Of a DNA stretch of 64,000 bases, positions 1 through 64,000 are shown piece after piece; the first letter of the stretch is position 1; every line of letters starts with the position of its first letter. Made by a program: the position numbers and the translations under genes. The stretch is from Phaeosaccion multiseriatum (taxonomy: Eukaryota > Protista > Ochrophyta, other classes). The notes under the pieces were generated by a model. The model did not search any database. It saw only the letters and a list, made by a program, of their open reading frames with translations, and was not told where the DNA came from. The stretch is taken from NCBI GenBank assembly GCA_965112735.1, contig OZ218956.1, forward strand, positions 496,001-560,000, in the 5' to 3' direction.

Positions 1-344
1 GCTCACAAAAGAGCAGCACCAGCGCAAAGAGCTTCATCAACCCGTGCAGCCCCCCATACAGGCAGAGTCAATTATCCAATACAGTCAGCAATGACAAACC
101 CAGCTGTGATCTGGATGACCAACTGGGGAACTTCCAACGGTGAGACGATCTGGCGGGGAGTTCGGGGGATAATACAAGTGAGAATCCTCAGCTGAATTAG
201 CAGCGCTTTAACAAATGAAGCACCGAGCGTAGAGCTGCAGCGCTCAGGAATGGCAAGCAGGGGAATGATATCCGGAGAGAAAATGGGGGGATCTCCCGGG
301 ATCTCCCAACCGCTGCCCTCTGTACCTTGCGTTAGGTTCGACAG

Positions 345-1471
345 ATGAGGCCGCGGTCGGGCTTGCCAGCCCCGCTGCGCCGCGGCTTGTGGAAGAGGCT
401 GCGGCGCGGCTGGATCTCGGGCTCTGCCATTGGGCTTCTCTTTCTGGTTCTGAATCACGGCAGGGGCGTGGCCCGTGCTTTGGATGTGGATGTGGAGCTC
501 ACCAAATCCCAGGCTATTCAGCTCTATCAAAGCGGGCAGATCGCGTCTGCTATTGATCAGCTTGTTCATCTGATCGGCACTATAGAAGCAGATGCCGGTG
601 CGGGCGGGGGAGGGGCAATCGAAGCCGGGCAAGATGGCCCAGCAGCAGCAACAGCAGCAGCAGGCAGTGCGAGGGCCAGCCCCCCTTCGTCGATTGCGGA
701 CACGTACTTCACACTAGCACTCATGCTGCAGCAGCAGGGAGACTCTGCGGCCGCCATTGGCTTCTATCGAGGGGCCGTGGCGCTGGACGATGCACACGTG
801 GACGCCACGAACAACCTCGCTCTGGCCCTGGGGGAGGCGGGGGGAGAAGAGGTACGGGTCGGTCGTACGCAGGAGGGAGAGAGAGGGGATGAGAGAGGGG
901 GGATGGCAGTGGATGTGCGGGGCTCCTCTCACAGCGCTATTGTGTGCCACTGCTCCTAATGCTGCGCCTGGCATTGGTCATCGTACACTCACTCACTCTC
1001 TCACCCACTCACTCAGCCTGGGCGATGAAGATGCCACCATGTACGACACACGCCTCTCCCTGTGTCTTACTCTTGGTGGTGAGAAGACTTCTCCAGCCTC
1101 TTTACCCCTGCCCTCCCTCCCCCCCCTTACCCCGCCCGCCCCCTCTCGCGCCATCGCCCTTGTCGTTCTCCACTGAAACTCAAAGGCCGACGCAGCAGAG
1201 ATTGAAGATCTGTACCGGCGAGCGGCCCTCCTCTCTCCCGGCCACCGCTGGGCCCTCAACAACTTGGGCCTCCACCTGCTTAGGCAGCAGGGCACACGGG
1301 CACACGAGGCGGTGGAGGCCTTCCTTCTGGCCTTGGTGCACCATCCAAATGATCATGAGCTTCATTACAACGCTGCCGTGGCACTCGCTGAGCTCGGGAA
1401 CGTGGAGGCCGCAGCGGCACACTATGCCTCGGTGCTGCAGCTGGAGCCGCGGGTGAGAGAGAGAGCGAGAG

Positions 1472-1511
<40 letters not shown>

Positions 1512-4500
1512 GGAGAGAGACAGAGGGTGTCCATGCACATACGGAGTGTCAGGTGGTAGGGTTCCCAGGCATGAGGTAGCCTCAGGTGGGTCCTCTAGCC
1601 CAGTAGCGGAGCTCCACGCCCGTTTGTGGTGTGCTTGCTACTCCCTGGCTTTTTCATCTCGCATCCTCCTCCTCGCTGCAAACGGACCGTCTAATATATG
1701 AACGACCAATGCTACGCAACTTCCTCCCCCACCCTCCTCACTACTGCCGGGTCACACCACACCACACCGCAGCACATGGGAGCGATGCTGAACCTCGCGG
1801 CTCTGCACCACCGACACGGCGACCTTTCCGACGCCATTGATCACTACTCTGATGTGCTGCGCGTGTTGGAGGGCGAGGGGAGAGGGGGAGGGGGAGGGGG
1901 AGGAGGGGATAGAGCTCTCGAGGTACTCACGAGGGGAAACGTGGGCACTGCTCTGTACCAAGCGGGGCAGGCGAGAGCGGCCCTGCGGCAGCTGTTCGCA
2001 GTGCTCAGACTGCTGGAAGAGGAGGAGGAGGAGGAGGAGGAGGAGGGAGGGGAGGGTGGCGGCCACGGTACGGACTACGTCCAAACCGCCGTGGGGATAC
2101 GCAGGTCAGCATGTTGTTCTTGTTGGGGGGGGGGGGGCATAGAGAGGGGCTACCCAACTTGAGCTTCGCCTTCCTTTCCAAGGGAGCCAAGGAACCGTGC
2201 AGCCGGCCACCGGATCCCTGCACAGTCACACATCCCCTCCCCTCCCCTCCCCTCCCCTCCCTCTCATCCCTTCCCTGTTCTGACACCTCCTGGTCCATGT
2301 CCTGACACCAAGCAGGTGCCGAATCGCCATCTGTGATTGGGAGGGATGGGAGGACGCCACAATGGAGTTGGTGCGCTTGGTGGAGGAGGTGCAGCTCGCC
2401 CCACACTGCAATGCCGCCCTCAGCGCCAGCGGTAGGGGTGGGAGGGAAGAGACGGATATAGATGGGGGCGACAAAAGTAGAGGCAGTAGTCGCATACTCA
2501 CAGATACACGCACAGACGGCCCTGCTCTAGGCAGTAGCGATGGCAGCAGCACGCTCCCCTGTGCGCTCGCTGCAGGGAGGGGAGGGGACGGACCTTGGCC
2601 ATCCCTCCTTCCCTTCGACACGCTGCTGCTGCCACTGGTGCACCCCCTCTGGAGGCGCAGACTCGCGACAGTGCACTCCGCGCAGTGGGCGCACTTGGGG
2701 GAAGGGGGGGGGCAAAGTGGGCCCCAAAGTGGGCCCCAAAGTGGGCCCCGACGGAAAGGGCGTAGGCGGAAGGACAGGCAGGGGCCTCTCCTTGAACAGA
2801 TCAGGGAGGAGGAGGAGGGGGGGGGGGATGAGGGGCGGCGGCGTCGTGGGCAGCAGCCCCTGGTGGTGGGCTTCGTCGGTTACGACTTTGCGGACCACCC
2901 CACTGCGCACATGGTGGAGTGCCTCTTCCTGTGGCACCGGAGGCTGCAGCGCCTGCGGGAGGGACAAGAGCAGTTGGTGATACGGCAACAGCAGCAGTTG
3001 GTGATACAGCAGCAGGCCTTGATTCGCTACCTGGCCTACAGCTATGGGAGGGACGACGGGAGCGAAGTGCGCCTTCAGATCTCGCGCCTCAGTGACGGTT
3101 TCACTGACATGGCCCGCTGGAACCACCAAGAGGCCGCAAGTCAAATACGCAGAGACGGCGTCGCCATCTTGGTAGACCTGCAGGGCCACACACTCGGCAC
3201 TCGCACCGAGATCACTGCCCTCCGCCCGGCGCCCATCCAGGTCTCGTACCTTATATTTCCGGGCACGAGCGGGGCGCCTTTCGTTGACTACTTGCTGGCG
3301 GATAGGCACGTCGCGCCGCCGGAACATGTTCAGCACTACTCAGAGAAGCTTGTGTACATGCCCACCACATATCAGGTGTGTGTGTAATGCATGTGTATAT
3401 GCATGGGTGGGTGACCACGACTCACTGACGCGCGTCTCTCTGTCTTGTAATGTGTGCCGCGAGCAGGTGAACTGCTACGAGCGCTACAGCCTACGCCACC
3501 ACAGCGAAGGCCCTGACACTTGTCATGCCACTCATGCGTGCGGAGGGGGGGGGAGGGATACCCTTGTCCAGTCTGAGGGCACCTCCCACTCCGGAGGCGA
3601 GAAGGGTGCAACACCCACGCGAGAGCTCGAGAGGGCAAGACACGGACTGCCCTTGTCCGCTTCCTTCGTGTTTGTGAATCTCAACAAGGCCGACAAGCTG
3701 GAGCCTGCTGTGTTCGCGCTGTGGATGGACATTCTTAGGGAGGTGCGTTGCACACATACGTTGAGGAAGGGGGGGGGGAGAAGCAGGCCTTTACACCAGC
3801 TGCCTACCTATCTGCCCATCGATCTATGTATCAGTCTATCTATCGATCGATCTTCCTATCTATACATCCATCTATCTTCTATCCGTCTACCTACCTATGT
3901 ATCTATGTATCTGTCTATCTGTAAAGACCAGCTGTCTAATAGCCCCACGGCCACCCCCTTCCACTAAGAGCTCCGTCCTTGGCAGTCCGGTGGACGTTGT
4001 ATGGGCCCCGTGCTCGTTCCTCAGACACCCAAACTAACCTACATAACATGCCCCCCCCCCCCCCTCCTCGCCTCTAGGTCCCCGGTAGTGTCCTGTGGCT
4101 GCTGCAGCCCAGTCACAAGGGGGACGCTGGAGAGGCTGCCAAGGAGCACCTACACGCCGCCGCCAAGGCCCACGGGGTGCAGGCGAGTCGGCTCGTGTGG
4201 GCCCCAAGGGTACCCAAAGAGGACCACCTACGGCGCCAGGCACTGGGGGACTTGTTCCTGGACACACTTGGGTATGGGGCCCACTCTACGGCCACGGACG
4301 CGCTCAGGGGAGGGCTTCCGGTGCTTTCCATGGCAGGTAGGAGGAACCGGACTCGACTCGAGCATATAGGCACAGAGCGGAATGCAGAGGCGTAGGGGAA
4401 CAGAGCCGGACTACAAGACTGTCTACACGTAGTGTATGTGTAAAGTGTTGCGCAGGGGGGGCAAAAGCACCGTGCCGTGTTCCGAAATTCGTGCACCTCT

Positions 4501-5144
4501 GACCCCCCCTTGCGCATGTGTGTGTTTTCCTTTCTGCGTACCCCTCCTCTTCCTCTCCCTGTTGCCCCTCGTCGCTCTGTCTCCTGCTTCCTCGTCCCCC
4601 CGATCTTCCCCTCTTCTCTCCTCCCCCTCGTGCTCCTGCTCCACCAGGCGACTCGTTTGCCTCTCGAGTGGGAGTGTCCATCCTGTCGAGTAGCCCCAGC
4701 CCGCAGCACCTTTTGCTGTGCAGCAACCTTCGCGAATACCACTCCCTCGCCGTGCAGCTCGCCACCTCCAAGCAAGGCCAGCGGCTGCTCCAGACACTCC
4801 GAGAGGCCCTCTCAAGCGCAAACGCAAACTCGCCCCAGTCGCAACGGACGGAGAAGCAGCCGCAGCCACGGCGAGAACGAGAAGAAGGCAGGGGGCTGCT
4901 GTTTGATGCTTTGTCCCGCACAGTGGAGATGGACCGGGCGTTTCAAGCCATGTGGGAGGTGTATGTCGCGGCTGACGACCTCCGATACCACCGCCTCCAG
5001 CATCAGTACCACCCCCATGGCTATAGCGAGCAGTCCCCCCCTTCGCAGACGTTTGGAGTGCCCCGCGATTCGTCAGCCCCAACCCCCCCCGACCCGCACA
5101 CCCCGCACACCATGCATGTGGTGTTGGTGGGGGAGGCTCAGTAG
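345..5144 (+). CDS. TPR-containing GT41 glycosyltransferase (O-GlcNAc transferase/SEC-like), 7 exons: 345-851, 1186-1452, 1773-2104, 2316-3375, 3467-3742, 4078-4336, 4648-5144
   Basis: N-terminal TPR-like helices (AIGFYRGAVALDDAHVDATNNLALAL; YNAAVALAELGNVEAAAAHYASVLQLEP). GT41 catalytic motifs GFVGYDFADHPTAHM, ILVDLQGHT, RPAPIQVSYLIFPGTSGAPFVDYLLAD, NLNKADKLEP, DLFLDTLGYGAHSTATDAL and SRVGVSIL. GT-AG junctions keep the frame. Confidence 0.88.
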
Positions 5145-5806
5145 CCCAACTCGGCATCCCTAGACCTGACAACTTGTAGCTAACCGATCAGTAGCTAATC
5201 GATCAATCAATTGAGCGACATCCGCTGGGATAGATTCCCTTCTCCTCCGTACTTTACTTGCCCAACACCCAGCAGACAGAGGATGCAGCGAAGGGTCGAC
5301 TCATTGACCAGACCAGTCAGCAAGACTGCGGCCCCAATCGTCGGCGGAGAGCGACTCGCTTTCCAGGATGAAGCGACACATCTAATGGAAATTGAAAATT
5401 TATTGATGAAGCGACACATCTCCAGGGCGTCGGTGCAGTCTGCATCCTCTGGCAAGCTGCTCAAGTCCCGTACGTAATGGCACGTAACCTTCGAGGACCT
5501 GTGACAAGGAGCATGACTGCTGCGGAGCTCATTTCATCACGAACATTTCGCGAAGAAGAGAGTGGTAGAGCACTGTTCTTATCGAAACTCGATACCCTGG
5601 TAGAGGCTAAGCTAAGTGGAGGGAGGAGAGGAGGGGAGGAGGGGAAGGGTACTTTGGAGACAAATGGAAATTGAAAATTTATTCCGCCGCATGAAGCCTT
5701 CATTGACTTACGTGGCGCTTGCCGTTGGGCACTTTCGTCGAGACGTGAGATTAAAATAATAATTATTCTACCACGCGCTTCAAGAGAGAGCGTTCAAGAG
5801 GTGAAC

Positions 5807-8084
5807 ATGGTGACCGCAGTCCTGCAGCACACGGCTGCTGTTCCGCCTCTGAGCAAAGGCTCCAATCCAAGGTGCGGTCTCTCTTCCCCTGTGTTTGTCT
5901 TCCCTCTCATCTTGTGCTCCATGAATCATGCTTAAGGGTTGCCTGTTAGTAACACTCCTCCTCCCCCTCAGGACCCCCCCCTCCTCCTGGCTCATGCTGC
6001 TCCCTCATCATAAGGGTAGTACTACCAATCTCACGTTAAAACCCTTCTCCTTGTACCCATCAAAAATGCTCCAACACTTGCCGCCGTGGTGATTCCCGAT
6101 CTTTCAGGTCCGAGACGAGGGAGGAGAAAAAGGAGGAGGCGCACCAAACAAGGCTTAGGAGAAGCACCTCTCCTCGATCCCTCATCGGTATAAAGAATGT
6201 GCATCCTCTCCTTGCCTTCCGGGAGGAGCACCGGGAGCGTGCGGCGAAGGCCAAGACAGCGAAGGAGAGGGCAGCGGAGGCAGAGGCTGAGCGGGTGAAG
6301 CAGAGAGCAGCAGAGGCAGAAGCTGAGCAGGAGAGGCAGAGGGCAGCAGAGGCTGAGGCCGAGAAGGCGAAGGAGATGGCAGCAGAGGCAGAGGCCGCAG
6401 CAGCAGCGGCGGCGCTCTTCGAGGACACAGCGGAGTCCTCACAGTCCCCGACCTGCTCCAAGTTGAGGGGCACGGAGGAGGATTTGAGGGGCGCGGAGGA
6501 CACTATGGACCTCGAGATGGACGAGGAGCTGGACAGGGCCATGGAGGCTGCGGCTGCGGAGGGGAAGGGGGTTGTGGCGGTGGGCGGTGCGGCCGTCGAC
6601 CCGAGCGACCGCCTGCAGGAGGCCATCGAGAGGGCCGTGGACCTCATTTTGGACACAGAAACAGAGCCGGAGTGCGAAGCAGTTGGGGGGCAGGACAGCC
6701 TCCTAACCGCTCTGGGGGCTCATGGCGTCGCGGCGATGGTCGCCTTTCCGCTCAAGAGCGCTGATGAGAAGGGGAGCTTCTCCCCCTGTGGTGAGGGTGG
6801 AGAGTCTGCTGCGAAGACACAACAGGCTGCCAGCGGCGCCGAAGCGGGGCAGCACGTCGTAGCGCTCACCACCCAGGAGCTCGTGGTGGTGCACATTGAC
6901 TCTACACACAGCAAAGTCACCCTCCTCAACCGGATGGGCCCTGCGAACATCGAATTCGTTTATCTGCTCTTCGGTGCGGCGGTGCGGGAGGGGGGAGAGC
7001 AACCTGCCGTGGGGGCGAGGAGAGCGGACCTCTGCCTGCAGGTGAATATGGGTGTGGGGCACACGTCACTCAGGCGGGGGTACAGAGAGGCGAGGGTCCA
7101 GTAGGGAGAGGGAGGGGGGAGGAGGGGGAAGCGAAGCCACGGTGGGGGAGGTCTGCCCATTGTCTTCCGCCGATCTCACTGGGCTTCTTGATACGAGAGA
7201 GAAGCGGAGGGTGTCTTCTGTTACGCCACCTTTCCTCTCTCTCACATTCCTTTGTCTCTTGTCGCCCCCACCCCCTCCCCCCCCCCCAGACGGACGAGGG
7301 CTACCAGCGGATTGAATTCCTTAGCAATGACGACAGAGGCGCCTTCCTGGAAGGGCTCGTGGACTGGCACGAAGCAGCGACGGAGGAGTGGGAGGAGGAG
7401 CCCAAGGAGCTCGAGATGGACATGGTGAGCGAAGGGGCCCTCGATGAAGCCCTGGCCACCGCTGCTGCTGCGCTGACTAGAAAGGCCGCCATGGCTGCCG
7501 ACAAGAGCCGTCGGAGGAAGCGGCGTTTGCTCCTCACGGGTCTGCTGGGTCTGTCCACGGCCTGGGCACCCTTCTTCCCGGACGTCTTCTCGCCTCCCTC
7601 GTCTCCTACTTCGGCCATGCTTCCTCCCTCGACGGGGTCAGTAGCCTCGCTTGAGCAGGACCACGGCCAGAGGAGGCTGCTGTCTGTCATGGCCACGGGC
7701 GAGCCCTCCTCGGGCGAGACAGTTACAGTAGTTTCAAGGTCCGGACATGTGCACGAGGAGAAGTGGTCTCGGGAGCAAACACCTATCGGTGGTGAGACTG
7801 CTGCTGCTGCTGCTGCTGCGGATGCCGCTCCCTCTCCCCACAGTTTCGTTCCCAAGGTGGAGGAGGTGCCGCAGCTCCAAGAGAATTTGTTTTCCTACCT
7901 TCAAATGAAGACTCGACGGAGCGCCTGGGTCATGCAGCCCCGTCTGCAGCTCGGGGAGGAGGAGGAGGAAGGGAAGGGGGGCTCGAAGGGGGGAGGGGAT
8001 AGGCGGCAGCAGCAGCAGCAGCATACCAATGGGTTTTTCTCGTCCATGGCGCACAAGTTAAAGAGCAGCCCCGCCGTCGGATAA
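5807..8084 (+). CDS. Hypothetical protein: Glu/Ala/Arg coiled coil, possible PH-like domain, hydrophobic segment. Exons ~5807-5871, 6108-7041, 7290-8084
   Basis: ORFs 6199-7104 and 7188-8084 join via CAG|GTGAAT...CCCAG|ACG. The phase-2 first exon is compatible. A beta-rich stretch ends in helix DRGAFLEGLVDW, and a basic cluster precedes LLLTGLLGLSTAWAPFF. The start exon is uncertain. Confidence 0.55.
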
Positions 8085-9203
8085 CCGACACGCGGTAGGA
8101 GAAGAAAGTAACGACAGAGAGAGAGAGAGGGGGATGGTAGACTTGCGCTTGGGCGGCTGGTCAAAGTGAGTGGTGGCCTGCGTGTGTGTGTGTGTGTGTG
8201 TGTGGGGGGGGGGGGGGAGGGGGGTGTTGGAATACACGAGGACGGCACCACTTCGGCGGCAAGGGCAGGGTGCGAGGGGGGCGGGCAGCACCCTTTGGAA
8301 GGGGTTGGCCGCTCCTCTTGCACTTGAGGACCAAGGGTGTGTTCCAAACCGCAGCAGAGAATGGATAAGTGGGTGGGTGTAAGCAGAGGAAAGAGAAGGG
8401 AACGGAAGGTAGATGTAGTGTTCGTAGTGTAGTGGATTTAGATGCGTGAGAGGGTTAGTTCGTTACGGAATCATTGGCTAATTGATACCTTGACAAGTGA
8501 CAGTTCTTCTTTGCGAAGCCGCCTCCGACTCTCCCGCCCCATTGCTTCACGTGACCCACTTCTCGCCGAGGAGAGGCTCAGGCGCCAAAGCTATGCACCT
8601 TCGAGTGCCATCCGCGTGGCGAAAAGAGCACTCGCTTCCCCCCCCGTACACGTCAAAACACACACGGTGTTTACTCCAGCCTTCTTCCAAGCTCTCTTCG
8701 AGTCTGAGAGGGAGGGAGAGGTAGCTGCTGCTGGTGCGGCATCTTCCTCATGACCTCAGCTCTCTCTGCCTCCCCGCTTTCCTCCCCCTCCCCTCTTCTC
8801 TCCGTCTCTCTCTCTCCCTCTCTCGTATGTGCTTGCCGTAGCTGTTCTCCAATGCTACTGCACTGCTCCGAGTGCCCATCCCCTCCTCTGCTCCTCTGCC
8901 TCCCGGACACCTCCTGCTGGACAGGTGAGCAGACCACGAAGCAGCCAAGTTGAGCGCCCCTGCTCGCCCCTCAGCCCCCCCCCACTCTGTCCACGAGCTG
9001 TATGGTGCAGTGTTGTTGACCGAGAGCACACGACGGGCGTCCTTCTCCTACATGCGGTCTCGGTTAAGCGTGGCACACCTCAGCTCATGGACAAAGAGGG
9101 GAGAAGGCAGAGCGGAGCCAAGCCACGAGCAGGGCCCACTTGACTACGTACACCTTCAGACCGTTACACCGTTACATCGCACTATGGCACGAGGAGGTGC
9201 CGC

Positions 9204-10986
9204 TCAGAAGGCAGAAGACAGGCGCTTCACCCTTCTCTCGAAGGCCTTGCGGTGGTCGCTCCTTCCCCCATACTTCTTGATAACGTCGTCTCTGTCTTGT
9301 CCTTCTGTGACAACGGCGGGCCCCGCAACAGTCCCCTTCGAGTCGCTGTGATTCGGCGCGACAGCCCCTCCTCGTCCTCGCCATCCACTGCCATCCCCTC
9401 CTCCTCCTCTTCCTCCCTGCCTGCTGCGGATGGTACTGATAGTGCGAGTGCCGGTGCTGCGCGGCGCTGAGGCCACGCCTTCTTTGTCCGTTGCAGCGAC
9501 GCTGTGCTTCCCCTTCCCCTTCCTACTTGCGGCACCCCTGCTCCTCGCCAGGGTCACCGGTGCTTGAGGCGCAAGCGGGGAAGAAGGCTGTAACGGAGAG
9601 GTGGCGGCTCCCTGCTGCTCCCACCACTTGTGCGAGGTTTCCGCGTGAAGCAGCTGCTCCACCTTGCGGTCGCTGCTCACCTGCGGTCCTCAGGCCAGAC
9701 GCACCGCCCAGAGAGGACAGACAGAGCAGAGAGGGCAGAGAGGTCAATTGATGAGTAGCCATCGAACACAGAGAGACGGCGAGCAGCAAGGCGCACCGTA
9801 CACATTATACTTGGCCTAAGGAGCCCCTCCCACCTCCTCTGCAGACAGGACAGAGCAGCGGCCGTACCTCGTGCTGGTGGGCGTTGTATTCCTCCTGCTC
9901 AGCGACGATGGCGTCGTCCGGGTCGTCTCCGTAGCCGCACCCCCACACGCCCTCCACATCTTCCTCCTCTTCCTCCTGCTCGTCCTCCTCCTCCTCCTCC
10001 TCCTGCTCCTCCTCCTGCTCCTCTTCCTGCTCCTCTTCCTGCTCCTCCTCCTCTCCCTCTTCCCCCTCCTCCTCCTCCTCATTCCTGCGCTTCTTCCCCT
10101 GCCGGGCGGCCGCAGCAGACGCGCCGCCGCCATCAGATCCGTCTGCGCCGCCCCTCTTCCTCCTCCCTTTACTGCTTCCCCTCACCCCTGCCCCCTTCTT
10201 GACGGCCTCCTTAGCCCCCCTTCGCGCCCCCCTTCTTGTGGATCGGGCTGCCGCTTTGCTTGCCCCCCACCCCTCCTCGTCATCCATAGTGCCTTCGCTA
10301 TCTTGCGTGCTACTATCCTCCCCACCGTCGGGCTCCTTCCGCCTGGAGATCCTGGCCTTCGAAGGCGTGCCCCCCTTTCCAATTCCCTTCCCTTTCCCCT
10401 TCCCCCTAGCCGCCACTGCTGGTTTCTTCTTTCCCGCCTCTCCGCCGGGAGCAAAGCCACTGTCATCGGTCTCCTCCTCCTCCTCCTCCTCCTCCTCGCC
10501 TTCCACCTCCTCCTCGTTCTCTGCCTCCTCTCCGCTATCATGTACCCGCTTTTTCTTGATGCTCTTCTGTCTGTGCTCCTGCTGCTGCGCTAAAGCCTTC
10601 CACGTGCTCTTGCTCTTCCCCCGCTCCTTCTCCTCACGCTCGCCTTGCTCCTCTTCGTCCTGCTCCTCGAAGACGGCATCCTTAAAGACGGAGTCCTCGC
10701 TCTCTTCGTGCCCGTCGTATCCCGGATCATGTTCCAGAGGAGCACCTCCTGGGTTGGGAGGCTCTTTCTTTACTTTCTTGCTCCCGCGCTTTCCACCCCC
10801 AGCAGCCCTTCCACCATATCCCCTGTCTTCCTCTGCTTCGCGCCCCTTTCTCTTCCCCGGCCGCTGAGGCTGCTTCTGCTTCTTGTCCAGGACGGATGGC
10901 GCGTCGACCATCCGTGTTCTGCTTACAGCGAGCAGCCCTTGACGTGGCTTCCGAGAACGAGGGCTCCTCCTCAGATGATGCTCCAT
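9204..10986 (-). CDS. Hypothetical highly charged (acidic tracts plus Lys/Arg clusters), probably disordered nuclear protein. Exons 10986-9868 and 9680-9204
   Basis: ORF 9805-10986 has a GAG|GTACGG donor at 9867, and the CCGCAG| acceptor at 9681 continues in frame into ORF 9204-9680. Poly-Glu tracts and NLS-like basic clusters are present. Confidence 0.6.
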
Positions 10987-11767
10987 TTTTACTTCAACCT
11001 TTGTTCCGCCGGTCCGTTCTCTTCAGGACAAGGGCCCCCTTGCCTTGCTTCCCGAGATTATTATGTCACCTCCTCCCTTCTCGCTCCTCACTAAAGGGAT
11101 GGGGGTGCATCCACTGCCTCGGTTCGCTCGGCGGGAACAAGGGCGAATAATCCGAAACTCACACTCACACCATCCGTTTGCGATTCTCGATTGTGGGAAA
11201 ATCGATGATCACGGAGTAGACGCTCAGGAGAGAGGGAGAGAGAAAGCTGCGCTTACTCCACACGTTAAGGAATGTGAGATGGCTGTCAAGTAGCAACGGC
11301 CTGCTCACCAAACTTGACTTTGATGCCTTCTCTCTCTCTTTCCCCTTTTGCCTTTGGACCCGTATTGGAGCTCTGTTTGTCTACAGAGTAGTACTTCGTA
11401 TTGCTCACCTGTCCTTGTCCTCGTGCCGTAGGTCTCCCTTGAGCGTGGCTGCTTCTTTAACGCGCTGCTGTGACCCAACTTCTTCATCAAACCCGCCCTT
11501 CGACCCCCCCCCCACAAAGGAATAGAGAACACGCCGCAGGGGAGGGATCCAAGGCAAATGTGAGCGTGCGAGAGACACGCTTGAATGCAAAGTATTTGAA
11601 GTGCCTGAGCAGCCGCAGTTGAGAAGCTCCATCTTGGCGGTTGCGGACGTACAGGGAGAGAGAGAGAGCAGAATAGAAAGAGGGGATTTCGGAAGGCCCT
11701 TGGGTGAAGCGCAGTGGCAGGAGCAGGAGAAGCAGCAGGCACTTGGAGCAGCGGGTGAAACGCCACC

Positions 11768-14700
11768 ATGCCTTCTCACCGCCGCGTGGGCAGCTTTTCC
11801 TCCACCCGGCAGGAGGGGCCCAGCGCGCAGACCCTTGCTGCGGTGCAGGAGAAGATCGACGACCTCAAGTCCAATGTGAGTCCAGCGTGAGGGCGGAGGA
11901 GAAGGAGGAGGGGCAGGAGACAGAATTTTGTCGCTCGCTGCTTCCTTCCTGCGGGGGAGGCGTCGGTAGCATGGGGTTTCGGTAGCGTGGGCTGGTTGCA
12001 CACTTCAAGCTGGGAGAGTTGGTTGTACGCTTAGACCTTAAGTGAGTGTCTTGCACAGAGAACAGAGGCAAGAGAGCATATCCCACGCTCTCACGCTCAT
12101 ACCATTCGCGCGCGTCTCGTGCCTGAAGTCTATTCGCTGACGGATCCGCCCCATATGCCTCCCACATGCCTCCTTCCCTTGCGAACTCACAGGTTGGCTT
12201 CAAGCAGAAGGCAGTATTCACGCTCGGCACTTTGGAAAAGGTGGGGCTTTGTACATCTGCTGCCTTCCCTCCTCGTGGTACTCACCTCATGCCACTCACC
12301 GCATTACATCCCTGCCTCTCCTCCGTCTCAATCTCAACCTCAACCTTGGTCTCGATATCACTTTCAAGGCAAGACGACCTAATGTCTAACCTTTCCAGCC
12401 CCCCCCCAAACCCCCCTTGTGTGATGACTGATCACTGACGCATGCTGGGCAGATGGTGAGCCACCCCGAGTCTGACTCCGGACAGGCCTTCCTGCAGTGC
12501 CGGGGCATCCAAGCCGCCACCGACTGCATCTCACGCAGCGGCTCCGTAGAGGGCACGGGAGAGGGCACGGAAGGATGGCAGTGGACGGGCACGCACCCCA
12601 AGGTTTCTGAGGCGGCGTGTCGCGTGGTGGGCGGAGCTCTACAGTGCGCGACGGCCCTGGAGGACTCACAGGAGCAGCTCAGTGCCTTCGTTGGAGCGGT
12701 GAGGGAAGGAGAGAGGAAGGAAGGGAGGGTGGGAGAGGGAGGGAGGGAGGGAAGGAGACCGTGACCTGTGTTATGGGGCCGTGTACTGCCCAAAGCCTTC
12801 CGTGCCGAGTCGTTGTGTCTGTCTATGGCCTTCACAAAGTGGGGAAGGGAAGGAAAGGGAAGGGCCAGCTGTTGACGGGCTCAGGCCGGGGGCTTACTTC
12901 TTGCCGTACCACGTGCGTGTGCATCGGTGAATGCCGTGTTTGCCTCGCCATCACAGGTTGTCGACCGCCTGACCGAGGCCCTGGATGAGGAACATATGGC
13001 AGCCAATGGGGACGCGGTGCACGACCTGGGCAGGGCAGGGGTGACATTCTTGGCGACTGTGGCCTCGAGCAGTCTCACGGAGGACCAATGCCTCAAGGGG
13101 GGGGGCGTGGCGGCGGCGGTGCTGGTGCTGGACAAGCTAGGAAGGAGAGACGAGTCGGTGTATCAGCCCTGCTTCCTCATACTCGACAAGGTAAGGCGTT
13201 GTCTTGATGCTTTGTCTGGGTGGGCTAGGCCCTTGTGGTTTGGGCAAGGGGCGGGGAAGGGGTATGGGGGTCGAAGCAGGGCTGACGTGGGGTATTGGTG
13301 GCCCAACCTTAGCCTTGTGTAGAGAGCGTGTCGTCAAGAGCCCGTCGTTCGGCCAAGGCTTGACTCCGCCTGCTGCTGCTGCTGTATCACCAACTGCTGT
13401 ATCACCAACTATCTGCTGCAGGCGAGCAGGAGGAAGAAGGGGGAAGAGGCGCAGCGCGCGCTGGCTGAGCACGCTCCACAAGTGCTCGGGGTGGTGTGCT
13501 GTCTCCCCACCTCCTATCTACTCCACACGCTGCAAAGGCAGGGCAGGAGTGTGCTGGAGAGCGTACTTCGCACGGTCGACAGCTTCCGAAGGGAGGAGTT
13601 GCACACCCACGGCGGGGAGGGACTGAGGGGGTGGCTGCTGGAGCTGGCCATCACGGTGGAGCGGTATCCGGGGCTCTGCCCCAAGGTGAGGAGGAGGGGA
13701 GGAGGCCTGGCTGAGGGCATAGATGGAGGGACCTGGGGAGTGCTGGACATCGAGAGAGAGATAAGAGGAGATAAGGGTGGAGTATGAGGGAGAGAAGAGA
13801 CGTGGCGGGTGGGACAGAGATGGTGGAGTCAGACACATATCGAGGAGAGAAGTAGTGCCAACGGACGCCTAAGCCATGCGTAACTCTCCCAACGCTTTGC
13901 CCTTCCCATTCCCCTTGTCGGTCACCTTCTCCCTCAGGTGGGGGCGCTTCTGTTCAGGACGCTATCCGCCAACGCGGAGAAGAGAGGGGTCTGGCTCGAG
14001 TCCCTCACCAACGGTGGCACTGAGGAACAGGTAGGTGGAGAAGCGAATACGTCATCGTAGTTGGGAGCTGAGTAAGTCAGTGAGGAGAGCTTATGATGGC
14101 AAATGCTGGCATGCCCGGCTCTTCGTCACGTCGGCTCCGGCATTGGCCGCCTCCGCTGCTCTGTTGCTCGGATGGTCTGATCGATGATTGCCCTCTCTAT
14201 TCGATGATCGATGATCGATGATCGATGATCGTTGACGGCCGTGTGCAGGTGCGGGCAGCCAAGACACTCGCGGGATTGGCACCATCGAAGAAGGGTGCAG
14301 CGCTCCTGTCCTCCTCCAACTGCAGCGCTGCCCTACTGGCGGGGAGTAAGGGCATCTCCTCCTCCCATGAGGGGGGGGCGGAGGCGGCCAAAGCCCGGCA
14401 CTGCCTTCGGGCGCTGCGCTCGCTGGTGGCGGACAAGAGTTTCTGGGCTCACTTGGAGCAGCAGGAGGGAGCAAGTGGCAGGAGCAGTGGGGGCGTTGTC
14501 GCTCAGGGGCAGAGTCTCGCGGACGTTGCCCTCCAGGTGATGTACACGCTGGCTCGAGGACTAAGGGAGGGGGAGGGGGAGGAGGGTGAAGTGGTGAAGA
14601 GCTCCTCCCAGCAGCAGAAGCAGCAGCAGGATCAACACGAGGACTTGCTGGAGAGCTGCTTGTCGGCGGCAATGGCTCTGTTGAGCAGGCTCCTGGTCAC

Positions 14701-17700
14701 ACAGAGGCAGATAGGGGGTAGTGCGCGCTTGCTTGCCGGGAAGGAGGAGAGGGTCCGGTGCCTCGAGGAGGCGGTGGAGCTGCTGCACCAGCAGGTACGG
14801 ACGATTACTATGCATAGGCGGCTCCCCCACGTCTTCAGTTTGGTATGTTGTGCATTGGCGCCTGTTCCTCCTCCTGCTCTGATCAACACGTCTCACATCA
14901 CCCCTTTCACCTCGTGGCCCTTTGCGCCTCGTCGTTTCTCTTCCGTCGACTCGTCTTCCTCCCTTCCTTCCTTCCTTCCTTCCTTCCTTCCTTCCTTCCG
15001 TCCTTCTCTCCTTCCTTCCTCTACCTCTGCCTCTGCCTCTGCCTCGATCGAAGATGCACAATCCCAAGGTGGTGTGGGCGGGTCTGCTGCTCATCAGCGC
15101 CCTTGTGCAAGGCCAAGAAGAGGTCCTGGAAGGGGTGGGGTGGGCTGCGGCAGAGAGGCTGCGAAACAACCTCATAGTGGGAGAAGCCATCGAGCACCAC
15201 AACGAGGATGAGCCCGTGTGGGGGGCGGGCCTACACACCTATCTGGTGCTGGACAAGGCGTGGAAGGCCGGGAGGGAGAGGGTAGCGGGGGGAGGGGGAG
15301 GGGGAGCGGGAGGGGGGCGGCAGCGTAACGAGGGGGGGGGCGGGGGGGGCGGTGCAGGAGGAGGAGGCATCCGAAGCCTGTTGGTGGGGGAGGACAGGCG
15401 GCAGAGGATGCTTCGGTCTTGCCTCGAGCAACACGAGGGAGACGGAGACCTAATGGGAATGGTCTCTGCCGCCATTAAGGGGCAAAAGGTGCACGGGGCG
15501 GGGGGGGGTGCAGCCAATGGAGGCAATGGAGCCGCTTCAGGAGGGGGACTAGAGAACGGGTGTGCGAATGGGGGTGGCGGTGGCGGTGGGCCAGAGGAGG
15601 AGGTGGAGATGGGAGAGGCCAATGGGGTATCGTCGTCGCCAGCTGAAGGGGCTGGAGGAGGAGCAGGAGGAGGTGGGCACCATGATGACGCATCCCTCGT
15701 GGAGGATTTGAGGAAGGTGGAGCTCGAATTCAAGGAGATGCAGGTGCATGAGAGGGAGGAGAGTGAGGAGGAGGAGGAGGAGGAGGAGGAGGAGGAGGAG
15801 AAGGAGGGGAAGGAGGAGGAAGACGCGGAGATGGCAGTTGATGGAGACGGAGGCGGAGGGGAGCAGGAGTTAACGCATAGTAGACCTTCCCCTTCTTCGC
15901 TAGTGGGGCAGGTACATGCTCGGCCAGGGGGGGGCATACCTGCGCCGGGAGGAGGAGGAAAAGGAGGAGCAAGAGACCGACCAACAAGTGGCAGTGGCCG
16001 GGCCAGTGGGCAGAGTGGGGGGCGACCAGCGTCGCGCGCCAGTGGAAAGTCAAGCAGTAACAACGGGGGGTTGGACTTGTTCCGCCCGGACTTTGATGCC
16101 AGCCTCATGGAGTTGTGGGAGGGCGGGTTAGGGGCGGAGAAGAGGGTGAGGTCCAAGGCTCGGCTGCTGGCTGCGAGTGGGCGACCCAAGCTGTCTGCAC
16201 AGGCGCAGCAGGGCGTGTTTCCGCTGCAGGAGGTGTGGGCGAAGGTGCAGGGGGGCCAGCTCAAGAGGGGCAGGAAGGAGGGAGGAGAGGACGAGGGAGG
16301 AGAGAGGGACGAAGAAGGGGAGGAAGGGTTCGAGGTGGGCCTTGAGAAGGCCTTGCTAGCGGCGCTGGGCAGCGCATTTGGAGAGATTCAGGTGCGTGCG
16401 TGAGTGCGTGAGTGCGTGGTTGGCGGGGATGCTTTGGAGCCGATCATCAATTTGGCACTGCGTTTGGTAAAACACTTCTCTCTACGCACTCGCTGACATA
16501 CTCGTCTTCTTCTCCGCCTCCTCCTCCTCCTCCTCCTCCTCCTCCTCCTCCTCCTCCCCCTCCTCCTCCTCCTCCTGCTTCTCCTTCTGCTGCTGCTGCT
16601 GCTGCTGCTGCTCCGAAAGATGTACCAGCGCGAGATTGACAAGTTCCGGCAGGCCTTGGAGAGCGCCGGGGGTGGGCAGGGGGGCAAAGAGGCGGCAGCG
16701 GCGCGGGCCATCGATGCAGAGGCGGGGCACTCCATCGTTGAGACACTCGCAGAGACGCAGCAGCAGGGCGGGGCGGTGGGCGGGGCGGTGGCTCTTAGTG
16801 GAGAGGAGGATGGGGAGGGGGAGGGGGACGGAGAAAGTGGCGCGCATGGACCCGCGCTCGCGCCCACAGTGACACAGGCGGACGTTGAGATTGCACTCGA
16901 GTACACCATGAATACGCTCAAGGTGGGTGGGCGCGTGTGTGGGCGCGTGTGTGGGCGCGCGCGTGTGTGTGAGTGTGAGTGTGAGTGTGTGCGTGTGGGA
17001 GTTGTGACAGAGCTGGCGTGGGGCTCTCTTCTTTGGAGTCGAGAAGGGGGGGGCAGAGGGGGAGGAGGGGAGGAGAATCTTGCATTGGAAGGGATGATGC
17101 GATGGTCGGCGACATGGGTCTGAGGACGTCTGAGGATGTCTGGTTGTCAGCATCTAGTCCTCTTAGCGTCGTCAAGTCTCACTCTCTCACGTCCCCCACC
17201 GCCCACTCCCCTCCCCTCAGCTCCCTGACCCTGACCTTCCACCCTGCCCCCTCTTTCTCGCGACCCCCCTCCCTCCGTCGGACACCCACCCACCCACCCA
17301 TTCACGCCATCCTATCCCATCCCATCCGTTGCCATCCTATCCGATCCACTGCCATCCACTGGCGTCCCAGGGCGAGGTGGTGTCTCTAACGCCGTACGCG
17401 ATGAAGCATCTGGAGAAGGCGGTGGGGTCTTGTAAGGACGGGGCGGATAAGTGCTTCAAGGTCATCAAAGGTGAGCAGTACCCTTGATATATATATATAT
17501 AATATATATAATATATATATGTATGTATTATATATATATTATATATATTCCCGGCGTGGGATCGCCTGGAGTGGGCTCTTGCCTTTAGTTTCGGTTTCAG
17601 AGAGGTTTTGCCCTCCTTTCGTAGCTGCTCTCTCTTCTCTCCTTGGCGCCTTCCGTGGTCGCTGCGGCAGCTGTGCTCCCCCCGTCTTAAACCCTTTCCC

Positions 17701-19560
17701 ACCACCGATCGGCACGCAAAAATGCACGCACACGCGGCCAGACGCCCATCTGTTCTTCAAGGCCACGCTTGTGGAGCTGAACGGACAGGAGATCCGTACG
17801 GGGCACAAATGGGAGCTCGACGAGGAGGCCTTCTTGGAGAGGGTGCCAGACTTCCGGTGAGAGTGTGCGCTAGTGAGTGAGTGAGTGAGTGAGTGAGTGA
17901 GTGAGTGAGCGCGTGCGTGCTTGCGCGTTGTGCACTGCTGTTCAGCGCAAGCGCAGCAAGTGACTGATGGGACGTGCTGTGGTGCTGTGATTTCGTGGTG
18001 TTGCGGTGCTTCCGCCCGTCCGCCCTCCTGTCCAGATGTGCCCCTTGTTCATCTATATCCCTCCCTCCCATCTCTCGTCCTCCTCCCCCCTGCCCCTGCT
18101 CCCCCCCCTCCCCTTGCCCCTGCCGTCTTACCCTGCCATGACTTGTCTGTCGTGTCCCTTGCAGCAAGCGGGAGGCCCAGCGTCAGCTCCGCATGCTTGT
18201 GGCTGCCTTTGACAATCTCAAAGAGGACGACGATCGTATGGAGCTCACCACCTCCATTGACATAATCCGTAACCGTCATGTGCTCATGTCCATGGCAAGG
18301 CTGTCCAAGGACGTGCGCCCCTTCGCCGAGAGCACTCGATTTGGCTCCACCGCTGGCGGCCGAAGTACCAACGTGAACACCTCCTCCTCCTCCTCCACTA
18401 CCCTCCACAAGCGAAGGTTGTCGGGTGGCTCGGGTGCGAGCGTGAGCACCGTGGGGAGTGGTGCAAGGAGAGGAGGCAGCGTAGGAGGAATGGGTATGTC
18501 GCCGCTGGGGTCAAAGGCAGCGAGGAGCGTTGGTGCCGCAGCTGCTGCCTCTACCTCTGCTGGTGTGACTGCCACGCCCAAGAGGCAAGCGAGGCAGAGC
18601 ACCGGTTCCTTCTCTTCCGGACCGGGGCTCAGCAGGACTAAGCTTGCGTCCCGGCCGTCGGTGGGGCGGGTCTCTGGGGGTGTGAGGGCATCATCTGCGG
18701 CAGCAGAGGATGCGAGGCAGTCGCGGAGCGGGAGCACCCCGGTCGGCAGAGTGGGAGGCCGCCGCACTCCTGCTGCCTCCGGGACAAGAGCTGGCGTCTC
18801 GTCGAGTACGCCAGCAGTTGGTGATACAGCAGCCGCAAAGACGCCGCGGAAGCAGGTCGGCATAAGAAGGGCCGCGGGGGGACAATTGGCCAGCAGCAGC
18901 AGTCACAGTGTCAGCGGCAGCGTGGGCGTCGGCGGTAATGCGAAGAGCCTCCGCGCCGGTCCTGCCAGCCCAAGTCGGAACGTGGGAGTGGGCAGCCCAA
19001 GGGGGCAGCAGCCACCCATGAGCCCGAGGGGAGTGCGGCCCGGGGGGAGTAGGAGTCCCAGGGGGGCTAAGGCGCCGGCCACGGCAGGGGTCACCCCCCG
19101 ACGGGCGGCGGCGGTTACAGCAGTCGCTGTCAAGAAGCGCCGGCCCACCGGGGTGGGAGGAGGGGTCAAAGCATCCCCTGGCTCTGCGCCTGTGCCCGCA
19201 ATGGGCGGCAAGGCCCTGGTCAAGACCCCTCCGCCCCGGTCAGGCTCCAGCGGCATTGGAGGAGGTATGAGCAGCGCCATTGGGGGAGGGCTGCGAGCGA
19301 ACACTGCGGCGGCGGCCCCGCTGTCGCCCTCAGGGTCAGGGTCAGGGTCAGGGTCAGGGTCAGGGTCAGGGTCCGTTCCTCCCTCGTCGGGCCTGAGGAG
19401 CGCGAGTGCGGGCAGCAAGCTCCGGACGCCCGATAGCGCTGGCCTAAGGAGGAAGCTGAGCGAAAGTGCGCATGACAGACCCGCAGCTGGCGACGGCGAG
19501 GGGGGCGGTGGGCAGAGCGAGGAACCCAAAAAGAAGAGGGCGGGGGCGACAGCGGCTTGA
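11768..19560 (+). CDS. Large hypothetical protein: N-terminal ARM/HEAT-like helical region, acidic/Gly-rich middle, long Ser/Arg/Pro/Gly-rich basic tail with PKKKR. 12 exons: ~11768-11875, 12193-12240, 12453-12698, 12957-13190, 13422-13686, 13938-14030, 14249-14794, 15054-16391, 16620-16922, 17371-17470, 17742-17856, 18165-19560
   Basis: A chain of GT-AG-bounded exons with compatible phases links several ORF-track fragments. Leu-rich amphipathic helices, many S/T-P motifs in the tail, and an SV40-type NLS EPKKKR near the stop. Confidence 0.65.
17487..17548. repeat. Nearly pure (TA)n island within an intron
   Basis: The only long AT-only tract in a GC-rich window. Confidence 0.85.
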
Positions 19561-20087
19561 AATGGGCAGGAGCGAGGGTTGGAGGGGGTGAGAGAGAGGC
19601 CTCTAGGTGGTCCTGTTTGGCGGTGTTGGCTTGTGCGTCTTGTCTTGCTCGCCCCCCCCCCTGGAGGAGTATAGGCAGGCAGGCGGGCCGGCGAGGATGG
19701 CAGCAGAAGGACGGGTGGATCGGTGGGGGGCGGGTCGGAAGGGACAGCGCACAGCACACGGAATGGATGGCACTTTAGGGTGTGCTGGGCGTGCGATTTA
19801 TGTGCCCCCTCGGAGAATGTATATAATTCAAGGAGTACAATTGAACTTGAAGTATTTTTTGAGAGAATGCTTTTATGTCTTAGTTCCCCAGTTCCGGCCA
19901 CGCTCAGACCGCAAAGACCATACGTAAGGGGGTGAGGGGGAGACATTGCTTGTGTCTGGGGAAAAAGGGTTCTCCAATTTACGCATGTGTTCCTGCCCAG
20001 GCCTCCTTCCCTCCAATCAGCCACGACATCGTGTATTACATCTGTTGTGGGCTTTGCTTCTCGTTCAGCCTTTTTCTTCTGAGGACG

Positions 20088-21408
20088 ATGAGTGTTGCTG
20101 TGAGGGGCGCTTTCGCCCGGCGCATTCGAGGGGAGAGCAAGGAGCCCCTTGTGCATCTTGCCGTAGCCCTCATGGAGGCCAGAGGCGTGGATCTCACATT
20201 CCTCCTGCTTAACCGTGGCCTCAGGGAGCTGGCGGACAGAGAGAAGGGCGAGGAGCAGAGCATCGGTGCCTTCCTCCTGGAGCTTCTGGCAGAGCTGCTG
20301 AGATTCCTCCTTCTTAAGGTGAAGGATGTGTCGGTGACTCCGTCTCCGATCGTGGAATCGGTCTGGAGTGTGGCACGGCTGCACACACAGGAGTACGAGG
20401 ATCTGTGCATGGCCCTGACGGGAGAGAGTGGAAAGCTGCTTCACAACGACACTCATACGGCGAGGTACACCGCCACGCTTGGCTTGTACCGGACCGTGTT
20501 TGGCCAGCCTCAGTCCTGGTTTTGGCCCCAACAGGAGCAGTGCAACGACGTGCAATCTCGGTTGGGGGGGGACAATGAGGAGGAGGAGAAGGAGGACGAG
20601 GATAAGCGCGTAGTCATTGTTGTGCAGGGCTTTTCGGGGCGGGATGCTCACTTCAGTGTCAAGATGGCAACAAAGATGGACGAGGTGAGTCTATCTTGGG
20701 GTAGTCTAACCTGCTCAGGGCAGCCTGGCTTGGACGGAATGGGGAGTTGTGGGACTGGACGCCCCTTCTCTTCAAGCTGAAGCAAGGGGCGGGCCAAGCT
20801 AAGCCTCTGTCTCGCCCGTCTTTATTTCCCTCGACGCTCCTCTTTTCAGATCTTCAAAGCGTACGTCCGGCGCCAGTACGGCCTACAGAAGCGTGCCGAC
20901 TGCCGAGTCTTGCTCGCCGACCTCTGCTTCATCGTCAAGGGCAGAGAGCTGCACAACGCTCACATCAGTGTCGCTGACTGCGGCCTGGCTGGAGGCTCAG
21001 TGATTCACTGCGTGGCCAGGCGGATCGGCGTTGCTGTGATGGGCCAATCTGGACGGGAGTTGCACTTCCAGGTCAAGCCTTCGACCAAAATTTTGAAGGT
21101 GAAGAGACCACTTGTGCCAACTTGCCTCGCTTGCCTTGATGGTTGCTCGCGTCTTCAAGCAGAGTGAGCTAAGCCTCTGTCTCGCCCTCGGTCGCCTTTG
21201 CTTGCGTACAATACCTTCCCTCTTGCAGGTCTTTGAGCATTTCGTGCGGTATCAGCAGGGCCTTCCCACAGATGCCGACTCCAGTGCCTTGCTTGAAAGC
21301 CGTCGCTTCATCCTGAATGGCAAGCAGCTGCCGATTGATTGTGGCACCAGTATTGCTGACTGCGGCCTGGCTGAAGGCTCTCTCATTTACTGCATCGACC
21401 GCTGCTGA
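20088..21408 (+). CDS. GRDP/DUF1399-like domain fused to two SUMO/ubiquitin-like domains. Exons 20088-20684, 20850-21098, 21229-21408
   Basis: The N-terminal pattern RFLLLK..PSPIVESVW....LHTQEYEDLC..G..LHND...RYTATLGLYRTVFG.P...W resembles the PSxxVDxxWHxH family. Two beta-grasp repeats follow: VVQGFSGRDAHFSVKMATKMDEIFKAY...FIVKGREL...SVADCGLAGGSVIHC and VMGQSGRELHFQVKPSTKILKVFEHF...FILNGKQL...SIADCGLAEGSLIYC. Confidence 0.72.
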
Positions 21409-22049
21409 GGCTGCTACGGTGACGGGTACTGTGGGAGGAGAGAGTCAGGTTTTGGATGGCGATGATGACGGTACGGCTCTGACCACGAGCCCAGCCCTAA
21501 GCAGACTGAGAGCTTGGTGTGCGCCACAGTGAGCGTGCTGGCCCTCGACCCTGTGTGCGGTCTCATGTGATAGCGTGCTAAGAAGGAGCTGGGCTGGAGC
21601 GAGAGCGAAGTACTTAATATTGTACAAGTAGTTAGAGCAAGACGCGACACCTCGGGGCGGAGGACAACACAGGCAGGGGCGGGATTGGCCAGCGCGCGGC
21701 CGTTCGGACCCGCTCTCGTCAACGCAGCTTCCTACCGTCGAGCGGGGGAGCCTTGAGCGGTTTGGGCGAGCGAAGGACTGGTCCATCGCGAATCGGAGCC
21801 CCGCAAATCATCGCACGCTTCCTCCTCCGGCTGGGGGGTGCTTGGACTAACAATGAAAGAAGGAATGGAAGTGAGTATTGCTGCAATACTCTCCCGCCCG
21901 CCTGCCTGCTGCAAGTCTACCCCTGACACCTACTACTACTCCTCCACCTTCACTTTCAATGGACAACAACACCACCCCAACCGCTTGCATGGAAAGCTCC
22001 TGAAAACCCTCCAAGAGGCAAGTGTTGCTTCTTCTGCGTCTGGCTGTGG

Positions 22050-22559
22050 CTAAGTAGGGTTCTGTCTCCAAACTTTCTCATGGGTGCCGCAGAAAGCCTC
22101 GAAGCGTCCGATGGGCCTGCGGTGCACCACATTAGTGAAGAAGTCGTACACAAGGTGCTTGCAGTTCTTGATCCTGAAGTCGTACGGATGGGCCTTCTGC
22201 TCCTCGTAGAAGTCGGTCACATCCTTCATAGAAGTATCGTGGTCGGGCTTCCCGTCCCTAGTCCGCTTCTCACCCTCCTCCAGCTCGCGGTTGTACAGAC
22301 GGAGCCCCGTGTCGACGTGCTCAAGCATAGCTGTCTCGCCGTTGGTGAAAGTCAGCTCCGCAGCGAAGTGCGTAAACCAGCTCTCAAAGGTCCGATCGCC
22401 CTGCCCAGCGGTGAAGATACACTCGATGTCCCGCATCGCGCCAATACTAAGCCCTTCGTCCAGCTTACACAAGAAAGTCTTGACCTTAGTCACGCGAGTG
22501 TCGTGTGGAACTGCAGCAGTGCCGTGAGACACACAGCTGCTGCAGTCTTTAGCAGACAT
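22050..22559 (-). CDS. Intronless permuted papain-like (PPPDE/LRAT-type NlpC/P60) hydrolase, 169 aa
   Basis: His in a beta-strand (WFTHFAAEL) precedes YDFRIKNCKHLVYDF, matching the H...Y-x4-NC-x-H(F) signature of circularly permuted NlpC/P60 peptidases. The ORF is a single uninterrupted frame. Confidence 0.62.
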   Translation of the reverse strand: MSAKDCSSCVSHGTAAVPHDTRVTKVKTFLCKLDEGLSIGAMRDIECIFTAGQGDRTFESWFTHFAAELTFTNGETAMLEHVDTGLRLYNRELEEGEKRTRDGKPDHDTSMKDVTDFYEEQKAHPYDFRIKNCKHLVYDFFTNVVHRRPIGRFEAFCGTHEKVWRQNPT

Positions 22560-23034
22560 ACTCTCATTTTGGACCCCATTGTTGGAGCAGCAGGAGAAGG
22601 GGGGCGCAGCAGCTCTTCCTGTCAGTCGGAAGGCCTGAGATCCCAGGCCTAGGAGCGCAGGGAAAGCTCAGAGAGACGCGAGACGGTTCTACCACCACCT
22701 CTCCTACACTATCTACCCTCTTCCCACTTCGCCAGAAGCTTGCTTGACCTGGCTACAGTAAGAGAGAAGAGTATAACTCACAGCTGACAACGGAGGGGCC
22801 GCAGAACGGGGAAGCATGCAGCAGACGGCTCTTTCTGGGTAAGGGAGCTGCTCCCCGCCTTGCCTGCTTTATTTCGCTGCTGCTCCTTCCGCGTACGCAA
22901 GTCCGTTCCCAAAAAAAAAATGCTAAATCCTACCAATGAATCCACCAAGATCACACAGACGAGGCGAGATTTTTGTTGACTTCTGACGAAACGGTTTTCC
23001 TCCGTTGTTCCGTGTGAGTGGTTTGCTCATTACG

Positions 23035-24778
23035 ATGATGCGGCAAGCACGACGCAGGCCTCGGCATGGGGCCAGGATATCGCCACCAGCAGCTGCGGCT
23101 CTTCTGTCGGGCTTCCTATGTCTGGCCCAGATGGGCTCACGCTCGTTTGGAGCTATGGCATTGGTCGGGCAGAGGACGGAGACTTTGTCGCTGGACCTGA
23201 TGGAGGATATGCTTGTGACCACGCTGGGAAGGGAGCTAAGAGGGGCCACGGACTCCAATGAGGCCTTCTTGGAGGCGCTAGACTTCCAGTGGACGGTGGT
23301 GGAGGAAGGGGCTAGGGAAGGGCGGAGAGAAAGACACCCTTACGTGGTGTGCTTGAGTAGAGACCCGGTGTCGCTGAGCATGGTGAAGGAGGCTGTCCAC
23401 GCCACCAGGATCAAGACATTCTACTCCAGAGGGTGAGTTCAAGAGAAGGGAATGCGAGGGAAGAGACGGGGGCGGTGGAGAGGGTGAGCTCCGACAAAGG
23501 AGGAGGCGTGAGGCGTGATCGGAAGTTGGGATAGAGGGAGGAAAGGTTCACATTGTGGGGCAGCACATAGAACCCAGTCCCCCCCAGCATCCCCACTATT
23601 CCCGTCTATCCTTCCTTGCGTACACCCTCCCTCATGCTCCTCCCATATCCATGCGCATGCCTCTGCAGCGAGCGCCACTGCGTGCTGGCAGGGGCCTATT
23701 TGGACGAGGCCCGCGTCCTGCAGGGGATGGAGGGTGTGGACATCGTGTCTCCCGTCCCACAGGCGGGCAAGATGGCCCACGCTCTGTATGCCGAGCTGCA
23801 GACCTTGCTGGACGACGAGCAGGAGCAGGGACAGGCGGAGGGAGGTGACGGTAAGAGGAGGGAACGGAAGGCCCAGAGAGCGACGGGAGGTGGGATAGGC
23901 GGGGAGGAGGAGCAGGACAAGGCTCGATTGGCAACGAAGGGTCTTAGGCGGGAGAAGATGGGTGGAGACCGGTCGTTTCCCCTGGGACGAGTGCGTAGTG
24001 GTCCTTGTTCGCGTTTGCCACCAGTTCCCCCTGGCCTCCAACGACCCGCGGTTTTGCCCTTGTCGTCTCTCCTTTCCTGCATTGCTACCCACACGGCACA
24101 CACACACATACAAATACACACACATACACACAAACAAACATACACACACATACATATACACACACATACACACAAACATACATACGGAGCAGAAACCCCC
24201 GAAGTCTCACAGAGGAGAAGCAGCAGTGTCCACTTTGCGTTTAACGACGGTGGGGCCATTCCCGACGCGCTCGATATTACCCTCACCCCGGGGACTTGGG
24301 GCATCGGGCTGGGGCACAAATGGCGAGAACAGATACACAACATGGCCACCAACGAGGACGATCCCGCGGGACTGTGGGGACAGGCCAGTGGCGGCACTGG
24401 TGATAGAGGAAGTGATAGGGGCAGCAGTAGAGATGGCAGTAGAAGTGATAGGAGAGGCAACGGAGACAGCGGCAGGGGGGGGGGAGGAGGGCAGGGGGAG
24501 GCCCCCTCACAACAGACGCGAGCAGGCCCTGAAGGTGGCCAAGGAGAGGAAGACAGGGATCCCCCCGCCGGCACTGGCCAGCACCAGCACCGAGGGCTGC
24601 GGGATCGTCTACTGTGGACCAGCGGGCACCACGGACGGAGGCTGCGGGAGGAGCATGGACTGGGGGAGAGGGTGGCGCTGTGGGACCATGTGTCTCGCAG
24701 GACGAGCAGCCAGGCCGGGGTGTGCGACTTTAGTGCACTGTGGCTTGAGGGAGAGGAGCACATCCACCTCACCCAGGC

Positions 24779-24811
<33 letters not shown>

Positions 24812-25514
24812 CAGTGGTGATAGCAGCAGCAGTGATGACAGGAGCAGTGATAGCAGCAGCAAGGCCCCGCGGAGGTACGGGCCTCTGCACAATGTTGTGG
24901 TGCTGCGCGGTGTGCACTCCCTCGGCGGTGAGGGGCATGAGGACGCGCACGGGGAGTGCTTCATGGCGCTGCTCGCCTTCCTCATCACATCCAGGTAAGC
25001 TGGTTGGTTGGTGGGTGGGTGGGCTGGCGAATGGGTCGGTCTAAGCCCGTGCTACGTCGTCTGAGGGTGGGGCGTGTCTCGCACTCTCCCACACAACTCT
25101 CCTTCAATCGCCCTCTCCCTCTGCCTCTCTCTGCCTTGCCTCTCTCTCTCTCCTCGTCTCTCCTCTCTCCCCTCTCTCTCCTCTTACCTGCCACTGTATC
25201 ACCAACCCCCTCCCGTCCCCCGTCCCCTCCCCTTCCTCCTCTGCCCCACCGCACAGCGATGTGTCTTACATTGACACCCTGCCCCAAATCTCGTCCTTCA
25301 ACACGGAGGGCGCGTGGATCACACAGAGCGGCGTGGAGGACTCGTACCCCGTGTGGGACAATGATGTGGACGGGGAGAATGAGATCATATGCGTGGCTGA
25401 CTCCGGCCTGGACCAGGTGCGTGTGTGTGTGCATGTGCGCGTGTGTGTATGTGTGTGATGGAGAGATTGTGTGTGTGTGTGATGGTGAGATTGTGTGTGT
25501 GTGTGTGATGGAGA

Positions 25515-25562
<48 letters not shown>

Positions 25563-28500
25563 TGCTATGTACTTGCACCAAGCCCCCTTTGCCTTCTGAG
25601 CGAAGGCCGCTGCCACATCCTCTGCCCCATTCTGTGGTGCTCAGCTCTCTGACTCTCGAAGATCATCCTTCACGCCCTTCCTTCCTTCCTTCCTCCCTCC
25701 CTCCCTCCCTCCCTCCCTCCCTCCCTCCCTCCCTCCCTCCCTCCCTCCCTCCCTCCCTCCCTCCTTCCCCCTCCCCAAACACGCACGCGCACACACACGT
25801 AGGAGAGCTGCTACTTCCGCGACTCTCAGGCCGGCAACATCCCCTGCAGCACGTACAGCACGCCAGAGTACGACCTCACCAAGCGCAAGGTGGTGCAGTA
25901 CATCGGATACGTTGACTGCGTAGACTATCAGGTGGGTACATGGGTAGTGGGAGTTTCAGAAAACAAGCGATCGAAAGGAAAGAAGTTTGTCTGTGTCTCC
26001 TCTCTTGAAGCTTTTCATATTTCTTGCCTCGCTCCTCTCTCGCTCCCTTGTCACTGCCTCCGTCACTTATCTTCCTTTCACCATCTGCCGTTGTTGGATC
26101 ACCAACTGCTGGGGCTCTTGCAGGACGGCCACGGCACGCATGTGGCGGGCACTGCCGCCGGAGCCATCGACGGCACGTCTGCAGGGGGACACCTCGGGGA
26201 CGGGGGTGGCTTCAACTCCAAGCTGGTAAGTGTGTGTGTGTGTACGTGTGTGCGTGTGTGCGTGTGTGCGTGTGTATGTAGGTGGGTGCTTGTGTGCTTG
26301 TGTGCGTGAGTGTGTGTAGGGTCCCCTTCGTCCCTTCGCTCGCCTCCCTCGCCTCCCTCGCCTTCCTCGCCGTGCTCGTCCTTACCATGGAAATTCGACA
26401 AACCTGCTGCGCGATGCGGTGCGATGTGGTGCTGTGCGCTCCGCTCTCTCAGGCCTTCTTCGACTTCGGAAACAACAACGGCGGACTGAGCACCCCCTCC
26501 AACCTCTACAGCCAGATGCTGCAGGTACGAGGGCCCATACCCAATACTGCCCGATGCCCGATACCCAAAACCCAATACCCAATACCCAATACCCTATACC
26601 AGTCCTTCCATGACTGGAGCAGCCTGATCACCTGCTCGCAATGGAGGGAGTTTACGATAAGAATCCTTACCTCTTGTATGCACTAGTGCTGTCGTCGTCA
26701 TGGCTCGCATAAACCATTTGTGCTTATGGTTGAAGACTTGGGGTGCTTCCCTGCCGAAGAGAGCGGCGATGGATGGGGTAGTGCAGATGGGGTGGTGTCG
26801 TGGGTAGACATCGCACGACCGCCTCAGAACGGCGTAGCGCCGTCGGTGGGCACGGCACAGCCCCTCTCTTTCAGCGCCTCCCTCCCGCCCCCACACGTAC
26901 GCAAACACACACACGCTTACTTCCCCCTCCCTCCCTCCCTCCCCTCCCCTCCTCCCCCTCTACCAACACACACACACACACACACACACATACACACACA
27001 CATATACACACACACACACAAAGCCCGCCTACGACATCGGCTCTCGCATCAGCACCAACAGTTGGGGCGCGGTCCGTACGTCGTACTCGTCGCTGGACCG
27101 CTCTCTGGACCGTTTCGCACTCGACAACGCAGACATGACCATCCTTGTGGCGGCGGGTAACTGCGGCGACCCCTCCTCGGACTGCTCCTACGGAGGGGTG
27201 AACGTGTACGGAGCGGGTTCGATTCTCTCACCGGGCCTCGCCAAAAATGTCATCACCGTGGGTGCCAGGTGAGGGAGGGAGGGAGGGAGGGAGGGGAAAG
27301 GGTGGAACCTGTTAGCAACTAAGGACAGCCGGGGTTGGGAGTGCAGAGGAGCTGGGAGGAGGCGCATTCCCTCTTAGAGAGTCAAAATCGGCTCTCGAGT
27401 CTCGCTCCCTGTCTCCGCCTCTGTCTCTCTCTAATTCTTTCTCCTGTTCTCTCTTTCTCCCTTCCCTCCCCTCCCTCCCTCCCTCCCTCCCTTCCTTCCT
27501 TCCTTCCTTCCTCCCCCTTCCTCAGCGAGTCCACGAAGAACGATGTTGGCCTGGAGGACAACATCGACGAAGTGGCGTACTTCTCAAGCCAGGGCCCCAC
27601 AGTTACAGACGGGAGGATCAAGCCTGACGTTGTTGCCCCGGGGTACCACCTCTTCTCGGCTCAGGCAAGTCTCAGTTTCAGTTTGTCGGATCCCGTCAAA
27701 GGCCAATCAGTGTAGAAATCGATATCGCATGCGACGGATTATTGTCATCGTGCGTGAGAGCACCTTCACTGACCGACCCCTAAGTGCCATCCTTCCTCTT
27801 ACTCTCTAAGTGCCTTCGATACCCGCCCGTCCCCGTGCCCCCCTGCGCCGCGTAACGGCCTGGCTACCGCCCACCTTCTGTGTGATGTGATGCGATGCCC
27901 GCCTCTGTACACCCCGCCATGCATCTATCTACTCTACACTACACACGCGACACTCCTTAGGCTAACTACGAGTACGCTACTAGCGACAGCGGCGGCACCA
28001 CCACCTCCTCCTTCGAGAGCTGCAGCATCGGGGCCATGGCGGGTGAGTGGCTGTCGAGGAGCTGTCGATGATCTGTAGAGTGGCTGTCTGTCCAGTGCCT
28101 GTCAAGCTGCTGCCAGTCTGGCTGCCTCTGCTCTCCCCAATATGCACTGACTCTTTTAAAAACTAAATGCTGTCATCCACTGCTATCTACTACCATCGGC
28201 CATCCACTGCATCCCCTGCATCCACTGGCACCCCCCCTCCCTCCTCCCAACAGGAACGAGCATGGCGACCCCCCTGGTGGCGGGAGCGGCGGCCCTGATC
28301 CGCCAGTATTTCATGAGGGGCTTTTATCCCAACGGGCAGCCAAACCCCTCCAACGTACTCAACCCCTCCAACGCCCTCGTAAAGGTTAGGGCCGAGGGCT
28401 AGTGCGTCCCTGTCCTGACACCCACCCTCTGTCCTGATACCCACCCTCTGTCCTGACACCCACCCATCGCTTTTCCTGACGACCCCCAACTCCTCCAACG

Positions 28501-31500
28501 CGCGGGACCAGGCCATGCTCGTTAACTCCGCCACGGGGATGGCAGTCTATGACGGGCGCAGCGTGGACGTGTCACTGGAGAGTCCACCTGACGGGTATCA
28601 GGTAAGTTAATGAATGAGGGGGAGGGGTTGAGGGATATCAGGGGCGGTGTGGGGGCACTACTCACACTCACACACTTGTCCTCGTTTGTCTCCCGACGCT
28701 GCACCTCTCTGCCCATGCGTACGTACATACGTGTGTATGTCTGTCTGCTCATACACCTGCTCCTCCCTGCCTCCCTGCGTGCCTGCCTGCCTACCTACTC
28801 GGCTGCCTGCCTGTCTGTCCACCTACCTACCCACCTACCTACCTACCTACCTACCTACCTACCTACCTACCTACCTACCTTGCGTGTGCGACTATCCGCC
28901 CATCTGCATGGTGCAGGGCTTCGGACGCGTACAACTAGACCGGGTCATGAACTTCTACGGCAACGTGGACCTCTTCATATCTGACCGTAACAGCCTCGAA
29001 CAGGATCAGGTCGTCTATCATGAGTTCGACATGACAGCTTCCGCCTCCTCCCCCTCCTCCTCCACCGGCACTGGCTCGGCATCGCCTACCTTTGGAGGGG
29101 ATCTCGAGGCCACGCTCGTGGTGATTGAGGAGGAGAGTTACTCAGGCAGTACGAACCCTGTCTATAACGACATAGGTGAGTGGGTGGGTGCGTGCGTGGG
29201 GGGGTGGCATTGGGTGGGGGATGGCAGAAGATGGGGGGGTGGAGAAGTGGGTGGGTGTGGAGGTGGGAAGGTGGGTGGGTGGGTGGGTGGGTGGGTAGGA
29301 ATGTGTGTGTAAGTGGGTGCATATTTTGATCTCTGCTCACTCCACTCACACTTTTTTATGCCCAATGAAGCACCCCTATCCAGACTTGCTCTTAAACCTG
29401 CCCCCTCCCCTTCCCTCCCCTCCCTCCCCCCCCAACAGACTTGACGGTGTACGCCTCCTTGGGCTCCACCGTGACGACGTTCTACCCCAACGGACTCTCC
29501 GCCGCAGATGACACAAACCTCGTCGAGAAGGTACTGGGCATAATGGATAGATCAGGGTCTTACCGATTTCGCTTTGAGTTTGGCCCATGTCCAATATTGG
29601 ATGTCAGACTGCCAGAGTGTAAGGCTGGCGAGCCACCTGAAACCGCCAACTGCCAGCTGCCCGACCTACGACGTGACCAATCTGTGACCCCTCCTCCGTC
29701 CGTCCCTCCCTCCCTCCGTCCCTCCCTCCCTCCGTCCCTCCCTCCCTCCCTCCCTCCCTCCCTCCCTCCCTCCCTCCCTCCCTCCCTCCCTCCCTCCCTC
29801 CCTCCCTCCCTCCCTCCCTCCCTCCCTCCCTCCCTCCCTCCCTCCCTCCCTCCCTCCCTCCCTCCCTCCCTCCCTCCCTCCCTCCCTCCCTCCCTCCCTC
29901 CCTCCCTCCCTCCCTCCCTCCCTCCCTCCCTCCCTCCCTCCCTCCCTCCCTCCGTCCCTCCCTCCCTCCCTCCCTCCCTCCCTCCTTCCCCTCCCTTCGA
30001 AGGTGGTGGTGCCTGACCCGTACAGCTACGACAGCATCAACATCACAGTCTCAGGCACGAGCGTGGTGGGCACGCACCACTATGCCCTCGTGGTCACCGG
30101 CGGAGTGTCGTCTGGCTACTCGCCAGCGGTGTCCTCGGTCACCAGCTGGGTACTCCGATGGCGGATGCAGCTCACTGGACTGCCATCCAGTCAGGTCACC
30201 ACGGAAGGTTTCTCCAAGGGGATGACGGACGCCATCTACGAGCTGGCTGGCGGTAAGTACGCGCGCGCGGCACACGTGTGTGTGTGTATATGTGTGGGTG
30301 GGTGGGTGGGCGTGTTCGTGCGTGTGTGTATATGTGTGCGTGTGCGTGTGTGTGCGTGAGCGGTGCTGATGCCCAGTGCGGGACATCGCTTGTGAGGGGA
30401 GCCTCGTGTTGTCATGTCGTGTGGGCTGTTGGCGGTTTTGCTCCTTGCGGCCCGTCGCACGTTGGCTCGTTGCTACTGCCTGTGCTGGTTGGCCGTTGGT
30501 GAGGTGGTGCTGCGCTGGACTCACTGCCCATCGCCCAGCGCCCCAAGGTCGACTCAGGCCGAACCACCGTGCCCAAACTCACCCCCCACCCCCCCCCCCA
30601 CCCCTACCCCCTCTCATCCCCTCCTATCAACCCATCAGGCGAAGGCGAGTACGTGTCCGCCAACGCCACTTCGGTGGTGCGTGTGATGGACGTGGCTCAG
30701 ACGAACGCCTCGGCCAGCGCTGCGCCTCTCAGTGATGTGACAGTAGAGGTGGCGGTTTCGTCTCTCTCGTCGGGATACGCGCTCACCACTCAAGTGCTCG
30801 CCATCGAGGAGGAGGGGGCGGATGCAGACTTTATAGGTCAGGCTCGGTTTGCTTGACTTGGAGGGGAGGGAGGAGGGGGGAGGAGGAGGGAAGGAGGAGG
30901 AGCACGCGGCGGCTGTCTTGACCAGCCTACCTTTTTGCTCTGCAGACACAAAAGACGCGAGGAGCTGCAGTCACACTAGCTGCCATGGGACCTCTCCTCC
31001 TGTTTCCTGCGCACTAATTTCATCTCCTCTCCTCTCCACCCCCCTCCCCCCCAGACCTGCTGAACGACGCTCTGGCCAGCTATACTACGAACGGCTGCGA
31101 GTGCGTGGCCACGTCCCTCAACTCCTCGTACGACTGCAGCGCCTGCACAGAGGGGGCTGCCTTCAGTACCGTCACAGCCCTGGCGACGGACAAGGGGGAT
31201 TACAACTTGTACAGCAGAGACGACCCCTCCCCAGAGGCGGAGGAGGAGAGTTCCCCAGCGCTCATCATGGGAGAGTTCGTGCAGAACGTTCTCAAGACGC
31301 CCACGGCAGGCTACCTGATGGGGGTCGTGTTGGTGATACTGTTCTGCACGGGCCTTTGCGCCAGTTGCATCTTCTGCCAGCACCGGGCGCGCAAAAAGGA
31401 TAGGCGAGGCGACACCGGCAACGGCCTCATCCCCAGCTCGCTTGTGCACACCATCAACAACCACCGAGCAGCGGCCCTGTCCGGCACCGGCACCGGTCAC

Positions 31501-31830
31501 AACGGCAAGGGCAGAACGTTCTTCGGGGATAGTGGTAACTACTCCACGCCCCACGCGGGCACCACACCTCTCATGGGCGGGCTGGGAGGCACGAGTGGGG
31601 GTAGTCGGGGCTCTCCCTCACCGCCAAGAAGGGGCTTCTTTTCCGGCGGTGATACACAGCGCCAGTCGGGTCGATTCTTCTCGCCCGAGAGGAGGGGCTC
31701 ACGGGGGGGCGTGGTGGGAGATCCACAGCCCAAGCGCCAGGGGAGTAATAGCAGCGGGACCCGCTCGGCGGCGACGGCTGCTGCGGCTGCTGCGGCTGGT
31801 AGGCGAGTTTCGCCGGCGAGGAAACGCTGA
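23035..31830 (+). CDS. Subtilisin-like S8 serine protease (KP-43/TagC-like subgroup) with long prodomain, C-terminal beta-sandwich region, one TM helix and cytoplasmic tail. About 16 exons
   Basis: Catalytic Asp VADSGLD (25399), His DGHGTHVAGT (26130), oxyanion VAAGN, AKNVITVGA, FSSQGPT..DGRIKPDVVAPG, Ser GTSMATPLVAG (28259), PSNALVKAMLVNSA, QGFGRVQLD, NLVEKV. TM YLMGVVLVILFCTGLCASCIFC at ~31310-31377. An N-terminal hydrophobic stretch is also present. Confidence 0.9.
29690..29996. repeat. ~300-bp (CCCT)n microsatellite in a subtilase intron, directly upstream of the acceptor
   Basis: Directly visible. Shorter (CCCT/CCTT)n tracts lie at ~14960-15020, 25680-25770 and 27470-27510. Confidence 0.95.
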
Positions 31831-32602
31831 CGAGAAGGGAAGGGGGTGGGGAGGGGGGGGGGTAGCACTAGTCTAGGTAGAGCTGAGAGTGTTCCACTTT
31901 TCAGTTGGTGAGGAGGAGGAAAGGGGGGCGGGGCGAGGGGAATATGTTAATCCTTGTGCCATCTATGGTTTGCCTGAAGGTAGCGCCTCACCCGCCCCCT
32001 GGGAACTTAGTCTTCGAGGTCGTCTCCTTCGGGGGGAGAGAGGGCTTCCTTGCCTTTCGATTGCCTTGCCGCATCACCGAGACTGCAGCAATATTCACAT
32101 TTGTACATTCCGTAGTTCTTGCTCTTAGAACCAGCGAGCCAGTGGTGATATGTATTACGTAAATTTACGGTGGGCGCTACCAAGGCGCACGCACCCTCAT
32201 GGCCAACCTCAGCCCAGCCATGAGCCCATGGCTGGAGGCAAAAGCTCAACACAGACAACCTCACACACACCACCAACAAGGACTGACTGCGCTGCGCCGA
32301 AACGAGCGAGTGGCTGCCTGGGTGAAGGTCGGAGTGTGCTCTCTCGGCCGGCCCTGGACTTTGATTATGCTATGCGCCGACCATACTCAAAAATCAGGCC
32401 GGCTGGCGCTGGCCATAATCAATCTGTAATCAATAATCAGGCTGGCTGGCGCCGACCATCATTAAATTAATTAATTAAAATCAATAATCAGATAATCAAG
32501 CCCATGGCCGAGTGCTCCTCCTTCGTAGCTCTACTCTCATTTCGCGCCAAAAAGCCCCCCGTCGCTCCTTCTCCTCGACTCGTGAAGATTCAGAGAAGAT
32601 GG

Positions 32603-33664
32603 CAGAGTGCTGTGCAGTAGCCGGATCGAAGCACGCCGCGCGGGGCGGAGATTCAATCTGATTTTCGAGGAGCGAGGCTATTGCATGTGGGCGCTGGGAG
32701 CGACTACCTATGGCCTGGCCTTGGGCACACAGAGAGGCCAACTTCGCGTCTAAATCAAATACATGTACGAGTTGAGTTTGATGGCCCCGTAGTCCACTCC
32801 TGCCGTGAGTGAGTGAGTGAGTGAGTGAGTGAGTGAGTGAGTGAGTGAGCGAGGGAGGGAGGGAGTGCTCTGTCTAGGTGGCTCTGTGACCATACCAATG
32901 GGGTTGGCACGGACGGTTTGAGCTCGTCTGTTGACCTTGCCTCCATGGGCGCGGAGGATGACCACGTGGGTGCTTGCCTGCAAGCCCTGGCCATGTCCCC
33001 TACTATCATAGCAAACAAGTACGAGGGAGGGCTTCCGGTGCGTGTATGGCAGGTAGGAATCGGACCCGGGCAAAGGCGGAATACGATCATACTTCGAAGT
33101 ATTAGAGAGGTGTGTGTGCAGTCTTGCTCCCAACGCGTGCGTGGACCTGACTTGATGCACTGCTGCTCAGCTACTGCTGCAGCAGTTTGGGCCCTCTTTG
33201 GACGGTACAGCGGTGGTACCACAGTCAAGATCCCTCGCAGTACTCACTCACTCACTCCCACCCTCACTCACTCACTCACTCACTCACTCACTCACTCACT
33301 CACTCACTCACTCACTCACTAACTCACTCACTCACTCACTCACTCACTCACTCACTCACTCACTCACTCACTCACTCACCCACTCACCCACTCACTCACT
33401 CACTCATTCCCTTCTTCACTCACTCACTCCCTCACCCAAACACTCACTCTCTCAAGGCAGGAGTGGACTACGGGGCCATCAAACTCAACTCGTACATGTA
33501 TATGTTATAGACGCGAAGTTGGCCTCTCTCTGTGCCCAAAGGCCAGGCCATAGGTAGTCGCTCCCAGCGCCCACATGCCATAGCCTCGCTCCTCTCAAAT
33601 CAGATTGAATCTCCGCCCCGTGCGCCCTGCCTGCTTCGATCTGGCTACTACACAGCACGCTCTG
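32603..33664. repeat. Long imperfect inverted repeat: arms ~32603-32850 and ~33240-33664 (~200 bp unique sequence plus inner (GAGT)n/(ACTC)n), ~390 bp spacer
   Basis: ACATGTACGAGTTGAGTTTGATGGCCCCGTAGTCCACTCCTGCC (32761) is the reverse complement of 33457-33500. Similarity extends outward to 32603/33664. The ORF track shows AGVDYGAIKLNSYMY on both strands. Confidence 0.9.
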
Positions 33665-33967
33665 GGGCTGTGGAGAGGAATTCCCGAGCGTGTCGAGGCC
33701 TGAGTGTGGTCCTCGACTGCCGTACTGCCCCACTGCCCCTACTCGCACTCGCCACAACACACACTTTCCAGATACCCGGCCCCACGAAGGCTCTCATAGC
33801 TTCCGCTCCAGGCATGCCCCTCCTCGACGGGATGGCACTGAACGGCAGGAGCGCCCTACGACGAGGCTCCTGGTGTGCACACGCCGCGGAGGAGCGTCCA
33901 GGCTGTGACGTGCCGGCCGACCTCAACTCCCACCCGAAGACGCACCGCCCACTCTACCAAGCCATCA

Positions 33968-36790
33968 TCAGCAGTCGGCGTAGGGCATTGGTGTGAAAGG
34001 TTTCAGAGGTACACCGGCGAAGTGCCACGTCCCCTTCGTTGGGTCTTCGTCTCCGGCAGCAATAGGGCCAGGGGATGGAGGCGGTCGAATCACTTGCCCC
34101 CTGCTGGGTCGAGAGTTGTCCCCCAAGATACTACCGGGCTTCACAATGCCGCCCCCTACCAAACGACTCTCCCGTCCCAGGACGACCGAGTGGCCGACCT
34201 TGATTGGGAGTAGCTCAATCTCTCCCATTTGGATGTTGTGCGGAGTTATCGCGACACCACTCGAGATCATCGCCCCGTCGCCAATGGTAAGCAGCCCAAA
34301 CTCTGATACCCATCTTGACTCGAAGTATGCGGACATACCAACAGAGGCACCCATCAGCCTGAGCAAGAGGGGGTATAGTGGCGTGCCCAGCGTCCATCCA
34401 AATCCCAATCGATCGGCCCCCAAGGACTCCAAAAAAAGGTACATCCTATACACATCTGCTCTCCCACTCTCCGATCGAAAAGACCCTTCGCGCTGAACCT
34501 GGCCAAAGACCTTCTTGAATGCGATGGTTGAGCACCCTACGGCAGCTTCAAAGAGGAGCAGCGCCACGGGCAAGAGCAGAGTCTGCGTATCAAAGCGGCT
34601 CCAAACGGCGCGCTGTGGCCCGTCCCGCAGACTTCCACTGGCGTAAAAGTCGGTGATGGGCTGCTGGAAGAGCTCGAGGAACTCGTACGCAATGATGGCG
34701 CAGCAAAACAGCCTGGCAAGGTGCACTGCCACAACAATCACCATGAACAGAGTACGCCTTCCTGTGATTCGTCTCGCCAGCTCGTGCGTCTCCTCGTCCA
34801 CTCGGTTGCGCGTTGTGGCTGATGAGGCCCGTGCTGGCTGTCCTGTCATGATCGCGCCGTCGGGCACTTCGGTCCCCTCAGGCACGCAGGAGCAGGAGGT
34901 GACCAACACGCGACGTCCCAGGGAGGAGCCCCCCCCGATGATGGTCTTGTCCCCTGTGTTGACTCCCTCACCCACGGAGCAGCCCGTGATCACGCCGTCA
35001 CTGAACCCCACCACGGCATTCACATTCAAGCGATAAGCATGGCAAGAGTCGGAGGGAAGGGGTTCGCAACGGGTTTGAACGGTGCATGCGTACTCACCTC
35101 GTTTCTGTGTTGATTGTTGTGCCACTCCCGAAGAACGTGTTGACCCCAATGTCCAGCGTGTCAGGGTCAGAGAATCCAACACCAGCGCCGAGGCTCGCAC
35201 TCCAGCTGATGGAAGCCCCAAGAAGCTTGTACCACAGGACAATGAGCTCTGTGGAGGGGAAGAAACTCATAAAGAACCGCTGAAGAATCCCCGTCAACCG
35301 ATTGGCAGTCTCGCGGCGGGCGAGGGCGAAGGTAGACATGTCGCTCGTTCGTTGGCCCTTGCGCAGCTTGCCGACAAGCACCCACTTCAAGGCCACGCCC
35401 ACGATCACGGCAACAGTGCCAATGATTGCCAGCCAAATGAAGAGCAGGAGGATGCCAGTGTAGCGCCCGGCGCCGACGACATTGGAAGCTTCAAGCTGGA
35501 AGACTGTCGCTGCGAGAAAGCCTGGCAAGAACGTGGTCGCGATGCCGGCAAAGATCAGCACGAGCTGCATCCAGCCCTTCGATCCGAGCGCGGGTGCTCT
35601 CAGAGGGGGCTGTTGGGGCGGCATGCGCATCGCCGCTGGATTGCCCTCATACACCCGCTGTTTCGCGAGCCGCGTGCCTGAGGGTACAGTCGCTTTCACT
35701 CCGATGGTCACACCGTCCTCCAGCACTGCTCCTCCATGGACAGAGCTCGATGCGCCCAAGTCGCAGCTCGACCCTATCACCACCTGTGTGTAAGGAACAT
35801 TGGGTGAGGCATCGTCAAGACAGAGCATCGGCGGCCAGGCTGTGTGTAGACAGCGTAAGTCAGGACATGTTTGCAGATTCTGTGTTCGCATAAAAATGAT
35901 CAGTTGAGTTGGCATTGACGGGCACGATCTGTGCCTGCAAGTACTCACCTTGTCGTAGCGAATTTTCATGTCCCCAATCAGGGTTTTGGGGGATATCATG
36001 GCACTCCCGCTCACAGAGCAGTTATCGCCGATGTGCACCAAGTCAAACTCGCTCATGCGCACCTGCAAACGAGACGCGGAACGAGAGACTTTAGCAACCC
36101 CCAGCATTGATTCCGACCCTCCGCACGCAAAGTGGCTTACCCCTGTGAGATCGCAGCCGGTGCCGATGTGCGCCCCCATCATGCGGTAGAGAGGCACGAG
36201 CACGACCGAGTCCGGGAAGAGAATGGCCACCAGCGGGTAGAAGAAGTAGCCCAGGTATGTATCTACGACCCAGCTGAGAAGGTAAGGGAGGCGGCAAGTT
36301 GGGGGGGGGGCATGAAGGAAATAGCCCACATTGGTATCGTAGGAAGAGCCGCTCGGCGTCTTTGGCTACGATGCCTGCCTGAAGCCAAGAGGAGACCTCA
36401 AACCACTCATCACTCACCATCGGAAGTGGTACGTACTGTAGACCTTGTACACGCCCACTTTATATCGTCCCACAATGCTCCACTTCACCGCGGGGGCAAC
36501 CAAGAGGGACAGGACTACGAAGACCAATCCAGAGAGAAAGCTTCCGAGGAGGATCGCAAGATATTCGTTGTTGAAGGGGGTGTTGCGATTGAAGAGAGCG
36601 TCCACGCGAGGACTGCTTAGAGCTTGCTGAGTCTCAAGAAGCTTCAAGCCCTGGAAGAGGTTAAGCAGAGGGAACCCCGACACTGCGGTCCCCACACTCA
36701 ACGAAATCTTCCCAAGCAAGACGACGACGACGAAAATGATGACCAGCAAAGCCGCCCCCTGCGCTGCGGCCACAGTCGCCAACCTGAAGG
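33968..36790 (-). other. Pls/NRPS-terminal-type domain: TM segments alternating with three hexapeptide-repeat (left-handed beta-helix) units
   Basis: Three repeats of the pattern [TM, TM, K(W)xxxG, xxxxGAxIG, LxxIGD, hexapeptides, GxP]: VKWSIVGRYK/YRMMGAHIG/LVHIGDNC/YEGNPA, LKWVLVGKLR/YKLLGASIS/LDIGVN/MTGQPA, FKKVFGQV/LRLMGASVG/LLTIGDG/FAGVP. Confidence 0.85.
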
Positions 36791-39700
36791 CCGTGTAGCC
36801 CAACTCGGCCTTGCGATCAGTGGGCATGTGCGCGTCGGACGCGAGCCACTTCCGACCAGCGTTGCTGACAGCCCCGCTCGGCGCAAGCTTGTCATCTGCG
36901 GCCGCTCGAGCAGCGCCCACATGCGTCAGGCAGGCCTCGTGGACGAAGCTCGAAAATGCATCCACGGTCGGCATGTCAAAGAGCGCCGCGGGCGTCACCA
37001 CAGACAGGAGCCCGTTGACCTTGTCACCACCGCTCTCCAGATGAGCACTTGTCTGCTCGTCTCTCCCCTCGATGATGTTGACAACCCGCACTACAAACTC
37101 TGCGGCAGCCACCGAGTCGTCAGCCAGTACCTCCAGTATATCAAGATTGCGAGCATTGAGATCCAGAGCTGTCTCTGAGCCGCCAGCTGACGGGCTTCGG
37201 CTTTGACTTGCAATTTGTTGCTCGAGAGCCTCCAAAACAATACGTCGCACTGCATCCTCTCCCTTTGCAACAGGTAAAGCCCGCAACGTGCCCAACTTTC
37301 CTGGAGCTCGAGCAGTGCCACCCCCGTCCTTCACACAGGCCTCGCTGATGAAGCTCGAGAGCGCACTCAAGGTCGGCATATCGAAGATAGCGGCAGGAGT
37401 GATATGGGATCGGAGGCCCTCGCCCTCTCTACCCACATGCTCATCGCCTTCGTCTTCGATAGCGTCAACCACTCGCGTCACCATCTCTGCGACGGCGACA
37501 GAATCGTATGCCAACGCTTCCAGCACGTTCGGGTCCGGCTCACTGGCAAATCCCCCCTCCGGAGCACCGGAGACACTCTCTACGGCGCTGATGACGATGC
37601 TCCTCACGGATGCCTCTCGTTCCAACGGAGACATTGCCTGCAGCTCACTCAGCCTCCCCGGCGCATCGAGATGCTCCGCAACATCACCAGCGGCAGCAGG
37701 GAGAGCGTGGGGCAGCGGGAAAGAGCGGCGCGTCTGATATCCTGTCCATGCCCTTCTCTGCGGCTTGGCAGTAGCCACGGCGAAGTGCTGTGCCAATGCG
37801 TCATATGCTGGCGTCGGCCCCTGCAGAATGGTATGTGCATTAAATCCACCCAACCCAAACGAGTTGACCCCGGCAACGAAGCCCTCTCCATCACTGCGAC
37901 ACGCGGCCAAAGCCGTCATCTGCGTGGGGAGTACTATGGGCAGCCCCTCCAGCTTCAGCATTGGATTGATCTCCTTGAGGTGCAGGTTTGGAGGTGCTGC
38001 CCCATGGTGCAACACCAAGATAGCCTTGATGAGCTGCGCCATTCCTGAAGCTCCCTCCATGTGGCCCAGTGTCGTCTTCACAGTGCCCACCACAAGAGGA
38101 GCCTGATGGGGTCGACCGTCTGCATACACGGCCTTCAGAGCGCCTGCACAAAGCAGGGGGGGGAGAGGAGAGGAGCGGAGAGGAGAAAACATCACTTTAC
38201 GATAGGACGTGATGCCATCGCTTCGAGCTCCACTACAACGAGCAAGAGGACCAGCGCAGGCGCTGCAGGAGCTCAAGCGGGGCTAACCTACCCATTTCGA
38301 TGGCGTCTCCCGTGATGGTGGCCGTGGCGTGCGCCTCTACATAGGACACGTCACTGCCCCTGTAGCCCGCGCGAGAGAGAGCCGCAGCAGCCACGCTCTT
38401 CTGCGCCACTCCTTTGGGGGCGGACAGGGAGCTGCTGATCCCACTGTGGTTGACCTCAGTCGATTTGATGGTGGCAAGGATAACGTCGCCATCGCGCTTC
38501 GCATCCACGCAGCGCTTCAGCACCACCGCTCCGCAGCCCTCGGCTCGAACGTATCCGTTCGCTGCGGCGTCGAAAGACTTGCAGCGTCTGAGGGGAGGTG
38601 AGGAAAGGAGGTATTGGGTGGGCAGCGCAGGTAGGTAGGTCAAAGGGTTAGAGAGCGGAAAGACGCGGTCAGTCTATGCCTGTGGTAAGGTCTGACTCAC
38701 CCTTTGGACAGTAGTCCTGCCTTGTCGAGTGCTCCGAAAGCCTGGCGATGCAGCAGAAGGTTGACACCCCCCACCACCGCGCCGCTGCATTTGCCCAGCA
38801 CAAGATTGTTGCAAGCCGTGTCAAGTGCCACAAGAGCAGAGGGGCATCCTGTGTCGATGGTCTGGCAATTGCCCGTGAGGCCCAGCGTGTGCGATACGCG
38901 GCCCGCCACGCACGCTGCGCTCCCCCCGACGAGGGAGTATGCGCTTTGCTTTGCGCCGCTCTCCTGCTGAAGCATGCTCCACTCAGCTCCGGACTTGCCG
39001 ATGAAAACCCCGATATCCAGGCCATGCAGACTCTTTGGCCCCTCGTCGAAACCCGCCCTGTACAGGGCCTCGTATGCAGTCTCCAGCATGATACGCTGGC
39101 TGGGGTCGAGCGCTTCCGCCTCCGCTACAGAGATGCGGAAGAACGCATTGTCGAACTTTTCGACCCCATCGATAAAGCCACCTTTGCAGAACGGAGGGGG
39201 GCGTAGAGGGAGAGGGTGAGGGGAGAGTCAGCGGGGGCGAGAGGAACGGAGAGAGAACGAGAGGAAGAGCGAGAGGGGGGGGGGCATAGGGAGAGAGATA
39301 GAGAGGGAAGAGAGAAAGAGAGAGAAAGAGGGGGAGTGTCGAGGAAGCCCCGGCGTCGTGGGGGAAGTCGACGAGATTCACACGGCCCAGTTCGCCAATA
39401 GGGCAATCAACTTGATCAACACCTATGCAATGCCTTCACCTTGGATTCCGGCCCCCAGACCTCGCTCGGGCGGCGCTTCAGAGACGCAGTCCTGCTGGGC
39501 GCACAGCTTGGCCCAGAACGCCTCCGGGCTGTCGCAGCCCCCCGGGAAGCGGCATGACATCCCGATAATCGCAATGTCCCCGTCGGCAACTGCATGTCGC
39601 AGAGAGGCGGCAGCCGACACATTGCCGCTCGCGCTTCCCTCCTCCCCGAAGAGCACTTCCTCGACATGCGCTGCCAGCAAGGCGGGTGTGGGGAAGTCGA

Positions 39701-42700
39701 AGAACGCTGTAGTCTCAATTTCAAAGTCCCTCCCGTCCGCGCTGCTGTACAAACGGTCCTCCAGCGTCTCCGCCAGCTCGGCCATCATCACTGAGGTCAT
39801 GCCCGCCTCCATGAAGCGGTCGTCGGCGGTCAGATCCTGATTCTGCCTCACCTGCACGGCAATCGCAAGGACCTTCTCCAAGATCATCGCCAGCCTTTCC
39901 TCCCTAGTGAGTTTCTCCATAGTACGCATGGCCAGACCGCCTTCTAGCCCTTCTCTCCCATCAGGGACCTCGCCTTCGACGAAGCGACGTCTTTCCTCAT
40001 CCTCAGGAGCTGAGCGCATGCTGGCAAGTTCCGCAGGAGGAGGGTCCTGTCGGTGGTGGTTGGGGGAGAAACGGCACACGTCAGACAGTGTGAGACTCGA
40101 CGCAAAACCCTCGGCAGACGATTCCCTCACACAACGGCGGATGAAAAAAGCTGTGAAGGGCAAGTACCAAAGCACACAGATTGAAGGGGGGCAAAGGCAG
40201 GGAGAGATGGGCAAAACTGTGGAGGGCAAGTACCAAAGCACACAGATTGAAGGGGGGCAAAGGCAGGGAGAGATGGGCAAAAAAAGAGGCCTCCACTCCG
40301 GCTCACTCGCACCTGTGACATCGCAGTGAGGTCCTCGGTGAGCTCGTGCACCATGTGCAGCTCGCCGGCGTGAAGCGCCTGTCTCGTAGCCCGCCGTCGG
40401 ATCTTGCCGCTCGTGGTCTTGGGGATGGTCTTCTGCTTGACGGCCACCACCCTGGCCGCTCGGAGGCCCAGACAGGACGACACTGCGGCTTGAGCGGCCT
40501 CCACCACTGCCTGTGCTTCACCCTCTCGCTCCTGGCGGATCTCGAACACCACCTCCAGCATGCCGTCCCCTCCCGTCTCATCGGAGGAAAAGGCCGCGAT
40601 GCAGCTCTGCCGAACAGCGTCAGACGCCTCTTGCACGGCGAACTCCACGTCCTGCGGGTAGTGGTTGACCCCGTTGAAGATGATGAGGTCCTTGATGCGG
40701 CCGCAGATGTACAGCAACCCCTCTTCCACAAAGCCCACGTCGCCCGTCCGTAGGTACTGGCGAGGAGGACACAAGCTGTCTCTGCCCTCGGGCCCACCCT
40801 GGAGGGAGAGCTTCGCCTGGAAGACCTCCTTCGACAGCTCTGGCTTGCCCCAGTACCCGGCGGCGACAGAGGGGGAGGAGATCCAGATCTCTCCCGTGGT
40901 TGCTGCTTCACTAACCTCTTCCATGGTGTCGGGACTGACAATTCGAATGTCCGCAAAGTCCGCTCTCTCGTTCGGGGAGCCGACGGTGGTGAGCTCCGGC
41001 CGTGAGAAGGATCGAGTCAGAGCAGAGGCCCAGGAAACTGGCAAGCGCGGGCGAGCGAGCGAGGAAAGACGAGGAGCACATCGGAGAAAATGAGACCAAC
41101 CCTCGCACTCAAGGAGACTACACGAAAATTGGCAATCCTTCGCCACTAGGCAGCACCCTCCTTGCTCTTCACAATGACTACTCACCAAATACCACGTGCT
41201 CGGCGAGCCCATACCCGGATGAGAACCACCCGGGCCGCAAACCGAAAGGCTGGAAGGCCTCCTCGAATCTCTCCACCGTTACTCCTCGAATGGGCTCAGC
41301 CGCGTTAAGCAGAGTCACTACGGAGGACAGATCCAGCTTGGGCTCCTTGCGAGTGCCGCGCACCTTGGCCATGTAGCGGGCGCAGAGGGCGTAAGCGAAG
41401 TCGGGGGCAACGGACCACTCCACGCGGTGCCGAGAGACAAGCTCCAGCCAGAGCAGGGGCCGCCTGATGAAGCTCACTGGGGACATGTAGTGCATGGTCA
41501 TGCCTGTCAGGAAGGGGGTGAGGAGGCCGAGTACGAGGCCTATGTCCTGAGAGTTCAAGAGAGTAGGGAGGGCAGTGATTGCGGCGCGAGTGAGCAACAA
41601 CGAAGGCGAGACGAGAAGCAAAGAAAGCAGAGTCGAGGGGTGAGTGTATTGTGTGTGTGTATGGTGTACTTCATCACGCTTGCTGCTTCCGTCCTGGCCG
41701 CCTGTTTCTCTGTTTCGCCTCCCTCCCTTCGCGTGTCCTCCACGGCCACGCCCTCCTCCCTCGCGCCCCCCCCTCCCTCCTCTTTGGAAATTACATGATA
41801 CTGGGGCAACCACGAGAACCCCGTTGTTGGCACGTTATGAACAAGCTCGGTTGGTGCAGCTTTCGCGATGAGACCCCTCTTGTATGCCTCAGGCTGGTCT
41901 GAGGAAGAGTCTCTAGCTTTGTCCGAGGGCCACAGTTGGGTCATCCCCCCGGGGTGGCAGCCGATGAAGTACACGTTGGCCATGAGCGCTCCGAAGGTTA
42001 CCATGACACCCTTGGGGTCGCCGGTAGAGCCACTGGTGTACTGGAGGAGGGCCAGGTCCTCTTCAGTCAGGCTCGGCTCGTCAAAGCTCCTCGGTGATGA
42101 GGAGGACGATGAGGAGAAGAAGCTCTGGAGCAACCCCCCATCTGTAGCCTTAAAGGCGAGGGCTTTTGGCCACAGCTTGCGGGAGTCAGAGAGCGGATTG
42201 GCCGTGTCCAGCTTGCGCAGAGCTGCGATCTTGGAGTCGGTGAGGCACAGCACGGGCTTGCAGTCCGACACGATCTTGCTCATCTTCGGCAGTGACTTGG
42301 ACAGGGGAGGGACAGGTGGATAAACCATCACCGCCACCACGCCCGCTCTCAGACAGCCCAGGAAGGCTGCGAAGAAGTGCAGACCCGGCTCGTAGCACAG
42401 CACCACCATAGCCCCCTTGGGCACGCCCCACTCCTCGCGCAGCATGCAGGAAATGTTGCCCGCCTAGGGAAGAAGACGGGGTGGGAGAATGATTGTTTAG
42501 CTTGCACCTTAATGATCGCATAGAATGCAGGACTGCAGCAGAAGCAAGCAACTGAGACCAGGAGAAGGACATCACCAAGTACGGAATCCTTGCTCGCTTA
42601 CCTCGCCCCACATGCGCTTGAAGCTGTACCTCTCCGCCTGCTTGCCCTTTCCATCATACCAAAAGGCGAAGGGATTGTCGCCGAGCTCAGTCGCGATCTC

Positions 42701-45700
42701 CTGCGCCCTCGCCAGCAAAGGAGTGAGAGAAGAAGAACTGAGTCTGGGCAGAGACTTCATGTCCTCCTCCCCCTCATCGTCTAGAGATCCTCCCGTCCCA
42801 GGCGCTGAGGCCTTGCGCAGCTTGAAGGCATGCATCCCTCCATTTGCTGGGCCCCCCTTCCTGCTGCTGGGAGGGGGCGCTGTCTCGACACCCTCAGACT
42901 GGTCCTTCTCCGCAGCCTGCGAAACCTGCACAACGCCGGCCAGGATGTCGTGAACGTCTGCTTTTGAGGACGTAGACGTGGCCAGGCCGCGAGGCTGAAG
43001 GCGTGAGACGAGGCCCTGTTCCTGCTGCTGCTGCTGCTGCTGCTGCTGCACGTCAGATGGCATGCGCGCCGGAAATCGGGACTGTCCCGCAAGCATTCGA
43101 CCCTTCATTCCGTCGGGAGTGATCGTGCCTTCGAACTTTTTCCAGCCACTGAGGATACAGTGCGCATTTGTGCCTCCAACGCCGTACGAGTGAACAGCCG
43201 CAAGAGGGCCCTTTCGCGATGGCGACGCAGTGAGAGCAGCGGGCCTCCTGGCGAGCATGATGCGGGTGCCTTGGAGATGCCGAACAATGCGGGGACTGAC
43301 CACCTCCTGGTGCAGATTGCGAGGCACGAAGCCTTTCCCCAATACCAAGAGCGCCTTGATGAGCTGGCCCATGCCGGAAGCTCCCTCCATGTGGCCTATG
43401 TTGGTCTTGACTGCGCCCACAACGAGGGGCACCATCGATTTTGCCCCGTTATCTAGAGATGCCTCTGCGTACACGGCCTTAATCGCGTTCATCTCGATAA
43501 TATCCCCCGCCATGGTTCCCGTCCCGTGCGCCTCGATGTACGTGACGTCGCGAGGGGAAGCACCGGCGTCTGCCAAGGCCTGCTTCATTACGTCCTCTTG
43601 CGCGGAGCCGCTGGGCTCCCCCATTTTCTTCATTTCACCGTTGTGATTTGTAGCACATCCCTCGATGACGCCAATGATGCGGTCATTGTTTGCCTCGGCG
43701 TCTTCGAGCCGCTTCAGAACGATCACTCCACAGCCCTCCGCCCTGACGTAGCCGTCCCCAGACGCCCCGAAAGAGGCCGTGCGCCTGGCAAAGCGATTGA
43801 AGGGACGGCAGCTCAAGGTGAAGCAAGGTTGCACGAAAGAGGACAGAGGAAGAAGAAACAAAATGGGGCTTCGCAAGCGACCAAAACTTACCCTTTGTCA
43901 GAGAGGAGGCCGCTCCTATGGATAGTCGAAAAGGAGCTGGGGTGCAGGAAGAGGTTGACGCCTCCAACCAGCGCGGCGTCACACTTTGCATGCTGCAGCT
44001 TCTCACATGCGGCCTCGAGCGCCACCAGGGACGAAGAGCACGCCGTGTCCACTGCAAAACAAGTGCCCGAGAAGCCCAGAGCATGACTGACCCGCCCAGC
44101 GAGGACAGAAGCGCTTCCTCCAGTGAGGGAGAACTCGTCAGTCTCAACACCGCAGCCTTTTTGACGTGCACCCCAGTCGTGAGAGCTAGAGCCGATGAAC
44201 ACCCCTGTTCTCGAACCCTTCATACAACGGGGTCCGTTGAGAGCGTAGCCCGCTCGAGAGAGAGCCTCGTACGATACTTCCAGCAGGATGCGCTGGTTAG
44301 GGTCCATTGCCTTTGCCTCCGCTGCCGATATGCCGAAAAAGGCGTTGTCGAACAGGTCCACGTCCTCAAGACAGGCCCCAAACCTCACTCCCTGCTCCTC
44401 GCTCATGGTGAATGGCAAAGGCTTGACGCTGTCCGTCTCCTGCAAGAGGTTGTCCCAGAATGAGTCCGGGTCATCTGCTCTGCTCGGGAACCGGCACGCC
44501 ATTCCGACCACGGCGACACGGGTGCTCAACTTTGTCGAGTGCGGAGTGGGAGGGGGCGGAACTGGTGCCACAGGCGGCTCTACCGCTGCGAGCAGCTGTT
44601 TGGCCAGCCACTCTGCCAAGGTCGCGGGAGTAGGATGGGCGTATATCACGCTGTTGCTCATGCCTACGCCGAAATGAGAAGCCACGCGATGCCGGAACTC
44701 CTCAAGGGACAAGGAGTCAAGGCCAGCCTCCGTCAGGGAAGTGGTGCTGTCCAGCGCTTCGGCACCCTCCCCGATGCACTCCTTGGCGATGTCCATGACT
44801 GCAAGGCTCACCGCGTATCTTCGGTCTCCGGTGGACAGCTCCAACAGCTCCTCGCGCACTGATTTATCGGCCGCGATGTTGCTCGACGAGCCTGCTGCAG
44901 CTGTTGAGACAAGCCCTGACAGAAGGGGTGTACTGCGGCACGCCCCCATGCTCTCTGCAAACTTGGCCCAGTCCATCCCAGGCAGGACGGCCACATCGCC
45001 CAAATACGCTGACGGCATCGCAGCGGCATCTAAGGCAGCCATGCCCAGCTCAGCTGACACTGTGCCCACACCCGCAAGCTCCAACCGCTTTTGAACGATA
45101 TCGAGCTGGGCGGCCATACCAACGTCAGCCCACGGCCCCCACTGCAATGATGTCCCTGCGAGCCCGAGGTATCGCCTGTGCCGCATCAGCCCATCCACAG
45201 CCGCGTTCGCCGCAGCGTAGTTGGCCTGTCCAGCGTTACCCAGTACTCCGGCCATGGATGTGAAGCAAAAGAAGAAGTCAAGGCCAGGAGCGCGCCCCTC
45301 CTCCTTCGCCCAAGCCAACGAAAGCTCGTGCAAGTTCACCGCCCCCTGCACCTTGGGTCGGAACACCCTCACCACGCTCTCCGCCGTTTGCTCTCCGAGC
45401 AGCTTATCATCCAACACCCCGGCAGCATGCACCACACCGCGGACGGGGGGCAGCAGAGGCAGCACGCCCCCTAGGCAAGTCCGAAGTGCCTCAGCATCAG
45501 CAACATCACAAGTAGGAGTAAGGATATTTAGGTCTACGACGTTCCGAAGCTGCTGCCACTGTTCTGTCATGCTCTCGGCGACCTTCCCACTCCTCGACAG
45601 CAGCACCAAGTGACGAGCGCCCCTCGACGCGAGGTGCTGGGCCGTCACGAGGCCGAGAGCCCCCAGACCGCCGCTGATGACGTACGTACCATCGGACACG

Positions 45701-48700
45701 ACTGGCGCACCGTACGAGGGGTTGGTCAGCACCACCTTGCCGATGTGCTTCGCTTGGCTCATGTATACCATGGCCTTCTGAGTATCCTCCCTCATGTCAA
45801 ATGGTATGGTCGGTAAGGGCTTCACATTGCCAGACATGCAGTCATCAGCAAGACGCTGCAGCCCGCCGCTGATCCAGCCCGGCTCGCCGGCCGAAAAGTC
45901 AGACTCAACCATGCTATCCAATGCCAGCAGCTCGTACCTCACATCGGGCCGGGCAGTGCGCACCTGGTCGTGACTCCACACGCCTCGCTTGCCAATCTCG
46001 ACAAATACACCACCCTCGCTGAGCATGGCCAGCGAGAAGGGAATGTAGTCTTCACTCAGAGAGTTGAGCACCAAGTCCACCTTCATCTCACCCATGGACT
46101 GCTTGAAAGCCTCCGCGTCTCGCGATGACGCAATGTGCTTCACTCCCAAGCTCCGGAGGAAGTCATGCTTCACAGCAGCACCAGCAGTAGCGTACACCTC
46201 TGCGCCGACCCGCTGAGCATACTGCACGGCAGCAAGGCCCACACCGCCCGATGCGGCATGAATCAACACCTTCTGTCCAGCCTTGAGGTCGTGGAAGGCC
46301 TTCACTACCGTCAAGCACACGGTTGGAAGTGCAGCGGCCTGCTCGAAGCTCAGCGCCGCCGGCATCACGGCCAGGCACGCGTCCCCCGTCACCAGATGGC
46401 TGCGCAAACATCCTCCGTCTGCGAAGCCATATACGTTATCGCCGACACGGAAACGCGAGCTTCCTCCCACACTGATCACCTCCCCGGCGAACTCGGAGCA
46501 GGGATCTCCAGGGTCGCCAGGGTACAGGTCCAGTACATTCAGCACGTCCCGGAAGTTCAGGCCAACAGCTCTCACTACCACCTCCACATAGCTACCGGTC
46601 GGGTCGAGAGGCCGATGTTTGCCAACATCAACATCATCGCGAAGGAGAAAGGCATTGGCTATACTACCTCTTGTCTTAAGCTCCAGGGAAAACGGAAGAG
46701 TCAAAGCTGGGTGTGCAAGCTGAGGCATCCAGCACTGACCATCGCGTACCCACACATATTCTGTGGTGCCAGGGAAGGCCAAGCCTAAGGTAAGCTCGCT
46801 GTCTAGGGACTCCTTGTCGCTCAGGTCCACCACACTAATCTGCATGTAAGGGTGCTCCATCCTCGCAGTCCGCACCAGCCCAGTCACCCAGCTGTAACGC
46901 CAGTCCTCGCCGCTTTCGACGCCTCTCGTCAAGACCGTCAGCGGCACACTCGACGCAGTGGACAGGCTCCTGAGTAGCGATAACAGAGCGTAGACCGCTC
47001 GTGCTTGGGGGCTTCCTTCTGTGTCTTCTTCGTCAGCTCCGGGTATCAGCACGTACAAGACGCGAGCCCACTCGTCTTCTCCAAGAAGAAGAGCACCATC
47101 ATCCACGGAGGCGTCCATCCCCCCATACTGAGTGTGTACGTGCACGTTCTCCGGAACACAGCGCCGCACTGCAGCAATGATTCCAGTCTCTCCCTCCCTC
47201 TCGTGCTGTGGAATAATCACCAGCCACTTCTGTGGCGCCGCTGCCTCAGCAGGGTCAGTATCACTACAAGGGGCCGCCTCCTGTGTAGACGGTTCAGCGG
47301 CCTTCCACTCCAATGCGTACATTGCACGACGAACGGGGCTGACAGGTACAAAGTTCCTCGCCCGCTGCACGCGGAAGCCCCGCATCTCCACGAGCACCTC
47401 TTCGCTGTCGAAGTCTGCAATGCGGATGTCAAACTTGACGCTGTCTGCCACTGACTGGACCTCACTCAGCTTCGTGTGCACCCACACGTTCTTTCCCGTC
47501 ATGGAGGCGGAAAGCACCACCTCGTCAAAGCCAGCAGGTAGGAATGGAGAGTTCCCTCCCTCCTTGAGCAGCTTCCTTGGCAGCGCTTGCATGATGGTAT
47601 GGGTAGCATTGTCCAGCACCGCGGGGTGCAGAGCAAAGCCCTTCATCTCCCACGGCTCGCACAGCTCCTCATCCATGGCACACACGACCGACAGAACCTC
47701 TCCGTCCCCTCCGTACATGTGGCGGGTCCGCTGAAAGCGGGGGCCGTACTGGAAGCCGGCGTCTGCGAAAGACTTGTAGAGCTCACTCGATACGTCCTGC
47801 TCGCCAACTCTAGCTCGAATGGATTCCACGTGCAGCGAAGCACGCGCCATGGTTCGCTCCTTGATAGACACGTGCCTCATTCTTGCCGTGATGCCCTTGT
47901 CGCCCGTGGCACCTCCGAAAAACTGCATGCTTCCATCTGCCGCGTGAAGGGCGCTCATCCCGGCACAGACCATTGTATGGCGGTTTTGCGCGTGCTCCGT
48001 GCCGACCTGCTGGAAACCCTCAATCTCCAGTGGAACCACAAAGCTGGCTCCTTGCAGGACTACCTGCTGCTCCACTCCGAGCTGTCGTCCTCCTAGAGCA
48101 GCGACGACGCCCACTTCAATGTACGTCACCCCCGGAATGATCACCGTGTTGTTGACGGCATGGTCCTTGAGAAGGTCCTTGAGGTGAGGGGAGAAGGGGC
48201 TGGGGAGGCGCATTCCGTCTCCCTCCTGGACTACCTCGCCACTCGGCATAAACGCCAGCGGAGGCTTGTACCAAGGAAATGATCGGCGAGTCGGATAAAG
48301 CTCACGATGCTCCGGCCCCACTATACTGCCCAGGGCTGCTCCAAATGAATCCTCGGAGTTCTTCCCGAGTGTGAGGGAGGAGATCCACGCCAGCCCCTCG
48401 CGACGCTCGCACTTGGCTCCCATGCTGCTCAGCACAGGGTTGGGACCCACCTCAACAATGCTCAGGTCAGCCCCCCTCCCGTCTCCCATCCAGTGCTCCA
48501 CCAGCGTGTGGATGCCTTCTGCGAACAGCACAGGCGACAGCATGTGTTGCACCCAATACGTCGCCTGCGTCACCTCCTCCCCTCTCACCACCTCACCCGT
48601 CACGTTGGACACCAGAGGAATGCGTGGGGCGCTGAATGACACCTGCCTCAGAGCCTCCTCCAGCGCACGTACAGCGGGCTCCATCAGAGGAGAGTGGAAG

Positions 48701-51700
48701 GCGTGCGACACCTCCAGGGCCTTGCAGCCCACCCCATCAGCCGTGAGCTTCTCCACCACCTTGTCCACAGCGCTGCGAGCTCCAGAGATCACGCTCGCGC
48801 TCGGTCCATTCGACGACGCCAGCACCACCTCGCCTGCCCCCCCCGCAGCGTCGATGCTTGCCAAAGTCGCCTCCTTGCCTGCCCTCACTGCAAACATCAC
48901 TCCCTCGCCCTCGGGGCAGGCCTGCATGGCGGCTCCTCTCATGGCGGACAGCATCAGCCCGTCCTCCAGCGACATGACACCGGCCACGCACGCCGCCACT
49001 ACCTCGCCCAGGCTGTGGCCCATCACCATGGAAGGCTCCACGCCCTCCGACTTCCACATCTCACACAGGGCGTACTCCAGCACAAACAGGCACGGCTGGC
49101 AGTAGCGTGTCTCCTTCAGCAGCGCTTGTGCAGTCTCCTCCTCCTCCTCCTCCTCCCCGTCCTCAGCGACCGCTGGGTACATGAGCTCCACCACAGACTT
49201 GTCCAGCCAGGCCCGCTCCATAAGCAGCGTGCTGCACCGCTGCACGCATTCGCGGAACACGCCCTCCTTCTCGTACAGCTCCCTGCCCATGCCCACGTAC
49301 TGCGAGCCCTGCCCTGTGAACAAGAACGTCACCGGCAAACTCTTCTTGCTTTGCTGTCCATCCAGCTGCAGCAAGGCTTCGCTCTCGCTCTCCGCTACCA
49401 TCGTCGGTTCGAAGCTGCTGAGCACCGCATGGGCGTTGGCTCCTCCCGCGCCGAAGGAGCTGACAGCAGCAGTGCGCCTCTCCCCATCCCTGGCACTTAG
49501 TGGCACCATGGCAGACGGCAAAGTCACCGGAAAGTCATCCAAACGAAGCTCCGGATTGAGCTTCTTCATGTGGAGATTGGGGGGAGCACATCCATGCTGA
49601 AGGACCAGCAGAGCTTTGATGAGGCCAGCGATTCCGGACGCAGCCTCTAGATGCCCGATATTGGTCTTCACCGCCCCAACTACCAGGGGCCGATCTTCCT
49701 CGCGGCCATTGCCATACACGGCCCTCAAAGCACTCATCTCGATGGGATCGCCGAGAGACGTCCCGGTGCCGTGCGCCTCCACGTAATCAACCTCCATACC
49801 GCTCAAGCCGGCCTCCGCCAGTGCCTGCTCCATCAGACGCTGCTGAGCAGTAGGGCTTGGGGCAGTATAGCGCAAACTTCTCCCGTTGTGGTTCGCAGCG
49901 CAGCCATTGACGACAGCGAGGATGTGGTCGCCATTGGCCTGTGCATCGTCGAGTCGCCTCAGCACCACGGCGCCGCAGCCCTCACCTCGAACATAACCGT
50001 TGGCCGCAGCGTCGAACGTCTTGCAGCGCCTGACAATGAGGAATTGTGGGTTTGCAAAAGTGAAGAGCAGAGAAGAGGTAATCCATCAGCAACAGGGGTC
50101 TTTCAGACAGCTTGTGCCGTTGATCTGGCTCTCATAGCGGCCTCAAGAACAAGTTCCCACCCACACAAAAGAGACACGCACTTACCAGTCAAGACTCAGG
50201 AAACCTCCTTCGGCGAGGGTCTCGAACGTTTGTGTACCCAGCAGCAAGTTGACGCCTCCCACCAAGGCGATGTCACACTTGCCCAGCCGCAAGCTGCTGC
50301 AGGCCCCTTCCAGTGCCACCAAAGACGACGAGCACGCCGTGTCGACACTCATGCTCGGCCCTCCGAGGCCCAGCACGTAAGATATCCGATTTGCCGGACT
50401 CGCATTGGACATACCCATGACGGAGTATGCACCCTTGTTCGCATCGTCTACCACTGAGCCCCACTCGCTGCCGGACATACCCACGAACACACCGGTGTTG
50501 CTGCCATGTAGTGTATCCTTGCGGTATCCCGCCCTGTGCAGAGCCTCGTACCCCACCTCCAGCATGACGCGCTGATGAGGGTCCATGGCACCCGCCTCGG
50601 CCGCAGAGATGCCGAAGAAGGTGTTGTCAAAAGCCTCCACTCCATCAATGAAGCCCCCTTGCCACTGCTTCTGACCCTCATCGGCCCAGCGTCCGACAGG
50701 GCTGGCTCCAATACAGTCTGTCCCTGCACAGAGCATAGCCCAGAAATCCTCGGGATTATGAACCCCTCCAGGGAAGCGACAGGCGATCCCGACGACGGCC
50801 AGCGGCGCCCTTGAGTCAGTGCGGTGCGCTTCAGCAGCGATTGCCGCAGAGCGATTGCTAGAGGGTTCCTCTGTCTCTCCAAGCACCTCCGCTTCGATCC
50901 ACACTGCCAGCGCCGCTACCGTGGGATATGCGAAGAGCATGTCAGTGGTAGCTACAACCCCGAAGCGAGCCTGTAGCCGGCCGCGCAGCTCCACTGTTGA
51001 CAAAGAGTCAAGACCTGCTTCCATCAAAGGCGTGTTGGCGTCTAGCTCTTCGGCACCATCCCCAAGGAGGTCCTTGGTCATATCAAGCACCGCCAATCGC
51101 ACTGATTGCTGTCGTTCACCAAGGGGCAGTCTCAAGAGCGCCTCGCGCACTTCATTGTTGAGTTCGGTGTTGCTGGACGCGCCTGCTGCTGTTGAGACAA
51201 GCCCTGACAGCAGGAACGAGCCGCGGGACGCACCCATGCTCTCTGCAAACTTGCCCCAGTCCATTCCAGGCAGGACGGCCACATCACCCAAATACGCTGA
51301 CGGCATCGCAGCGGCATCTAAGGCAGCCATGCCCAGCTCAGCTGACACCGTGCCCACACCCGCCAGCTCCAACTGCTTTTGAACGATATCGAGCTGGGCG
51401 GCCATACCCACATCAGCCCACGGCCCCCACTGCAATGACGTCCCTGCGAGCCCGAGGTGTCGCCTGTGCCGCATCAGCCCATCCACAGCCGCGTTCGCCG
51501 CAGCGTAGTTGGCCTGTCCAGCGTTACCCAGTACTCCGGCCATTGATGTGAAGCAAAAGAAGAAGTCAAGGCCACGAGTGCGCCCCTCCTCCTTCGCCCA
51601 AGCCAACGAAAGCTCGTGCAAGTTCACCGCCCCCTGCACCTTGGGTCGGAACACCCTCACCACGCTCTCCGCCGTTTGCTCTCCGAGCAGCTTATCATCC

Positions 51701-54700
51701 AACACCCCGGCAGCATGCACCACGCCGCGGACGGGGGGCAGCAGAGGCAGCACGCCCCCCAGGCAAGTCCGAAGTGCCTCAGCATCAGCAACATCACAAG
51801 TAGGAGTAAGGATATTTAGGTCCACGACGTTCCGAAGCTGCTGCCACTGTTCTGTCATGCTCTCGGCGACCTTCCCACTCCTCGACAGCAGCACCAAGTG
51901 ACGAGCGCCCCTCGACGCGAGGTGCTGGGCCGTCACGAGGCCGAGGGCCCCCAGACCGCCGCTGATGACGTACGTGCCATCGGACACCACTGGCACACCA
52001 TACGAGGGGTTGGTCAGCACCACCTTGCCCATGTGCTTCGCTTGGCTCATGAATGCCATGGCCTTCTGAGTATCCTCCCTCATGTCAAATGGTATGGTCG
52101 GTAAGGGCTTCACATTGCCAGACATGCAGTCTTCAGCCAGACGCTGCAGCCCGCCACTGATCCAGCCCGGCTCGCCGGCCGAAAAGTCAGACTCAACCAT
52201 GCTATCCAATGCCAGCAGCTCGTACCTCACATCGGGCCGGGCAGTGCGCACCTGGTCGTGACTCCACACGCCTCGCTTGCCAATCTCGACAAATATACCA
52301 CCCTCGCTGAGCATGGCCAGCGAGAAGGGAATGTAGTCTTCACTCAGAGAGTTGAGCACCACGTCCACCTTCATCTCACCCATGGACTGCTTGAACGCCT
52401 CCGCGTCTCGCGATGAAGCAATGTGCTTCACTCCCAAGCTCCGGAGGAAGTCATGCTTCACAGCAGCACCAGCAGTAGCGTACACCTCTGCGCCGACCCG
52501 CTGAGCATACTGCACGGCGGCAAGGCCCACACCGCCAGATGCGGCATGAATCAACACCTTCTGTCCAGCCTTGAGGTCGTGGAAGGCCTTCACTACCGTC
52601 AAGCACACGGTTGGAAGTGCAGCGGCCTGCTCGAAGCTCAGCGCCGCCGGCATCATGGCCAGGCACGCGTCCCCCGTCACCAGATGGCTGCGCAAACATC
52701 CTCCGTCTGCGAAGCCATATATGTTATCGCTGACACGAAAACGCGAGCTTCCTCCCACACTGATCACCTCCCCGGCGAACTCGGAGCAGGGATCTCCAGG
52801 GTCGCCAGGGTACAGGTCCAGTACATTCAGCACGTCCCGGAAGTTCAGGCCAACAGCTCTCACTACCACCTCCACATAGCTACCGGTCGGGTCGAGAGGC
52901 CGATGTTTGCCAACATCAACATCATCGCGAAGGAGAAAGGCATTGGCTATACTACTTCTTGCCTTAAGCTCCAGGGAAAACGGAAGAGTCAAAGCTGGGT
53001 GTGCAAGCTGAGGCATCCAGCACTGACCATCGCGTACCCACACATATTCTGTGGTGCCAGGGAAGGCCAAGCCTAAGGTAAGCTCGCTGTCTAGGGACTC
53101 CTTGTCGCTCAGGTCCAACACACTAATCTGCATGTAAGGGTGCTCCATCCTCGCAGTCCGCACCAGACCTGTAACCCAGCTGTGACGCCAGTCCTCGCCG
53201 CTTTCGACGCCTCTCGTCAAGACCGTCAGCGGTACATTCGACGCAGTGGACAGGCTCCTGAGTAGCGATAACAGAGCGTAGACCGCTCGTGCTTGGGGGC
53301 TTCCTTCTGTGTCTTCTTCGTCAGCTCCGGGTATCAGCACGTACAAGACGCGAGCCCACTCGTCTTCTCCAAGAAGAAGAGCACCATCATCCACGGAGGC
53401 GTCCATCCCCCCATACTGAGTGTGTACGTGCACGTTCTCCGGAACACAGCGCCGCACTGCAGCAATGATTCCAGTCTCTCCCTCCCTCTCGTGCTGTGGA
53501 ATAATCACCAGCCACTTCTGTGGCGCCGCTGCCTCAGCAGGGTCAGTATCACTACCAGGGGCCTCCTCCTGTGTAGACGGTTCAGCGGCCTGCCACTCCA
53601 ATGCGTACATTGCACGACGAACGGGGCTGACACGTACAAAGTTCCTCGCCCGCTGCACGCGGAAGCCCCGCATCTCCACGAGCACGTCTTCGCTGTCGAA
53701 GTCTGCAATGCGGATGTCAAACTTGACGCTGTCCGCCACTGACTGGACCTCACTCAGCTTCGTGTGCACCCACACGTTCTTTCCCGTCATGGAGGCGGAA
53801 AGCACCACCTCGTCAAAGCCAGCAGGTAGGAATGGAGAGTTCCCTCCCTCCTTGAGCAGCTTCCTTGGCAGCGCTTGCATGATGGTATGGGTAGCATTGT
53901 CCAGCACCGCGGGGTGCAGAGCAAAGCCCTTCATCTCCCACGGCTCGCACAGCTCCTCATCCATGGCACACACGACCGACAGAACCTCTCCGTCCCCTCC
54001 GTACATGTGGCGGGTCCGCTGAAAGCGGGGGCCGTACTGGAAGCCGGCACCTGCCAAAGACTTGTAGAGCCCACTCGACACGTCCTGCTCGCCAACTCTA
54101 GCTCGAATGGATTCCACGTGCAGCGAAGCACGCGCCATGGTTCGCTCCTTGATAGACACGTGCCTCATTCTTGCCGTGATGCCCTTGTCGCCCGTGGCAC
54201 CTCCGAAAAACTGCATGCTTCCATCTGCCGCGTGAAGGGCGCTCATCCCGGCACAGACCATTGTATGGCGGTTTTGCGCGTGCTCCGTGCCGACCTGCTG
54301 GAAACCCTCAATCTCCAGTGGAACCACAAAGCTGGCTCCTTGCAGGACTACCTGCTGCTCCACTCCGAGCTGTCGTCCTCCTAGAGCAGCGACGACGCCC
54401 ACTTCAATGTACGTCACCCCCGGAATGATCACCGTGTTGTTGACGGCATGGTCCTTGAGAAGGTCCTTGAGGTGAGGGGAGAAGGGGCTGGGGAGGCGCA
54501 TTCCGTCTCCCTCCTGGACTACCTCGCCACTCGGCATAAACGCCAGCGGAGGCTTGTACCAAGGAAATGATCGGCGAGTCGGATAAAGCTCACGATGCTC
54601 CGGCCCCACTATACTGCCCAGGGCTGCTCCAAATGAATCCTCGGAGTTCTTCCCGAGTGTGAGGGAGGAGATCCACGCCAGCCCCTCGCGACGCTCGCAC

Positions 54701-57700
54701 TTGGCTCCCATGCTGCTCAGCACAGGGTTGGGACCCACCTCAACAATGCTCAGGTCAGCCCCCCTCCCGTCTCCCATCCAGTGCTCCACCAGCGTGTGGA
54801 TGCCTTCTGCGAACAGCACAGGCGACAGCATGTGTTGCACCCAATACGTCGCCTGCGTCACCTCCTCCCCTCTCACCACCTCACCCGTCACGTTGGACAC
54901 CAGAGGAATGCGTGGGGCGCTGAATGACACCTGCCTCAGAGCCTCCTCCAGCGCACGTACAGCGGGCTCCATCAGAGGAGAGTGGAAGGCGTGCGACACC
55001 TCCAGGGCCTTGCAGCCCACCCCATCAGCCGTGAGCTTCTCCACCACCTTGTCCACAGCGCTGCGAGCTCCAGAGATCACGCTCGCGCTCGGTCCATTCG
55101 ACGACGCCAGCACCACCTCGCCTGCCCCCCCCGCAGCGTCGATGCTTGCCAAAGTCGCCTCCTTGCCTGCCCTCACTGCAAACATCACTCCCTCGCCCTC
55201 GGGGCAGGCCTGCATGGCGGCTCCTCTCATGGCGGACAGCATCAGCCCGTCCTCCAGCGACATGACACCGGCCACGCACGCCGCCACTACCTCGCCCAGG
55301 CTGTGGCCCATCACCATGGAAGGCTCCACGCCCTCCGACTTCCACATCTCACACAGGGCGTACTCCAGCACAAACAGGCACGGCTGGCAGTAGCGTGTCT
55401 CCTTCAGCAGCGCTTGTGCAGTCTCCTCCTCCTCCTCCTCCTCCCCGTCCTCAGCGACCGCTGGGTACATGAGCTCCACCACAGACTTGTCCAGCCAGGC
55501 CCGCTCCATAAGCAGCGTGCTGCACCGCTGCACGCATTCGCGGAACACGCCCTCCTTCTCGTACAGCTCCCTGCCCATGCCCACGTACTGCGAGCCCTGC
55601 CCTGTGAACAAGAACGTCACCGGCAAACTCTTCTTGCTTTGCTGTCCATCCAGCTGCAGCAAGGCTTCGCTCTCGCTCTCCGCTACCATCGTCGGTTCGA
55701 AGCTGCTGAGCACCGCATGGGCGTTGGCTCCTCCCGCGCCGAAGGAGCTGACAGCAGCAGTGCGCCTCTCCCCATCCCTGGCACTTAGTGGCACCATGGC
55801 AGACGGCAAAGTCACCGGAAAGTCATCCAAACGAAGCTCCGGATTGAGCTTCTTCATGTGGAGATTGGGGGAGCACATCCATGCTGAAGGACCAGCAGAG
55901 CTTTGATGAGGCCAGCGATTCCGGACGCAGCCTCTAGATGCCCGATATTGGTCTTCACCGCCCCAACTACCAGGGGCCGATCTTCCTCGCGGCCATTGCC
56001 ATACACGGCCCTCAAAGCACTCATCTCGATGGGATCGCCGAGAGACGTCCCGGTGCCGTGCGCCTCCACGTAATCAACCTCCATACCGCTCAAGCCGGCC
56101 TCCGCCAGTGCCTGCTCCATCAGACGCTGCTGAGCAGTAGGGCTTGGGGCAGTATAGCGCAAACTTCTCCCGTTGTGGTTCGCAGCGCAGCCATTGACGA
56201 CAGCGAGGATGTGGTCGCCATTGGCCTGTGCATCGTCGAGTCGCCTCAGCACCACGGCGCCGCAGCCCTCACCTCGAACATAACCGTTGGCCGCAGCGTC
56301 GAACGTCTTGCAGCGCCTGACAATGAGGAATTGTGGGTTTGCAAAAGTGAAGAGCAGAGAAGAGGTAATCCATCAGCAACAGGGGTCTTTCAGACAGCTT
56401 GTGCCGTTGATCTGGCTCTCATAGCGGCCTCAAGAACAAGTTCCCACCCACACAAAAGAGACACGCACTTACCAGTCAAGACTCAGGAAACCTCCTTCGG
56501 CGAGGGTCTCGAACGTTTGTGTACCCAGCAGCAAGTTGACGCCTCCCACCAAGGCGATGTCACACTTGCCCAGCCGCAAGCTGCTGCAGGCCCCTTCCAG
56601 TGCCACCAAAGACGACGAGCACGCCGTGTCGACACTCATGCTCGGCCCTCCGAGGCCCAGCACGTAAGATATCCGATTTGCCGGACTCGCATTGGACATA
56701 CCCATGACGGAGTATGCACCCTTGTTCGCATCGTCTACCACTGAGCCCCACTCGCTGCCGGACATACCCACGAACACACCGGTGTTGCTGCCATGTAGTG
56801 TATCCTTGCGGTATCCCGCCCTGTGCAGAGCCTCGTACCCCACCTCCAGCATGACGCGCTGATGAGGGTCCATGGCACCCGCCTCGGCCGCAGAGATGCC
56901 GAAGAAGGTGTTGTCAAAAGCCTCCACTCCATCAATGAAGCCCCCTTGCCACTGCTTCTGACCCTCATCGGCCCAGCGTCCGACAGGGCTGGCTCCAATA
57001 CAGTCTGTCCCTGCACAGAGCATAGCCCAGAAATCCTCGGGATTATGAACCCCTCCAGGGAAGCGACAGGCGATCCCGACGACGGCCAGCGGCGCCCTTG
57101 AGTCAGTGCGGTGCGCTTCAGCAGCGATTGCCGCAGAGCGATTGCTAGAGGGTTCCTCTGTCTCTCCAAGCACCTCCGCTTCGATCCACACTGCCAGCGC
57201 CGCTACCGTGGGATATGCGAAGAGCATGTCAGTGGTAGCTACAACCCCGAAGCGAGCCTGTAGCCGGCCGCGCAGCTCCACTGTTGACAAAGAGTCAAGA
57301 CCTGCTTCCATCAAAGGCGTGTTGGCGTCTAGCTCTTCGGCACCATCCCCAAGGAGGTCCTTGGTCATATCAAGCACCGCCAATCGCACTGATTGCTGTC
57401 GTTCACCAAGGGGCAGTCTCAAGAGCGCCTCGCGCACTTCATTGTTGAGTTCGGTGTTGCTGGACGCGCCTGCTGCTGTTGAGACAAGCCCTGACAGCAG
57501 GAACGAGCCGCGGGACGCACCCATGCTCTCTGCAAACTTGCCCCAGTCCATTCCAGGCAGGACGGCCACATCACCCAAATACGCTGACGGCATCGCAGCG
57601 GCATCTAAGGCAGCCATGCCCAGCTCAGCTGACACCGTGCCCACACCCGCCAGCTCCAACTGCTTTTGAACGATATCGAGCTGGGCGGCCATACCCACAT

Positions 57701-60700
57701 CAGCCCACGGCCCCCACTGCAATGACGTCCCTGCGAGCCCGAGGTGTCGCCTGTGCCGCATCAGCCCATCCACAGCCGCGTTCGCCGCAGCGTAGTTGGC
57801 CTGTCCAGCGTTACCCAGTACTCCGGCCATTGATGTGAAGCAAAAGAAGAAGTCAAGGCCACGAGTGCGCCCCTCCTCCTTCGCCCAAGCCAACGAAAGC
57901 TCGTGCAAGTTCACCGCCCCCTGCACCTTGGGTCGGAACACCCTCACCACGCTCTCCGCCGTTTGCTCTCCGAGCAGCTTATCATCCAACACCCCGGCAG
58001 CATGCACCACGCCGCGGACGGGGGCAGCAGAGGCAGCACGCCCCCCAGGCAAGTCCGAAGTGCCTCAGCATCAGCAACATCACAAGTAGGAGTAAGGATA
58101 TTTAGGTCCACGACGTTCCGAAGCTGCTGCCACTGTTCTGTCATGCTCTCGGCGACCTTCCCACTCCTCGACAGCAGCACCAAGTGACGAGCGCCCCTCG
58201 ACGCGAGGTGCTGGGCCGTCACGAGGCCGAGGGCCCCCAGACCGCCGCTGATGACGTACGTGCCATCGGACACCACTGGCACACCATACGAGGGGTTGGT
58301 CAGCACCACCTTGCCCATGTGCTTCGCTTGGCTCATGAATGCCATGGCCTTCTGAGTATCCTCCCTCATGTCAAATGGTATGGTCGGTAAGGGCTTCACA
58401 TTGCCAGACATGCAGTCTTCAGCCAGACGCTGCAGCCCGCCACTGATCCAGCCCGGCTCGCCGGCCGAAAAGTCAGACTCAACCATGCTATCCAATGCCA
58501 GCAGCTCGTACCTCACATCGGGCCGGGCAGTGCGCACCTGGTCGTGACTCCACACGCCTCGCTTGCCAATCTCGACAAATATACCACCCTCGCTGAGCAT
58601 GGCCAGCGAGAAGGGAATGTAGTCTTCACTCAGAGAGTTGAGCACCACGTCCACCTTCATCTCACCCATGGACTGCTTGAACGCCTCCGCGTCTCGCGAT
58701 GAAGCAATGTGCTTCACTCCCAAGCTCCGGAGGAAGTCATGCTTCACAGCAGCACCAGCAGTAGCGTACACCTCTGCGCCGACCCGCTGAGCATACTGCA
58801 CGGCGGCAAGGCCCACACCGCCAGATGCGGCATGAATCAACACCTTCTGTCCAGCCTTGAGGTCGTGGAAGGCCTTCACTACCGTCAAGCACACGGTTGG
58901 AAGTGCAGCGGCCTGCTCGAAGCTCAGCGCCGCCGGCATCATGGCCAGGCACGCGTCCCCCGTCACCAGATGGCTGCGCAAACATCCTCCGTCTGCGAAG
59001 CCATATATGTTATCGCTGACACGAAAACGCGAGCTTCCTCCCACACTGATCACCTCCCCGGCGAACTCGGAGCAGGGATCTCCAGGGTCGCCAGGGTACA
59101 GGTCCAGTACATTCAGCACGTCCCGGAAGTTCAGGCCAACAGCTCTCACTACCACCTCCACATAGCTACCGGTCGGGTCGAGAGGCCGATGTTTGCCAAC
59201 ATCAACATCATCGCGAAGGAGAAAGGCATTGGCTATACTACTTCTTGCCTTAAGCTCCAGGGAAAACGGAAGAGTCAAAGCTGGGTGTGCAAGCTGAGGC
59301 ATCCAGCACTGACCATCGCGTACCCACACATATTCTGTGGTGCCAGGGAAGGCCAAGCCTAAGGTAAGCTCGCTGTCTAGGGACTCCTTGTCGCTCAGGT
59401 CCAACACACTAATCTGCATGTAAGGGTGCTCCATCCTCGCAGTCCGCACCAGACCTGTAACCCAGCTGTGACGCCAGTCCTCGCCGCTTTCGACGCCTCT
59501 CGTCAAGACCGTCAGCGGTACATTCGACGCAGTGGACAGGCTCCTGAGTAGCGATAACAGAGCGTAGACCGCTCGTGCTTGGGGGCTTCCTTCTGTGTCT
59601 TCTTCGTCAGCTCCGGGTATCAGCACGTACAAGACGCGAGCCCACTCGTCTTCTCCAAGAAGAAGAGCACCATCATCCACGGAGGCGTCCATCCCCCCAT
59701 ACTGAGTGTGTACGTGCACGTTCTCCGGAACACAGCGCCGCACTGCAGCAATGATTCCAGTCTCTCCCTCCCTCTCGTGCTGTGGAATAATCACCAGCCA
59801 CTTCTGTGGCGCCGCTGCCTCAGCAGGGTCAGTATCACTACCAGGGGCCTCCTCCTGTGTAGACGGTTCAGCGGCCTGCCACTCCAATGCGTACATTGCA
59901 CGACGAACGGGGCTGACACGTACAAAGTTCCTCGCCCGCTGCACGCGGAAGCCCCGCATCTCCACGAGCACGTCTTCGCTGTCGAAGTCTGCAATGCGGA
60001 TGTCAAACTTGACGCTGTCCGCCACTGACTGGACCTCACTCAGCTTCGTGTGCACCCACACGTTCTTTCCCGTCATGGAGGCGGAAAGCACCACCTCGTC
60101 AAAGCCAGCAGGTAGGAATGGAGAGTTCCCTCCCTCCTTGAGCAGCTTCCTTGGCAGCGCTTGCATGATGGTATGGGTAGCATTGTCCAGCACCGCGGGG
60201 TGCAGAGCAAAGCCCTTCATCTCCCACGGCTCGCACAGCTCCTCATCCATGGCACACACGACCGACAGAACCTCTCCGTCCCCTCCGTACATGTGGCGGG
60301 TCCGCTGAAAGCGGGGGCCGTACTGGAAGCCGGCACCTGCCAAAGACTTGTAGAGCCCACTCGACACGTCCTGCTCGCCAACTCTAGCTCGAATGGATTC
60401 CACGTGCAGCGAAGCACGCGCCATGGTTCGCTCCTTGATAGACACGTGCCTCATTCTTGCCGTGATGCCCTTGTCGCCCGTGGCACCTCCGAAAAACTGC
60501 ATGCTTCCATCTGCCGCGTGAAGGGCGCTCATCCCGGCACAGACCATTGTATGGCGGTTTTGCGCGTGCTCCGTGCCGACCTGCTGGAAACCCTCAATCT
60601 CCAGTGGAACCACAAAGCTGGCTCCTTGCAGGACTACCTGCTGCTCCACTCCGAGCTGTCGTCCTCCTAGAGCAGCGACGACGCCCACTTCAATGTACGT

Positions 60701-63700
60701 CACCCCCGGAATGATCACCGTGTTGTTGACGGCATGGTCCTTGAGAAGGTCCTTGAGGTGAGGGGAGAAGGGGCTGGGGAGGCGCATTCCGTCTCCCTCC
60801 TGGACTACCTCGCCACTCGGCATAAACGCCAGCGGAGGCTTGTACCAAGGAAATGATCGGCGAGTCGGATAAAGCTCACGATGCTCCGGCCCCACTATAC
60901 TGCCCAGGGCTGCTCCAAATGAATCCTCGGAGTTCTTCCCGAGTGTGAGGGAGGAGATCCACGCCAGCCCCTCGCGACGCTCGCACTTGGCTCCCATGCT
61001 GCTCAGCACAGGGTTGGGACCCACCTCAACAATGCTCAGGTCAGCCCCCCTCCCGTCTCCCATCCAGTGCTCCACCAGCGTGTTGATGCCTTCTGCGAAC
61101 AGCACAGGCGACAGCATGTGTTGCACCCAATACGTCGCCTGCGTCACCTCCTCCCCTCTCACCACCTCACCCGTCACGTTGGACACCAGAGGAATGCGTG
61201 GGGCGCTGAATGACACCTGCCTCAGAGCCTCCTCCAGCGCACGTACAGCGGGCTCCATCATAGGAGAGTGGAAGGCGTGCGACACCTCCAGGGCCTTGCA
61301 GCCCACCCCATCAGCCGTGAGCTTCTCCACCACCTTGTCCACAGCGGTTGGAGTGCCAGAGATCACGCTCGCGCTCGGTCCATTCGACGACGCCAGCACC
61401 ACCTCGCCTGCCCCCCCCGCAGCGTCGATGCTTGCCAAAGTCGCCTCCTTGCCTGCCCTCACTGCGAACATCACCCCCTCCCCCTCGGGGCAGGCCTGCA
61501 TGGCGGCTCCTTTCTTGGCGGACAGCATCAGCCCGTCCTCCAGCGACATGACGCCGGCCACGCACGCCGCCACTACCTCGCCCAGGCTGTGGCCCATCAC
61601 CATGGACGGCTCCACGTCCTCCGACTTCCACATCTCACACAGGGCGTACTCCAGCACAAACAGGCACGGCTGGCAGTAGCGTGTCTCCTTCAGCAGTGCT
61701 TGTGCAGTCTCCTCCTCCTCCTCCTCCCCATCCTCAGCGACCGTTGGGTACATGAGTTCCACCACAGACTTGTCCAGCCAGGCCCGCTCCATGAGCATCC
61801 TACTGCACCGCTGCACACACTCTCGGAACACGCCCTCCTTCTCGTACAGCTCCCTGCCCATGCCCACGTACTGCGAACCCTGTCCTGTGAACAAGAACAC
61901 CACTGGAGTCTCTGCTTGCCCCGGATTAGGGCCTGGCGCACCCTCACTCTTCTCCCCATGGCTCCTCAGCAGCGCGTGTGCATTCGTTCCTCCCGCCCCG
62001 AACGAGCTCACCCCCACCAACACGTCTCCCTCGTCCTCCAGCTCCATCATCGCCGACGGGAGCTGCACGTGAAAGCTGTCCATATCCAGCTCCGGGTTGA
62101 TGCTCTCGAGGTGAAGGTTGGCGGGCACGGCGCGGTGCTGCAGCATCAAGACGGCCTTGATGAGCCCGGCAATGCCCGCAGCACCCTCCAGATGGCCAAT
62201 ATTGGTCTTGACTGCACCCACTACCAGCGGGAAAGAGTCGTCACGGTTCTTTCCATACGTGGCCTTCAGAGCGCTCATCTCGATGGGGTCGCCGAGCGAG
62301 GTTCCCGTGCCGTGTGCCTCCACGATGCGTACTTCGGACCCCTCCCGACTGGCCTCACGCAGCGTCGCCTCGACAAGGCTCTGCTGGGCAGCTGGGCTGG
62401 GGGCCGTCAGACGGGCACTGGCTCCATTGTGGTTCACGGCACAGCCTTCAATCACAGCGAGGACCGTGTCTCCGGCAGCGAGGGCGTCATCCAGGCTTTT
62501 CAGCACAACGGCACCGCACCCCTCGCCACGCACATATCCGTTGGCCGAGGCGTCGAACGTCTTGCAGCGCCTGAGAAGGTTAATGGGAACAGAGAAAGTG
62601 TCGTGGATAATTCGCAGCTTGACGAAGTGCACAGAGAGGTCGGCGGCACTCCCTTACTTACAGGTAAGCACCTCGCGTTTGTGGAAGGCGGCAGTGGTTC
62701 ATAGGAGGTAGTGTGAGCGGAACAAGAAGGGAACTACAGGAATCGAAGGCGAGGCAAGCACATCATACATCACAGGAGCAGAAAAACAACACGCAATGTG
62801 GAGCAGCCGGTGCCACGTACCAGTCGGGGGAGAGGAAGGTCCCCGCAATCAATGACTGAAAGGTGCTCTTCCCGAGCAGCAGGTTCACGCCACCGACCAC
62901 TGCCGAGTCGCACTTGCCCAGGCGGAGGTTGCTGCAAGCAGCGTCCAGAGCCACCAGGGACGACGAGCATGCTGTCTGCAGCAACGCGCTGGGACCGCAG
63001 AGACCCAGAGTGTAGGATACGCGATTCGCAATGTTCGAAGCTGTCAGGCCCATTCCGCCGTAGGCGCTCTGAGCAGTGGTATCTCCTGCCACGAAGCCCC
63101 AGTCCGTGTCCGACAAACCCACAAACACGCCGGTGTTGCTGCCCCGTAGGCTGTTCTTGCTGTGGCCCGCGCGATGGAGGGCCTGGAAGGCCACCTCCAG
63201 CATGAGGCGCTGATTGGGGTCCATTGCCTCTGCCTCGACAGCACTGATGCCAAAGTAGGCATTATCGAACATCTCAACGCCCTCAATGAACCCTCCATGT
63301 AGCTGCACCTCGCCCTTATTACTCTCCCACCTATCATTTGGCGCTGCCGTGATGCAGTCTCTGCCCTCGCACATCAACGACCAGAACTGCTCCGGGCTAT
63401 TGGCTCCACCGGGGAGGCGACACGCCATACTCACCACAGCGATGGGGGCTGGAGAGTCCGAGGACAAGTGTTGTCCTGTCAGCACCTTTTTACCCTCCTC
63501 TACATTATCCAGCACCTCAAGAATCTGGGCCTCGAGCCACGCGGCCATTGCAGACACCGATGGATACGAGAAGAAGGCGCCATTCGAAACGGGGACACCA
63601 CACCAGGCCTCGATTCGATTGCGAAACTCCACGGACGCCATCGAATCGAGTCCGGCCTCCATCAAGGGCGTCGTTGCTGCTAAGGTGAAGTCCTCGCCAA

Positions 63701-64000
63701 CACACTCGACTGCCATACCCGTCAGGACTTGCTCGATCCTCTCCCGCCGTGCTGACTCCGGCAAGAGCAGGAGCTCCTCCCGCACCTCGGCGTTGACGCT
63801 GTACCCTCTTGACGCCTCATCATTTTCTCCGCGGTCTGTCAATTGCCCGAGGAAATCGCTGTGCACCGGGTCCAAGCTCGCTCGAAATCTGTCCCACCTC
63901 ATGGCCGGCATGACGGCCACCTCCTGTACAACGGCTTGCGCTTGACTTGCAAGGACGGCATCCAGAGCCTTCATACCTAGCGCCGATGAGATCAGGCCCA
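33968..64000 (-). CDS. Giant hybrid modular type I polyketide synthase (5'-truncated by the window): KR-ACP-[KS-AT-DH-ER-KR-ACP]x3-KS-FAAL-ACP-KS-ACP-ACP-Pls-like TM/triple beta-helix terminus. Introns at 62571-62820, 56317-56472, 50030-50185, 43785-43891, 42464-42601, 41547-41794, 41038-41185, 40047-40312, 39182-39439, 38588-38700, 38144-38291, 36274-36417, 36063-36140, 35784-35948, 35001-35097
   Basis: All 15 GT-AG introns restore conserved motifs across the junctions (e.g. LSxD/KG|RCKTF, WLPQYH|DIGL, YGLAEHVVF|VSW, QG|GFIDG). No stop is met between 64000 and 33968 apart from two 1-bp homopolymer frameshifts (~55870, ~58022). Confidence 0.9.
36930..39900 (-). other. ACP - divergent AT-less KS - ACP - ACP
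   Basis: ACP FMEAGMTSVMMAEL..FFDFPTPALLA. KS with DTGCPS, EAHATAT and TLGHMEGASG. Two related ACPs (LAYDSVAVAE..IFDMPTL and LADDSVAAAE..LFDMPTV). Confidence 0.82.
40155..40284. repeat. 63-bp tandem duplication inside a PKS intron
   Basis: GGGCAAGTACCAAAGCACACAGATTGAAGGGGGGCAAAGGCAGGGAGAGATGGGCAAAA occurs twice in tandem. Confidence 0.9.
40360..42710 (-). other. Internal fatty acyl-AMP ligase (FAAL)-type adenylation domain
   Basis: FFAAFLGCLRAGVVAV, LQYTSGSTGDPKGV, SWLPQYHDIGL, MSPVSFIRRPLLWL, APDFAYALC, NAAEPI, GYGLAEH, GEIWISSPSVAAGYW, LRTGDVG, GRIKDLIIFNGVNHYPQDVE, IPKTTSGKIRR. Confidence 0.9.
43140..44525 (-). other. AT-less KS domain followed by a poly-Gln linker
   Basis: VDTACSSS, EAHGTGT and NIGHMEGASG are intact. 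No GQGSQ/GHS motif follows, and the linker runs directly into the adenylation domain. Confidence 0.88.
44590..50810 (-). other. PKS fully reducing module C (KS-AT-DH-ER-KR-ACP)
   Basis: Same motif set, with a distinct ACP (GLDSLSLEEFRH). Confidence 0.92.
44895..61897. repeat. Tandem direct repeat, period 6286-6288 bp (AT-DH-ER-KR block x3, ACP-KS block including its intron x2)
   Basis: The ORF track recurs at constant offsets (45221/51509/57796, 48371/54659/60945, 49651/55938). Confidence 0.95.
50880..57100 (-). other. PKS fully reducing module B (KS-AT-DH-ER-KR-ACP)
   Basis: Same motif set with KS DTACSSS. Near-identical to the neighbouring modules. Confidence 0.92.
57170..63450 (-). other. 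PKS fully reducing module A (KS-AT-DH-ER-KR-ACP)
   Basis: KS QTACSSS/EAHGTGT/NIGHLE. AT GQGSQ, GHSLGE, HAFHS (malonyl type). DH DHAVNNTVIIPG and HPAVLD. ER LIHAASGGVG. KR SGGLGALG, HAAGVLDD, YAAAN. ACP GLDSL. Confidence 0.92.
63520..64000 (-). other. PKS: end of a KR domain and the ACP of the preceding (out-of-window) module
   Basis: ALGMKALDAVL..AVMPAMRWDRF (KR C-terminus), then PLMEAGLDSMASVEFRNRI...FSYPSVSAMAAWL. Confidence 0.85.

Follow-up and report, generated by a model that had tools for sequence, protein, structure and literature searches.

Gene structure and domain order

The window analysed here, a stretch of 64,000 nucleotides from Phaeosaccion multiseriatum (contig OZ218956.1), carries on its minus strand a very large gene that is clipped by the window edge at 64000 and runs to a stop codon at 33970-33968. 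In our gene model it comprises about 9,212 codons in the window, spliced via canonical GT-AG introns, and encodes in order three fully reducing malonyl modules, a ketosynthase (KS4), a FAAL, an ACP (ACP_F), a further ketosynthase (KS5), two carrier-like repeats and an end with six TM helices and three beta-helix units (Table 1). The Pfam matches, (ACP)-KS-AT-DH-ER-KR-ACP three times, followed by KS, AMP-binding (spread over three exons), PP-binding, KS and hexapeptide pieces, agree with the domain order given in the original prediction. The model, with 15 canonical GT-AG introns, gives 4,742 stop-free codons from 50029 to the gene end. A hidden downstream exon was considered and rejected, as the C-terminal W..G.P motif of the membrane domain family lies 12 residues before the stop. 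The ORFs at 1-33900 contain no trans-AT, PPTase, TE or reductase, and a GT41-like piece was the sole find among them.

Table 1. Positions of the exons, introns and domains of the gene in the window
Feature	Position	Strand	Evidence
ACP of preceding (off-window) module and KS1 N-half, exon	62821..63998	-	Pfam PP-binding 5e-10, ketoacyl-synt 1e-61; donor CTG/GTACGT at 62820
Module 1 exon: KS1 C-half-AT-DH-ER-KR-ACP and KS2 N-half	56473..62570	-	Pfam
Module 2 exon: KS2 C-half to KS3 N-half	50186..56316	-	Pfam
Module 3 exon: KS3 C-half-AT-DH-ER-KR-ACP and KS4 N-half	43892..50029	-	Pfam; motifs GHSLG, HAFH, GGVG, GLGALG, YAAAN, GLDSL, DTACSSS
KS4 C-half, polyQ/Ser-rich linker and first ~45 FAAL residues, one exon	42602..43784	-	translation
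Introns flanking KS4/linker exon	43891-43785, 42601-42464	-	GTAAGT donors
FAAL, three exons	40313..42463 (42463-41795, 41546-41186, 41037-40313)	-	NCBIfam FAAL models
FAAL introns	41794-41547, 41185-41038	-	junctions restore SWLPQYH/DIGLVLG, AEHVVFV/SWAS
Intron before ACP_F exon	40312-40047	-	intron enumeration
ACP_F (Ser codon 39794-39792) and KS5 start	39440..40046	-	Pfam PP-binding 8e-9
KS5 (exons 39181-38701, 38587-38292, 38143 onward)	37812..39181	-	Pfam, translations, junctions, PDB KS matches
Two tandem ~120-aa repeats, probable divergent carriers (Ser codons 37502-37500, 37115-37113)	36918..37652	-	mutual similarity, hhalign
Pls/PosA-type membrane domain: TM1-TM2, LbH1, TM3-TM4, LbH2, TM5-TM6, LbH3	33971..36809	-	TIGR02353, TM helices, fold
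Introns in membrane domain	36417-36274, 35948-35784, 35097-35001	-	
Invariant His of third beta-helix unit, candidate catalytic base	34238..34240	-	codon checked; family alignment

The presence of at least three fully reducing malonyl modules was borne out, with KS, AT, DH, ER, KR and ACP following each other in this order three times (Pfam E 1e-14 to 1e-63 per domain). The modules carry AT GHSLG/HAFH motifs of the malonyl type, DH His and Asp, ER GGVG and KR GLGALG/YAAAN, and the whole set (KS Cys-His-His, AT GHSxG/HAFH, DH His/Asp, ER, KR Tyr and ACP DSL) is that of a type I modular highly reducing cis-AT PKS/FAS. The Cys-His-His triad of the ordinary decarboxylating type is also retained in KS4 (active-site Cys codon 44040-44038, C-half motifs EAHGTGT and NIGHMEG) and in KS5 (DTGCPSA, EAHATAT and TLGHMEG). 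No AT follows KS4 or KS5 and there is no trans-AT within the window; a KR after either was likewise not found by Pfam. KS5 is 55% identical to the gene's own module KS and 41% to the KS of Stygiella; the arrival of KS5 with a foreign cassette was considered, and this comparison is uninformative on the point. The in-window modules add six carbons in total, so the visible PKS part shows no "very long chain" and lends no support to the proposal that one is built here.

Frame breaks and continuity of the gene

The single spliced frame of about 9,200 codons that had been proposed agrees with the length and the GT-AG introns of our model, but it is interrupted by two one-base frame breaks, one in a C-run near 58025 in the KR of module 1, the other in a C-run near 55869 in the KS C-terminal domain of module 2. 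Modules 1 and 2 are 100% identical over the last ~4.6 kb of the module 1 exon, and modules 2 and 3 over the first ~2.5 kb of the module 2 exon, in both cases bar a one-base difference, and each break is a matter of C5 versus C6 run length inside these perfect repeats. Homopolymer runs inside perfect repeats are a classic place for consensus errors, and judged from the repeats both frame breaks are probably assembly errors. As far as can be read from the sequence, modules at 100% identity show a very recent rearrangement.

If the frame breaks were real, the upstream part would be dead, and the locus might not encode one working enzyme. The upstream PKS would then be broken by true frameshifts, or be functionally over at KS4, and expression would be confined to a FAAL-ACP-KS5-carrier-Pls cassette that begins at an internal start, for example the Met at 42760-42758 just ahead of the FAAL N-terminus, the in-frame join being recent and possibly neutral. 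Every frame break does lie upstream of module 3, with the final 4,742 codons intact, and the recent rearrangement of the modules points the same way. The read depth is also suggestive: DNA depth of the FAAL, ACP_F and KS5 exons is 5-60x baseline, with the introns and the KS4/linker exon at baseline, which fits a multi-copy cassette that lacks KS4 and the linker. On the other hand, both breaks sit at a typical site of consensus error, module 3, KS4 and the linker are open over 2,400 codons, and the catalytic motifs of KS4 are all kept. Moreover, a single exon carries both the C-half of KS4 and the N-terminus of the FAAL, connected by an open, in-frame linker of ~140 aa; a stop-free spacer of 150 codons at 60% GC is estimated to occur by chance in less than 1% of cases, which argues against a fortuitous join. 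We consider it rather unlikely that the locus does not encode one working enzyme.

Four sequencing runs from one sample were considered as possible RNA, but over 38001-44000 their depth does not drop at introns and joints of the GT-AG type are absent, and they were taken to be DNA. The one recurrent read joint, 41549/41793, retains 5 intron letters, with sides of 22-26 letters, and is attributed to a paralogue whose intron differs, rather than to splicing. The intron at 40312-40047 contains a 66-nt tandem repeat.

The FAAL, the carriers and the membrane end

The FAAL is identified by NF009124 (3e-43) and NF004509 (4e-42), compared with 1e-15 to 1e-30 for CoA ligases (NCBIfam). NF004509 matches the FAAL exons at model positions 63-191, 219-336 and 381-566; introns divide the domain, which keeps all scores under the whole-protein cut-offs. 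As best match, FAAL also outranks acyl-CoA ligase and amino-acid A-domain models and structures, the top PDB matches being a PKS FAAL domain (7r7e), FadD32 and FadD23.

Two ACPs had been predicted after KS5. Pfam is blind to them (E 0.17 for one, none for the other), but the two repeats found at this place are 44% identical to one another (E 1e-22), and in hhalign they match an ACP alignment at 74% probability (E 2.8e-5), their DS, including the Ser, falling on GlDSl. The repeats are probably divergent carrier domains, as far as these alignments go; their single-sequence AF2 model (pLDDT 49) is unusable.

The arrangement around the FAAL bears similarities to the mycobacterial FadD32 and Pks13, where a FAAL likewise loads an ACP ahead of a KS and the product is handed to an acceptor instead of being hydrolysed off; the TE of Pks13 passes the product to trehalose. 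By analogy, ACP_F could receive a second long acyl chain from the FAAL, which a KS would condense head-to-head (Claisen) with the chain delivered by the reducing modules; the resulting branched or keto product could then reach an acceptor by way of the membrane domain. Such a scheme is consistent with the FAAL matching FadD32-type models and structures best, with its occupying the AT place of the KS4 module, and with the parallel between FAAL-ACP-KS-carrier-transferase and FadD32 plus ACP-KS-AT-ACP-TE. However, Pks13 has an AT and a TE and is soluble or peripheral, whereas at the locus neither AT nor TE follows KS4 or KS5, so that the ACP-KS-AT-ACP-TE order is absent, and an AT or carboxylase for an alpha-carboxy partner is lacking. 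Both KSs have the ordinary decarboxylating triad, KS5 is nearest to the gene's own module KSs and not to that of Pks13, and the FAAL is simply a loader in every relative. A head-to-head condensation of this kind is therefore highly improbable.

The alternation of TM segments with three beta-helix units was confirmed, in keeping with the family layout, in which TM pairs separate beta-helix units of ~180 residues. Hydropathy gives three pairs of hydrophobic helices, six in all, at domain positions 2-20/67-85, 294-312/330-348 and 534-552/590-608, and the AF2 model (pLDDT 82) shows beta-helix, helical hairpin and beta-helix. The top fold match is PosA (E 3.8e-13, PosA 1008-1332), followed by maltose/galactoside O-acetyltransferases. 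In the profile scan of 33968-36790, a check suggested with the original prediction, all three terminal ORF pieces match TIGR02353 when scored separately (84.1, 48.5 and 12.1 bits; E 7e-24, 4e-13 and 0.04), and along ~690 residues the domain lines up colinearly with family members. TIGR02353 is an NCBIfam equivalog_domain with a curated cut-off of 423.1 bits, and the terminal domain, scored as these three separate pieces, falls under it. No solved Pls-type domain turned up when the PDB was searched by sequence.

Among the family-invariant residues checked (KW...G...R.W, R..G, D, E.D, HLFEDR and G.P), nearly all positions conserved in at least 97% are kept. HLFEDR is changed to HNIQMG, with the His alone kept, and the Asp of E-x-D to Gly. 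The His of the third unit, which is His in 99-100% of family rows, aligns with the catalytic His115 of LacA (1kqa) and is a candidate catalytic base. In the tree, a canonical clade of 42 rows (SH-aLRT 100) leaves out the window domain, P0076, P0114, P0097 and three others; the window domain groups with the FAAL/PKS-linked protist proteins and is paired with P0076, on a long branch, and its placement should be read with that caution.

Comparison with Pls of Streptomyces albulus and PosA of Acinetobacter baumannii reveals the same layout, namely ~700-780 C-terminal residues with six TM in three pairs and three beta-helix units, the whole standing immediately behind a carrier with no TE, and most invariant residues, the unit-3 His included, are common to both. 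At 22-30% identity, the difference lies in what feeds the domain, an amino-acid A-T didomain in Pls/PosA and a PKS/FAAL line here; no amino-acid A domain or NRPS-type AMP-binding_C was found upstream of the membrane end, where FAAL, KS and ACP-type carriers stand instead. The best solved-structure matches to unit 3 are the left-handed beta-helix O-acetyltransferases LacA, Maa and NodL, which likewise use a thioester donor, but are soluble homotrimers of ~190 residues acting on acetyl-CoA, whereas the window domain has three unlike units in one chain, TM hairpins and a predicted carrier-bound donor.

It could be argued that the end domain is a true polymerase, which at the membrane would ligate carrier-bound hydroxy- or amino-acyl monomers over and over to yield a polyester, a polyamide or a wall polymer. 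The epsilon-poly-L-lysine synthetase Pls and the delta-poly-L-ornithine synthetase PosA, the sole characterised members of the family and homologous and alike in fold, are polymerases (PMC10522769), and tandem carriers ahead of a domain predicted to be membrane-seated would suit such a function. With fully reducing modules in view and no KR behind KS4 or KS5, the visible chemistry yields no hydroxyl or amine for self-ligation, and the third unit is closest to single-turnover O-acetyltransferases. The predicted poly-lysine-synthetase-type end stands as far as homology is concerned, but it is non-canonical: since it lies outside the canonical clade and under the cut-off and has lost the acidic HLFEDR motif, polymerase activity cannot be transferred to it. 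A polymerase role is possible but unsupported, and we regard true polymerisation as improbable.

Proposed release of the product at the membrane

A FAAL/PKS line ending in a Pls-type domain was also found in a Stygiella incarcerata transcript (P0114, 4,380 aa), in the Symbiodinium protein "fadD29" (CAE7209835.1, P0097) and in a metagenomic protein (P0076). These uncharacterised proteins likewise have a FAAL(-ACP)(-PKS modules) line with a divergent membrane domain at its end and share the loss of the FEDR motif, but their FAAL is N-terminal, with no reducing modules and KS ahead of it, and identity is ~26%. In every relative the FAAL(-ACP) is the start or loader of the line and the Pls-type domain is its end. 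The claim that no enzyme of such architecture is known stands for characterised enzymes: the literature searched on Pls with PKS, FAAL with TM, and algaenan/diol topics yielded no description of the fusion and no characterised enzyme with the same domain order, and TIGR02353 as a literature topic gave nothing. The relatives show that the architecture as such is more widespread. A representative protein search returned neither the own protein nor close kin above 30% identity, and a word-index search for long relatives with the Stygiella end gave one extra match only. As described by Balzano et al. (2019, PMC6872974), Nannochloropsis PKS-Clade II combines AMP-binding, phosphopantetheine, KS, AT and KR with TM helices; its proposed role, based on expression only, is to provide the 3-hydroxy fatty acids that go into long-chain diols. 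It differs in having AT and KR and no upstream reducing modules, and its TM part is not called Pls-type in that paper.

The best explanation, to which we give about an even chance, is that the locus is a highly reducing cis-AT modular polyketide/fatty-acid synthase fused in frame to a FAAL-ACP-KS-carrier-Pls cassette, with two entry routes and one membrane exit. The last ~2,350 residues (FAAL-ACP-KS5, the two carrier-like repeats and the six-TM/three-beta-helix domain) would be a copy of a cassette of which other protists have variants; the raised DNA depth of the FAAL, ACP_F and KS5 exons fits this as well. FAAL-ACP_F would keep its ancestral job of priming KS5 with a free fatty acid, while the saturated chain from the reducing modules would enter the same end module via KS4 and ACP_F, malonyl being supplied in trans or by a neighbouring AT. 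In place of a thioesterase, the membrane domain would take the chain from the thioester of the last carrier and attach it, through a hydroxyl or amine group, to an acceptor at the membrane, using one active site for transfer, that of beta-helix unit 3. The most likely function is that the chain is released at the membrane by being transferred to an acceptor.

A further reading would be a convergent line, in which a de novo saturated chain and a second fatty acid brought in by the embedded FAAL are joined and then esterified or polymerised at the membrane by a Pls-derived ligase. The mid-line position of the FAAL is best explained by in-frame fusion of a reducing PKS to a cassette in which the FAAL is the ancestral loader, a designed "second chain" step is not needed, and we find the convergent scheme very improbable; an ester, polyester or algaenan product is speculation. 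If the scheme were true, resistant wall lipids of algae or long-chain ester polymers would have a candidate synthase in this enzyme, which would also be the first in the Pls superfamily to polymerise polyketides.

Release from assembly lines is thought to be limited to a small set of domains, namely thioesterase, reductase and condensation-type, and as predicted no TE, R or C domain was found by Pfam in or after the gene. A Pls-superfamily membrane domain that ends polyketide/fatty-acid lines, as seen here and in several protist lineages, would represent a new release route, one that would tie the making of lipids to their export or to a membrane acceptor. The locus also illustrates how such giants evolve, by whole-module duplication at 100% identity and in-frame fusion of a loader-to-release cassette behind a ketosynthase. 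For algal lipids that still lack an explanation, among them long-chain hydroxy acids, diols and wall polymers, it provides concrete candidate genes, and in the invariant His a single-residue handle on the mechanism. The Pls/PosA family would thereby widen from cationic amino-acid polymers to lipids.

Gene structure and fusion of the ligase to KS4

Pfam scans were applied to the large minus-strand ORFs, and introns were placed by enumerating frame-compatible GT-AG pairs and comparing every junction with domain continuity. The resulting model is one gene for a giant PKS, which continues past the upper edge of the window. Its 15 introns (97-266 nt) have donors of the GTAAGT, GTGAGT or GTACGT type and pyrimidine-rich acceptors. 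Four introns fall at the identical place in KS domains (…G|RCK…), and two junctions rebuild the textbook FAAL motifs SWLPQYH|DIGLVLG and AEHVVFV|SWAS. One intron of 165 nt is in frame and stop-free and is therefore invisible in ORF lists; a plain ORF reading would translate it and so add 55 false residues to beta-helix unit 1 of the end domain. The spliced model running from 50029 to the stop codon is free of stops over 4,742 codons, and with the upstream exons it reaches about 9,212, in agreement with the roughly 9,200 codons estimated for the window beforehand. FAAL and ACP_F, the carrier directly following it, are separated by an intron with a perfect-looking 66-nt tandem duplication, each copy of which ends in a potential alternative 3' splice site (acceptor-like CCACAG/TCACAG).

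Features of the PKS gene and its surroundings, in window coordinates
Feature	Position	Strand	Basis or remark
PKS gene	64000-33968	-	continues past upper edge
ACP and KS N-half	upper edge of window	-	Pfam
Three KS-AT-DH-ER-KR-ACP units, then KS4	downstream of edge ACP/KS N-half	-	Pfam
Mosaic of modules 1-3	43892-62820	-	
Frame break 1	near 58025	-	C-run in KR of module 1; shifts frame
Frame break 2	near 55869	-	C-run in KS C-domain of module 2; shifts frame
KS4 C-half, linker and FAAL start	43784-42602	-	single exon
KS4-FAAL linker	42760-43140	-	low-complexity; ten-Gln run, Ser-rich stretches
Met directly before FAAL start	42760	-	
AMP-binding (three pieces), PP-binding, KS5, hexapeptide-repeat pieces	after KS4, in this order	-	Pfam
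Exons of FAAL, ACP_F and KS5	38600-42400	-	raised read depth
FAAL/ACP_F intron	40047-40312	-	66-nt tandem duplication
In-frame intron	35948-35784	-	165 nt
Stop codon	33970-33968	-	
Glycosyltransferase ORF	2362-3384	+	family 41, O-GlcNAc-transferase type, E 1e-37

The ligase is identified as a FAAL by NCBIfam models NF009124 (E 3e-43) and NF004509 (4e-42), acyl-CoA ligase models being far weaker, and its best solved relatives are a PKS FAAL domain (7r7e) and FadD32. In the DNA it is fused to KS4, the ketosynthase preceding it: one and the same exon carries the C-half of KS4 with EAHGTGT and NIGHMEG, a polyQ/Ser-rich linker of ~140 residues and the first ~45 FAAL residues (…LTPLLARAQEIATELGDNPFAFWYDGKGKQAERYSFKRMWGE|AGNISCMLRE…), which are continued by the FAAL profile starting at position 63 (NCBIfam) in the next exon. 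The chance that a spacer of 150 codons at 60% GC is stop-free and in frame by accident is estimated at <1%. The linker has no domain match and no recognisable AT remnant. A gene that is non-unitary or partly dead, with an internal start, is unlikely; the Met directly before the FAAL may nevertheless give an additional product by internal initiation.

The Cys-His-His triad is kept both in KS4 (DTACSSS) and in KS5, the ketosynthase after ACP_F (DTGCPSA, EAHATAT, TLGHMEG), and no AT was found downstream of either. A head-to-head condensation resembling that of FadD32/Pks13 is very improbable, since neither an AT nor a carboxy partner is there for such a step, the triads of both KSs are ordinary, and KS5 is nearest to the KSs of the same gene.

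ACP_F is a clear PP-binding domain (Pfam E 8e-9). KS5 is followed by two repeats of ~120 residues, mutually 44% identical (E 1e-22), which the original prediction had read as tandem ACPs. Pfam recognises neither repeat, but profile-profile comparison aligns them with ACPs (74% probability, E 2.8e-5), with a conserved Asp-Ser on the GlDSl serine and FDMPT on the PT motif of the last helix, and they are probably divergent carriers.

Reducing modules and probable copies of the cassette

Judged by their motifs (AT GHSLG and HAFH, DH His and Asp, ER GGVG, KR GLGALG and YAAAN, ACP GLDSL), the three modules look malonyl-specific and active. Identity is 100% between modules 1 and 2 over the last ~4.6 kb, and between modules 2 and 3 over the first ~2.5 kb; this mosaic suggests that module 2 arose very recently, by unequal crossover or gene conversion. 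Exactly two differences occur within the perfect repeats, both of them C-runs that lack one base relative to the sister module (five vs six C), and these are the two frame breaks of the table. Homopolymer length within perfect repeats is a classic site of consensus errors, and both breaks are therefore probably assembly artefacts, while real slippage may be the alternative. The long saturated chain proposed earlier is not borne out in the window, where the three modules would add six carbons only and no very long chain is shown.

Read depth from four DNA runs over 38-44 kb gave 5-60x the baseline contig depth for the FAAL, ACP_F and KS5 exons, with most contigs 95-99% alike, and baseline depth for the introns and the KS4/linker exon. 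The majority base in the reads departs from the window at several sites, e.g. 40388 and 40329. From these depths the genome seems to contain many near-identical copies of a FAAL-ACP-KS cassette, and KS4 with the linker would be unique to this locus. The position of a FAAL in the middle of the line is therefore best accounted for by the origin of the gene, through in-frame fusion of a reducing PKS with an entire loader-to-release cassette. Pfam found no match in the remaining large ORFs of 1-33900, the glycosyltransferase ORF apart.

The Pls/PosA-type end domain and its relatives

The last three ORF pieces match TIGR02353 with E values of 7e-24, 4e-13 and 0.04, and hydropathy indicates six strong helices in three pairs. 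Once spliced, the end domain is colinear over ~690 residues with proteins of the Pls/PosA family, such as residues 670-1310 of the Sulfuriferula protein P0011. In a 71-row alignment, the positions conserved at ≥97% are nearly all kept (KW, G, R, W, R, G, D, E and the sole invariant His), and the domain deviates in having Gly for the Asp of E-x-D and HNIQMG for HLFEDR. An AF2 model built from a 41-row alignment for the C-terminal 343 residues (pLDDT 82, pTM 0.77) shows beta-helix turns that are followed by a long hairpin of helices, and then a second beta-helix after a helical cap. Among reviewed proteins the model is closest to PosA 1008-1332 (E 3.8e-13, TM 0.64 by query); next in fold come maltose/galactoside O-acetyltransferases and NodL, which also give the best matches among solved structures. 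When the sequence is aligned to LacA (1kqa), the invariant His lies on residue 115, the catalytic base of that enzyme. A search of the PDB found no solved Pls-type domain, and according to Patel and Gulick 2023 (PMC10522769) no experimental structure exists.

The homology to Pls that had been proposed for this domain holds, but membership of the canonical group does not: the TIGR02353 score, summed over the separate ORF pieces, is ~145 bits where the curated cut-off is 423, identity is at most 30% to any of 1.84 billion representative sequences, and in a tree the domain lies outside the 100%-supported clade of 42 canonical rows. Judged by sequence, it is a Pls/PosA homologue and not a canonical member. 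Its pairing with P0076 (SH-aLRT 93), near P0114 and P0097, is tentative, all of these being long branches. The same three proteins are the only matches with a FAAL-like ligase upstream (E 1e-34 to 1e-39), namely metagenomic P0076 (FAAL-ACP-Pls), the Stygiella incarcerata transcript P0114 (FAAL-ACP-KS-AT-KR-ACP-KS-DH-ER-KR-ACP-Pls-type end) and P0097, a Symbiodinium protein named fadD29 (FAAL-like ligase and Pls-type domain). The FEDR part of HLFEDR is also absent from P0076 and P0114. These likenesses suggest a lipid-linked branch within the Pls superfamily, and what it has lost may be residues that Pls uses for its cationic amino-acid substrates.

Two further proteins came up in the searches. 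Metagenomic P0085 (2,739 aa) has AMP-binding, a mid-protein Pls-type domain and then a family-2 glycosyltransferase, an unusual partner. The only other long protein retrieved with the Stygiella end as query was P0183, a hybrid of 3,191 aa from a Logan assembly that combines condensation, AMP-binding, AT, DH and KR domains with a hexapeptide match.

Proposed release and relation to described systems

The most economical reading, we infer, is a release scheme of four steps. The saturated chain of the reducing modules would enter via KS4 and condense with malonyl that ACP_F receives in trans; displacement of ATs in trans is on record for algal PKSs (PMC4661987). KS5 would add one further unit on the tandem carriers, and would still be primed with a free fatty acid by FAAL-ACP_F. 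Finally, the membrane domain would off-load the chain from the thioester of the last carrier onto the hydroxyl or amine group of a membrane-located acceptor, with the His of unit 3, the last beta-helix unit, as base for acyl transfer. Homology favours an iterative polymerase instead, but this is quite improbable given the placement outside the canonical clade, the loss of the motif and the lack of any nucleophile in the visible chemistry.

A full-text literature search found no description of a PKS or FAAL line with a Pls-type end and, as the original prediction had supposed, no characterised PKS of the same domain order. Balzano et al. 2019 drew Nannochloropsis 'PKS-Clade II' as AMP-PPT-KS-AT-KR with transmembrane helices and proposed that it supplies 3-hydroxy fatty acids for long-chain diols; the transmembrane part is not recognised as Pls-type in that paper, and our comparison is by description only (PMC6872974). 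Patel and Gulick noted Pls homologues in lower eukaryotes, in a set limited to 1,100-1,800 residues (PMC10522769), a survey of FAALs from 2026 includes FAAL-PKS fusions of some eukaryotes, none with a Pls-type end (PMC12820801), and a 2026 paper calls the Pls/PosA-like domain 'highly atypical' even among bacteria (PMC13291983). Our statements on the gene past homology are what we infer of its function, and its main interest is as a candidate new release mechanism, one that is not unique to this locus.

Follow-up and report, generated by a model that had tools for sequence, protein, structure and literature searches.

The C-terminal ~780 residues of a giant type I polyketide synthase (PKS) encoded in the window, the whole 64,000-nucleotide stretch of DNA analysed here, form a complete Pls/PosA-type terminal domain in the position of the thioesterase. 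This tail is predicted to be made of three membrane helical hairpins and three left-handed beta-helix (LbH) units lying on the cytosolic side. The best explanation, to which we assign a probability of roughly 0.6, is that the tail replaces the thioesterase and off-loads the acyl chain by handing it to a nucleophile that is not water. We infer that off-loading by acyl transfer at the membrane is its likely role. At the level of sequence comparison, what is new here is such a tail within a mostly eukaryotic set, with one histidine kept at the position of LacA His115 and a Glu-Asp-Arg motif missing.

The tail region (36794-33971, minus strand) is distributed over five exons, the last ones of the intron-split PKS gene:

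Exon A, 36418-38143, minus strand: C-terminal half of the last ketosynthase, two carrier-like units and transmembrane (TM) pair 1; stop-free (ORF 36414-38276)
Exon B, 36141-36273, minus strand: beginning of unit 1, including GAHIG; the splice register gives back the family motif R-x-W-l-v-D (HFR-C-WVVD)
Exon C, 35949-36062, minus strand: middle beta-helix coils of unit 1; exons B and C are in register with the protein's own unit 3 in a by-eye reading of the translations
Exon D, 35098-35783, minus strand: end of unit 1 (GNPAA), TM pair 2 and beginning of unit 2 (GASIS); from our own tail profile, TIGR02353 and hydropathy
Exon E, 33971-35000, minus strand: end of unit 2 (GQPAR), TM pair 3 and entire unit 3 (WHFAGVP); from TIGR02353, AlphaFold2 (AF2), Foldseek and Atlas

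All four introns between these exons are canonical GT-AG introns, the one between exons B and C (36140-36063) being 78 nt long and reading GTAAGC...CAG. Exon A is bounded by an acceptor CAG ending at 38144 and by a donor GTGAGT starting at 36417, and the gene closes on a TGA stop codon (33970-33968). Neither stops nor frameshifts were found in the tail exons across their ~780 residues. The DNA from 34691 to 36812 is identical, letter for letter, to contigs from four read sets of one sample. An assembly error or a pseudogene was rejected for now, since no difference was seen between the read contigs and the window and every exon is intact. A search for RNA support found no RNA run with the stretch; it occurs in four runs, all of them DNA contigs from a single sample, in which no joints were seen.

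One stop-free exon (38143-36418) links the C-terminus of the last ketosynthase, in which Pfam Ketoacyl-synt_C matches at E 7e-14, to both carrier-like units and to TM pair 1. The upstream features are as follows:

Carrier-like unit 1, 37317-37664, minus strand: candidate phosphopantetheine serine in AYDSV (37502-37500); from a custom carrier HMM, Atlas neighbours, the serine column and AF2
Carrier-like unit 2, 36897-37289, minus strand: serine in ADDSV (37115-37113); from the custom carrier HMM and the serine column
FAAL-type adenylating domain with its carrier domain, one module upstream, 39426-42720, minus strand: from Pfam AMP-binding, AMP-dom_DIP2-like and PP-binding

The second carrier-like unit is 43% identical to the first. 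Pfam PP-binding matched neither of them, even at E<=10, and therefore the carrier call rests on other evidence: the custom carrier HMM, language-model neighbours and an alignment in which one serine column is invariant all identified a carrier protein. In the case of unit 1, every top Atlas neighbour was PP-binding (score 0.91), and the AF2 model (pLDDT 90.5) had the ACPs of polyketide synthases as its nearest solved folds. The last ketosynthase is AT-less and stands directly before the two divergent carriers. Since a reductase is missing from its module, the last unit is not expected to carry a hydroxyl. Domain searches found no thioesterase (TE) or reductase (R) domain between the carriers and the stop or elsewhere in the gene, which thus shows the Coccomyxa-type order of a type I synthase carrier followed by the terminal domain, without TE or R. 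The sequence-only reading had placed the tail in frame directly behind a KS-ACP-ACP; this fusion was recovered as described, and its tandem ACPs are real but divergent. Upstream, the FAAL domain and its carrier share one exon with the preceding ketosynthase via a poly-Q linker, in a continuous ORF running from the ketosynthase to the FAAL N-terminus. The ORFs at 1-26000 were scanned for a partner enzyme; the only match was GT41-like and suggested no partner.

Kyte-Doolittle hydropathy of the tail revealed six hydrophobic segments arranged in three pairs, with a hexapeptide-repeat unit after each pair:

TM pair 1, 36794-36663 and 36569-36465, minus strand: ends in AVKWSIVG, the motif of the second helix (36491-36468)
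TM pair 2, 35576-35493 and 35483-35358, minus strand: motif after the second helix ALKWVLVG (35393-35370)
TM pair 3, 34759-34676 and 34588-34514, minus strand: motif after the second helix AFKKVFG (34522-34502)
Unit 1, minus strand: GAHIG (36176-36162) and closing motif GNPAA (35645-35631)
Unit 2, minus strand: GASIS (35219-35205) and closing motif GQPAR (34843-34829)
Unit 3, minus strand: GASVG (34351-34337) and closing motif WHFAGVP (34027-34007)

With a single-unit HMM of 132 positions, built solely from proteins of other organisms, the window pieces matched as three units, and exactly three were also found in every homologue tested. Direct comparison of unit with unit by BLASTP gave weak similarity, with only E 0.003 over one 48-residue stretch; weak similarity between units has also been reported for Pls.

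The relationship to the Pls/PosA family was examined with TIGR02353, the NCBIfam equivalog domain of the Pls/PosA family NRPS terminal domain. Three exon ORFs matched in order (E 7.3e-24, 4.3e-13 and 0.044), the first value belonging to exon E and the second to exon D (positions 161-387), while TM pair 1 aligned to positions 37-83. The scores of these ORFs, taken apart (84.1, 48.5 and 12.1 bits), and also their sum fall far short of the curated cut-off, 423.1 bits. On our own tail profile, built from 55 tails, the exon pieces mapped in order and the splice junctions gave back the exact register (TM pair 1 at positions 112-158, E 5.9e-11; exon D at positions 235-459, E 1.5e-26). The family search of the protein library returned 781 matches, most with three matched stretches. 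A search of the PDB by sequence retrieved generic beta-helix proteins only and no solved Pls-type tail. Overall, two features of the Pls/PosA family are present, namely six TM helices in three pairs (hydropathy, and AF2 helices in exon E) and three homologous hexapeptide-repeat soluble units, C1-C3 (unit HMM and fold). The third, a preceding amino-acid A-T didomain, is absent, and KS, ACP-like and ACP-like domains stand upstream instead.

The AF2 model of exon E (pLDDT 84.7, pTM 0.82) consists of an LbH, a long helical hairpin (residues 70-120 and 128-170) and a second LbH. Its best solved matches in Foldseek were galactoside and maltose O-acetyltransferases, gamma-carbonic anhydrases and serine acetyltransferases; all 50 matches listed were left-handed beta-helix proteins or designs from them, several with a probability of 1.00. 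Exon E thus has the left-handed beta-helix fold that is a feature of hexapeptide acyltransferases. Compared with Pls/PosA models in Atlas, the exon E model gave TM values of 0.73-0.77, the input alignments of the AF2 models having come from the same family that the models then resemble. These results agree well with what had been read from the letters: three internally homologous units were recovered by the generic unit HMM; their TM pairs, K(W)xxxG, GAxIG/VG-type and closing motifs could all be located; the likeness to Pls C1-C3 was found again by TIGR02353, the library search, our own profile and the three-unit layout; and structure prediction, the check proposed there, returned beta-helices in the foldable units (exon E) and not a fold lacking them.

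Conservation within unit 3 points to one residue:

His254 of exon E (unit 3), 34238-34240, minus strand: candidate general base, from the conserved column and the LacA alignment

Histidine occupies this column in 98% of 126 homologues, and His254 aligns with His115 of the galactoside acetyltransferase LacA (1kqa), which we take to be catalytic, with a marginal phmmer E value of 0.0026. Units 1 and 2 are without this histidine, unit 1 (exon C) having Lys at that position. In the family, the unit-3 motif Q-x-H-L-F-E-D-R-x-x-K holds seven residues that are each common to 83-98% of 126 relatives. The window tail reads T-P-H-N-I-Q-M-G-E-I-E, and the histidine alone is kept. Neither the window tail nor the PKS-linked tail of Stygiella has the acidic Glu-Asp-Arg motif found in the amino-acid enzymes. 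These two tails share E to Q and R to G in this motif, D to M or Y, and E to Q in MKGE; the difference is based on two PKS-linked sequences, and these positions also vary among the other FAAL-linked tails. To our knowledge, all biochemistry on the Pls/PosA terminal domain has been done with cationic amino acids, and we know of no established catalytic residues. Judged from the residues alone, the loss of the Glu-Asp-Arg motif would fit a change of substrate, from a cationic amino acid to an acyl group without charge.

The contexts of 148 tails were then compared. As had been supposed, such tails stand mostly behind amino-acid A-T didomains (91/148), as against 5/148 behind FAAL or PKS, and in nearly all full-length relatives the tail comes after a carrier domain. 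In the tail tree, the window tail falls within a mostly eukaryotic set of 36 rows whose tails stand behind many different loaders. No single clade unites the five FAAL/PKS-linked tails (5 changes, no better than with shuffled labels); all five lie on long branches, and only the 36-row set is supported. Among them, Stygiella incarcerata transcript P0117 (EukProt, 4380 aa) reads FAAL-ACP-KS-AT-KR-ACP-KS-AT-DH-ER-KR-ACP-tail. A word-indexed search with the Stygiella tail for large PKS-tail proteins found only itself and a Marchantia FAAL-tail protein. In the literature on TIGR02353 or Pls-type tails with PKS or in algae, we found only PMC3446292, PMC10522769 and a Cladocopium SNP preprint. The first of these, Blanc et al. 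2012, describes seven FAS-I-like proteins of Coccomyxa in which the thioesterase is replaced by the NRPS terminal domain, with EST support (PMC3446292); no Coccomyxa sequence was among the matches of our tail searches. With these proteins and the two-module Stygiella PKS transcript as precedents, the new PKS off-loading mode announced by the sequence-only reading is not new as an architecture: the replacement of the thioesterase by the terminal domain stands, and its being the first of its kind does not.

Under the favoured reading, the carrier-bound acyl chain would be off-loaded by acyl transfer, with a hydroxyl or an amine of a membrane-associated or exported molecule taking the place of water as acceptor. 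The single conserved unit-3 histidine may serve as general base, as in hexapeptide acyltransferases; a histidine general base has also been proposed for Pls. It seems unlikely that the tail acts as a membrane-embedded enzyme, transacylase or polymerase, in which the release of long, mostly saturated polyketide chains goes hand in hand with their export and with ester or amide bonding to further chains or to an acceptor in the wall or membrane. A polymerase that works iteratively, like Pls, joining many hydroxy- or amino-bearing polyketide chains into a polyester or polyamide passed across the membrane, would agree with the complete three-unit, six-helix layout, with tandem carriers that could feed an iterative site, and with the characterised Pls and PosA, which are polymerases in which a free acceptor, an amine, attacks the carrier-bound unit (PMC10522769). 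However, the near-invariant unit-3 motif of the polymerases is lost save for the histidine, the window tail groups with a mostly eukaryotic set on many different loaders, and the reductase-free last module leaves no predicted hydroxyl on the last unit; we regard such a polymerase as improbable.

The tail could also be a catalytically dead membrane anchor, release being left to another enzyme or to spontaneous beta-keto thioester chemistry. The window tail has indeed lost the Glu-Asp-Arg motif along with other near-invariant residues, units 1 and 2 have no histidine, and the score is far under the family cut-off. Yet structural glycines, prolines and the histidine are kept across 780 residues free of stops and frameshifts, a matching pattern of substitutions is seen in an expressed homologue (Stygiella), and the gene has no other release domain, so that a dead tail appears doubtful. 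Hydrolysis, with water as acceptor and the tail as a membrane-bound thioesterase substitute, is what an activated thioester at a general-base site would undergo by default, and nothing points to a particular acceptor; but amines are the acceptors in the characterised relatives, O- and N-acyltransferases have the nearest solved folds and six membrane helices would be unnecessary, and we consider hydrolysis quite improbable. Very unlikely is a tail made separately from a start within exon A, or a gene that is not expressed. An in-frame Met does stand just ahead of the first helix ('AHMPTDRK'), tail-only matches of about 700 residues exist in the library, though many may be fragments, and the stretch was found in no RNA run; against this, the carrier units and the first helix pair form one stop-free exon, nearly all full-length relatives have a carrier domain before the tail, and every exon is intact with canonical splice sites.

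If the transacylase or polymerase reading were true, the tail would be an enzyme that synthesises a resistant aliphatic polymer or surface lipid in algae. The occurrence of the terminal domain, with an altered active-site neighbourhood, in a set of eukaryotic synthases for polyketides and fatty-acyl chains suggests that it serves generally as a membrane-bound device for off-loading, polymerisation of amino acids being one use among others. Mutagenesis can be aimed at the histidine that is kept and at the acidic residues that are lost, and the activity of a single tail of this kind would reveal how these algal assembly lines let go of their products, and to what destination.

Compared with Pls (Streptomyces albulus, epsilon-poly-L-lysine) and PosA (Acinetobacter baumannii, delta-poly-L-ornithine), the window tail has the same six paired helices alternating with three homologous hexapeptide units, follows directly after a carrier domain at the chain end, and keeps the unit-3 histidine together with structural Gly and Pro. 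It differs in its loader (PKS KS-ACP-ACP versus an amino-acid A-T didomain), in an identity of only about 20-30%, in the changes of QxHLFEDRxxK to TPHNIQMGEIE and of MKGE to SRGQ, and in belonging to a eukaryotic, intron-split gene. For PosA, a pseudo-threefold beta-helix assembly over six bent helices has been predicted (PMC10522769). The left-handed beta-helix fold is shared with LacA (1kqa), maltose acetyltransferase (3hjj) and LpxA/LpxD, and the window histidine lies at the His115 position of LacA. These enzymes are soluble homotrimers, hexapeptide acyltransferases having their active sites at the interfaces between the packed helices, whereas the window tail carries three different units on a single chain, which helical hairpins fix to the membrane, and its donor is tethered in cis. 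LpxA and LpxD are beta-helix trimers with acyl-ACP donors. Functionally, an analogy can be drawn with the thioesterase domain of mycobacterial Pks13, also the terminal release domain of a FAAL-fed synthase, in which the chain is released by transfer to a hydroxyl acceptor and not to water; this domain has an alpha/beta-hydrolase fold and no homology to the window tail. Stygiella P0117 is likewise a FAAL-primed modular PKS, of two modules, that ends in the tail within one transcript, has E to Q and R to G beside the kept histidine and belongs to the same 36-row set; however, its tail follows the single ACP of a fully reducing module and is about 21% identical to the window tail, both being on long branches. 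The FAS-I-like proteins of Coccomyxa subellipsoidea (PMC3446292), compared by description, are also algal type I FAS/PKS chains ending in the terminal domain and not in a thioesterase, but they are single-module and FAS-like and come from a green alga, whereas the synthase described here is multi-module, with a mid-chain FAAL, an AT-less KS and two carriers before its tail.

At the 3′ end of a long gene on the minus strand, whose introns are GT-AG (window G+C about 60%), the last five exons encode a tail related to the terminal domain of the bacterial polylysine (Pls) and polyornithine (PosA) synthetases. TIGR02353, the NCBIfam model of that domain, matched three exon ORFs in the order of the profile (E 7.3e-24, 4.3e-13 and 0.044), all far under the curated cut-off of 423 bits, and Pfam gave weak Hexapep matches only. 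The exons were read from the sequence and the splice sites then checked.

Tail exons and introns
38143-36418, minus strand, exon A
36417-36274, minus strand, intron 1 (144 nt, GTGAGT...CAG)
36273-36141, minus strand, exon B
36140-36063, minus strand, intron 2 (78 nt, GTAAGC...CAG)
36062-35949, minus strand, exon C
35948-35784, minus strand, intron 3 (165 nt, GTGAGT...CAG)
35783-35098, minus strand, exon D
35097-35001, minus strand, intron 4 (97 nt, GTGAGT...CAG)
35000-33971, minus strand, exon E (stop TGA 33970-33968)

As read from the DNA, this predicted model is supported by homology besides the splice consensus. The A/B junction reads HFR-C-WVVD, an exact fit to the l-R-k-W-l-v-D of the tail family, and exons B and C, whose translations were compared by eye with unit 3 of this protein, share its register. 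Sequencing error as the source of the frames was ruled out, since the contigs of four read sets, all from one sample, show zero differences from the window over 34691-36812. Introns 36140-36063 and 35948-35784 are stop-free and multiples of three; their retention would leave the frame intact and add 26 or 55 residues, respectively, within beta-helix unit 1. Read contigs also carry alternative letters in the ketosynthase region (38388, 38760, 38850, 38897, 39075), and others split off abruptly within the tail, with loose ends at 34180, 35464 and 36817; both features resemble alleles or paralogues from other parts of the genome.

An exhaustive search with exon E of 1.84 billion representatives, a library evidently without proteins of this genome, gave 781 proteins at E<=1e-3, most of them with three matched stretches; the best match had 30% identity (E 1.5e-25). 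On a tail profile built here from 55 tails, the end of exon A fell at positions 112-158 and exon D at 235-459, and the unit-3 part of exon E matched the unit-1 region. Hydropathy revealed six strongly hydrophobic segments arranged as three pairs; K(W)xxxG, a GAxIG-like sequence, hexapeptide repeats and a final GxP come after every pair. A single-unit HMM (132 positions, from 55 bacterial-type relatives) found exactly three units in every one of 19 homologues, and three in the window, divided among exon pieces: HMM positions 13-99 and 75-127 for unit 1, 6-64 and 77-130 for unit 2, and 11-116 (82 bits) for unit 3. The three homologous units with helix pairs and motifs proposed in the sequence-only reading are thus borne out. 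Their mutual similarity by direct BLASTP is weak (E 0.003), in agreement with the 'weak sequence homology' between units reported for Pls itself (PMC10522769). Because each hairpin would bring the chain back to the same side of the membrane, all three units and the carriers would lie on one face, presumably the cytosolic one.

AlphaFold2 was run on exon E alone, from 126 aligned positional homologues (pLDDT 84.7, pTM 0.82). The model begins with a series of short strands at six-residue spacing, continues with two helices of 51 and 43 residues, and ends with a few short helices and strands before a second six-residue-spaced strand series. The beta-helices, whose absence had been named beforehand as the refuting outcome, are therefore present in this model. 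All Foldseek matches listed from the PDB were left-handed beta-helix proteins or designs based on one, with galactoside/maltose O-acetyltransferases, gamma-carbonic anhydrases and serine acetyltransferases at the top. Models of Pls/PosA-named clusters in the ESM Atlas matched with TM 0.73-0.77 over about 290-310 residues; this match cannot count as independent, since the alignment behind the model was drawn from that family. For PosA, a pseudo-trimer of the three units has been predicted (PMC10522769). Homology, layout and fold together support a Pls-type tail in place of a thioesterase, as had been proposed.

The in-frame fusion of the tail behind tandem carriers was likewise confirmed. Besides the start of the tail, stop-free exon A covers the C-terminal half of a ketosynthase (Pfam E 7e-14), and with it two carrier-like units that are 43% identical to each other. 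Pfam PP-binding matched neither unit, even at E<=10. An HMM made from ACPs of this gene and of relatives matched both, each as two colinear halves flanking an acidic insertion; their leading language-model neighbours were all PP-binding clusters (score 0.91); the serines of AYDSV and ADDSV occupy the sole invariant column when the units are aligned with 29 further carrier domains (31 rows); and the AlphaFold2 model is a helical bundle (pLDDT 90.5) whose nearest solved folds are modular-PKS ACPs. On these grounds the two units are divergent, probably functional carriers. The last ketosynthase (37800-39560, minus) keeps its Cys, His and His within the unusual motifs DTGCPSA, EAHATAT and GHMEGASG, and is not followed by an acyltransferase.

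This ketosynthase is preceded by a carrier domain, a FAAL-type adenylating domain and, above them, another ketosynthase. A stop-free stretch within one exon (42572-43876, minus) holds the C-terminus of that upper ketosynthase, about 150 low-complexity residues with a poly-Q run at about 43046-43017 (minus), and the FAAL-type N-terminus. This puts the FAAL-ACP-KS-ACP-ACP-tail cassette in frame with the multi-module synthase above it, which has full KS-AT-DH-ER-KR-ACP modules farther up, so that at the DNA level the tail ends one very large predicted reading-frame chain (...modules-KS-FAAL-ACP-KS-ACP-ACP-tail). Neither a thioesterase nor a reductase domain was revealed by NCBIfam or Pfam. Two upstream modules (50185-55878 and 56472-58052, minus) have ACP regions that do not differ over 90 residues, suggesting that one module was recently duplicated in tandem. 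Elsewhere in the window, an ORF at 2362-3384 (plus) has a strong family-41 glycosyltransferase match of the O-GlcNAc-transferase type (E 1e-37), and Pfam gave nothing for nine further ORFs tested between 6199 and 25912.

Unit 3 of 126 aligned relatives carries two motifs, the first having seven residues each present in 83-98% of rows.

Unit-3 motifs
Relatives (consensus): Q-x-H-L-F-E-D-R-x-x-K; M-K-G-E
Window: T-P-H-N-I-Q-M-G-E-I-E; S-R-G-Q
Stygiella PKS tail: I-x-H-I-M-Q-Y-G; H-E-G-Q

Both PKS-linked tails retain the histidine and have Gln in place of both Glu, M or Y in place of Asp and Gly in place of Arg; three of the four other FAAL-linked tails keep the histidine in varying surroundings. 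The window histidine (34240-34238) aligns with His115, the catalytic base of the galactoside acetyltransferase LacA (E 0.0026), and units 1 and 2 have lysine or nothing at this position. The tail may thus hold a single His-based acyl-transfer site, with a substrate pocket that would no longer be required to hold a cationic amino acid. We give off-loading by acyl transfer at the membrane a probability of about 60%. Its main rivals are that the tail polymerises, that it hydrolyses, or that it is a dead anchor.

Among 148 tails compared, an amino-acid adenylation domain is the loader in 91, in line with the expectation that relatives mostly follow amino-acid A-T didomains, and FAAL or PKS in five. 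Further contexts include C-A-T-tail and A-T-tail-FMN dehydrogenase. The latter occurs in the library matches P0111, P0114 and P0140, and P0088 has a family-2 glycosyltransferase far downstream, so the tail is not always terminal. In the jakobid Stygiella incarcerata, the Trinity transcript P0117 reads FAAL-ACP-KS-AT-KR-ACP-KS-AT-DH-ER-KR-ACP-tail; an expressed PKS-tail fusion therefore exists outside this alga. FAAL-tail is the arrangement in a Symbiodinium protein, and FAAL-oxidase-ACP-tail that in one from Marchantia. In the green alga Coccomyxa, Blanc et al. (2012) reported seven FAS-I-like proteins, backed by ESTs, in which this domain takes the place of the thioesterase. In a quick maximum-likelihood tree, the window tail falls in a 36-row set (SH-aLRT 98) that includes all five FAAL/PKS-linked tails; members looked up come from Stygiella, Symbiodinium, Gymnodinium, Aureoumbra, Telonema, Phalansterium, Halteromyces and Obelidium. 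Branches of this set are all long and its inner order is unresolved. The tree gives no support for a single clade of acyl-linked tails.

Compared with Pls and PosA, the window protein is not an equivalog, because it is without an amino-acid loader, a curated TIGR02353 score and the unit-3 motif. Nor is the proposed PKS off-loading mode new as an architecture, because the class was already noted in 2012 (Blanc et al., PMC3446292) and recurs in protists. The synthase is a new variant of this uncharacterised architecture, distinguished by its tandem divergent carriers, its AT-less ketosynthase and a mid-chain FAAL that joins this end, in frame, to a multi-module synthase.

What the first reader, a model, noticed from the sequence alone, without database searches (positions are those of the whole stretch)
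39650..44525. FAAL-ACP loading unit embedded mid-chain, straight after an intact KS with no AT/ACP
The C-terminal half of a catalytically intact KS and the N-terminus of the FAAL lie in the SAME exon (43784-42602), joined by a ~140-aa poly-Q/Ser-rich linker, so the fusion does not depend on my splice model. A starter-type domain inside an assembly line suggests convergent synthesis: the KS holds the upstream polyketide chain while the FAAL loads a second acyl group on the next ACP, and the two are joined. This is conceptually like FadD32/Pks13 condensation of two long chains, or an ester-forming step. Alternatively it records a fusion of two ancestral genes (a reducing PKS plus a FAAL-ACP-KS-ACP2-Pls unit).
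Basis: partly seen in the sequence, partly recalled or inferred. Interest (0 to 1): 0.8.

Follow-up and report, generated by a model that had tools for sequence, protein, structure and literature searches.

The report
Second loading unit inside algal PKS
In this alga's giant polyketide synthase gene, a fatty-acid-activating loading unit really does sit in frame in the middle of the protein, because a complete smaller enzyme (which also exists as separate genes in the same genome) was fused behind a multi-module synthase; what the two halves make together is unknown.

Summary
Observation confirmed. On the minus strand, exon 43784-42602 holds the C-half of a ketosynthase, KS(a), with its Cys-His-His triad intact. 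The same exon continues through a ~112-codon low-complexity linker into the first ~40 residues of a FAAL-type adenylation domain. No AT or ACP lies between them.

A second locus (G000:C2:4.36-4.39 Mb) has the same junction. Across the two copies:
- KS(a) and the FAAL are under purifying selection (dN/dS 0.19-0.24).
- The linker evolves neutrally (dN/dS 0.96), yet all six of its indels are multiples of three.
- So read-through from KS(a) into the FAAL is selected.

The downstream unit, FAAL-ACP-KS-ACP-Pls-type membrane domain, also exists as at least five stand-alone genes in this genome. The scan had already noted such genes on other DNA. The upstream part has its own Cys-to-Ser KS loader.

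Convergent joining of two chains remains possible but untested.

Caveats:
- No RNA evidence could be obtained.
- As assembled, this copy has a TAG and two homopolymer frameshifts far upstream. The second copy looks intact.
- I found no other KS-then-FAAL example in the searches run.

Verdict: a new variant of known FAAL-primed, Pls-terminated algal PKSs.

The parts
57165..63443 (-). Module M3: KS-AT-DH-ER-KR-ACP. It is fully reducing. A 1-nt C-homopolymer deletion near 58024 shifts the frame in the KR.
   Evidence: Local tblastn domain map; Pfam on the sister module; comparison with M4.
50878..57089 (-). Module M4: KS-AT-DH-ER-KR-ACP, 97-100% identical to M3 and M5. A 1-nt C-homopolymer deletion near 55871 sits in the KS C-half.
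44584..50802 (-). Module M5: KS-AT-DH-ER-KR-ACP. This is the last complete module, and its ACP lies in the same ORF as the KS(a) N-half.
   Evidence: Pfam on ORF 43888-49968.
43892..44523 (-). KS(a) N-half, with the active-site Cys (DTACSSS). It is continuous with M5 in one ORF.
43785..43891 (-). 107-nt GT-AG intron inside KS(a). All other KS domains examined in this gene are interrupted at the same KS position.
   Evidence: ORF maps.
43058..43784 (-). KS(a) C-half (EAHGTGT, NIGHME) plus part of the post-KS linker domain. No AT follows.
   Evidence: Pfam; motifs; dN/dS 0.235 against the C2 paralog.
42722..43057 (-). Low-complexity linker of 112 codons with a CAG/poly-Q run. Its sequence is unconstrained but its frame is kept.
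   Evidence: dN/dS 0.96. Six nucleotide-level indels of 3, 3, 27, 18, 12 and 18; coding-like GC by codon position; 3% of shuffles stay open.
42602..42721 (-). FAAL N-terminus, in the same exon as the KS(a) C-half.
   Evidence: Alignment to N-termini of FAAL proteins; 74-82% identical to the paralogs; dN/dS 0.24.
41795..42463 (-). FAAL exon carrying the ATP-binding motif YTSGSTGDPKG.
   Evidence: Pfam AMP-binding, E 1e-26.
41186..41546 (-). FAAL exon ending in the GYGLAE motif.
   Evidence: NCBIfam FAAL families.
40313..41037 (-). FAAL exon with the hinge and C-terminal subdomain (TGD, GRIKD, PKTTSGKIRR).
   Evidence: NCBIfam PRK12476, E 3e-43; PDB FAALs 7R7E, FadD32 and 3KXW.
39648..40046 (-). 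ACP1, the carrier next to the FAAL. Its serine is kept (GMTSV).
   Evidence: Pfam PP-binding; alignment to the ACP of P0063.
37773..39617 (-). KS2, a second AT-less KS split over several exons. Motifs are DTGCPSA, EAHATAT and TLGHME.
36873..37667 (-). Tandem carriers ACP2 (37293-37667) and ACP3 (36873-37292). ACP3 occurs only in the two fused genes.
33971..36872 (-). Pls/PosA-type terminal region: transmembrane stretches alternating with left-handed beta-helix repeats.
   Evidence: TIGR02353 hits, E 4e-13 and 7e-24, and Hexapep hits.

Best explanation
This is one gene made by an old, selected, in-frame fusion.

The upstream part is a complete cis-AT reducing PKS. It starts with a Cys-to-Ser KS plus ACP loader just beyond the window. 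Five modules follow, and it ends in an AT-less KS, KS(a), of the kind that in this genome normally sits last before the release domain.

The downstream part is a complete small synthase: FAAL-ACP1-KS2-ACP-(ACP)-Pls-type membrane transferase. This unit also works as stand-alone genes.

Inferred mechanism: a two-entry assembly line.
- The chain made from acetate reaches KS(a). KS(a) condenses it onto the next carrier downstream, ACP1, which a neighbouring or free-standing AT has charged with malonate.
- The FAAL can independently load a free fatty or other carboxylic acid on the same ACP1.
- Either chain then passes to KS2 for one more AT-less extension on ACP2/ACP3.
- The membrane-embedded Pls-type domain releases it by transfer to an acceptor.

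What is shown: the architecture, the fusion, and the selection on KS(a), the FAAL and the reading frame. What is inferred: the route of the chains, the source of malonate and the product.
For: The junction is open, and GT-AG splicing keeps the frame from M5 to ACP1.

A second fused locus has the same order of domains, and I saw no broken domain in it.

Selection between the two fused copies:
- dN/dS is 0.235 for KS(a), 0.185 for the FAAL and 0.179 for KS2.
- The linker has dN/dS 0.96, but all six of its indels are multiples of three and its codon-position GC looks coding.
- The FAAL evolves no faster in fused genes than in stand-alone genes. dN to the C4 outgroup is 0.205-0.207 for fused and 0.213-0.215 for stand-alone.

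Stand-alone cassettes with their own starts exist.

The N-terminal KS has Ser in place of Cys in both fused genes.

KS(a) groups with the KS2 clade (support 94/94), not with the module KSs. Its best non-self matches (54-58%) lie in ~880-aa ORFs that also carry beta-helix hits, so they are last-KS-before-release domains.

Of 25 FAAL matches in the genome, only these two loci have a KS match within 3 kb on the N-terminal side.

The FAAL is 76-89% identical to FAALs that sit at the start of other PKS genes here, so it probably loads a starter-type acid.
Against: There is no transcript or protein evidence. The only runs holding the locus are genomic DNA.

As assembled, this copy has an in-frame TAG in the AT of module 2 (C7:562327-562329). 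It also has two 1-nt homopolymer deletions, in M3 and M4. If these are real, this copy cannot be read from its first KS to its end.

The colinear route needs ACP1 to be malonylated by an AT that I did not identify. It also leaves the extra ACP3 of the fused genes unexplained.

The fused status does not follow the tree of the cassette. The C7 cassette is nearest the C6 stand-alone copies, and the C2 fused cassette is nearest its stand-alone neighbour on C2. The history therefore involves recombination or partial duplications.
Confidence: 0.45

Rival explanations
1. Convergent synthesis. The two entries are used at the same time. KS(a) holds the PKS-made chain and the FAAL loads a second acid on ACP1 for KS2. 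Each chain gets its own tail carrier (ACP2, ACP3). The two chains are then joined, either by a Claisen step of the FadD32/Pks13 or NocH/NocG kind, or by the Pls-type domain placing both on one acceptor.
For: Both KSs are intact and constrained. The FAAL is fully constrained. A second tail ACP occurs only in the two fused genes, so there is one KS and one carrier more than in the stand-alone cassette. FAAL plus ACP-KS-ACP with release by acyl transfer mirrors FadD32/Pks13. A KS joining two FAAL-ACP-borne acyl chains is reported for nocuolin A (PMC11837247).
Against: There is no AT or carboxylase to make a carboxylated nucleophile as in Pks13. KS(a) would have to reach carriers about 1,300 residues away, past ACP1. 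Tandem ACPs are common and may only raise throughput. Nothing in the sequence shows a joining step.
Confidence: 0.25
2. Two proteins from one locus. An internal promoter or start (for example at the conserved Met of the DMKSLP island just before the FAAL) makes the cassette on its own. The upstream PKS, which in this copy may be a pseudogene, is made separately or not at all.
For: Stand-alone cassettes are the commoner form. A Met-containing island is conserved in both linkers. This copy has a TAG and two frameshifts upstream as assembled. There are no RNA data.
Against: Frame-preserving indels and the absence of stops in a neutrally evolving linker argue for translation across it in both copies. 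KS(a) would end a protein with no stop codon of its own. Both frameshifts are single-base losses in C6 runs inside otherwise identical repeats, the usual long-read artefact. I saw no broken domain in the C2 copy.
Confidence: 0.15
3. Off-load and re-load, as with AmbG. The PKS chain leaves the enzyme as a free acid, perhaps after tailoring. The embedded FAAL re-activates it onto ACP1 for the last extension.
For: AmbG is a FAAL-ACP that acts in the middle of a type I PKS pathway and channels a free-acid intermediate back onto the line (PMC11837247, PMC12391302). PKAL-1 does a similar job in nematodes (bioRxiv 10.1101/2021.05.28.446193).
Against: No hydrolase or thioesterase lies between M5 and the FAAL. 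An intact, constrained KS(a) would have no role. The same FAAL type works as a plain N-terminal loader in about 20 other genes here.
Confidence: 0.1
4. FAAL as a stand-in for the missing AT. KS(a)-FAAL-ACP1 is one module in which the FAAL loads a malonate-type dicarboxylic extender.
For: The FAAL sits exactly where an AT sits in a KS-AT-ACP module.
Against: It is 76-89% identical to FAALs at the N-termini of other PKS genes in the genome and of the stand-alone cassettes, where it must load a starter. Its family matches are long-chain FAALs.
Confidence: 0.05

Closest known systems
Stand-alone algal FAAL-ACP-KS-ACP-Pls-type synthases, and PKSs with an N-terminal adenylation domain and an LbH domain (noted in Chrysophaeum taylorii, PMC10366177; also paralogs in this genome)
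   Same: The same cassette, 60-94% identical domain by domain to paralogs at C6, C2 and C4. The pelagophyte paper also reports AT-less KS modules, an adenylation-type loader and LbH domains.
   Different: There the adenylation domain is always N-terminal. Here it follows a KS in the same exon, behind a PKS that already has its own loader. The fused genes also have one more ACP.
AmbG, the FAAL-ACP didomain of ambruticin biosynthesis
   Same: A FAAL-ACP that acts in the middle of a type I PKS pathway rather than at its start (PMC11837247, PMC12391302).
   Different: AmbG is a separate protein that re-loads a released free acid. Here the unit is fused in cis directly after an intact KS, and no release step is evident.
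FadD32 / Pks13 mycolic acid condensation system
   Same: A FAAL loads an acyl chain onto the ACP in front of a KS. The product on a C-terminal ACP is released by transfer to an acceptor. The KS and ACP pieces score well against the Pks13 model.
   Different: Pks13 has an AT that supplies a carboxylated second chain, and a thioesterase-type transferase. FadD32 is a separate protein. The scores are far below the family cut-off (177 against 2100 bits).
Epsilon-poly-L-lysine synthetase (Pls/PosA family, TIGR02353)
   Same: A C-terminal region of transmembrane stretches alternating with beta-helix domains, placed after a carrier domain.
   Different: Pls has an amino-acid adenylation domain and no KS. 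The scores here are below cut-off exon by exon. Its acceptor and any polymerising activity are unknown.
Cyanobacterial olefin synthase and other FAAL-ACP-primed PKSs
   Same: FAAL-ACP followed by a KS. The best solved-structure match to the FAAL C-half is 7R7E, deposited as 'Polyketide synthase'.
   Different: That FAAL is at the N-terminus and the KS has its own AT.

Membership tests
Fatty acyl-AMP ligase (FAAL) domain | Adenylate-forming core motifs (ATP-binding P-loop, GYGxxE, TGD hinge, GRxKD, catalytic Lys) | tested here: met
   YTSGSTGDPKG, GYGLAE, TGD, GRIKD and PKTTSGKIRR are seen in the exon translations and alignments.
Fatty acyl-AMP ligase (FAAL) domain | Closer to FAALs than to acyl-CoA ligases or amino-acid A domains | tested here: met
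   For the two C-terminal exons the best NCBIfam models are FAAL families: PRK12476 (3e-43), PRK05850, FadD32 and FadD21. The first exon's top match is an NRPS/PKS model. The best PDB matches are FAALs: 7R7E, FadD32, 3KXW and FadD23. No score reaches a whole-protein cut-off, because the exons were searched singly.
Fatty acyl-AMP ligase (FAAL) domain | FAAL-specific insertion that blocks CoA use; transfer to holo-ACP only | tested here: inconclusive
   A segment between GYGLAE and the hinge aligns with the same segment of FAAL relatives. It spans an intron, and I did not map it onto a structure. The chemistry is not testable here.
Elongating type I PKS ketosynthase | Cys-His-His catalytic triad | tested here: met
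   KS(a) has DTACSSS, EAHGTGT and NIGHME. KS2 has DTGCPSA, EAHATAT and TLGHME. The first KS of the gene has Ser for Cys.
Canonical cis-AT PKS module | KS followed by its own AT and ACP | tested here: not met
   No AT or ACP lies between KS(a) and the FAAL, and no AT follows KS2.
FadD32/Pks13-type two-chain condensation system | An AT that loads a carboxylated acyl chain on the C-terminal ACP, plus a TE-type transferase | tested here: not met
   Pfam, NCBIfam and the local domain map find no AT and no thioesterase downstream of M5.
Pls/PosA family terminal domain (TIGR02353) | Match to the family model; repeated transmembrane pairs with beta-helix domains after a carrier | tested here: inconclusive
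   Two exon ORFs hit TIGR02353 at 4e-13 and 7e-24, that is 48 and 84 bits against a cut-off of 423. Hexapeptide repeats and hydrophobic stretches are visible in the translations. The joined protein was not searched.
Mid-pathway FAAL-ACP re-loader (AmbG type) | An upstream release of a free-acid intermediate that the FAAL re-activates | not testable with these tools
   No hydrolase domain was found next to it. Whether a free acid is formed needs chemistry.

The most novel reading that the evidence does not exclude
A single polypeptide that builds one acyl chain from acetate, imports a second acid through an internal FAAL, and joins the two. The joining would be either a carbon-carbon condensation or double acylation of one acceptor by the membrane Pls-type domain. 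That would make it a eukaryotic, all-in-one counterpart of the FadD32/Pks13 logic, with a new release chemistry.
Probability: 0.25. Interest if true: 0.85.

Novelty: new variant of a known kind. Interest (0 to 1): 0.6.

Why it matters
PKS assembly lines are read as one loader followed by extension modules. A loader fused in cis behind a working KS breaks that rule, giving a natural enzyme with two entry points that share one exit.

If the two inputs are joined, it would show how a eukaryote makes two-chain lipids on one protein. If they are alternatives, it is a natural example of module grafting that still keeps every part under selection. That would be useful for engineering hybrid synthases.

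It also ties into a very large, unstudied family in this alga: more than 110 KS matches and about 25 FAAL copies, most in genes that end in a beta-helix or Pls-type domain. The products of this family are unknown.

Tried and rejected
RNA evidence. The one run search returned only four DNA runs of one sample. Laying them confirmed the DNA but gave no splice, start or end data.

Relatives with a KS in front of the FAAL:
- A full-library search with the FAAL C-half found 30,309 relatives. In the best 150, none has a PKS domain before the FAAL by local domain BLAST. The internal FAALs among them are second copies in FAAL-FAAL proteins.
- A word search with the junction exon gave only KS-only fragments, with 40-69% coverage in all but one 33%-identity hit and no AMP-binding domain.
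- A search with the KS(a) N-half gave bacterial PKSs. The two hits carrying an AMP-binding domain have it at the N-terminus.
- Two Chrysoparadoxa contigs show FAALs at gene starts, with unrelated genes upstream.
- These searches are length-limited or capped, so absence elsewhere is not proven.

FAAL as an AT surrogate was considered and largely rejected, because the FAAL is 76-89% identical to N-terminal loader FAALs.

A vestigial FAAL was rejected, because its dN/dS and its distance to the outgroup equal those of stand-alone copies.

Their layout is therefore inferred from coordinates only.

No complex or structure prediction was run, as it would not have told the rival routes apart.

The joined spliced protein was never sent to a search tool. 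Exons were searched singly by reference. Exon pieces were concatenated only inside local scripts, for the trees and the dN/dS estimates.

Full report
WHAT IS THERE

The window is GC-rich eukaryotic DNA (about 60% GC). Earlier notes of the scan call the organism a stramenopile alga. It lies at G000:C7:496001-560000. A very large gene runs on the minus strand.

Pfam on its open frames shows repeated KS-AT-DH-ER-KR-ACP modules. The last of these ORFs (43888-49968) ends in the N-half of a further ketosynthase, called KS(a) here.

The next open frame (43897-42575) holds the rest of that KS, a poly-Q/Ser/Pro stretch and then the start of an AMP-binding domain. Downstream come, in order:
- three more AMP-binding exons;
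- an ACP;
- a second KS (KS2), split by introns;
- two carrier domains;
- transmembrane and hexapeptide-repeat sequence that hits the Pls/PosA terminal-domain model TIGR02353.

CHECK OF THE OBSERVATION

They also give frame-keeping introns at 43891-43785, 42601-42464, 41794-41547, 41185-41038 and 40312-40047. The joins restore consensus sequence across each junction when compared with FAAL proteins of other protists.

KS(a) has the full Cys-His-His triad. Pfam finds no AT or ACP between KS(a) and the adenylation domain.

The adenylation domain is a FAAL by its best family and structure matches. ACP1 keeps its serine.

Genomic contigs from four runs of one sample agree with the window on both sides of the CAG repeat. 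The only discrepancy is a single-base gap in a G6 run, in one run.

IS THE READ-THROUGH REAL?

No RNA run held the locus, so the argument is comparative.

A second locus, G000:C2:4362001-4392000, has the same order: first KS, ACP, two modules, KS(a), linker, FAAL, ACP, KS2, two ACPs, Pls-type domain. KS(a), linker and FAAL start again lie in one open frame.

Between the two copies:
- The KS(a) C-half has dN/dS 0.235.
- The FAAL start has dN/dS 0.24.
- The linker has dN/dS 0.96.
- A nucleotide-level alignment of the linker, made without translation, has six indels of 3, 3, 27, 18, 12 and 18 bases.
- The linker keeps the codon-position GC pattern of exons, not the flat GC of introns.
- Only about 3% of shuffles of either linker are open.

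So the linker is free to change in sequence but not in frame. That is what a translated tether between two working parts should look like.

WHERE THE DOWNSTREAM HALF COMES FROM

Searching the genome with the terminal domain found close paralogs. A local domain map of the fetched regions shows FAAL-ACP-KS-ACP-Pls-type units with no PKS module in front of them:
- three in tandem on C6;
- one at C2:2.45-2.48 Mb;
- one at C4:3.52-3.55 Mb;
- a decayed one on C1, whose KS has lost its catalytic residues.

Two of these have a Met-started first exon bounded by an upstream stop. Other readers of this scan had already described such stand-alone genes on other pieces of this genome. I found them independently before reading those notes.

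Simpler FAAL-ACP-Pls-type proteins of about 1,400 residues are the nearest relatives outside this genome, for example in the diatom Seminavis robusta. PKSs with an N-terminal adenylation domain, AT-less modules and LbH domains have been noted, uncharacterised, in the pelagophyte Chrysophaeum taylorii (PMC10366177).

WHERE THE UPSTREAM HALF STARTS

Beyond the window's end the gene continues through:
- a KR-only module;
- a fully reducing module;
- an ACP;
- a first KS whose active-site Cys is Ser in both fused genes, with both His kept.

That is a loader-type KS. Upstream of it is low-complexity, non-coding-looking DNA. The assembly line therefore already has its own loader, and the FAAL-ACP is a second loader.

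KINSHIP OF KS(a)

In a maximum-likelihood tree of 28 KS rows (six gappy rows left out), the two KS(a) copies form a clade (100/100). That clade is sister to the KS2 clade (94/94) and separate from the module KSs (100/98).

In the whole genome, the best non-self matches of the KS(a) C-half (54-58%) lie in open frames of 877-901 residues. Those frames also carry the weak beta-helix matches found with the terminal domain, so they are the last KS before a release domain in other PKS genes.

KS(a) is therefore by descent a terminal, AT-less KS. AT-lessness of the last KS appears to be usual in this genome. What is unusual is that a FAAL follows instead of a carrier.

HOW COMMON IT IS

The genome has at least 25 FAAL matches at 52-89% identity (21 of them at 76-89%) and more than 110 KS matches. 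By coordinates, most FAALs sit at the upstream end of a run of KSs that ends in a beta-helix match. About a dozen other runs begin with a KS like the first KS of this gene. Only the C7 and C2 loci have a KS match within 3 kb on the N-terminal side of a FAAL.

Outside the genome I found no KS-then-FAAL protein. These searches are capped or length-limited, so this is not proof of absence.

IS THE EMBEDDED FAAL STILL USED?

Its dN/dS is 0.185 between the fused copies, 0.20-0.22 between fused and stand-alone copies, and 0.22 between stand-alone copies. Its non-synonymous distance to the C4 outgroup is the same in fused genes (0.205, 0.207) as in stand-alone genes (0.213, 0.215). All core motifs are present. 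It is not a relic.

HISTORY

The cassette of the C7 gene is closest to the C6 stand-alone copies. The cassette of the C2 fused gene is closest to its stand-alone neighbour on C2. Yet KS(a), the linker islands and the extra carrier ACP3 are shared only by the two fused genes. ACP3 is a roughly 50%-identical duplicate of the cassette's own ACP and has no other relatives in the genome.

The simplest account has three steps:
1. One old fusion.
2. Duplication of the fused gene.
3. Later partial duplications or gene conversion between fused and stand-alone copies.
The order of these events is not resolved.

MECHANISM

The following are shown:
- two loaders;
- two intact AT-less KSs in series;
- three downstream carriers;
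- one membrane Pls-type exit;
- selection on all of these parts.

The following is inferred. By colinearity, the carrier after KS(a) is ACP1. The plainest route is PKS chain to KS(a), condensation onto malonyl-ACP1, hand-over to KS2, a last extension on ACP2/3, and release by acyl transfer. The FAAL offers a second way onto ACP1. I give this 0.45.

The rivals are:
It explains the extra carrier, but it lacks a source of an activated nucleophile.
- Separate proteins from an internal start, 0.15.
- An AmbG-like release and re-load (PMC11837247, PMC12391302), 0.10. No releasing domain is present.
- The FAAL loading an extender in place of an AT, 0.05. This is unlikely because the same FAAL type is the N-terminal loader elsewhere in the genome.

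CAVEATS

As assembled, the C7 copy carries an in-frame TAG where the sister modules have CAG, in the AT of module 2 (C7:562327-562329, beyond the window). It also carries two single-base deletions in C6 runs within otherwise identical repeats.

The deletions look like long-read homopolymer errors. The TAG may be real.

I saw no broken domain in the C2 copy.

COMPARISON WITH WHAT IS KNOWN, AND VERDICT

The cassette is a member of an already noticed but unstudied algal class.

FAAL-ACP units acting in mid-pathway are known only as separate proteins: AmbG, with PKAL-1 as a functional analogue (bioRxiv 10.1101/2021.05.28.446193).

FadD32/Pks13 shares the logic of FAAL, ACP-KS-ACP and release by transfer. 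But its defining AT and thioesterase are absent here, so this is not a member of that family.

A FAAL-ACP fused in cis directly behind an intact KS of a PKS that has its own loader is, as far as these searches reach, a new variant.

Noticed in passing
G000:C7:562327-562329 (2,327-2,329 bases beyond the window's end), minus strand: There is an in-frame TAG in the AT domain of module 2 of this same gene, where the sister modules have CAG (Gln). If it is real, this copy cannot be translated from its first KS to its end.
   Followed up: partly
window about 58024 and about 55871, minus strand: Two single-base deletions in C6 runs, one in the KR of M3 and one in the KS C-half of M4. The flanks are 100% identical to the neighbouring module, so these are probably long-read homopolymer assembly errors.
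   Followed up: partly
window 44584-63443: Three fully reducing modules repeat with a period of about 6.29 kb at 97-100% identity. This points to very recent tandem duplication or ongoing homogenisation inside one gene.
   Followed up: partly
G000:C7:570200-573800 (beyond the window) and G000:C2:4362600-4365000: The first KS of both fused genes has Ser in place of the active-site Cys (NTASSSS, NTASSSA) with both His kept, and an ACP follows with no AT. This is a decarboxylating-loader-like KS. About ten more KSs of this type are matched elsewhere in the genome.
   Followed up: partly
whole genome G000: The PKS complement is very large. There are more than 110 KS matches and at least 25 FAAL matches (21 of them 76-89% identical to this one), mostly in long runs that end in a beta-helix or Pls-type match.
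   Followed up: partly
G000:C6:660001-700000 (L011, L018, L012, L019): Three FAAL-ACP-KS-ACP-Pls cassettes lie in tandem. Two of them are preceded by an isolated fragment of a FAAL C-terminal subdomain about 340 bases upstream of their FAAL start. These look like remnants of unequal recombination.
   Followed up: no
G000:C1:6975001-6995000 (L016, L023): A divergent cassette paralog whose KS has lost its catalytic residues (DDASSSA, EADAEGS). It is either a decayed copy or a non-condensing variant.
   Followed up: no
window 39648-39902: ACP1 of this gene has diverged much faster than its neighbours. It is 60-63% identical to the paralogs, against 78-94% for the flanking FAAL and KS2. Its dN/dS against the C6 copies is 0.60. 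The C2 fused copy does not show this.
   Followed up: partly
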